The notes under the pieces were generated by a model. It was given only the letters and a program-made list of their open reading frames with translations, was not told the DNA's origin and made no database searches. A stretch of 64,000 nt of DNA from Negaprion brevirostris (taxonomy: Eukaryota), in contig JARDVH010000124.1 in NCBI GenBank assembly GCA_030324005.1, forward strand, positions 55,519,447 through 55,583,446, in the 5' to 3' direction. Within the stretch, counting starts at the first letter, position 1. Each line of letters begins with the position of its first letter. The position numbers and the translations under genes were made by a program. Below, in pieces: positions 1 through 64,000 of this stretch.

Positions 1-755
1 CATTCTGAATTGTTTGCTCTGATTCTCTGTTGGATTTCACTCCGACAAATGTGAATTCATGGTGTTCAGTTCATTCCAAGCGCTCAATGTTTTCAATCTG
101 ACAGGTATGGCTTCAAGGAAAAAAACAGTTTGTCAGCGACACAGGCTTCCCAGCACTGCACAAACTGAAAAGGCAACAACCTGCATCAGCCGCCCTGGTA
201 GCAGCCAGTCAAGCAACTAACGGAGCACAAACAGCAGCAACAGTGAGAGCAAAAACAAGGCTGAGAACTGCACCGGATCCCACAGAACCGATACCAGTTA
301 ACCGTCAGCAGCAGCAACATCAATTTTCCCCGATTCCCACTGTTTTACTTGTGATTCTTTATTAAATTGGGAAATTTAGAATCATATCGCGTTGCTCAAT
401 TCATTTGACTCGTTGCTGTTTGCAATGGAAGGCATTATTGATTGGCTTTGATCACTGAGCTGGACATCCAGAATTAAAGTAGTCAAACCTAATTATACAA
501 CGACATTGCTCTGAGAGAGAGTATTGCACTTGGAAAATAATTGCTGAATGGGTGGAGTCGAGTGACAGACATTATTGAAAGAAAATATGTATACAATTGT
601 GTTTTATGGTATTTGCTTGGACAGATCCGGTGTTGGGCAAATGCAGCTGTTATGTTTCAAATGGCTTTCAGTGAAATGCAACGGTCGCAAAGTGGCTGTC
701 CTCCCTCTGAACTAATCATTGTGTAACATTGAGCTCCATTTCGTCATCTGCTTGC

Positions 756-813
756 CTAATTAAAAACAAATCGCAATGTGGTATACCCAGAGGTGATCCC
801 ACTGGCTATAAAT
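756..813 (+). promoter_or_regulatory. Proximal promoter of GPCR gene A: homeodomain-like CTAATTAA (756-763), O/E-like ACCCAGAGGTGAT (785-797), TATAAA (807-812)
   Basis: TATAAA lies 87 nt upstream of the ATG at 894. The same motif order and similar spacing recur upstream of genes B and C. Confidence 0.55.
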
Positions 814-893
814 GAATAGATTCGGGAATGCATCACCACGGGTTTTAATCCAGGCAGATTAACAGGAACGCGAAAGGCACATCGCAGGAAATA

Positions 894-957
894 ATGGAAA
901 CAATTGATTTGATGATGAGAATATTATATATTTTTCTTGCTGTGCTAGGTGTTCCTG
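894..957 (+). CDS. GPR139/GPR142-like class A GPCR gene A, exon 1 (METIDLMMRILYIFLAVLGVP plus G, phase 1)
   Basis: ATG at 894, start of TM1, donor CCTG|GTAAGT at 957/958. The 64 nt join in frame to the acceptor at 4606 (G+TT = Val). Confidence 0.9.
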
Positions 958-1759
958 GTAAGTCATTACAGCCACCAACGATATATGAACCTGTTGTCTG
1001 GTTTAACGCTGTGACTGATCCGCATTCTGTAGATACACAGTCATTACTGATATTTGCTTCATACAGACTATCTCTGCGGTTTTATCTCATTTTCGTAACG
1101 TCTAAAAAACACGTTTTGCAATTCACCAGTTTTCTAAATTCCGAACTTATTTTAGTTCTGCATTATTTTGTCAGGGTAAATCTGACCTCACTGAAAATCC
1201 GTTTTTATATCAAAAATAATGTATATATTGGAGAAAAGTAAAAAAAAAAGTCATTAGCTCGAATGGCATTTCTGAATCCACTGACTATGTATTTGGGGAG
1301 TTGCATTAAATTGTATTTAATGAGATTTTGCAACACATTGGATGACTGGTGATTTGATGAGTGTATATTTGTGGGGAGTGTCCTCTCCAAAACCGAGTGG
1401 AATATCTAGCCACAGTGATCATATATATATCAGGTTATGTGCTCATAAAACATTGAACAGACTGAAACGAATGAAATTAAAAACGAGTTTGTTTTCCGTT
1501 TTGTTTCTTCTTGACGAGGGATCCTTTGATCCATGGAGTTGCCTAAGCTTTTTAGGATTGTGAGACAGAATACATTTTGATATTTCGTGAAGAAATTGTC
1601 TAATTATGATGAAGGGAGTCATCTTGATACTGTCCTGAATTGTAAATAACTCTTCCAACACAAGCACAGAAGAACTAACTCCAGCCGTTTAGAAAATTTT
1701 GGTAGGGTTTAACAGTAAAGTGGACTACTATTTAAAAGGCAAAATAATGCAGCACGTTT

Positions 1760-2456
1760 CTCTGCAGAGGAACCTGGGTGTCCTTGTGCCTGAATCACAA
1801 AACATTTGGTTTTCAGGTGCAGCACGAAATTAATAAGACAATTAGGTTTTGTCCTTCATTGCTGGACGGATGGAAAAAAAACAGCGAGATATAAGGTGTT
1901 GGTCAGACTACATCGAGAGTAACATGTACAGTTTATTTTCTCCTTGCTTGAGGAAGGATACACTGGCATTGGAAAGAACATTCACTGGGTTCTATCCGGA
2001 GTTGAGAGGGTTGGCTTTTGCGGACAGATTCAGTAGACTGGGGAGATAGTCATTGGCATTCAGAAGAACGAGAGGAGGTCTTATGAAAATATGAAAGGTT
2101 ATGAAGGGGAAAGGTAAGATAGAAGCAGTTAAGTTGACTCAACTGGCGGGCAAAACTGGAGGACATGGCCTCAAAATAAGATTTAGGAAATAATTGAGGA
2201 GGAATTTATTCACGCAAAAAGTTGCAAATCTGTGGAACTCCCTGCCCAGTGAAACGTTTGAGGCGACCTCATTCATTGTATGTTTTTTAAAGACAAGTAC
2301 AGGTACAGTTTTGAGCATTAAATGAATTAAGTGTTATGGTGAGCGAGCGGGTTAGTGGAGCTGAGTCCACAAAAAGCTCAGCCATGATCTTTTAGAATGG
2401 CAGAGCAGTCCCGAGGGGCCTGATGCCCTACTCCTGCTCCTGGTTCTTATATTCTT
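1760..2456 (+). mobile_element. CR1-type LINE 3' fragment in the gene A intron
   Basis: Degenerate RT C-terminus (…SPCLRKDTLALE…), then TGTGGAACTCCCTGCCC and a 3' tail ending CCTACTCCTGCTCCTGGTTCTTAT typical of CR1. Confidence 0.75.
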
Positions 2457-4199
2457 GTGTTGATTACATCGAACAACACGCTTGCCCTATGTCAGCACAC
2501 GTTGTGTTCTGATTTTAAATTCATTCCTCTTCAAAAAGACATGCAAAGCTTTATCTCTATTGTTCTCGGCTGTGTTATTTTGTTTTTTGTAGCTTTAACT
2601 GATGTGCAAATATGTAGAGCTATTTGCAATCCCAATTCAGGTTCATACTTGGATAGAGCATTCAGAATACGCTATTTCCATCAAAATGCAGCTTCTGACA
2701 CTTAGCGATACATAAATTAACTTACATTTGATGTGCCAACTGTTCACGTTTGATCATTGTTTTTGCTGTGTACCGATTGTCGTTCCTCTCTATTCTCTCA
2801 ACTCCCAATTTGGAAGCTGTCTTTTTACAGCCTGATTGTATTTTCTGAATGGAAATGTTAGAGATCGTGGTTCTGATGCTTGAGGAACACCAGTTTCCTT
2901 ATTCGCATATCTGATAAATTTCCCTTCTCATCCCTACTTCCTGTTTCTTGTTTCTGAAAAGTATAATAATATAAATTCTGCTATTTGCTAGCGAAATGCT
3001 TTGAACTAAGGTTAGAATGTGAATATTATTTACAGATTATACAGGTTTTTTCGGGAAAAAAAACTCATTGGCATCATTTTTGTAATTCGGATCTACAATT
3101 ACCGATTATGATTTAGAGAATTTGATAAAGCATGCCACTACTTGGAATATTTGCTGACTGCTGTTTATCAGGTTCTCAATGTTTATTATATATCTGTTCA
3201 AATTATTCCACCAAAAAGTGACGATTGTTTGACTGTCGTTTAGCTATTTCGGTTGATCGAGTGTTTTATAAATATGAAGCAGCATTTGCCGTTTTCCATG
3301 ATGATATGGTTTTGTTGTGATGTCCAGTGTGCATAAGAGTTCTCCTCATGGAGTAGGGGTTCCCCTATTGAGCAAACAGAGGTTCATTAATAAGGGTGAA
3401 ACAGCGGGAGTTTAATAACCAGTCTCTGCAGTGACCACGGGGTGCTGGTCGCGGAGATTAGAATTGTGTACTGTAGCTGCAGGAAGCAGAAATCCATTGA
3501 CTGTGGAAACAAAAGGGTGCCGGTGGTGAAAATTGGCTGCGGTGAGATCATTACATTCGAGCGAGAAGGAGTAATGGTGTTTTTCTTCCTTCATCCCTGT
3601 GGACATCAAGACATGGAATTCTCTACAGGTATGAAAAAGAAACGCCTCTCTTGGCGAACTGAAGCCAATGATACAGAATACAAGACCCAATACGGAGACT
3701 GTAGACAATACATTGTTCTGGTTCTTAATATTGAGGGATATGACAAGCAAAATGTCATCATGCTGATGGCATGTGGGTTCTCAACAGCCTTATAAAAACT
3801 TTGACCTACCCAGATGCCTTTGACTATAAGACGTTTAAATAGTTAGTCGACTCGGTTTTACCTATGATCCAAAGCCCTATATTTCCCCTAGTGATACGGT
3901 TTGAACAGAGTAGTGCTAACCATTGTGGAGTCTGTGAATGATTATTTGACTGGTTTGTGAACGTTTTCAGAGCACTGCGAACTCGTTCACAGGTGACCAA
4001 TATGTTTTTAGACACATTGGTGTTTGGGATTCAGCGTGACAACTCAAAACATATTATTGCCAAATCCCAACCTCGATAGAAGAAAAATCTTTCAGATAAC
4101 TGCATCACAGGAGAACACAGAGAAAATAATTCAGGTACTAAAAGGACGTGAGATAGTAGTGTTCACCAATCGGGGGAGGGATCGAGTCAAAATTTATTC

Positions 4200-4545
4200 T
4201 CCAATTGAGAATGATTGCTGCCTATCATTAACCAAATTGCCACACTCTAAATGTTTATACATCCCATCCCTAAGAATCCTTTCCAACAACTTCCTGACCA
4301 CTGATGTCAAACAGACCGGCCTATAATTACCCGGTTTATCCCTACTACCCTTTTTAAACAACGGTACCACGCTATTCTCCAGTCCTCTGGGACCTCACCT
4401 GTGTCCAAAGAAGAGACAAAAATTTGCGTCAGAGGCCCAGCAATTTCATCCCTTGTCTCCCTAAGCAGCCAAGGATAAATGCCATCAGACCCCGGGGATT
4501 TATCAGTTTTAATACTGCCTAAAAAGCCTAACACTTCATCCATGA
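4200..4545 (-). mobile_element. CR1-type LINE ORF2 fragment just upstream of the exon 2 acceptor
   Basis: Minus strand translates IKTDKSPGSDGIYPWLLRETRDEIAGPLTQIFVSSLDTGEVPEDWRIA, matching the CR1 ORF2 KSPGPDG…VPEDWR motif. Confidence 0.85.
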
Positions 4546-4605
4546 CAGACAATAAGGATGTGTATTCCCTAATTTGCTTTATCTTCCCATCTCGTTTTTT
4601 TGCAG

Positions 4606-5519
4606 TTAATTTACTTGGGATTCTGATCCTGTCCCGGAGAAGGTGTGGCCTCTCACTCTGCACTACTTGCTACCTCATCGCCATGGGAGCGGCAGATCTG
4701 CTGGTCATTGTCATTGTCATCATCCTGGCCTACATCAATTATTATTATTTTCCTGTGAGTTTTCTGTACATCACCCCTGTCTGTTCTGCTCACGCTATCC
4801 TAATCGGTGCAGCCAGAGACTGTTCTGTCTGGTTCACCGTCGCATTCTCATTTGATCGATTTGTGGCCATTCGTTGCCAGAAATTGAAAGCAAAATATTG
4901 CACTGGCAAAACTGCAGCTGCAATTTTAGCAACGACCAGCATTTTCCTCTTGTTAAAAAATATTCCCTTTTACTTTACAAAGGAAGCTGTGTTTGTATTC
5001 CGCAATGTGGCCTGGGGCTGCACAACAAAGTTAACCTCTTTTTCTGATCCTGGATGGGTTGGATTTCAATGGGTTGATCAGATTATAAATCCGTTGCTAC
5101 CATTTGGTTTAATTCTGTTGATCAACACTCTGACAGTCAGGCACATTTTAGTGAGCAATCGTGTTCGTAAGGGCCTGAGGACTCAATGTAATGGAGAAAA
5201 CACCAACGACCCAGAGATAGAGAACAGAAGGAAGTCAATCATTTTACTGTTCAGTATCTCGGGCACCTTTATACTCTTGTGGTCAATCAATGTTGTACAA
5301 TTTGTGTATATCAAATTTATGGAATTATTTTCCATCAGCAATTCTGCATATATATTACAAGATGTTGGAAATATGCTACTCAATATAAATTGCTGCACCA
5401 ACACTTTTATTTACGTGGTCACCCAATCCAAGTTCAGAGCACAAATCAAGTTGGCTTTGAAATATCCATTCACATCAATTATACAGAGACTCAAACAATC
5501 AGGTAGCTCAAACTATTGA
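4606..5519 (+). CDS. GPR139/GPR142-like class A GPCR gene A, exon 2 (spliced protein 325 aa, intact)
   Basis: Acceptor TTTTTTTGCAG|TT. Motifs VNLL, YLIAMGAADLL, DCSVWFTVAFSFDRFVAI, KYCT, NPLLPF, ENRRKSIILL, NCCTNTFIY, TQSKFR; seven hydrophobic helices; TGA at 5517-5519. Confidence 0.92.
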
Positions 5520-6064
5520 ATGGCAGCGGCTCCATGAACCAGGGAGCTTAATTCACTCTCTGTCATCCCCTGCAGCCAATCAGGTGGATATTCCGGCACG
5601 TAACATTCACCTTGACAACTTCCTCATTTCCCAGCGTCGGACCTGAAGTTACCTCAAAGAAGAATTTTGGAATGCCTCTCAGAATTTCCCAGGAATTGTT
5701 CAACCGGAGACCACCTCAGAAGTGTATATTTCCCTGTAGAATTTGTCTGCGATGAGAACTATCTGACAAAGCAACTTAAACCATGAACAATGAATGGTTT
5801 TAACATTCTCAGAAAATGTTGAAATAAAATGAAACATTCCTAACTTACGTGAAAGTACTTCAAGCACCCGGAGAGTCCCACACTGTACACTCCCCAAACA
5901 CGCAACCAGCAAGGCAATGACACACCAAGACTTGGACAACTATTGAGGGTTCGTGCCCCGATGTTGGAGTCTCCTCTGAGGTCCAAATACAGAAAATTCC
6001 CGACTATGCCTTATATCCGGAAAAAAAAAACAAACTTCTGCTTACTCCAATAGCTGATCCGTAA

Positions 6065-6600
6065 TATCTGATCCCCCAATATCTGAATTCCCAAACATCT
6101 GGCACTCCCAATATCCAAATCATCAAATGTCGGGCACCCCTGATATACGAATGCCCAAATGTCGGGCACCCCGATATCCGAATCCGCAAATATCGGGCAC
6201 TCCTGGTATGCGAATCCCCAAATGTCGGACACCTCTGATATCCGAATCCCCAAATGTCAGACACCCCTAATATCCGAATCCCCAAATGTTAGACACCCCT
6301 GATATCCGAAACCCTAAATGTCAGGCACCCCTGATATCTGAATCCCCAAATGTAAGGCACCCCTGATATCTCAATCCCCAAACGTCAGACATCCCTGATA
6401 TCCGAATGCCAAAATGTCAGACACCCCTGATATCTGAATCCCCAAATGTCAGACATCCTTGATATCCGAATCCCCAAAGGTCAGACACCCCGGTTTCCGA
6501 ATCCCCAAATGTCTGACACCCCTGATATCCAAATCTCCAAATGTCTACCACCCTCTGCTAGCCGAATTTCCAAATGTCAGACACCCAACGTCTGAATCCT
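6065..6600. repeat. Minisatellite, 32-bp unit (CTGATATCCGAATCCCCAAATGTCAGACACCC), about 16 copies
   Basis: TCCGAA recurs at 6241 and 6273 (period 32). Units degenerate toward both ends. Confidence 0.9.
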
Positions 6601-8689
6601 CAATGGTCCAGCACCCCATTGATGTCCATTAATTCCAACGCTTCTCAGTGTTGTCCAACTCTTCCTCATGCACATTTCTTTCTCCCAGGATTTTCTGACT
6701 CCTCCTCTTATGTCTGACCATTGCAGATATCCAGCGGACAGCCCCAATGTTGAACTCCAACCAAAAGCTGGCTGTTCACAAATTAGTCACTGTGATGTTA
6801 GTCACGAGTGGCAAACTACTGTTGTCCTCCACCTTGGAAGTTACAGGCAAATATTGTCAGACAAGTTGAATCCTGAACGTTGACACTATTAAAACCCTGT
6901 TTTCAGAAGTCTCAAGCAGTAAATAAATGAACCACCATCACTGGGGTGCTGTGACCCATGTTGGTGGTATCACTGGACAGGACGATCCCAGGGTGGAACT
7001 GTGTTTCAATGGATGATGATTTTTGTTTTTGTTTTATCAAGCATGAAGGAAAACCAGTTACACAGCCTCTCTTAATATTTAACAACAAAACGTGTCACTT
7101 GTTTGACGTAAGGGGATTCAGAATGGCTTGGAACTAGAGACCATCAAATCAGAGTAGATAATATTGGAGTAGATGAGATACTGAAGGAGCAATGCAGCAT
7201 TCGAAATATTCTGCTTGCATAGAAGTACATATAACCACTATTAGAAAATTTAGACGTGTGTTTTTGAAAGCATATTCCGTAAGAAAAACACATTGTGTTG
7301 TAAACAGCATGATGTTTGTCAGACAAGATGGGGCATAATAAAGTTAAAACAAAAAACTACATTCCTTTAAAAACAATATACTACTGAGGAAAGGGGAAAA
7401 ACATTCTTATCAGTAGTCTCCACACAACCATTATGAATGAGATGCATATTGAACAAAGGACATTGTATGAGGGAGACTGGAAATATCTGGGGACTATGAG
7501 TCAGACCCTTTAAGTCCATGAGGTAAGTACACAATCAAACGTTGCACAGGAATAGGTGTTATTGGCAAAAGTATCAGATCTTTACTTATAATGACTGGCC
7601 GATTCCAAACTGTTCGAAGCAATCCCTTCTGAAAATTACAAAATAGGAGAACGAAGAGTTGATTTCAGAGTTGATTTGACAATCTCGGAAAATAAAGAAA
7701 TCTTTCACCAGAGTAGAGTCTCCACGAGGCTCTGTGCTGGCTGATCCGTATTTAAGATGGACAACCCCTCACCTCGAAAGCCAACATAATACTGAATCTC
7801 TGAAATGCACTCCGATATTAAATATCAAGAAACATCTTACCACAAAATCCTGCTTGACTCATCGTTTATCTTAACACTTATACACATGTTTAAGTTTAAC
7901 ATGATCAGGAAGACATTTGGAGCTACAACCATTTCATCAGCATCCAAAGTCATTAAATGCCATTTTCCCCTCAGAATCCCCCTCCAGCCTAACAGGGATG
8001 TCTTTTGAGTGACAAAAAACTCCACTCCAGGAAATCAGCTTTAGCATCTTCTCGCATAACAAAATATTCACTCAGTGATCCACATTCCAAAATGTGGCAC
8101 ACGATTTCCAACAGACACAGATGACTAGACCATCCAACCACCATTGAGAGCGATACTGTATTTCCNNNNNNNNNNNNNNNNNNNNNNNNNNNNNNNNNNN
8201 NNNNNNNNNNNNNNNNNNNNNNNNNNNNNNNNNNNNNNNNNNNNNNNNNNNNNNNNNNNNNNNNNAACACTTTGTTGTGGTCAAACTCTTAACAGGATTA
8301 TTTGGTGAACACAATTTTTAATGTCAAGAACAATTCTACATTTTTGTTTACAGAGACTGTAATAAAATATGTACTGGACTAGCTTTCAGAGAGTTATTTT
8401 CTAGTAGTTCTCATCCATCGGTCCGTTGTTAATTTTCCTAGTTCCCAAAGTGTATGTCTGTTTTCCAATGAATCAGGCCACTTAAATTCAGACGTAACAA
8501 AATTTATTTTATTTTCACAACGTGCGGGATAATCCAAGATTCCCTATTCGTGTTTTCTTTAGCACTCTCGTCCCCGCTACCTGAAAATTACTCCATTATC
8601 AGTTTTCAGTTGAGATCAGACCTGACAGATGCATCCAAACTCCCTTGCAGTCTCCGGCCCAAACTCATCTGTACTGACTGAAGAGAAGA

Positions 8690-9300
8690 GGGGATGGAAG
8701 AGGGAGGGAGTTACGGAAAGAACAGAAAACATCAAGATATAAACAAATGGAATAGCAGTCGCAGTGACAGATGGTGTGTGCCGGGGAGAGAGTGGCAGTG
8801 GAAAAAAAAGAGTCAGGGTTTGTGATGGGAGCAACTGTGAGAGATGTGGGAATGAGTGTAAGAGAGTGGTGGTGGCACAGTTGGTGATGATTAAGGCAGA
8901 ACGGATGGGAAGGGAAGAAGGTAGATGGATGAAGGAGGGAGGGGACGCCGATGGGAAGGCAGCGTGATGAAAATATGCAATGTGCACACTTTCTGAGAGA
9001 TGCACCTGAGCAATTCTGAGCCCGTAGAAAATGAATCTGTTATTGACAGGGGGAGAGAGAAGTGGGGGGTGGGGGATGGTGGTGGTGTATGAGTGAGATC
9101 GTGAGTAAAAGAGAGCGTGGACAGATGAGAAGGAGAGAGGGTAGATAATAGAGTGGAAGAGGCAGGTGGAAAAGGCAGTAACAGATATAGAACCAAATGA
9201 GAGAATATCAGGTGGAGAGATTTATCGAGGCAGAGAAATGTTTCCAGTAAGCAGGAGTGCAGATAGAGAGAGGGAGAGCGAGAGGGAGGGAGGTTAATTG
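8690..9300. repeat. GA-rich polypurine low-complexity tract
   Basis: Strong G/A bias on the + strand, with no clear coding signal. Confidence 0.6.
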
Positions 9301-9639
9301 AACACAATTCATGTCATCAAAAATTCCAAGCATCTCCACAGATTTTTAGTAAACGGGATCTTCACACCAAACCATGGTGATAGTATAATGAGAAGGATTG
9401 CAAAGTGCCAGGCAGTGAGAGAGGCTTGAGTGACTTACTAATGGACTTCAGAGTTCTTCAGCCAAGTAACTGAATGTTTCAAAGGTAGAGTGATTGAACA
9501 TTGAAAAAAAAAAGAAACTGGATTGAAATAGAGGTGCACTGATACCCTGGAAATTTGAAGGGACTGGTGGTGGATACGCAAATGTTTCCATTGCTGATGG
9601 AGTATGTCCATCCACAGATGTTTGAATGAGCTTCAGGAG

Positions 9640-10280
9640 GTAAGGAGTTTTGCGGATCTGAAGCAATTTTTAGAGACATTGACAGCTGTCTGATATGTAA
9701 AGTATTATAAATCTGGAAATAATATTAGCCAAGAATTGATAGTGTTAGGTGAGATTATAGTCTAAGTGGGAGATTGCAGAGTTGAATGGATTTTAGGACA
9801 TGGAGCAAATGGCTATGTTGAAGTGGGGTGGGGTGGTGGGTGGGGGGATGGTGGTGGGCGGGTGGGTTGAGTGGAAGTGTGCAGGTTGGAAGACGTTGCA
9901 GATGCCTGTAATTTTGTGGGCCTGGAGATGTTTCCTGAAAAAGTGATGATTGAGGACATGGAGGATTGTGAAGTCAAGTCTGTGTTTTCAAGTTCTGTTG
10001 TTGCTCTCTGGGAAATAATGCAGCTCACAGAGTGAAGGGACTGTTTGCTTAATGAGAATGTGCGTGAGTTTATTCACAAAATTGAATGATAATGGCAATG
10101 AGCCTGGAACATGAATAGTCGAAGATTGGGCAGGATTGCTTTGGTATTGTGGATACTGGAGGAGACAAAATGGGTTAGAGAAATCTTTGAAACAGCTACA
10201 ATACTGTTTCCATCCTCGGTGGTCGGCCTCTGCTGTCCGCCTGCCCCCTGGACTAGGTTTAACCAGTCCTGGTCAAATGG
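9640..10280 (-). other. Diverged, frameshifted copy of the unidentified block at 30403-31030 and 38890-39487
   Basis: Shares GAGTGAAGGGACTGTT, CTGAAGCAATTT and GTGAGATTATAGTC with the other copies. Peptide SQSSMSSIITF…PTKLQ resembles LQPSISSILTF…PTKLQ. Confidence 0.55.
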
Positions 10281-11109
10281 CCATTATCATTGCCATTCAC
10301 ATATTATTCAGCAAAAACAAGCTCATATACAAATTTATTCAACTCAATTGGTTCCTGTAGCTCCCCAGGAACAATAACAATAACAGCATTTTCCTGACTC
10401 TGTTAATTGGCCGATACTGTTTTTCTCTATGAAGTGAACCTGACCTTTTCTTCAAACAAGCAATGGTCCCGAATTAAATGTAAGCTGATATTTTTCCCAT
10501 CCAATAACTTTATGCCCTGCAGGACCTCTCGGAGAGACTGATATTGCAAAGGGTGATTTGAAGTGTTGGGATTTAATTGAAATCTCCAGGTCTCACAGAC
10601 TGGGCATATCCAGGCATATTTTGAAAATCAGAAACAGTGTTAAACAGCGGTAGATATTTCCATGTCAACATCATGACTCCCTTCACTTCTCATATCGTTT
10701 GAGATGACAACTCACTTTGACTGAGCATTCGTTTATTAAATCTCGACTGTCATAGTGTCCTTTGGGATACTCAATATTCTGAAATGTGAGGATTCTGTTC
10801 TCCTGGATAAATTCGATTCAATAATTAATTTAATCAAACTAAATCTAATTTTTTTGGAATTCAGCATTTTGTCATTTGCTCTGTCTTGACAATGCCTGCT
10901 TTCTGGCAGGTCAACACAGCTAAACTCACTCTCCACCCCCCCACCCCTTTCTGCTGGAGCTGACACTTTCAGTTGTTTGTTCCGTTTGTTTCTTATGAAA
11001 TCTATCTTCACTCTCAGTCTCTTCATTTCCGATCCAAAACAAATGCCCTTTTAATCTATCTTTCTGTTTAATCCGCCGTTTGGATCAATTGGAAATCTTT
11101 TGAAACACG

Positions 11110-12990
11110 TGTCATAGAGTCATATATTCATTTAAGGTTTTAGCATGGAAATCGGCCCCTCTGTCCAACATGTCCGTGCTGTTTAGGTATTGCCATTACA
11201 CGAATCTCAATTGCCCGCGTTTGGTCCATGTTACTGTATATCAATCTTACTAATATCATGGACTAAATGTTTTTAAGAAAATATTGTACCCACCTCTACT
11301 ACTATCTCTGGTAAGTCGTTGTAGATACTCAACACCCTCTGTGAGAAAAAAAAAACTGCCTCTCTGCATCCATTGTTACCTATTCCCTCTCACTTTAAAC
11401 TATGCCCTGTATATTTTTTACCCCCCAGCATTGGAAAAAAAAGATGTTGCCTATTTATGTTGATTGATACTCATCATGATTTTATTGATACCGATGAGGT
11501 CGCATTGAAGTCTCCAATACTGCAGGGGAAAAAAAAAACAGCCCCAGTCTACCCAAACTCTCTTTGTAAATCAAACATTAAGTATCGGTCCCATTCCAAT
11601 AAATGGTTACTGCCCTCCTCCAATTTTAGAAATACATCTACTGTAATAGATTGACCAGAACTGTACACAGTTTTCCGAATGTGGCCTTACTATTGTATTG
11701 CACAATTTAAACAAGGCATCCCAAATTCTGCATTCAAATTTCTGGCCAATGAAAATAAGAATGCCGAATGTTGTATTTACCAACCTGTCCACCGCTAGCT
11801 CCACTTTCTAGGTGCTAGATCTCCTCGGCCTCTTTGGTCTATAATTGTCTCAACATCCCACCATGAATTGAGTAATCCTGCTTTGTTTCAAACAAATAAG
11901 ATGAACCACTTTGCATTGATTTAAATTCAACTCCATCTGTCAATCCCCAGACAACTGGCCCAAGTGATCAAGATCCTATTGCAATCCTAGATAAACATTC
12001 CTCGCGGTACATGAAGACATCAACCTTGCTGACATCTGCAAAATTACAACATCATCTCTTAAATCCCTATCCAAATTATTAATACAAATGACAAGCTACA
12101 GTGGGAACAACACTGATCAGTGAGGCACACCATGGTCACAACCTCCAGTTTGAAAAACAACCCTCTAGGACCACCCTCTGCATCCTGTCATCAAACTAAT
12201 CTGTTCAATTGGCTACCTCACACTGGATCCATAAGATTTAACCTTATTCAACAACCTATTGTACAAAACATCGTCAAATGCCTTCTTGAAGCCCACCTAG
12301 GCAACCTCGACTGCACTACAGGTATCCGTATCCCATTTGTAAGAATGCTACGGACGTGAGACTGAAAAGTCAGTGCTTCCCAAGCTTTTCATTGCAGCTC
12401 TTGTTAAAAAAAAGCACAACATTTGTCATTCTCCAGTATTGAGGCAACTCACCTGCTGCTGCCAATGCTTCAGATATCTCCGCTGTGGAATCCACAATTT
12501 CCTCCCTAGTCTCCCACAACTTCTTGCGACACACTTCATCTCGAGCCAGGGATTTATCTACCTTGATGTGCTTTAAGACTTCCAGCACCACCTTCTATAT
12601 GATATGCGCAATCCTCAATACATTACTATTTCATTCCCAAGTTCTCTAACATACACGCCTCACTCATGAATAAGTGTCTCTTTTTTGCCCTGTTGATGTC
12701 TTTCTTATCTCTTCTCTGACAACATCTGCACTATTAAAGTTGCTCACTTGATCCCAGCTACCTGTGCATGTCATATGCCTCCTTCTTCTTCTTTGTCAGC
12801 ACTTCAACATCTCGAGACATCCATGGTTGCCTAGTGCTCCCAGCCATGCCCTCTGCTTTAAAATGCATGTGCTTACCCTGAAGCCTGGATAACAAATTTC
12901 TGAAAGCCTCCCGGTTGCCCAACATGCCAGCCGAGAGAATTCCCCAATCAACTTTTGAAAGTTTCTATCTAACACCATCAAATTGGCCTG
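11110..12990 (-). mobile_element. Degraded CR1-type LINE (3' tail near 11110, RT remnants to about 12600)
   Basis: Minus-strand remnants IVRPHSENCVQFWS and HIKVDKSLARDEV…GELPQYWRMTNVVLFFNK; tail-like GGAAATCGGCCCCT at the low end. Confidence 0.75.
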
Positions 12991-13379
12991 TCTCCATTTT
13001 AGGATTTTAATATTTGGGTAGGACTATTATTGTCTGGAATGGGTATGGGGGAAGGGGATGAAACAATGAGGAAAGTGGGATTTTGGAAGTGGAAAAAAAA
13101 TAATATAACACAACTAAGTTGATGAATAACATAGAAAGATAGAGTGAAGTCATATAAATGGAAATGGACTGAAGGTGAAGGTAACAATTCATCCTCTTAA
13201 TATTCCACCCTAACTGAATATTCCGTCCAAAGGTTGTAAATAACCTAATTGGAAGATGCTGCACCCGCAGTTTCTGTTAAGCTTCAGTGCAACATTGCAA
13301 AAGGCCAAGGACGGATATGTGGACAGGAGAGTCCGGTGATTCTCATTCAGTGGATCACCCTCTGCCGTGTCTGCCTTAA

Positions 13380-13561
13380 CCAGCGTGATACCACCACTCA
13401 ACAGATAACTCCTTTCAGGGCCTATTCTCTCCAGAACACCCTGGTCCACTCAGCAATCATGACATTGCAACACCTACCTGTTTACCTCCTCCTTGCTCAC
13501 CATCCCAAGTCCTAAAAAACACTCATTTCAGGTAAAGCGGCGCTGCACTAGCACCTCCTTC
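13380..13561 (+). mobile_element. Penelope-like element fragment (region just before the GIY-YIG domain)
   Basis: Peptide TIPSPKKHSFQVKRRCTSTS resembles the fish Penelope-like 'IQGPKQSFQVRQRFTCTS' segment as I recall it; cut by the gap. Confidence 0.5.
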
Positions 13562-40329: not shown

Positions 40330-41650
40330 TCCACAGCTTATATCAAAGGATTCGGGCAGGTTCAGAGAGTGGACAAAGAAATGGCAGGTGAAATACAGTG
40401 TGGAAAAAAAGTGAGGTCCTGCACTTTGGAAGAAGGAATGGAGACATAGACTGTTTTCTAAATGGGGAATGCTCAGGAAGTCAGAAACACAAACAAACTT
40501 GAACAGAGAACAAATAACAAGGAACAACTCAGCACGGGAAACAGGGCCTTCGGCCCAACGAGCCCGCGCCACCGTCTTAACATTGTGTTTTTCCTCCTCC
40601 ACCCTTGACCCATGTCTATGCTTATGGTACCACATTGGAAACCAGATTCAGGGGAGTTATTGTTCAAGATTTGCTTAACGTGCAGATTCAGTCGGCAGTT
40701 AGGAACACAAATGTAGTGTCAGCATTCATGTCGCAAGGGCTAAAATACAAGAGACGTGATGTTCTTGTCAGACGGCCCTGGTCAGACCCTATTTGTAGTA
40801 TTGTGAGCAGTTTTGGGCCCCTTATCTAAGGAAGGATGTGCTGGGCTTAGGAAAGGTCCAGAGGAGGTTCACGTGAATGGTCCGAGGAGTTAAGAGTTTG
40901 TCACATGAGGAACTGTTGTGGGTTTGCACTCATCAGAATTTGGAAGGATGAGGAGGCATTCCCTGAGAAACTCCTTTGGATTGCCCCCAATGTTAAGACA
41001 CCCTTTTAAGGTCTGGGACCGAGTCTGTATGTGGAGATGCCAGCGTTGGACTGGGGTAAACACAGTAAGAAATCTGACAACAAACCTGGTGTTGTCAGAC
41101 GTCTTACCGAATCTGTACGCAGTTTTCCAGGTGAGGCCTCAATCACGCCTCCTGCAATTGTGACAAAAGCTCCCAATTTTAAACCCCCAACCCGCTTGCA
41201 ATAAAGCTCAAAATGGTGTTTTCCTCCTTAACTACGTGCTGAAGATCCCTGTTATCTTTTAAGATTCTTGCCCTCAAACCAAAGTCCCGCTGAATTTCAC
41301 TCACCTCCAATTTCTCTCTGTTCAGATAATAATCTGTCCTTTGATTCCTCCTGCCTGACCTCACACTTGCCAAAATGAAACTCCATTTGCCAGGTTTTCG
41401 CCTTGTCAGCTAATCTATCTAAAATCATTTGCAGAATCACAGCTACCCCATCAGAATATGGCCTTGCATCTGTCTTAGCATCATCAGCAAATTTGGTTAC
41501 CTTCCTCAAGGCCATGAATGTAAATTGTGAAACATTGCGGGCCTGCACTAGTTATGTCTTTGCGCTGTGAAAAGGAACTGTTTAACTAAACCTTCTGGTT
41601 TCTATGTAATAGTCAGTTTTCAGTTCACACTAACTCACTTCCTCGAATTC
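40330..41650. mobile_element. CR1 fragments (+ then -) with a Penelope-like fold-back remnant at 41030-41110
   Basis: Paralog of 31860-33200; KFADD motif on the minus strand. Confidence 0.7.
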
Positions 41651-41899
41651 CGTTTCATTTATTTCAGGCACCATCTTTCTGTGAAGTTCCATTTCAAATG
41701 CCCGGATTATAATAACTGAGGTAGACACAGTGTTGTGTTTACTCAGGTAAGCACTAGATTGGAATGATGTAGATAGTTTTGAACCGGGTTTTCTCACACA
41801 AGATCTCGATTGAAATCAAGAGACGATCAAATGACCACCAAATATATTCAGAAACCTGGCCCCTCATCTTTCAGTGATACAGATTCCAGTTTCACCATT

Positions 41900-42895
41900 C
41901 TCTGAGTGCTGGCTCAGATCCAGAGATGCAAATCTGTCCGGACAAATTTTCCATGGCTTGTGACGATTTTAGACTCGCCATCAACTTTAAAAAGGCCAAA
42001 GTCCTGCACCAGCCTGCTCCTCATGCACCGTACACAGAACCCATAATCACAATCAAAGGGCAGGAACTGCAAGCAGTAGACCAGTTCACTTATCCTGGCA
42101 GCATCCTCTCCCAAGCAGTGACTATTGATACAGAATTTAATTGCAGAATAGCAAAGGCAAGTTGTGCTTTTGGTAGACTTCGCTCCACTGGATGGGAGCG
42201 TTGAGAAATCAGCCCAGCAACAAAACTGAAGGTCTACAGCGCCACGGTACTCACTACCCTCCAGGATGCCTGTGAAACGTGGACTGTGTATCGAAGGCAT
42301 GCGAGACAGTTCAATCATTTCCACATGACTTGTCTTCGCAGAATATTACACATCAGATGGCAGGACAAAGTAACAGATCCTGAAGTTCTCTCTGGAGCAA
42401 GTCTACTATCAGTCCAGACACTGCTGATGAGAGCCCAGACCCGGTGGACAGGTCATATCATCCGTATGTCAGACGAGCGCAAACCCAAGTAGCTCCTTTT
42501 TGGGGAACTCTCTGCTGGAAGACGCTCCCATGGAGGGGAGAAGAAACGTTTCAGAGACACACTCAAAGCCTCGCTGAAATCACTGGACATAGACATGGCC
42601 CACCTGGGAAACGCTGGCACAAAACCACCCTACGTGGCGCTGCCTCATCCACAAAGACTGTCAAGCTCACGAAACAAGGTGTATTGCTGAAGCAAAACTT
42701 AAGCACGAACTGCGCAAGTCCAGAACCACCAGTGGAACAACGACAGTGTCTACAGAAGTCTGTCCAGTATGGGCCAGGACATTGCGTGCCGGTATTGGTC
42801 TGATCAGTCATCTTTGGACACACCACAACCAGCCTCAAGATGACTAATGGTGTCAATGCCCTCATCGATGACGGTGGGCGAACAACAACGACAAC
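41900..42895 (+). mobile_element. RTE-clade LINE, 5'-truncated, copy 2
   Basis: Same RT C-terminal motifs; shares the TGA (42202) and has an extra TAG at 42490. Confidence 0.9.
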
Positions 42896-45300
42896 ATTTA
42901 TGTGAGAAAGAACACAGAGAACGATCATGATGTTCATCTGAACTTTGCAGATTGGACCTGCAAACACAATCCAACGAGCCAACTGCAGCAGTGTCGGAGC
43001 ACCGTATCTGATATGTGTTCAAGAAGCAAACGAAAACATCAGGATTTCTTCTACACAAACTCTGTTCTTTATTGTCTCATATGAAGTATATTTTAATGGC
43101 TCCGGGAGAAATGATCTCGCCAACAAGTGATCATGCAATGACATACATTTCACATGTGGAGACACGAGTTCCCACATTGCGTCAATAAACCTTGAGGTAT
43201 GTTGAAAGCCAATAAACACGATGATCCGTGAATGAACAGCAACATTATTTGACAAACCGTACCGAAAAAAACGGTTTGATTTCGACACTCCCTGCTAAGA
43301 AAACATAATGTATTTTTTGTAAAAAGAAAGCCATGCCGACCAATATAAACCAAACGGCTGAAGTAGAACATTACCTTGAGGCAAGCAGAACAACCATTCC
43401 TGAAACGGCGATGCTATCCTCGGCAATACCAGAAAAAAAAAATTATATATGTTTACAATGAAGAACTACCATTTAATCTGAGTGGGAACAAAATATGTTT
43501 TACTCTGGCACCAACACAGATTAATTCCAGAGTTTGGTAGGTGCTGAAGTGCTCACTGAAGGGAGTAAACAGGATTCTTGCAACTCCAAATAATGTTTTT
43601 CTCTGGGTCCACTAAGGCTGATAGCTCTGAGTCCGGGTTCACACTCAGTTACTCTTATGCAACTCAGATTATGTTCATATAATCATATAATCATTTCATG
43701 TCACAGTACAAAGGGGTCATGACAATCTGCCTCACTTGAATTCACAAATGGAAGCGACCTCCCAGAGAAGGGTTGCAAATAGCCAGACACGTAACAACAC
43801 AAAATCAAGGCTGACAGAGCTGGTTTCATCAACACATTCTTAGCACCGGGAACATGCTAGTTTCTGCGAATTAGCAGAATAGTCTCCAGAGACCAGTGGA
43901 ACAATGCCACTACCGTGAGCGATGATCTACACCATATACACGTTACGTATTTTGTTTCTCATATTTCAATATGATGCTCAATGCTTTTTAATGTAGATGA
44001 TGCCCACACAATTGAGAGTACAATTTATTTTCATATCGGCTGCTCAACCTCATTCCGTCCTTCAATCAGATCCTGCGATGCATTGGACTATCTCAATTCT
44101 CCCATTCCAGTCAGGTTTAGAGTGTAGATGAGATCAAATGTGGTCTCTGTTCCATACAGTTTTGCTATTTCTTTCCCCATGATACTGATCTGTATGCACG
44201 ACAGGCGTCCTGACTGATTCGGCCAGACAGTTCGCTGGAAATGTTGTAGTAATCATGGAAACTTTGGGGAAATGGCTCTCTGAGTCTCTCTCGGGCACTT
44301 GGACAGTTTCTTCCCGAATTGACTTGTAACTAAATCACTAATGATGAGGCCAGTTTTCTTTCTGTGTTTGTGCCAATGATTAATCCAAATGGAAATCCAC
44401 TAGAAGAGGTTAGTCAATGCAAATAAATTGGGTTCGGGGTGAAAGACATCAGCACCCTTGAAGCAGAGCTCGAAGCATCTATGGGGAATGTAGCCAATAT
44501 CTTCTAACAACTCGAACACGCGTGCAGGGTAACATGAAACTGGGACTTAAGACCAAACTGCTGTTTAATGACGAGTATATTCCGGACACCAAACACAATG
44601 GCTATGGAAAAGGGGCTACACATAGCGATCTGGAATTTAATTTGGCTTCTGTTCATCTGCTCGCTCGCCATGGGCCTATGCTGATTGAAAATCAATGATA
44701 AATTCAGAACTCTAACAAAGGAAGGACTTGGACTTTGAGTGGGAATTATTATATCGAGACAACTTAGGAGGATGAAGTATGGCCACGGGATGGAAGATTT
44801 TGGTTACATGTGACCTCCTGCCTGGCGAGTCAGCCACAAAAAAAGGCAAACTCGTTAATGCTCCAAACATTTACGAATGCCGAATATACCGATAGAAAGA
44901 GCGAAGTAGTGACACCACGTTTGAGGTGGCGTCCATCATGGCATTTGGCAGTGATTGTAGGACCTTGGGAAAAGGCACCAAAGTCAAATATTAAAACCAG
45001 CCATGTCAATTCACAACGTCAATATCACAGTTTGTGTAGGATCTGCCTCTGAAATACCGGTCCTGACTGACATCAGCAATGGTGCAATAAATTAAGAGTG
45101 TTTAATTAAGCGCATTGCTTCTTCCCTGCATATCATATCTCACAGCTGGAAGGAAGTATTCACGACCGACATATACCAAGTAGACAGGGAAAATTCTCAG
45201 TGACTTCATTGCAGTGTAATATAAGCCTTACATGTGACTAATAGATAAATACCATTCCAATATATTTGTGTTTAGAATGAGGCGCACCATTCCCGCTGAG

Positions 45301-45445
45301 ACATAAGAACTTAAGAACATAAGAAATATGAGCAGGAATCGACCATTTAGCCCTTCGAGCCTGCCCCGCCATTCAATAAGATCATGGCTGATCTGAAGTG
45401 GATCAGTTCCACTTTCCCGCTTTCTCCCCGTCACCTTTCATTCTT
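45301..45445 (-). mobile_element. Short CR1 3'-tail insertion
   Basis: CATAAGAACTTAAGAACATAAGAA…GCCCTTCGAGCCTGCCCCGCCATTCAATAAGATCATGGCTGATCTG; close to the copy at 56649-56790. Confidence 0.75.
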
Positions 45446-46159
45446 CTGTCTTTCAGACACCTAATAAGTCATCATAAGTAGATTAATCTGATATATTTTT
45501 ACTATGTATCTTCCCTTTTCTCCAATGTAACTTATGTTTCCTTTAGTTTTTCTTGATGCACAGCTCCAAATGCTCACTGTTCATCATTTAAGCAATATTG
45601 ATTGATGTCATATGAAAAATGGACCTTCCCCATTCCTCTGATCTTCCCGTTTTATTGTCAAAATCACATTTTCACGGACAGTGCCCGTGAATCTATACAT
45701 TGTAGTTTCCATGACATTTATTTTATGTTGCTCTTGATTGCACATTTTGGCGAAGCCCATACACAGAACATGAACATCTATTTCCCTGCCAGCCATGTCA
45801 GGTACTACAGCAATGACCTGACTAAGTTCATCAAATAATATTCCATTCATATATTTGTGATGATTATCATTTATTACATGTCCTTTACAGACAAAAAGTC
45901 TTGTTGTATTTATTTGTGGCCTCTCGAGCTTCATCAACAACATTTGACCAACAGGCTGAGTTCACAAGTTTCATAACCTTTCATCTTTCCATTGAAAAAA
46001 ACACATCCTTAAAAAAAAAATCTGTATAAATTCACGTTGGCCCAGTTTGCCAGTGAATACAGTATTTCCTGTCTCCTTTCCCTCAGCAATCCGATGTTAT
46101 CGACCACTTGTTTATGATGGTACAAAATAGATTGGAAGGGGATAAACAAACCAGTTTGT

Positions 46160-46425
46160 TCAGCAACTGGAATTAATGCCATTCTCCCTGGAATCCAGCC
46201 GTGCCTCTGGAGAGTCTGTCACGTCTATTAATAGTTCAAAGAATGAGGGATGGTTCAGGGTCTGAGAGCAACAGACTCGCATTTTACAACATCGGGTGAG
46301 GACCTGAGAACAGTCGATTGAATGGTTCAACAGCGGATCAGAATCTGAGAACAACTGATTGGGAAGTGAAACAAAATGGAGGAGAATCTGAATATGACAG
46401 CCTGGAATGTTGCAACATTGGACAG
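46160..46425 (+). mobile_element. Possible 5' end of an RTE-like LINE (endonuclease start)
   Basis: LNMTAWNVATLD resembles the AP-endonuclease N-terminal 'IGTWNVRTL' motif; short and degraded. Confidence 0.35.
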
Positions 46426-46620
46426 ATCTTTATCCGGGGCTCTTTACGCTCTTTTCAGTTTTTACAAAAACATGTCACCTTTATGGCGGCTCGAATGCAT
46501 CCTAAAAGTGATTCAAGCTGGTTACTATCCATTTCTCGCCATCATTGGTGTACCAAGTAAGTAGTTATAAGCATTTATTATTTCTATTAACAATGTTGAA
46601 CTACAGTGTTTGTGTATTTC

Positions 46621-46740
46621 CTGATGATGGATCACCCAGGCTCGGAATGTTGGATCTATTCTCTCCCCACAGATGCTGCCAGGCTTGCTGAGATTTCCCA
46701 GCATTTTCTGTTTCTGTTTCAGATTCCAGAATCCACAGGT
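46621..46740 (+). mobile_element. Penelope-derived short repeat with a hammerhead-like core
   Basis: CTGATGA…CTCGGAA followed by CCACAGATGCTGCCAGGCTTGCTGAGATTTCCCAGCATTTTCTG, a motif I recall as common in chondrichthyans. Confidence 0.45.
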
Positions 46741-47344
46741 TTGCCTTTAACAATATATTGAATTATTGGGTTAGGGGTAGGTTTAGGGTTAGATTTTGGG
46801 AACACTGTATCCATTGTCTTCAGTGATCCTCACAATCTGTGCTTTCACGCCCACTGATTCCAGTCCTGTCGCAGAGCAGGAGCTGAGGTCTCCCCTTTGA
46901 CACTGAACTGAGTTTAAATCCCAGGTCATCTCAATCATTAATTTCGCTTAATAGCATTTTGGTAAAATCAACACTGTATTGTGTATATATAAACACAACG
47001 TGACGTTAAACCCTTTACAAAACGTTCTGCTTCTCTTCCCTGCGGTGAGATAACATTCCCACCTTCACCACTTTGTCCATTTAACTGCATAATTCCTCTT
47101 CCCTGGAATAATTTGAGAGAACGAATATGTACATTCTGCAAAACGTTCAGCTCCTTCAATTTTTTTTTGTATATTCACAAACAGTGCATTCACCCACCGT
47201 CAGAAAGCCTGCCGTAACATCTCTGAAAGTGTGCTGAGGATGCATCACTTTGTCAGAATCTCAGTGCCAATCTGGCATCCAAAATATCTTCCATCCTATT
47301 ATGTGTCCCATGACCATAGCTGTTCATGTCCAACTCTGTAAGAT

Positions 47345-47415
47345 ACAAAGAACAAAGAACACAGAACAACACAGCACGGGAAACAGGCCCTTCGGCCCAA
47401 CGAGCCCGCGCCGCC
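47345..47415 (-). mobile_element. ~70-bp LINE/SINE 3'-tail insertion
   Basis: AAAGAACAAAGAACACAGAACAACACAGCACGGGAAACAGGCCCTTCGGCCCAACGAGCCCGCGCC. Confidence 0.7.
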
Positions 47416-47539
47416 GTCCCATTGTCAGTGACCTATTCANNNNNNNNNNNNNNNNNNNNNNNNNNNNNNNNNNNNNNNNNNNNNNNNNNNNNNNNNNNNN
47501 NNNNNNNNNNNNNNNNNNNNNNNNNNNNNNNNNNNNNNN

Positions 47540-48266
47540 TTTTGATAATTAAAGTTGACCAACTGCCAACCTAAGGAATGTACAAGGTGTGGCATCCATA
47601 GTAGTACGAAATTCGCTGAAATGGCGAACAACAAGATCATGGACTTCCTCCTGTTCTCCATCTCTGGATCGCAGCCATTCCCACAATTCCTCCGAAGACC
47701 CTTGCGCAATCTATTTGATGCCAGAATGTGCCGCACAGTTAAGATATTAAAAACCACAATGAGCACGATTGGTAACAAAGGTGTTAAAATGTTGTCCATG
47801 CACTGGTACACTTTCCAGAAAGGTGAAGTCCAGTAGCTTGATTTTCCAATACAGTACCATGGAACATTGTCAATTACAACAACAGGTCTGTATACGAAAA
47901 ATACAGGGACACTTCTTAAAACGCTCCCCATACAAACCACAGATACAATCACAGTCGTTCCTTTAATGGTACAATACTTCTGTTTAAAATTTTGATAACA
48001 AATTGCAATAAAACGATCAAATGTAAAAGCTGCGGTAAACCAAACAGAACAATCAACAGACACAATAGACAGCACAAGCCTGATAGTACAAACAGGAGTA
48101 ATGAACAAAAAGCTATTAGGCAAAAACATGTGATTAATTCTGTGCATGATCACGTCAGTGATAATCAACATGACATCGGCCACTCCCATGACCGTTAGAT
48201 AGGAAACGATACATTTGGATAGACCACACTTTCCACGAGAAAGAACCACGATGGTCATCAAGTTAA
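47540..48266 (-). CDS. GPR139-like GPCR gene C, exon 2 (TM1-TM6; 3' end lost in the gap)
   Basis: Acceptor TTTAACAG|TT. Motifs GKCGLS, YLTVMGVADV, DCSVWFTAAFTFDRFIAIC, TPLLP, DPEMENRRKSMILLF, FVLLWMP; frame open up to the gap at 47539. Confidence 0.88.
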
Positions 48267-49589
48267 CTGTTAAATGAGAAGAAATATGAGAGTTTGTTTT
48301 TCATTGAATGTTCCTCTGGGGGAAAGGTGTGCGAAAATTACGCATTGATTATTCCTGTTCAATTATGTGTTTATAGTTAACATGTTCTCTGGGTAACGCC
48401 CGCTTTGTGCAGCATGATGCAAACAAAATCTGACATGACAAAGTCGAACAAGCTAAAAGTTAAATTCAAGAGAAACCTTAGAAACGAGAAAGTGACAAAA
48501 TAAAGGGAAACATCGTAGGTTCATAGGCTCAGAAAAAAACTGTAAAATTAACATATATTGAAGTGTAATGTGGCTTAAAGCAAAAGCTTCGCAAACTGGT
48601 GTATCATGAATTGAAACGTGCAGACAAGCGAGTTTGAAGCATGGTCACTGAGAGATTAAGAAAGACACTTCCATAAATAAAAATAATTCATCAGATATAA
48701 TGTCCAACTGACAGGTCTCAAATGAAACATACACAGAAGAAAAAGAAAACTGCAGAGCTCCGGGGGAAACAAGTGGAATCAAAAGAGAAACTGATATTCG
48801 ACAAACTGTATAAAATAAGACAATAATATTCTAGACACTGCTGGAATATTATCGCATTTACAATTAACACGATGGATATCAAAGACAGGTAAACATTTAC
48901 TCTGCTTCGTCTAACAATAATTAAACAATAGTTTTGTGAAGAAAAGGTTTGCACGAAGTTGTGAACAAACAGTACCTCTTTCACTGATTTTTTTTTTAAG
49001 TGTTCTTGCAGTTGTCATGTTTTTAGCTTCACGCTACACATTTTAAAATTTTTGGCCTATTTCAGTATCAATGTTCAAATATTATTGGGATAGAGCAGGG
49101 GCAGAATTAATTATTTCAGATAAAATCCGGCATGCATTTCTGACATGAAGAGAAAATGTTTTTTTTTTTTTTAAATTAGCAACTTGAACACTTTGGGAAA
49201 CGATGTTCTTGTTTCTTCCTTTAACAGTGGATATAAATGTCGTCTAGCATGAAGAGGACATAACTTAAGAAGTCAGTAAATATCTACCGACATAATATGA
49301 CGAACCTGTCAAGTTTGGTTCGAGAGTTTCGACAGCACAATAAAAAAAAACATGGAGTATTCTTCTTGTACGGACAACTGAATAATCAACAGCTATCAAA
49401 AACAAAAACAGGCGATATCATTAAAAATAAATGATCCTTGGAAAACAAAAAGCTGAATTGTATGAATAACCAACTGTAAATTATGAGAATACTGCAGAAA
49501 CATACAATGTGTTATCGTTGCAGATGGGAAAGCAGCGAGAAACAGTCAAACAAATATTTCAAATTCGAAAGCTTAATTCAAAACATTAC

Positions 49590-49659
49590 CCGGAATGCCA
49601 ACGATTGCAAGTACAGGATAGTAAATGCGTTCAATCTGATAAATGACTGGCAGATTCAT
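49590..49659 (-). CDS. GPR139-like GPCR gene C, exon 1 (MNLPVIYQIERIYYPVLAIVGIP plus G)
   Basis: ATG at 49659; 70 nt (23 codons + 1); donor CCGG|GTAATG; joins in frame to 48266. Confidence 0.88.
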
Positions 49660-49740
49660 TGACTGAGAGGAGAACCAAAAACGATGGTGTCATAAGTAAA
49701 GTGCTCACTGAGAGAATACGTTCACTTTCCAGCACACACC

Positions 49741-49775
49741 TTATTTATAACAAGGAAAATCATCAAGGGAATTAG
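49741..49775 (-). promoter_or_regulatory. Proximal promoter of gene C: CTAATT, TTCCCTTGATGATT and TATAAAT
   Basis: Minus strand reads CTAATTCCCTTGATGATTTTCCTTGTTATAAATAA; the TATA is about 85-90 nt from the ATG, as in gene A. Confidence 0.55.
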
Positions 49776-51239
49776 TCAGGGCTTATGCGTGAACAGGTGC
49801 ATTAGATATGGTTAAGGAAACAAACATACAAAGTCAACCACTTGTATTTAGTNNNNNNNNNNNNNNNNNNNNNNNNNNNNNNNNNNNNNNNNNNNNNNNN
49901 NNNNNNNNNNNNNNNNNNNNNNNNNNNNNNNNNNNNNNNNNNNNNNNNNNNNNNNNNNNNNNNNNNNNNNNNNNNNNNNNNNNNNNNNNNNNNNNNNNNN
50001 NNNNNNNNNNNNNNNNNNNNNNNNNNNNNNNNNNNNNNNNNNNNNNNNNNNNNNNNNNNNNNNNNNNNNNNNNNNNNNNNNNNNNNNNNNNNNNNNNNNN
50101 NNNNNNNNNNNNNNNNNNNNNNNNNNNNNNNNNNNNNNNNNNNNNNNNNNNNNNNNNNNNNNNNNNNNNNNNNNNNNNNNNNNNNNNNNNNNNNNNNNNN
50201 NNNNNNNNNNNNNNNNNNNNNNNNNNNNNNNNNNNNNNNNNNNNNNNNNNNNNNNNNNNNNNNNNNNNNNNNNNNNNNNNNNNNNNNNNNNNNNNNNNNN
50301 NNNNNNNNNNNNNNNNNNNNNNNNNNNNNTCAGGGCTTATGCGTGAACAGGTGCATTAGATATGGTTAAGGAAACAAACATACAAAGTCAACCACTTGTA
50401 TTTAGTTCTAGGACACTTGCATTTATCTACACATTGTGCAATTCAATGCACACATTACGATATTTCACAAATGAGAATGGGGGTTATATTAAAATGAACT
50501 TTCAGAGGCTGAAAATGATGTTCAAAATTAGGTTCCCTCAAATTCGAACATGTGGACGAGCTTTTATTTGGATAAAACAGTTTTGGTGTTAATTGTTCAG
50601 AGTGTAAATTTTAATGAAACGCTTCCAGATTGTCATCATAAAAAAATATGGTTGATGAAGTTGAAGGTATCAGCAACGTGCATGTTGAAATGTTTGTGAC
50701 TATGTGAAAATGATAAATGGTGTGCAAGCACATTTGCATCAGCTATTACATTAAATTAGTAGGTGTCTAACACATGGGGGGAGGGGTGGGGTTGGGTGGG
50801 AGGGGGGCGGAACGATGGAGGCATTGGCATCAAATTATTCATCCAAAGGGGATAGGATTATGGTTTGATAAAACTCAAACCTGCAGATGCTTCCTCCATA
50901 ACATTTCGGGGAACGCTGTCACAGTGTTTCTTTAAAAAAAAATCAATATCTATTGGGTAATGTCATTGGATGTCAGGGGGTCAACTGTGGTGCTGATAGT
51001 TTGAGAAAGCATCATAATGATACAACTCATAACATTATATTTGCGGCTATATTGAGCTTTCTTTTTCAGAGACTGACGCTGATGATCAAAATTAGGTGCC
51101 CTCAAATTACAGCATGGGTACAGGTTTGAGTCTGTTATGCACATTTTAATTTGGTGCAGATGTGGATCGCTTAGTTCCTCAACCTCAAACAGGATTACTG
51201 AGTCTATGAATGGATTTTGAACCCCACATTATTACCGAT

Positions 51240-52590
51240 CCGAACAACCTTTCAGTAATTTGGAAATCAAAAATCCATCTCGTTCTGTCATTAAAAACTC
51301 AGAGACACTGCAATGACTGCATCAACTTTGAGAAAGGGTGTTCCAGAAGCTAACGCCCTCATGAGAGAAACAAATTCTCCTCATCTCTGTCATGAATGCG
51401 AACCTTTATTTTTCAAAGTGTCCCAGAGTTCTACATTTTATGAGAGGAGACGTTGTCTCCATATCTACCCTGTCCATAGAGATTAGAATCTTAAGGATAT
51501 TGTTCAAATCCACTTTTACAAATCTAAAATTCAACAGATGCAAAAATAAGCTGTCCACACTTTCGCCAAAAGGACACATTCCTTGGGTCCCTCTCGTGAA
51601 TATTTGTTTAACTGTTTCTAACGCATTTCCATCATCCCTTAAGTAAGGAAACAAAGATTATACACACTACCTCAGATGCAGTCTCAGCAATGTCCTTTCC
51701 AACAGAAGCATGACTTTCCAATTTTTTTTTTTTAAATTCCCCTCACACTAAACGGCAACATCTTATTAGCTTTCTTATTGCTTGATGCACTTGCATACTG
51801 GCCTTTTGTGATTTGTGCACTAGGATGCTCAGATCCCTCTGCTCTCGAAACTCCGATTTTTTTTTCACTACTTGGATCATAAGGTACTTTCATTCTCCTG
51901 TCAAATGTCCAATTTTACAATTGCCCGCATTATACATCACTTCCCTGACATGTTTCACACTCATTTTATCTATTTATGTAAGTTGTCGCCCCCTTACGTC
52001 TTGTTGACAACTCACTTTCACTCTTAAGAAAACTCATTTATGCCATCTCTTTGTTTGCTGTTAGGTAGAAAATCCTCAGTTCGTCTTATTATGTTGCTCC
52101 ACGATGCAAACAGCTTCCATTTTGTACAATAATCTTTGATTTGGTACTTTATAAAAATGGCATCTGGGTATCTAAGTACATTACCGCCACTGGGTATACA
52201 CAGGACACGTGATGCCTTTCAGTAAATCGAACAAATTCATTCAGGAGAATAANNNNNNNNNNNNNNNNNNNNNNNNNNNNNNNNNNNNNNNNNNNNNNNN
52301 NNNNNNNNNNNNNNNNNNNNNNNNNNNNNNNNNNNNNNNNNNNNNNNNNNNNTCTCTGTGGCAAAGAGTTCCAAAGATTCACAACATGTTGAGAGAAGAA
52401 AAAACACTTCAAATTTCACTCTCAAGTTGCTTCCCTTTCATCTCATTCTGCGCAGTCTGGTGCTAGAATCTCTAATGTGTGGGTAGGTGAGGGGAAGGGG
52501 TAGCAACATCCTCTTAGCATTTATCCTGCCGATCCCCAGAACAATCCTATGTTTCAGTGAGATAACCTCTTATTCTATCGAATACCAATG
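51240..52590 (-). mobile_element. Degraded CR1-type LINE(s)
   Basis: Minus-strand FPYLRDDGNALETV, FFSQHVVNLWNSLPQ and VAVMYLD remnants. Confidence 0.7.
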
Positions 52591-53338
52591 TGCATACTGG
52601 CAGCGATGTTTGTTTTGCCATTATTAATCAGTATTTGTGCCATGACTATATTTGCCTCTCGTCGTTGATTATCCGAGCTCCGATGTTGCATTTTACTGTT
52701 CTCTCTTTATTATTGCTTTTCGCGTTTCTCTTTTCGGTGTCACACAGTTTGTGTCCCCATCAACTTGCCATTCTGTTTTATCCCTTCCTAACCACACTAT
52801 CAAATCCTCACCGCAGGACAGGATTTCCCGTCCCGGCCAGGTACAACACGTTCAGTTTGTATTGATCTCACCCTCCCCCAGCACCGCCCCCACTCCCCGT
52901 CCCACCACCCCCACACCCCCTGAACCAGTGCCAACGTCCCAGGAATCTAAAACCCGACACCATAGCACCAGTTTCCCAGCCAGGTACTCAGCTGATATTC
53001 CAGCAACATTAACTTTGCCCAATAGGAGGAGCTGTTAGTAACTCTGAAATCACCAGATTTGAGGTAATAATTTTCAGCTGACTACCTAACCCCCATAATC
53101 CGCTTTTTGGATTTTTTTTTTAACCGACTTGATTAATAACAATGCAAATCATGACAAGTGGCTCTTCAGCGCCACCTGCTGACTATCTTCCAACTGCCCT
53201 GATAAACTCTTGACCCGAACACCAGGGGCGCAACATCCCAGCCTGGAGTATTGTTTGCGGCCAAAGGAATGCCTTCCAATTTCCCTGACGTTTGAATCTC
53301 AAATAAGGATTGTATTCCCAAACTTTCTGCTTCTATCT

Positions 53339-53741
53339 GAGGAGAGACTGAGGGATTTGAGGTTGTTTTCGTTAGAAAGAATGCGGCTAAGAGGGGACCT
53401 TGTTGAAACATATAAGATGATGAGGGGTTTAGATAGGGTGGACAGTGATAGCCTTTTTCCTCGATGGAGAAAGCTAGCACGAGGGGACATAGCTTTAAAT
53501 TAAGAGGTGGGAGTTATAGGACGGATGTCAGAGGTAGGTTCCTTACCCAGAGGGTGGTGATGGAATGGAATGCCCTGCCTGCTGCAGTTTTTGATGCGCC
53601 TAGTTTGGGGGCGTTTAAGAGCTCCGTGGATAGGTTTATGGATGGAACGGGATTGGTTTAGGTTAGAGGGTCATTGCTTTTTCAATTGGTCGGCGCGACA
53701 TCGTGGGCCGAAGGGCCTGTTCTGCGCTGTAATGTTCGATG
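53339..53741 (+). mobile_element. Young 5'-truncated CR1 LINE flanked by the direct repeat TTCTATCT
   Basis: EERLRDLRLFSLERMRLRGDLVETYKMMRGLDRVD, TRGHSFKL…FLTQRVVMEWNALP and tail GGGCCGAAGGGCC. Absent from the paralog (empty site at about 20800). Confidence 0.92.
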
Positions 53742-53911
53742 TTCTATCTCGTGCAATGGAGACATTTATGGTTCTATGAATTGGGATGTTACTCCCATCA
53801 CATGAGAAGCCATTACCCCAACAGGATCAAAATCAGCCCACCATCAGTGACACCTCCGCGCCAGGCCCTAAATATTTTCCCTGCTCGTCTGCCGAACACG
53901 AAGATGCGATT

Positions 53912-54101
53912 TCGCATGGCCGATCAACCCAATCTGCACTTCTTTGGACTGTGGGTGTGCTTTGGAGCACCCGGAGGAAATCCACGCAGACACGGAGACA
54001 ACATGCAGACTTCACCCAATGAGATCGGGATTGAAAACCCATGAGTGAAACCCCTGATGCTGTGAGGCAGCAGTGCTAACCACTGTCTCACCGTGCTGCC
54101 C
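53912..54101 (-). mobile_element. V-SINE (HE1-like), paralog of 20965-21155
   Basis: Same reverse-complement head and V domain. Confidence 0.85.
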
Positions 54102-55903
54102 TTATTTTGTTTTTATTAATTTAAAACAATCTGGATTCAGACTGATATTCAGATTGAAATAAATCTTTAAATTAAATTACATCATTCCTTCAAACTCAGC
54201 CCTTGTAACTCCCTGTTTCTCGAAGCTCCAGATAAGGCCACACTGAAAAGCCTTCTGTTTTTGGCCCGACATTCAAGGCTTCTGAAGCTGCATTCATCCT
54301 GATTTCTACTTAACTAGCTCCAGCTGAGAGGCTGTGAAAACCTGTTTCCAATCTGCGATTAAAATTCACTCTATCAAAAGTTCAATGTTTAATTGATTGC
54401 TAAAATAATGAACAAAGTAGATTGAAATTACGCATTTCCTGGATACGGTGAAGAAATCCCTGTCAATTCTGATCTCCTTCATGGAGTCCCATGCTGCCAC
54501 TGGTTTCTGAATTGATTATCACCTCTGATTATTACTGCAGTCTCCCGCCCTCTTGTGTGGAAAATACTCGCTCTGATGTGCAGCCGATTAAAGAATAATT
54601 GGCATTTGGGTTTAGTTCCTGTCGCGAATGCACAGGATTGTATTAAACAAATAACCTACTTTAAGCCCAAAGTTCACCAAAAATATGTTTACCCCCACAG
54701 TGTACAGTAAATCCGCATTAATCCAATCTTATCGGTTCCTTGCACGCCAGCCAAGAATAACAAATATTTATGTGGCACAAGCAGGGACATTGGGCAGTGC
54801 CCATTCATTTCCGAAGTTTCCACACGTGCATTACAATGTTAAACTGTATTTTATGAGATTTTCCAACGGGAATGCCGCAGTGTAGGGATGTGACCTGTCC
54901 CACATGGTTTCTGCTTTGTGATTTCCTGCAGTATTTTCAGTGGTACATTACATTGAAAGTATCGGAGAGGATGTGTAGTGTGTTTGACAGAAAGAAACTG
55001 CCAGTTGAACTGGAATATAATACAAGTACTTGTGTCGTGTTGAACTCATTGTGGAAATGGTTGTAATTCGAACTCATTTTTCTTTTACCGTTTCAGGTCA
55101 CAGTCATCACAAAATTCAGGATGTGACGTCCTCAGACATGTGACTTAAATCAATGGGGAAGCCCATTAAGTTTTCCACAAATATCGCCATGTCAAATATG
55201 CTTTAATCTCACATAAATACATTGTTTTTTTTTTTGCATCGATATGTTATTATTTCATGTTGTGTATTTTGTGAATTCTTATGTCTTTCCTTGTTTTATA
55301 TGAAAGAGTAAACGTTTTGCTGAATTAATAACGAAAACAACATGGAATGCGTATCGAGTATTGCACTGTCCTTATTAAAGTATTTACATTGCATTGCATT
55401 GTGGAACGGAACCGTTATTCTAAGTCAAGATTTGATGCGTTTTTTTTTTGTCAAATGGATTTGAACTTTATTTTGCAAAAGCTCCCTTTCTTATGCCATT
55501 AAATAAAGATTAGGGCGGATAAATACATGGTTTGTTTCCAGAATCTTCATTTGTTATATTCTAAATCGTCATGGAGGCGGGGTGTAGGGGTGGGGGGGGG
55601 GGGTAGTTGGTGGAGAGGGTCCACTGCTTTTCACCAGCAAATAAATACAACCCGATTGCACCCAAGAACTACCCGAAGCACTGGCGACAGTTGAGTAGCG
55701 GGAGGTATGAAGATGTTGGTCAGATTCCCATGTCTCCTTTTCAATTTAATTCTGCAATATTTATGTCCAGTAATCCATTAGTTTTCATTTACTCCGGATA
55801 AGCCCCTGCATTTTCGTCCGGCAATTTTAACCATCCTTCGGTCATTACGGCCATTAAAATAGAAATATTCATTAGCTGAACGCTTGTCATTTTCCCTGAG
55901 GCT

Positions 55904-56900
55904 GTGGAAACTGCCATCCGTACTAATAACATGGATTGGCCAGATAGTAATCACCACCGGAAGAGAACGGTCTTAACGTGTTACAGGAACACTGCTATGG
56001 AGCCCAAACCGACCAAGGTTAAATACGATCTGGTACAGCTACCCCCGCGCCAACCCAGGTCCAGAAAACCAACCCCTCCAGTGTCCGACCCCGAACTGGC
56101 AAGGGCATCTCAAATAGAACCCCAATATAGTGTTCCTGAACGGTTTATGATAGCGGGTATATCACTCACCCGAATGGTCCCACTATTCCCCAGCACGGAC
56201 CACCGTAAGCACCCGTCCCATGGACCAAGCGATCCCTCGTCACGCGGCAGACCACCCCGTCCTGCGCAAGGATGTTTTAATTGCGGCAGTCGAGACGGCT
56301 GGAAACGGGACTGCCCTCAAAACCAGCCTCAGGGGAGACCCCAAGGCAGGAGGGAACACTTTTCCACTCGCAACCCCTTTTCGGCCTTACTTCCCTCACC
56401 CCATATTTTGCCCGTTTTGACTCGAAATCCGGAGGAGGAGCCAGTTGTTGGCTTAACTATACAGGGTGTCGGAATTCCCTTTATGATTGACACTGGGGCC
56501 ACAACATCTACAATATATGTCTCATGTGTACAGCAACATGGGTTTAAACTCTCACCAGCCTCAGTTAATCTTAGCGGGATCACCTGACAGGAAAACGCCT
56601 ACTCTTTAACAGAACCATTGACAGGTATTCTGGCCCTCAAACTTGTGTTACATAAGAACATAAGAAGTCGGAGCAGGAGTAGGCCATCAAGCCCTTCGAG
56701 CCTGCCCCGCCATTCAATAGGATCACGGCTGATCTGAAGTGGATCAGTTCCACTTACCCGCTTTCTCCCCATAACCCTTAATTCCCCTGTCTTCCCCTGT
56801 CTGTATTGTTCAATTTGCCCAGACCCTCAATTTGGTGATTAATTTCGCAGGAAGGATTTTGTTGTGCCTCCTTCATATTGGAATTCTTTGTCTCATTGAG
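55904..56900 (+). mobile_element. Endogenous retrovirus/LTR element gag-pro relic
   Basis: Zn-knuckle-like CFNCGSRDGWKRDCP, protease IPFMIDTGATTS, stop at 56585, then after a CR1-tail insert VINFAGRILLC (GRD-helix-like). Confidence 0.8.
56649..56790 (-). mobile_element. Short CR1 3'-tail insertion inside the ERV protease
   Basis: CATAAGAACATAAGAAGTCGGAGCAGGAGTAGGCCATCAAGCCCTTCGAGCC…. Confidence 0.8.
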
Positions 56901-57069
56901 CGCATTAGCATAAAAAAGTGGGCCTATTAAGCGACAGGCTTGGGTTCAAAGATCTCACAATGATGGACAATTGACCGATCTCCATGAAATTTTACCCGCC
57001 CCCCTCCCCACCCCCCCAACCCGGATCCGTGTTCTGCTGCCGATATTTTGTCATTTATTTAAAAGACAC

Positions 57070-58100
57070 AGATGAGAATGAGGACAGAAGGAGCAGTAAG
57101 TTTGTTGAAGACGCAAAGATTGGCCGAGTTGTTAATAGTGAAGTCGAGTAACTTGGGCTGTGGCAAGACAAAGAACAAACAAAGAACAACACAGCACGGG
57201 AAACAGGCCCTTCGGCCCAACGAGCCCGTGCCCATTGTAACATTATGAGTTCCCCCCCCCCACCCCCCTCATAGAAAAAATGCTCAAATGGGCTGATAAA
57301 TTGCAGGTGGGATTTAACCCTCAAGTGTGTGAGGTGATACACGTTGAAATAAGTAATTTGACAAGAAACGTTACTATGATTGGTCTGATACTGGGAAGTC
57401 CCAACGAACAAAGGGAACTCAGTATGTTTGTCCATCAATCTCTGAAGGAAGAAAGACAGGCAAATAAAGTAGTGAAAAAGGCGTATGATCCACTTGTCTT
57501 TATTAGTTGGCGAACACATTACAAAAACACACAGTTCATGATGGAGTTATATAGGAATTTTGTGAGGACACAGCTGGAGGACTGTGCGGTTCTGGTCGCC
57601 ACATTCTCGAAAGGATGTCATCGAGCTGGAAGAGATTCAGAAAAGATTGAACACGATGTTGCCTCGGATGGACCTGTGCAACATCGTTATAAAGAGATGT
57701 TGGATAGCCTTGCATTCTTTTGTCTGATGCAGGGAAGACTGAGTGTTGATTTGACTGAGGTGTTAACGATGATGAGAAACATGGACAGGCTGGATAAGGA
57801 GCGAATGTGGCCCTGTTGAAGGGTCAGTTACGAGGCAACATGAGATGAAAGTGAGTACTGTGAGCCTCAGGAGTGATTTTAGGAAGACCCTGGACTGCAA
57901 AGACTGGCAGTGTTTTGGAAGTGGGATGTCTCACATCCTTTGAAAGGTACGTGGATGAGTACTTGACACGCCATAACGTTCAAGGCTGAGGACCAAGTGC
58001 TGACAAGTGAGATTAGGTGGGCAGGCTACATCACGTCATGCGTCAATGTAGACTCGAATGCAAATGGGCCTCTTCTGCACTGGAGTATTTTGTGTTTCTG
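57070..58100 (+). mobile_element. CR1 LINE 3' part with a nested ~70-bp antisense tail (57165-57233)
   Basis: SKFVEDAKIG, KWADKLQVGFNPQVCEVIH, LYRNFVRTQLEDC and tail AATGGGCCTCTTCTGCACTG. Confidence 0.8.
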
Positions 58101-58324
58101 TGATTTTATGATTGCGATGTTCCTTCAAAGGAAAATATTTCTACATGGCCAGTCAGTGAAGGAGAGTGAGAGTTTTGATGGATTGCATTGTTACACAGTT
58201 TCTCTGTACAGAGAGGATGAGAATGCAAATAACATACAAAACAATATTTGTTTATTAAGCATTTCTGCAGAGTGAGAGAGGGAATGACAGTGTAGATAAG
58301 ATAAATGCAATGTGCCTCGCCAAG

Positions 58325-58591
58325 CACCTCTGCAGAGAGAGAGAGAGAGGGGGAGAGCGGGAGAGAGAGAGAGAGAGAGGGCGGGGGGCTCGGAAAGAGG
58401 GTGCACTTCACATAAAAGCAATGTCGCTTTACCGAAAATTCCCACAGAGAGATTGAGAGAGCAATTCAGATAACTGCAAAGCATTCATTCTCAAACATCT
58501 CTGTATGGAGAGAAAAAAACTGAGAGACAGTTTGAAAAGTTCAATGGAGCTTTGTCAAGCGTCTCTGCAGAGAGAAAGAGAGAGAGAGGAG

Positions 58592-58623
<32 letters not shown>

Positions 58624-58650
58624 CAGAGAGAGAGAATGCTGAGAGAGAGC
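58325..58650. repeat. (GA)n microsatellites
   Basis: GA runs at 58334-58380 and 58569-58650. Confidence 0.85.
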
Positions 58651-59146
58651 GATCAAATAACTAGGCCAACAATTCTGCTCCCTGACTGGCTGGGCAGGTT
58701 GTCCTTCAGTAACTGGAACTTCCCAATTGGTTGAGCTGGCTGTTTCATAACTGGCACTGCTCCGTGATTCGCTAGGCTGCAATTGGTCTGAAAGCCGAGC
58801 CTGTGACTGGCTCCGGCGCTGCCAGTCAGAGTCACCAGTTGTCTGATTGGCCGAAACTTCAGCTGGTCCATGAGCTGAGCCCGATGATTGAAAAAAAGGC
58901 AGGGATTGACTGGCTGGTCAATATTACATGACTGGCCGGTTGGTGTCCTGATTGCTGGGCACGGCGGTCAGTCAGAATCCCCAGTTGCTGATTGGCGGAC
59001 CTGCTTGTCAGTTTAATTACAGAGACGATTGATTAGCAGACTCTGTTGTCAGTCAATGTGCAACATTGATGATTTGTCAGTTATGAAACCCCTTCTGATT
59101 CGCAAAGACTGTTAGTTATCGATCCTGGTCTCTGATTGGTTGTCAC

Positions 59147-60048
59147 TCAGTTTTGTTTCTTCAGTAATTTATTAATTGATGTAACTGGATATGTCACGAT
59201 GATTCTAATCTGCTCCCTGAATTTGGATTGAGTTGCTGTGTAAATAAATGTATTTGTGCAGCAATTCAAATCCTGCAGCATAAACCCGACTTGTTGAAAT
59301 GTGTAATCAGGAGGAGGGATGTAAATTATTCTTTTCACTCTCGAGTAGAAAAAAAATACAACGTAGACCGACCAGAGGAGAATGAAAGCCCCGGATATGC
59401 TGAAAAGTAAAATCATTGACTTCCTTCTGCTCTCCATCTCGGGATCTCTGTGATTCTTTCCACGACTCTGAGCCTTCAGTGCCTTCCGGACTTTGCTGGT
59501 CACTAAAATGTGCTGGACAGTCAGAGCGTTAATCAACAGGATTAAACCAAATGGGAGCAATGGGGTTAAAACCTTATCAAACCAGTGAAATACAACCCAA
59601 CCACGATCAATGAAATAGCTTGCCTTTGTCTGACAGTCCCACTGCACGTTGCCAATTATCCATTTGGGTTCCACTGTTAAGTACCAGGGGATATTTTTTA
59701 CACAAAGCAAGATGCAAGTTGTTGCCAGAATAACAGTTGCCGTTTTCCTGGTGCAATATTTAGTTTTCAGTTCCTGGCAACGAATGGCCACGATTCGATC
59801 CAAAGAGAAAGTGACGGTAAACCAGACAGAACAGTCTCTGGCTGCAGATCCTAAGACAAGTTTAACACAACATACAGACGTGAGGTGCAGGAAATTCCAT
59901 GGCATGTAATATTTATTAATGTAGTTGAGAATGAGGTTGATGATGATGAAAAGTAGATCTGCTGCTGCCATAGCCAGCAGGTAGCGAGTGGTGCAGGTGG
60001 AGAGGCCACATTTTCCCCGACTCAGGATCACAATTCCCAGTATATTAA
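59147..60048 (-). CDS. GPR139-like GPCR gene D, exon 2 (intact; exon 1 predicted outside the window)
   Basis: Acceptor TTTCTCTGACAG|TT. Motifs GKCGLSTCTTRYLLAMAAADLL, DCSVWFTVTFSLDRIVAI, TPLLPF, DPEMESRRKS, NCCTNTFIY, TQSKFR; TGA at 59149-59147. Confidence 0.92.
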
Positions 60049-62629
60049 CTGTCAGAGAAACAGAGATAAACACCAGGAAAATTATGCATAAACATTTTCC
60101 TTGTCTGGTTTCAGCATCAACCCTATGGACAGAGAAGTTCTTGGGGAGCTGGTGTTGTTAGAAGAGTTGTGTTAGAGATGAGCATTGCAAACTGGAAAGT
60201 AGTGAATGTAACAATGTTTATTCAGCAGGGGTTTGCCGACAGAACACTGTGAACTACAGGAATCACTTTGAATGAGTCATTCTGTAAATTCTGGTCAAGC
60301 AAAAGTTTCTGAAAAAATTGCATTTCCAAAAACATTTCTTTACAGAATTGATTGAAAGTTGATGCGTTTCCCAATGAGGCCCTAAGTGGACAGAAATATG
60401 CCAGAGATTTGCAATAGAAATTGTCATCCCTCCCTACAACGAATTACCAGAGCCCACCCCGGATTTATATCTCCCCCTGCCTCTAGAGCTGATTGTGTTG
60501 GATCTCTGTGTAAGAATTTCTCTTTGTTTTAAACTTGCCAAATTAATTCCCCATTTAGTCTCTCCCATCAGCTTTTCGATTTGTTTTCTTTTTCTCCTGA
60601 TTCTTTCTCTGTTTGTCTCTCATTCCATTCTTCTCTGGCTCTATTTCTTCCCCTTTTTCCCTTATTACTTTCTCGACTCTTCTGTCTTCCCTATCTCCAG
60701 ATTTCTTTCACACTCCTCTCACTCTCACATACACACACTATCTCCCCATATCTGTCTATCTCCCTTCTTCTCTCTCTCTCTCGAAATTCTTTGAGTGTTT
60801 TAAACCTTTAATCAGTGAAATATTTCCACAAAAAGCAATGCCGTTTGTGGTTGTGACACCCTGGGTGAACAAGTTATTCCATTGTTTATTTCAACGCGGA
60901 GCACATACTTGTGTGAGAGAGATAGGAAATGATATAATGACAGTGTGTACGATTGGGGAAGATAAGTGGAGAAATTGGGATGCAGAGGGACGTCTACCCA
61001 AATAGGAAAATCCATAAAAATAGTGAGAATTGAAGGGGCAGAGGGAAGCTGAGGGGAGTGGAAGGTCAAAGCAGAAGTGGTGAGGGAGGGAAAGAGAGAC
61101 AAGATGTGATGGTCACCAATGTGCATTAACTGGCTACATCTATACTGAAATTACCTCAGAGTGTCTGACATGAGGGGAAGGTTCCTGTGAGGGTGATTTT
61201 AAAAGGAATCCTAAAGGAATCAGCAGGCCCTTCTAAAACTGAAAGGTGGAGGTGGGCAACTTCTGGAGTCAATGCCGGATTGGGCAGGGAAGAGGGGGCG
61301 GACATTTTTATACAAATTCAATAGATTTTCTTCTCTCTTTCCATTTAAATCCTTCTGCCTTCTGCGATAAGAACTGGAAAAAGCAAGAGCTTGAGGTAGA
61401 ATGAGGAAACCCGAGGGGTGAGGCAGATCGTTTGTGGCATCATACTGAACAAACCCACTGGGCTGTAATTCAATTTGTCTCAGGAAGCTGGATGTAGGAT
61501 AGAGCATTCTCCAAAGTTAAAAGTCACACCACACTGTTAATGGTGCCATGTGGGTTTTCCTGGAGAACTTGTTTTGAAAGATTCTCTCAGTTTTAAAAGG
61601 GAGTTTCAGCTTTTGATTGGAATGAATGAAAGTCTCCAGATTTGGGACAATGTCTTTCAAGTCTTAAAATTGAAAGATGGGACTGAGAGTGTTAGTGAAC
61701 ACTTCCTGCCCGGACTGAGGGGAGATGCAGCCAATGTCACATTGTTACTTGTGGAATCATACAGTGCGACCAATATTCCAGCGTCAGTTTGTACATTANN
61801 NNNNNNNNNNNNNNNNNNNNNNNNNNNNNNNNNNNNNNNNNNNNNNNNNNNNNNNNNNNNNNNNNNNNNNNNNNNNNNNNNNNNNNNNNNNNNNNNNNNN
61901 NNNNNNNNNNNNNNNNNNNNNNNNNNTGAGCTGTATGTTGTTTTTTTCACTGTGTTTTGGATCTTCCTCTGCACAATTTATCTGCAGAATCCTCTAAATT
62001 AACGATAGTGAGGTCACATTTAAAATCAACCTCATCAACTGCAGCTAATACCTTATGGCCAGGAATCAGAGTCACTTAACTTGAAGCAGGGAAAAGTGTA
62101 GAACAAAACTTGTGCCTGAGGCAGTGAAATAAATGTGGTGGTGAAATGAAATGTGATGAGGGACATTTGAATTCAGTTTGCAGTGGTGGGGATAGTCGGT
62201 GTGCTCGCTCGCTGTCTGTCTCTCTATCTCCCTCTACCTGTCTTATTGGCTGAGTCACTGTCTGTCTCTATGACTGTCCTTCTCTCTGTCTCTCTGTAGC
62301 TTCAGTTTCTGGTTTGTGAAGCGAGAAAGTGATAAATTGGAGAGAGGCTGCTGAGGTGAAGGGCTAGTGTTGCACACTGTGGAAGTGAGAAAGGAAAGGG
62401 AGGATCATGACCAATAGTGATAGAGGCAGCAAACGAGTGATGAAATGTGATTAGGTGCAAATGATTTCGGATTTGATGCTGGGGGATCCTGTGTACAGTC
62501 ACTAATCAGGTCCTGCTCACATCATTCCAGACAGTGTGATGTCCAAAATCTCCAATCCTGAGATGGTCTGTTTTAAAATGCCTCCTGATGGAATGAAGAA
62601 CTTCCTCACATTTGAGGTTTAACCCATCT

Positions 62630-62806
62630 TTACTGGGGTGGGCTGGGGAAAACTTTGCTGTCAGAAGTCTGACGACACCAGGTTTAAGTCCTGTGCGTTT
62701 AAGACTTGTGAGTTTACTCTCAAATAAATCGGTTGGACTTAAACCTGATGTTGTCAGAAGGCTTACTGTGTTTACCCCAGTCCAACGCCGGCATCTCCAC
62801 ATCATG
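62630..62806. mobile_element. Penelope-like terminal-repeat remnant with a 24-bp inverted repeat
   Basis: Arms 62668-62691 and 62735-62758 are complementary at 22 of 24 positions. Confidence 0.6.
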
Positions 62807-63367
62807 ATAACTTTGCTGTCCATGGGAGACTGTTGTGCTTAAAATATCCAACAGCCTTTTTGGGAACTTCAACATGTAACAATTTGAACATCAGACCAGA
62901 CCAGTGAACGTAAAGCACACGGGAGGGAGCGGGCAATGATGAAATTCAAAGTCCCTGGCCGTGATACATTTGTCTTCTAAATCTCACTGTCCTTGTTTAT
63001 GTGTGCAGAGAGGGTGCTGTGGATTGGAGAATTTCTGGATAGAAAGGGTTGGGAGAGAAGTTCAATGTCAATGTCTCTGCCACTCCAGATCTATCTCTCT
63101 CTCTTCCATCAATTTGTTTCCATGTTGCTTCTTATCATATTTTAAAGGAATTTCTCATTTGTCTTTGGAAGGAGTGAGCGAGAGAGAGAGAGAGATTGAG
63201 AGAGAGACAGGACGCCGGGGCATGTCCTTTTCTTCAAAGCCCCTCTAAATCCCATGTTCCTCACCTTCAGTCTATTCACCCTGGATATTTACACCTCTGC
63301 TACAGGGAAAACTTTTCTCCTTAACTTGACCCGTAAGAATTTTCTCAGGGTTGAAGAGTCAATTACT

Positions 63368-63645
63368 CGGGGGATATGATTAAAATGTGAGAGAAAAGGT
63401 CGAAGGAAAATGTACGAGGCATTCTTTTTTGTTTAGAGGGTGGTAGGTGCCTGGAACTCGCTGCTGGGGGAGGTTGTGGAAACATATACGACAGTGTCTT
63501 TTCAGAGACGTATCGTTCTAGACATGAGTAAGATAGGATGAGAACTATCTGACCTCCGCTGGGGCAGAGGCTTTTTGTGCACACAAGCAGCATGTTTTGG
63601 CGCAGGTTTGGGAGTCCGAAGGGATTGTTCCGACGCTGTAATTTT
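63368..63645 (+). mobile_element. CR1-type LINE 3' end, paralog of 23760-24015
   Basis: CTGGAACTCGCTGCTGGGGGAGGTTGTGGA…CCGAAGGGATTGTTCCGACGCTGTAA. Confidence 0.6.
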
Positions 63646-64000
63646 CTCGGATATTTTTTCTCTATGTCCCATATAATTTTATATGTCCACTCTCAGCGTT
63701 CACTGTTCTCAGGAAAGCAGCTCGAGCCCAAGCAAACTCCCTTTATTGCAGAAACACTCATACAAGGTCACATCTTCGTGAGTATCTTTTGCATCACTTC
63801 CAGGGCAATCATATCCTCCTTCTAATAAGGATACCGGAACTCCTCACAGTACTTTAGCTGAGGACAAATAACCTTTTTTTTTAAGTTCCCTGATAACGAC
63901 CCTGCTCCTATCTTCTATGCCTCAGCTAATAAAGATTATTATCATGTGTGTCTCGTTAACCATCTGATCATCAGGGGTTAACCAAGTGAAGGAAAGAAAC

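Follow-up and report, generated by a model that had tools for sequence, protein, structure and literature searches.

The DNA analysed here, a 64-kb stretch from Negaprion brevirostris (the window), carries clustered receptor genes, and it raises the question of whether their promoters share a conserved element and whether that element is of the type that drives odorant receptors in olfactory sensory neurons. An earlier note had described paired O/E (EBF) and homeodomain sites as one module upstream of every receptor gene visible in the window.

Receptor genes and promoter layout

Four receptor genes (A–D), one extra promoter copy (B′) and two remnants were found in the window, with three exon-1 donors (A, B and C). 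The genes, the copy and the remnants are as follows.

894..957, + strand: gene A coding exon 1 (64 nt, phase-1 GT donor)
4606..5519, + strand: gene A coding exon 2 (7tm_1)
26148..26214, − strand: gene B coding exon 1 (67 nt, phase-1 donor)
26680..34940, − strand: B′, an 88–89% copy of the B upstream region, forming a contig of its own with a gap on either side
31754..31870, − strand: receptor 3′-end remnant (TM7/helix 8), inside the B′ upstream copy
40226..40408, − strand: paralogous receptor 3′-end remnant, in the true upstream region of B
47540..48266, − strand: gene C coding exon 2 (7tm_1), cut by an N gap; in a subfamily that rays share
49590..49659, − strand: gene C coding exon 1 (70 nt, phase-1 donor)
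59147..60048, − strand: gene D coding exon 2 (7tm_1)

The spliced coding sequence of gene A is intact (326 codons, stop included), and the intron of gene C is 1323 nt long. Exon 2 of gene B is absent from the assembled sequence and would lie in the gap at 21449–21548. Gene D has neither exon 1 nor promoter in the window, which contradicts the claim that the module precedes every visible gene; its intron is ∼90% identical to that of gene B, and its exon 1 and promoter are predicted to lie ∼1.8–1.9 kb past the window end. A CCCCTGATGAT match at 63977 was rejected as the D promoter, as neither exon 1 nor TATA comes after it and the paralogous position in the intron of B is different.

An N gap directly precedes the B′ sequence, whose first base lies 7 nt past its TATA element; the upstream sequence of B itself resumes at 35041, where 77 nt overlap exactly. 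Since B′ is a gap-truncated 89% copy, it is not independent of B and its missing exon is uninformative; the promoter-only copy of the earlier note thus adds no further promoter, and the independent promoters number three. The 14-bp element is identical in B and B′, as expected by chance in ∼20% of cases at 89% identity. The promoter features, with offsets relative to the ATG, are listed below.

756..763, + strand: TAATTA upstream of A, at −137; matches TAATKR, without a counterpart at that position in B and C
786..797, + strand: gene A conserved element CCCAGAGGTGAT, at −108
807..813, + strand: gene A TATA box TATAAAT, at −87
26268..26274, − strand: gene B initiator-like TCAGATT, its A at +32 when counted from where the TATA element begins
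26295..26304, − strand: gene B TATA-like element CATAATTAAA, at −90; encloses the TAATT of 26297–26302
26314..26326, − strand: gene B conserved element TCCCTGAGGTGAT, CCC at −111
26687–26696, − strand: B′ TATA element
26705–26718, − strand: B′ conserved element
49743..49749, − strand: gene C TATA box TATAAAT, at −90
49758..49770, − strand: gene C conserved element TCCCTTGATGATT, at −110; one base shorter than in A and B
49770..49775, − strand: CTAATT upstream of C; shares the T of TCCC and fits neither TAATKR nor the composite spacing

All four quoted promoter strings and all three TAATT coordinates of the earlier note were located in the sequence, and its spacing of about 20 bp between the CCC core and the TATA-like element was confirmed, at 21, 21, 21 and 20 nt in A, B, B′ and C. 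Counted from the ATG, CCC lies at −108, −111 and −110 and TATA at −87, −90 and −90 in A, B and C, respectively; a TATA-like hexamer is expected by chance inside a given 7-base window at 0.003–0.006. The initiator consensus is YYANWYY. It is matched without mismatch by TCAGATT of gene B, where transcription may start, with one mismatch at +32 in gene C, and poorly in gene A (three mismatches, at +31). The GC content over 190 bp of promoter was 0.43, 0.42 and 0.38 in A, B and C, and that of the window about 0.43; with the window as yardstick, the promoters are thus not especially AT-rich.

Tests of element conservation

The pattern CCCWGAGGTGAT, which was picked post hoc and searched with a tolerance of up to one mismatch, gave three matches in the window, all of them exact and lying at A, B and B′, against 0.76 expected, and a count of three was attained in 3 of 100 shuffles. 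Over the block common to A and B, 14 of 16 positions agree without a gap, and its distance from TATA does not vary (P = 0.018 without anchoring and 0.0017 with it; P = 0.002–0.07 at widths 12 and 28). The surrounding DNA had been called not alignable; this holds for C, for which no global alignment with A or B was obtained, and fails for A versus B, which are colinear (5′UTR 50/80, upstream 44/79, and 56–65% over the whole proximal region). With D as a proxy for B, 42 of 79 A–B fourfold sites (53%) are identical, and as this divergence is only moderate, part of the A–B match may be residual homology. At 55% identity, P(≥14/16) is 0.007 for one fixed window, uncorrected for the choice of the best window, and the A–B 28-mer is not significant (P = 0.06).

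A held-out test was performed on gene C. The A+B profile placed the C site 12th among 122,344 positions, with five unrelated sites ranking higher, and the same profile without its TATA part gave P = 0.004–0.036 for this site in all six settings. Of 95 other TATA-like sites, 0–4 reached the score of C across settings; none did in three of the six, and four unrelated ones beat it in one. The C match is strong only with a one-base gap, and pairwise A–C and B–C similarity alone was not significant (P = 0.05–1.0 over 12 settings, with a single value out of 24 just below 0.05). In a tree that did not include true GPR139, C falls together with sequences of stingray and sevengill shark (99/99) and outside the clade of A and D (100/100). 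The split of C from A/D therefore predates the elasmobranch ancestor, which is placed at more than 270 My in PMC11979771, and the fourfold sites of C are near saturation (12/41 identical to A, 14/42 to D). Because the A+B profile recovers C despite this early split and these saturated sites, a constrained core-promoter element probably exists, and we consider it the better-supported view that A, B and C share it as a family element, a judgement that covers neither the factor nor the tissue.

In the explanation that we prefer, A, B and C would have retained the ancestral core promoter of an orphan class A GPCR family that expanded in elasmobranchs. Its layout would comprise a 12–13-bp element (CCC-W..GRTGAT), 20–21 bp, TATA, a start ∼30 nt further on, a 5′UTR of ∼55–58 nt and a short coding exon 1. 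Purifying selection on the element could arise from a sequence-specific activator bound two helical turns from TBP, which may in turn give the family a common, cell-type-restricted expression. The exon-1 length is kept family-wide, the motif lying at residues 33–35 in 104 of the 165 proteins that carry it (170 examined). Among 237 predicted proteins of relatives, of which those with long N-terminal extensions were inspected, no such mis-predicted extension reaches the element. Two relatives, P0055 and P0056, show a B-like translation of the 5′UTR.

If the TATA element alone were constrained, the A–B block would be leftover paralogue homology and the C match chance. Such an account is in keeping with the A–B alignment, whose 56–65% through the proximal region compares with 53% at fourfold sites, with the pairwise tests against C, and with the single setting in which unrelated sites beat C; it is unlikely given the held-out result in six of six settings without the TATA part, the three settings in which no unrelated TATA-like site reached the score of C, and an ungapped 14/16 block at a fixed TATA distance. 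The conserved letters could also serve splicing instead of the promoter, with AG/GTGAT in A and B as donor for a non-coding exon further upstream, or CTAAT, pyrimidines and AG as an acceptor in C. By comparison with the splice donor consensus, GAG/GTGATT does resemble a donor, and in C a run of pyrimidines follows CTGAC/CTAAT. However, C is without GT, and candidate acceptors before the ATG of A and B give introns of only 61–96 nt with 4–8 of 14 pyrimidines; as TATA plus initiator suits A, B and C alike and no single splice reading does, this alternative is very improbable.

Candidate factors and expression sites

The EBF core consensus TCCCyngrga (PMC3247239, Table 1), applied as a consensus and not as a real matrix, is matched with two mismatches in each of the three promoters, in A in a shifted register; cores with as many mismatches number 6.2 per kb and are present in 60% of random 190-mers. 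One good half-site is in register at all three promoters, GGGA in B and C and GGGT in A, on the opposite strand. The reported match to YYYCARRRR (consensus of PMC5638857) stands for B and B′ and not for A or C, the only exact match among the independent promoters being at 26318–26326 (+ strand) in the B element; the window holds 106 matches against 134 expected, and 29% of 5,890 random 190-mers contain one. TAATT does occur within 190 bp in A, B and C, and in 38% of random 190-mers; it has no fixed position (−137 in A, −88 in B, −115 in C), and in B it is counted twice, since it lies inside the TATA element. The stricter TAATKR (background 2.3 per kb) was found within 190 bp in A at −137, in B inside the TATA element only, and not in C. 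The Lhx2/Ebf composite (EBF 10-mer, 1 nt, YAATTA), with its geometry taken from a single probe, gave nine one-mismatch matches in the window against 9.49 expected, none of them in a promoter.

Moreover, the conserved letters extend beyond the 10-bp EBF palindrome into TGAT. AAATCAC is a GFI1-type consensus and CAGGTG an E-box. The former fits A, B and C about as well as EBF (2, 1 and 1 mismatches of 7 vs 2, 2 and 3 of 8), and the latter has 1, 1 and 2 mismatches of 6. The CNTCTGG motif of PMC3247230 has 0, 1 and 2 mismatches of 6.

The paired O/E and Lhx2-type homeodomain module of odorant-receptor genes, acting in olfactory sensory neurons, would account for the exact YYYCARRRR in B, for the half-sites and two-mismatch cores in all three promoters and for TAATT within 190 bp of each, and EBF sites in composite motifs tolerate purine/pyrimidine substitution (PMC5608512). 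With YYYCARRRR in one of three promoters, TAATKR outside the TATA element in one of three, EBF and TAATT matches at background, no conserved homeodomain position, no composite geometry and no marked AT-richness, the module as first described was not upheld and is improbable. Olfactory expression does not follow from the motif, given these matches, the missing homeodomain position and composite, and the GFI1 fit. The element may instead be functional through another factor and in non-olfactory cells, such as those of taste, skin, lateral line, electroreceptors, gut, endocrine tissue or leukocytes, or possibly in B cells if EBF is the factor. The conserved TGAT(T) outside the EBF palindrome and the comparable fits of the GFI1-type motif, the E-box and CNTCTGG point this way; these motifs are short and equally prone to chance. 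We regard this reading as a serious but not a leading probability. Within the preferred explanation of a retained core promoter, an EBF reading of the element is possible; EBF/COE, acting through one good half-site, would be the likeliest single factor, though we propose it tentatively, perhaps with a partner on the TGAT flank and with any separate Lhx2-type site outside the conserved unit.

With regard to tissue, no GPCR is among the 50 top genes of a catshark brain and olfactory library (PMC11979771). According to PMC10116579, catshark olfactory neurons are all TRPC2+/Go+ and robustly labelled by V2R probes, and PMC11979771 and PMC10116579 describe catshark OR and V2R genes as often expressed outside the nose, which accords with non-olfactory sites.

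The receptor family and comparison with known systems

By sequence comparison, A–D are members of a large elasmobranch GPCR expansion and not GPR139 orthologues. The earlier label "GPR139-like" gives no more than the nearest name. GPR139 is the best PDB match; D matches human GPR139 at E = 1.8e-6, similar to the ghrelin receptor (4.8e-6). Atlas neighbours carry 7tm_1, some with Srw or FMRFamide-receptor names. Relatives form 1,338 clusters at E ≤ 1e-10, all 119 named top matches being shark; in a separate listing, 119 of 120 matches carry elasmobranch names. The horn shark contributes at least 75 clusters among the best 120 matches, and the expansion is confined to sharks and rays among the matches listed. 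Among named sequences, the closest outgroup is a single-copy, GPR139-related gnathostome gene conserved in coelacanth, sharks, ray-finned fishes, amphibians and reptiles. It shares 27–30% identity with A, C and D, lies on a branch of its own (100/100) and may be the "GPR210" of PMC6504862. No description of the shark-and-ray family was found in the openly accessible literature searched, or in excerpts of the text of PMC10620051, PMC8455134, PMC12208981 and bioRxiv 2025.06.08.657570, the last of which lists tandem clusters in its supplements.

The expansion is tandem, lineage-specific and remnant-bearing, as in chemosensory families. Pocket positions 3.28–3.36 hold 10–16 different residues, and the extracellular helix halves are more variable than the intracellular ones (1.83 vs 0.66 bits; p = 3e-13 over 171 rows, 170 relatives plus D, uncorrected for relatedness). 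A variable pocket with a conserved cytoplasmic face is thus present here, though this feature is not specific to chemoreceptors; paralogous GPCRs often vary on their extracellular side, which does not mark out olfaction in particular. As the use of the family, we slightly favour chemical sensing by a large set of receptors that differ in their pockets. Taken alone, the promoter motif is modest evidence. Family size, tandem clustering and the variable pocket make olfaction a reasonable hypothesis, and olfactory neurons would be the leading single expression site, albeit a doubtful one.

Cartilaginous fishes are described with few olfactory receptors and few GPCRs in PMC10116579 and PMC8455134. 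It is conceivable, if less than probable, that the genes that databases call "probable GPR139" are an overlooked shark and ray olfactory family, derived from GPR139/142-Srw independently of OR, TAAR, V1R and V2R, with an EBF-type element recruited more than 270 My ago. If true, the horn shark family (at least 75 clusters) would exceed the known catshark V2R repertoire (34 genes), and the view of a small, V2R-dominated smell repertoire would be overturned. An expanded family, a variable pocket and a promoter common across a split older than that of sharks and rays raise the possibility that a fifth receptor family underlies smell in sharks or some other chemical sense; should its tissue lie outside the nose, the family would remain a major expansion in need of explanation. 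This large, seemingly unstudied receptor family, which may serve chemical sensing, is a larger lead than the motif.

As judged from these comparisons, the element appears real and its likeness to smell-receptor promoters weak. GPR139 and GPR142 belong to the same broad superfamily as A–D; unlike them, A–D lie in a shark and ray expansion among the matches listed, and D matches GPR139 about as well as the ghrelin receptor. The Greek Island Lhx2/Ebf composite, which marks enhancers and not promoters, resembles the shark element in its degenerate EBF-like site with one good half-site (PMC5608512), whereas its YAATTA one base after the EBF 10-mer is absent from the shark promoters. As in mouse V1R promoters (PMC3247230), O/E-like sites lie near the start, homology is broad within and absent between subfamilies, and CNTCTGG is exact in A; in contrast, the receptor family is unrelated and CNTCTGG is not kept in B (one mismatch) or C (two mismatches). 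Mouse odorant-receptor promoters combine O/E and homeodomain sites, in a subset of them with TATA near the start (PMC3247239, PMC12547500). Unlike them, the shark promoters have no positionally conserved homeodomain site, a weak O/E site in two of three and no AT enrichment over the window, and their element lies at one fixed TATA distance, runs into a conserved TGAT and precedes a coding exon 1; like them, they serve a clustered GPCR multigene family through a short proximal promoter with an O/E-like site near the inferred start and a TATA element.

Gene content and assembly of the cluster

In the window, class A GPCR genes with two exons each (7tm_1; the related receptor genes A to D) lie clustered on a scaffold gapped by 13 N runs. 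The following features were located:

894-957 and 4606-5519 (+): gene A, exons 1 and 2; complete, 326 codons including stop
26148-26214 (-): gene B, exon 1, the sole B exon visible
49590-49659 (-): gene C, exon 1; exon 2 cut by a gap
59147-60048 (-): gene D, exon 2, the sole D exon visible
31754-31870; 40226-40408: two receptor 3'-end remnants
866-884 (+); 26228-26245 (-): block AAAGG..AC.CATCGC common to the A and B 5'UTRs
706-714 (+); about 26393-26401 (-): CTGAACT, at about -187 from the ATG in both A and B
49681-49683 region (-): out-of-frame upstream ATG in the inferred 5'UTR of gene C; its short frame overlaps the main start
6079-6586: 32-bp minisatellite, 15.9 copies, immediately downstream of gene A
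55880-56587 (+): retroelement gag-protease fragment (zinc knuckle E=0.017, aspartyl protease E=4.9e-5)
33404-34198, 41878-42803, 4307-4669, 57241-57819: LINE-like frames judged by eye; no Pfam match for those tested (all except 41878-42803)

Exon-1 donors were found by the donor scan for A, B and C, three in the window. Judged by their identity (86-92% over the intron and 3' flank, 20087-24380 vs 52615-54394 and 61201-64000; intron ∼90%), B and D are recent duplicates. Exon 2 of B is predicted to sit in the 100-N gap 21449-21548, which would also hide about 7 kb.

The upstream region of B resumes at 35041, where 26503-26579 and 35041-35117 are identical (77-nt overlap), indicating that contig 26680-34940 was inserted out of place (assembly scramble, 26580-35117). 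The flanks of gaps 24936-25035 and 49853-50329 likewise overlap exactly by 77 nt. B', a promoter-only copy, begins at base 1 past an N gap and shares 88-89% identity with the B upstream region over ∼8 kb; its gap-edge start and the continuation of B at 35041 point to a contig that the assembly truncated and that is either misplaced or paralogous. It is possibly the promoter of D.

Layout and probable constraint of the promoters

The earlier note had placed an O/E (EBF)-like site and a homeodomain site before every visible receptor gene, and its quoted strings and coordinates proved correct on re-reading the sequence. A pattern composed after the sites were known (CCC, then a TATA-like heptamer 17-18 bases further on) had just four matches in the window, at A, B, B' and C. 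As B' is an assembly-cut copy of the B upstream region, the promoters number three, and that of D falls outside the window. The anatomy, spacing and conservation of these promoters were observed: relative to the ATG in A, B and C, CCC lies at -108, -111 and -110 and TATA at -87, -90 and -90, a second fixed spacing absent from the earlier account. The surrounding DNA, described there as not alignable, was colinear between A and B outside the conserved block (upstream 44/79, UTR 50/80).

Scored against the initiator consensus, B and C have initiator-like sites at +32, and the site in A is poor. When translated, the 5'UTR block of A and B turns up again in wrongly extended gene models of horn shark and basking shark (P0055, P0056), an apparent sign of UTR conservation between species. 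CTGAACT is a possible second upstream element.

At the element itself, a 12-13-bp stretch 20-21 bp before TATA, A and B are identical in a block at 14/16 bases (P=0.018 unanchored, 0.0017 anchored; 600 shuffles and 600 random regions). Pairwise comparison of C with the others reached no significance in 12 settings. A held-out test is stronger evidence than these pairwise tests: a 28-bp A+B profile placed the C site 12th among 122,344 positions, the first six ranks went to A, B, B' and shifted versions of them, and C was also outscored by five unrelated sites. Once the TATA part was left out, 0.4-3.6% of random 7-position windows attained the C score (6/6 settings), as did 0, 0, 0, 1, 1 and 4 of the other 95 TATA-like sites across the six settings.

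Residual homology would account for part of the A-B match, fourfold-site identity between A and D being 42/79. The A-C (12/41) and D-C (14/42) comparisons are near saturation. In a 45-row tree, C grouped with stingray, sevengill, horn-shark and zebra-shark members (99/99) and A/D formed a separate clade (100/100), which places their split before the elasmobranch ancestor, dated in an excerpt of PMC11979771 to >270 My. It is likely that a core promoter including an upstream element is under constraint.

Candidate factors for the element

The proposed pairing of O/E and homeodomain sites did not hold. The consensus YYYCARRRR (with TAATKR, in the accessible text of PMC5638857) occurs among the promoters only in B/B', with 106 matches in the window vs 134 expected, and in 29% of 5,890 random 190-mers. 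The O/E matrix core TCCCyngrga (PMC3247239, in part) is found with two mismatches in every promoter, a level reached by 60% of random 190-mers. TAATT, present in 38% of them, has no fixed position (-137, -88 and -115 in A, B and C); that of B lies inside the TATA element and that of C fails TAATKR. When an Lhx2/Ebf composite was scanned in degenerate form, with the geometry of the single probe shown in the excerpt of PMC5608512 (YAATTA one base past the EBF 10-mer), the window gave 9 matches vs 9.5 expected, no promoter among them.

EBF by itself is favoured by a GGG[A/T] half-site in register at 3/3 sites; against it, the conservation continues into TGAT, the C site has one base fewer, and GFI1 and E-box motifs fit about equally well. 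EBF may tentatively be named the leading single candidate. The earlier observation was confirmed in part and its interpretation partly supported, the motif evidence having been overstated. An activator would sit two helical turns upstream of TBP, its site would have been copied along with each duplication, and the shared element would confer cell-type restriction on the whole family.

The receptor family and its possible use

D matched human GPR139 (E=1.8e-6) and the ghrelin receptor (E=4.8e-6), and its Atlas neighbours are 7tm_1 clusters, some bearing Srw and FMRFamide-receptor names. The D search returned 1,338 clusters (90% identity) at E<=1e-10, horn shark contributing 75 of the best 120 listed; in each of two listings, sharks and rays were 119 of the 120 top relatives listed, the remaining one being unnamed, which marks the window as elasmobranch DNA, most likely from a shark. 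A 24-sequence profile returned 134 clusters (50% identity) at E<=1e-30. Coelacanth, sharks, ray-finned fishes, amphibians and reptiles share a conserved gene that forms the nearest named outgroup (27-30% identity to A, C and D), with mammals and birds absent among the best 120 matches listed (P0343, P0383-P0500); this gene could correspond to GPR210 of PMC6504862 (seen in excerpt). In two models the GPR139-related outgroup gene appears as a fusion with TMEM183A, a hint of synteny.

Variability was calculated from D and 170 of 237 relatives (300-345 aa, named). It amounts to 10-16 residue types at the TM3 pocket positions, and is far higher in the extracellular helix halves than in the intracellular (1.83 vs 0.66 bits). 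The family has mostly Tyr at the TM6 position where GPR139 has Arg as a ligand contact. Such a pattern fits a diversified receptor array: chemoreceptors typically show it, but so do expanded sets of immune and somatosensory GPCRs. A chemosensory use is slightly favoured, and expression in olfactory neurons is possible, though less likely than not. Excerpts from catshark studies bear on the latter: zero GPCRs among the top 50 genes of a brain and olfactory library (PMC11979771) count weakly against olfaction, known V2Rs being missing as well, and the uniformly TRPC2+/Go+ neurons, which label robustly for V2R (PMC10116579), were also counted against it.

The proteins are present in NCBI under an automatic name. 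No account of this family or its promoter was found in openly accessible literature, and the accessible parts of PMC10620051, PMC12208981, PMC8455134 and bioRxiv 2025.06.08.657570 do not describe it; supplements of the last and of PMC11979771 may list clusters or expression. The receptor family offers a genuine lead that would be inexpensive to test. Chemoreceptor-cluster promoters with O/E and TATA are already known (also PMC12547500, in part), and V1R promoters too have O/E-like sites (excerpt of PMC3247230), so microvillous neurons would remain compatible.

Follow-up and report, generated by a model that had tools for sequence, protein, structure and literature searches.

The window, the whole stretch of 64,000 nucleotides analysed here, carries members of a receptor family that is best explained as a repertoire of class A GPCRs that numbers several hundred and extends across chondrichthyans. 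We privilege the hypothesis that this repertoire is an array for chemical sensing, located most probably in olfactory cells or in chemosensory cells of another kind. This reading is probable on the evidence of sequence. Its members are two-exon genes multiplied by segmental duplication and clustered on many scaffolds. Assignment to class A follows from the 7tm_1 domain (the only Pfam hit of genes A, C and D), seven helices, the residues D2.50, D-R3.50, P5.50 and Y7.53, and a predicted structure with pLDDT 90.9.

Genes, exons and relics in the window

Three second exons (A, C, D) and four first exons (A, B, C, E) of the family are found in the 64-kb window, together with relics and duplicated segments:

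894-957, + strand: gene A exon 1, 21 codons plus 1 base, N-terminus and first half of TM1; GT donor 958-959
4606-5519, + strand: gene A exon 2, intact; AG 4604-4605, stop 5517-5519; spliced product of 325 aa
20087-34940: segmental copy of the D region with flank, ~86-93% identity in blocks; carries B and one TM7 relic
21449-21548: N run at the expected site of gene B exon 2; the offset to the D copy shifts 6.7 kb across the run
26214-26148, - strand: gene B exon 1, 22 codons plus 1 base, GT donor
31754-31870, - strand: pseudogene relic, TM7/helix-8 only
40226-40342, - strand: pseudogene relic, TM7/helix-8 only, duplicate of the relic at 31754-31870
46376-46556, + strand: gene E exon 1, 60 codons plus 1 base; long-N-terminus subclass with two N-glycosylation sequons
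49659-49590, - strand: gene C exon 1, 23 codons plus 1 base
48266-47540, - strand: gene C exon 2, open through the end of TM6, then N run 47440-47539
60048-59147, - strand: gene D exon 2, intact

A preliminary description counted at least four genes, but gene A is the sole gene complete within the window. The first exon matching D lies ~1.6 kb past its edge (extended coordinates 65654-65588). B and E are orphan first exons. The second exon of B is absent from the readable sequence of the window and, being expected inside the N run 21449-21548, may be either hidden or deleted; that of E was not found in the readable sequence either and is possibly hidden by the N run 47440-47539. Segment 26894-34940 is repeated at 35041-43410 (88-89% identity). 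The common phase-1 intron within TM1 was correctly recognised from the start: it follows a GVP/GIP motif, and the window includes both of its splice sites in A and C, just the donor in B and E, and just the acceptor in D. Among the joints listed for contigs of four runs aligned to 600-5800, none connects exon 1 to exon 2 of gene A, a result neutral on expression. Also as first described, A is nearer to D (60.9% identity) than to C (A-C 49.6%, C-D 47.4%), and the tree unites A and D in one clade (99/97) with C elsewhere.

Family size and relatives

The cluster was first described as a tandem expansion, but it is not a local one, and the family is spread across the genome. One family motif, which 24 of the 46 intact paralogs carry, has 462 exact matches in the genome versus 1 for the control. 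A first look gave 1,014-1,279 candidates, and the family is estimated at roughly 900-1,200 loci with relics counted in, numbers that small contigs may inflate by duplicating alleles. The copy numbers, clusters, relics and broken loci (two of four in one 40 kb sample) bear out the clustered birth-and-death evolution proposed earlier. They could also reflect genomic drift, in which segmental duplication near scaffold ends multiplies copies mostly without distinct function. Such drift is consistent with the ~90% segmental copies and orphan exons of the window, with stops in 19 of the best 132 rows and with the possible inflation of counts. However, 113 of those 132 rows are stop-free, subfamilies are common to sharks and rays in the tree, and promoter elements are kept amid a randomised background. 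Overall omega is 0.31 (model M0, 46 paralogs) and signalling residues are invariant; drift is largely refuted because of this purifying selection, and we hold it to be highly improbable.

NCBI auto-names most members 'probable GPR139', and among solved structures human GPR139 matches best by sequence (E 1.2e-9). The kinship with GPR139/GPR142 claimed in the preliminary description holds for a wider GPR139/142-FMRFamide-receptor group only. Canonical GPR139 and GPR142 genes are present separately elsewhere in this genome, the family shares 27-28% identity with its GPR142, and a clade of the family plus GPR142 is rejected by the AU test (p=1.2e-4). That test used GPR142 sequences only, GPR139 being a partial shark exon that grouped with GPR142 at 99 in an earlier tree. 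In the strict sense the family thus falls outside the GPR139/142 clade, the outcome named beforehand as counting against the description. GPR142 of this genome has an acceptor in the same phase and place as the TM1 intron of the family; neither the GPR142 donor nor the GPR139 intron was recovered, and 20 kb of flank did not yield the 5' part of canonical GPR139. Besides forming a separate clade, GPR139 and GPR142 differ from the family by having one copy each versus hundreds and by Trp/Phe pocket residues that the family mostly lacks; the C3.25-C45.50 pair, found in 46/46 paralogs, is also counted among the differences.

The direct sister of the family is an amphibian/sturgeon orphan lineage (P0239/P0297, support 100/99), whose amphibian proteins share a DPE-x-x-RR motif ahead of TM6. 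Next comes a coelacanth/teleost/shark lineage (P0231/L025, support 97/98), whose single-copy member L025 has the same intron but lacks the family promoter element upstream (score 1.3). Unlike the family, both orphans have one close match per species and are strongly conserved. They may correspond to the rows 'Orphan 139-like' and 'NMOGPR', listed as unclear in PMC5207463. The family thereby brings to light two conserved orphan receptors of non-mammals that the GPR139 name had concealed. By sequence and tree, with other class A families outside the latter, the nearest relatives are GPR139-like orphans, amphioxus GPR139 and invertebrate neuropeptide-type receptors. The careful tree leaves out 26 of 63 rows, long or partial ones among them, and includes no OR, TAAR or chemokine receptors. 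Descent from OR, TAAR, V1R or V2R was rejected on the Pfam 7tm_1-only assignment and the GPR139-like nearest kin, in this tree without OR or TAAR. Nematode Srw receptors are a chemoreceptor expansion out of FMRFamide-type receptors. Pfam Srw (PF10324) is assigned to most GPR142 proteins and neighbouring Atlas clusters; the Srw expansion is independent of the family, and A, C and D have no Srw match at E<=0.001.

This ancestry could mean that the family kept a neuropeptide-receptor role, recognising diversified endogenous peptides in neuroendocrine, reproductive or sperm signalling. The invertebrate neuropeptide-type receptors are its deeper relatives (tree, and PMC8514136), the amphibian sister proteins are 66-74% conserved across amphibians, as expected with an endogenous ligand, and the N-terminus of one subclass is long and in many cases glycosylated. 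Fixed endogenous ligands would nevertheless not be expected to give rise to copies in the hundreds, relics and an omega above 1 at pocket sites, and we give this role a small probability.

Extra GPR139 copies were reportedly noted in the white-shark genome paper. A description of the expansion was not found in the literature searched, with the white-shark and 2018 shark-genome papers and the supplement of PMC11979771 outside coverage. The main texts of PMC9826928 and PMC8455134 contain no 'GPR139' or 'receptor 139', that of PMC11979771 no 'GPR1' and that of PMC10116579 no '139'; the 24 supplements of PMC8455134 contain no GPR139. The family was probably missed because of its automatic name and because analyses of family size may exclude those with more than 100 copies (PMC12361510 is an example). 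Cartilaginous fishes have been described as comparatively poor in GPCRs (PMC8455134), a view that several hundred pocket-diversified receptors overturn whatever the function of the family.

Ligand face and selection

The cytoplasmic and activation face is conserved (D2.50, D-R3.50, F6.44, W6.48, Y7.53 and the C3.25-C45.50 pair), with mean consensus frequencies among the 46 paralogs of 0.87 at the bottom of TM3 and 0.83 in ICL1. ECL3 (0.36), the top of TM5 (0.55) and ECL2 (0.59) vary as previously noticed, and so do the tops of TM6 (0.48) and TM3 (0.54), ICL3 (0.56) and TM4 (0.59). Of the motifs given earlier for conserved intracellular loops, exact matches occur for CGLS in 42/46 paralogs, for KYCT in 20/46 and for DPExExRRKS in 24/46. 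TQSKFR (16/46) lies at the TM7/helix-8 junction rather than in a loop, and is not visible in gene C because the N run 47440-47539 cuts that gene.

Diversifying selection at pocket residues is found in part of the family. The M8a-M8 LRT is 13.3 for the 46 paralogs and 38.3-39.5 for the A/D clade (18 paralogs), where 10% of sites have an omega near 2; the simulated null for this clade gave a maximum LRT of 5.6 in 30 simulations versus 39.5. The M0 likelihood of the selection run equals that of IQ-TREE. All 12 sites with posterior >0.9 map to the extracellular half (Fisher p=1e-5) and include 2.61, 2.65, 3.28, 3.29, 45.51 and 7.36, in the pocket and ECL2. The C clade, with 10 genes, shows no positive selection (LRT 0), and neither does the final third of the A/D alignment (LRT 1.3). 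Birth and death together with a diversifying ligand face favour a sensory or immune-type repertoire over a neuromodulatory receptor, in line with the preliminary description.

The same description proposed aromatic amino acids as ligands. GPR139-type sensors of this kind would be compatible with a sensory role and would name its ligand class. The four residues required for Trp/Phe activation of GPR139 are F3.33, H5.42 (5x43), W6.48 and N7.39 (7x38) according to PMC5430874. Mapped by Ballesteros-Weinstein counting and alignment to GPR139, W6.48 is present in 44/46 paralogs, but F3.33 in 6/46, H5.42 in 3/46 and N7.39 in 7/46; gene A retains N7.39 and D7.36. As three of the four residues are mostly absent, amino-acid sensing is unsupported. 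The GPR139 match among solved structures and the phase-1 TM1 intron common to GPR142 speak for such sensors, the low identity to GPR142 and the rejected clade against them, and we regard them as quite unlikely. D3.37 and D5.42 are retained in 34/46 paralogs while adjacent positions vary, so that the ligands are probably often cationic. In fish TAARs, Asp5.42 binds amines (PMC4695389), a residue shared with the family.

Promoter and expected cell type

The genes share a core promoter in which a TATA box lies ~90 bases upstream of the ATG, preceded at ~15 bases by a TCYC-N4-GRGA dyad and still further upstream by a forkhead-type site; in one subfamily TAATT adjoins the dyad. Its copies in the window are:

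783-800, + strand: gene A dyad (O/E-like), 111 bases before the ATG, score 9.9; TATA box 807-812
26311-26328, - strand: gene B dyad, 114 bases before the ATG, score 13.6
26680-26965, - strand: extra promoter copy ending at an N run, 89% identical to the B and 93% to the D promoter; element 26703-26720
46200-46217, + strand: gene E dyad, 176 bases before the ATG, score 10.3

The extra copy is probably what had been reported as a fifth promoter. Gene C is preceded by a TATA box and a weak dyad (score 2.7) with TAATT before it. De novo search over 35 non-redundant promoters, which as paralogs are not independent samples, gave a top motif with LL 150 versus 56-85 in three controls and its best site at -120 to -92 in 27/35; background identity is 0.61, near the shuffled 0.59. 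The O/E consensus (PMC3247239) is matched within one mismatch in 14/35 promoters versus 0/34 upstream and 5/35 intron sequences (shuffle mean 2.9, maximum 6), and exactly in just 1/35. Read symmetrically, the two halves of the dyad are 4 bases apart, against 2 for EBF. The homeodomain-like TAATKR occurs in 24/35 (shuffle maximum 23). TAATT plus dyad occurs in 4/35 (shuffle mean 0.27), a lead only, since the pattern was written after viewing the sequences. AP-2, CSL, octamer and RFX readings were not enriched. Mouse OR promoters combine TATA, O/E-like and homeodomain-like elements (PMC3247239, PMC5608512), an arrangement that the family promoter may share.

The main rival to the chemosensory reading is immune or barrier surveillance of a formyl-peptide- or Mas-related-like type, in which leukocytes, mast-like cells or epithelia would sense microbial or damage peptides under pathogen-driven evolution. 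Formyl-peptide and Mas-related receptors are lineage-specific GPCR expansions with pocket selection, found in immune and sensory cells. EBF factors are active in many neurons and also in B cells (EBF1), and positive selection on the ligand face fits immune sensing equally well. An NF-kB-like reading of the 3' half of the dyad (12/35, shuffle mean 6.6) is just over the shuffle maximum of 10. Fold search returned peptide and chemokine receptors unseparated, without singling out GPR139 (ranks 9 and 39). Yet O/E enrichment is ~5-fold over shuffles versus ~2-fold for NF-kB, and ~1,000 loci, typical of odorant repertoires, are far above immune GPCR families. Formyl-peptide and Mas-related repertoires are likewise much smaller, with no specific sequence link found. 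The tree, which holds no chemokine receptors, groups the family with orphan and neuropeptide-type receptors, and chemokine receptors reach only E 6e-4 by sequence. We consider immune sensing unlikely.

In the favoured chemosensory array, a candidate EBF/Olf-1 factor would read the dyad, with the consequence that all members would be on in one cell class and each in few cells. Candidate ligands would be small molecules or peptides carried in water, many of them probably cationic. All members would use a common G protein, with Go/TRPC2 expected if they act in shark olfactory neurons. Olfactory receptors are described as very few in cartilaginous fishes, with about 34 V2Rs and 4-9 members in each remaining family of the catshark; the layer of catshark olfactory neurons is almost continuous, while the receptor probes tested there mark 0.45-5.94 cells per mm (PMC10116579). 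Most of these olfactory neurons would therefore be without an assigned receptor. A narrower proposal, that the family provides the main odorant receptors of cartilaginous fishes and so adds another olfactory family to those of vertebrates, has a somewhat less than even chance on sequence grounds. A neuropeptide-type orphan would have been recruited independently, have grown to hundreds of genes under an EBF/homeodomain promoter resembling that of mammalian OR genes, and be expressed as one or few receptors per neuron in this majority, for which a receptor is not known. The catshark brain-and-olfactory library, with no GPCR in its top 50 genes (PMC11979771), weighs against the chemosensory reading. 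The view of sharks smelling with only a few dozen receptors becomes directly testable.

The OR, TAAR, V1R/ORA and V2R/OlfC repertoires share with the family clustered birth-and-death evolution, a variable pocket and, in its main subclass, a short N-terminus. They differ by a separate origin, the family having an intron in its coding region, and by V2R-like promoters: 17 V2R/OlfC-like genes of this genome have the O/E site within one mismatch in 4/17 over 400 bases, none at fixed spacing.

Receptor genes and relics of the window

Six-frame translation and tblastn located three long second exons in the window, those of genes A, C and D, all of one receptor family and with 7tm_1 as their only Pfam match. 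First exons of the family end in GVP/GIP, with a GT donor in phase 1.

Receptor features of the window (second exons located by six-frame translation and tblastn)
894-957, + strand: gene A exon 1
4606-5519, + strand: gene A exon 2
26214-26148, - strand: gene B exon 1
26680-26965, - strand: extra promoter copy
31754-31870, - strand: TM7-only relic (pseudogene remnant)
40226-40342, - strand: TM7-only relic
46376-46556, + strand: gene E exon 1, with a long N-terminus
48266-47540, - strand: gene C exon 2, stopping at an N run at 47540
49659-49590, - strand: gene C exon 1
60048-59147, - strand: gene D exon 2

Gene A (325 aa; predicted structure with seven helices, mean pLDDT 90.9) is the only gene complete inside the window. 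Exon 1 of D lies about 1.6 kb outside it, and the readable window sequence holds no exon 2 of E. Pairwise identity is 60.9% for A-D, 49.6% for A-C and 47.4% for C-D. The region around B duplicates that of D as a segmental copy of ~90% identity. At the N run 21449-21548, exactly the expected place of B exon 2, the offset of their alignment shifts by 6.7 kb; this exon may be hidden in the N run or deleted. In the flanks on scaffold C124 (extended coordinates -83051 to 89607) two further genes are intact, at -25034 (+) and 81764 (-). These flanks also hold two second exons truncated by gaps, more first exons and a third TM7 relic.

An open frame at 55880-56584 (+), read by eye to have a zinc-knuckle and an aspartic-protease-like motif, is typical of an LTR retroelement remnant. 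Degenerate LINE-type reverse-transcriptase fragments occur at 33404-34329 and 41878-42800, inside the duplicated block, and at 4216-4536, a high-copy fragment inside the gene A intron.

Ancestry and size of the family

The preliminary description had read the cluster as a tandem expansion of GPR139/GPR142-like receptors. The cluster is real and far larger than was noted; the name is wrong. Human GPR139 is the best solved-structure match, a weak one (E 1.2e-9), and the genome carries its canonical genes elsewhere: a GPR142 (L038, G000:C137:11457521-11460550) 93% identical to a named shark GPR142, to which A, C and D show 27-28% identity, and a GPR139 (L037, G000:C128:53358362-53361391) represented by its 3' part alone, adjoining an N run. 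In a careful tree of 37 rows, the 19 family rows form one clade (97/95) whose closest sister is a receptor conserved in amphibians and sturgeon (100/99), followed by a coelacanth/teleost/shark receptor (97/98); GPR142 and amphioxus relatives fall outside the family and these sisters. A 63-row tree has the same shape, the partial GPR139 grouping with GPR142. Forcing the family and GPR142 into one clade was rejected (p-AU 1.2e-4). The TM1 intron is common to the family, GPR142 and the coelacanth-type gene, which argues that the ancestry they share is real, but older.

The amphibian and sturgeon sister (P0239, P0278-P0297), an orphan GPCR conserved among frogs, salamanders, a caecilian and a sturgeon, bears the automatic name GPR139 but forms a separate lineage; among 119 scored matches this genome has no close counterpart (best 35%). 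A second GPR139-like orphan, L025/L045 (G000:C143:45654039-45657988), is 63% identical to coelacanth P0231 and has teleost and frog relatives. This genome gives one close match to it, and family members are present on the same scaffold. The groups "Orphan 139-like" and "NMOGPR", marked unclear in a review table (PMC5207463), may be these sister lineages.

With A as query, the genome yielded 1,279 candidates; the 130 that were scored include 132 matches of at least 50% identity on dozens of contigs. By our count, which is biased to the best matches, 113 of the 132 have no stop. Four protein queries returned 1,014-1,279 candidates each. Exact matches in the genome to a TM7 pattern of eight codons number 462, versus 1 for the reversed control; with 24 of 46 intact paralogs carrying it, this suggests about 900 loci. 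Such counts take in relics and possibly allelic contigs, so that several hundred intact genes is our estimate. A protein search found 1,671 relatives; among the 120 listed, the 118 that have a name all belong to sharks, and almost every one bears the automatic label "probable GPR139". Skates, a stingray and a chimaera have members too; the counts given here are for Negaprion brevirostris.

Scaffold ends are close to many of the clusters, at a distance of no more than a few Mb and often less than 1 Mb (C124, C128, C137, C140, C143, C167, C182, C185, C188 and C110), the window itself being 32 kb from the C124 end; those on C84 and C121 are internal. A long-first-exon subclass (E at window 46376-46556, L050, L064, L065, L067, L123, L130, L134) includes several first exons made of repeated ~11-residue units, with frequent N-glycosylation sequons and, in some, the promoter dyad described below kept at greater distance from the ATG.

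The 2019 white-shark genome paper reportedly mentioned GPR139 in some tens of copies, as possible candidates for olfaction, so the expansion as such may already be published, albeit without its size, origin, selection and promoter. Literature searches found no published description of it, nor did term searches in the main texts of shark papers and the supplements of PMC8455134; the accessible text of the evolution section of a GPR139 review does not mention it (PMC12208981). The whale-shark paper describes cartilaginous fishes as relatively poor in GPCRs (PMC8455134). In one analysis, families with more than 100 copies were dropped (PMC12361510).

Selection and the ligand pocket

We aligned 46 intact second exons from top-ranked search loci and sampled clusters, and fitted site models with our own code (fixed relative branch lengths, gridded omega; M0 likelihood equal to that of IQ-TREE). 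The pattern of variability previously described holds across these paralogs, and the tops of TM3 and TM6, TM4 and ICL3 also vary; D2.50, C3.25, D3.49, R3.50, C45.50, P5.50, F6.44 and Y7.53 are invariant. Overall omega is 0.31. Diversifying selection is detected in the 46 paralogs taken together (M8a vs M8, LRT 13.3) and in the 18 genes of the A/D clade, the subgroup of A and D (LRT 38.3, with 10% of sites at omega ~2; M1a-M2a, 47.7), and not in the 10 genes of the C clade (M8a vs M8). Null simulations (30 alignments) gave an LRT of at most 5.6 versus 39.5 observed, and thirds of the alignment, each with its own tree, gave 23.5, 18.8 and 1.3. The 12 sites with posterior >0.9, including 2.61, 2.65, 3.28, 3.29, 45.51 and 7.36, all belong to the extracellular half, which makes up 114 of the 288 columns (p=1e-5). 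That the copies merely drift appears very improbable.

Amino-acid sensing, the earlier proposal, fares poorly. Of the four residues required for GPR139 activation by Trp/Phe (PMC5430874), W6.48 is found in 44 of 46 paralogs and the other three are mostly absent (F3.33 in 6, H5.42 in 3, N7.39 in 7), and aromatic amino acids are quite unlikely to be the ligand class. D3.37 and D5.42 are each kept in 34 of 46 and, since Asp5.42 is an amine contact in fish TAARs (PMC4695389), we infer that the ligands would often be cationic.

Promoter design and proposed role

Of 70 first exons, 63 had readable upstream DNA; 52 of these were short-class and 35 were kept (<70% identity). Among these 35 the median identity is 0.61, close to that of shuffled sequences (0.59). 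De novo motif discovery ranks a dyad, TCYC-N4-GRGA, first (LL 150 versus 80 in intron, 85 in upstream and 56 in shuffled DNA); in 27 of the 35 promoters its best site falls at -120 to -92 relative to the ATG, a short distance ahead of a TATA box. Members have a common promoter, and it is constrained. The dyad is missing upstream of the single-copy sister gene L025.

Mouse OR promoters are enriched in O/E, homeodomain and TATA elements (PMC3247239). With at most one mismatch, the O/E (EBF/Olf-1 type) consensus printed there for mouse occurs in 14/35 promoters versus 0/34 upstream and 5/35 intron segments (shuffle mean 2.9, maximum 6). One subfamily has TAATT immediately before the dyad; in a post hoc comparison this resembles the Lhx2/Ebf composite found in mouse OR enhancers, where the Ebf half is reported to be degenerate (PMC5608512). 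Several results speak against an O/E reading: one promoter of the 35 matches exactly, the symmetric spacer of the dyad is 4 bases as against 2 in O/E sites, an NF-kB consensus occurs in 12/35 promoters (shuffle mean 6.6, maximum 10), and 17 V2R/OlfC-like genes of this genome have a different promoter architecture. An EBF-type factor is a candidate reader of the dyad.

The constant signalling face, the pocket diversifying under selection, the clusters that together hold hundreds of copies, relics among them, and the single promoter design, hallmarks of the repertoire proposed in the preliminary description, make us favour, with some reserve, a sensing array: each receptor would detect different outside molecules, and all would report via one pathway in one cell class. 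Immune or barrier sensing is an unlikely role for the family, and signalling by endogenous peptides seems highly unlikely. For such an array the nose is the best candidate site. In the catshark, olfactory neurons form a nearly continuous layer, all Go- and TRPC2-positive, whereas the receptor probes tested, a putative co-receptor included, labelled 0.45-5.94 cells per mm (PMC10116579); most of these neurons would therefore be without an assigned receptor. This family could conceivably be the main odorant-receptor family of cartilaginous fishes, a reading we hold at somewhat under even confidence.

Two more elements are conserved in the family promoters between ~180 and 120 bases ahead of the ATG: one is a forkhead-type TGTTTGTT site, the other ATGTTGYAA. 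Loci L170-L185 (G000:C163:2.3-2.4, 5.8-6.8, 38.2-38.5 Mb) are clustered first exons of class C receptors and encode signal peptides; by motif and clustering, these 16 loci and L187 look V2R/OlfC-like.
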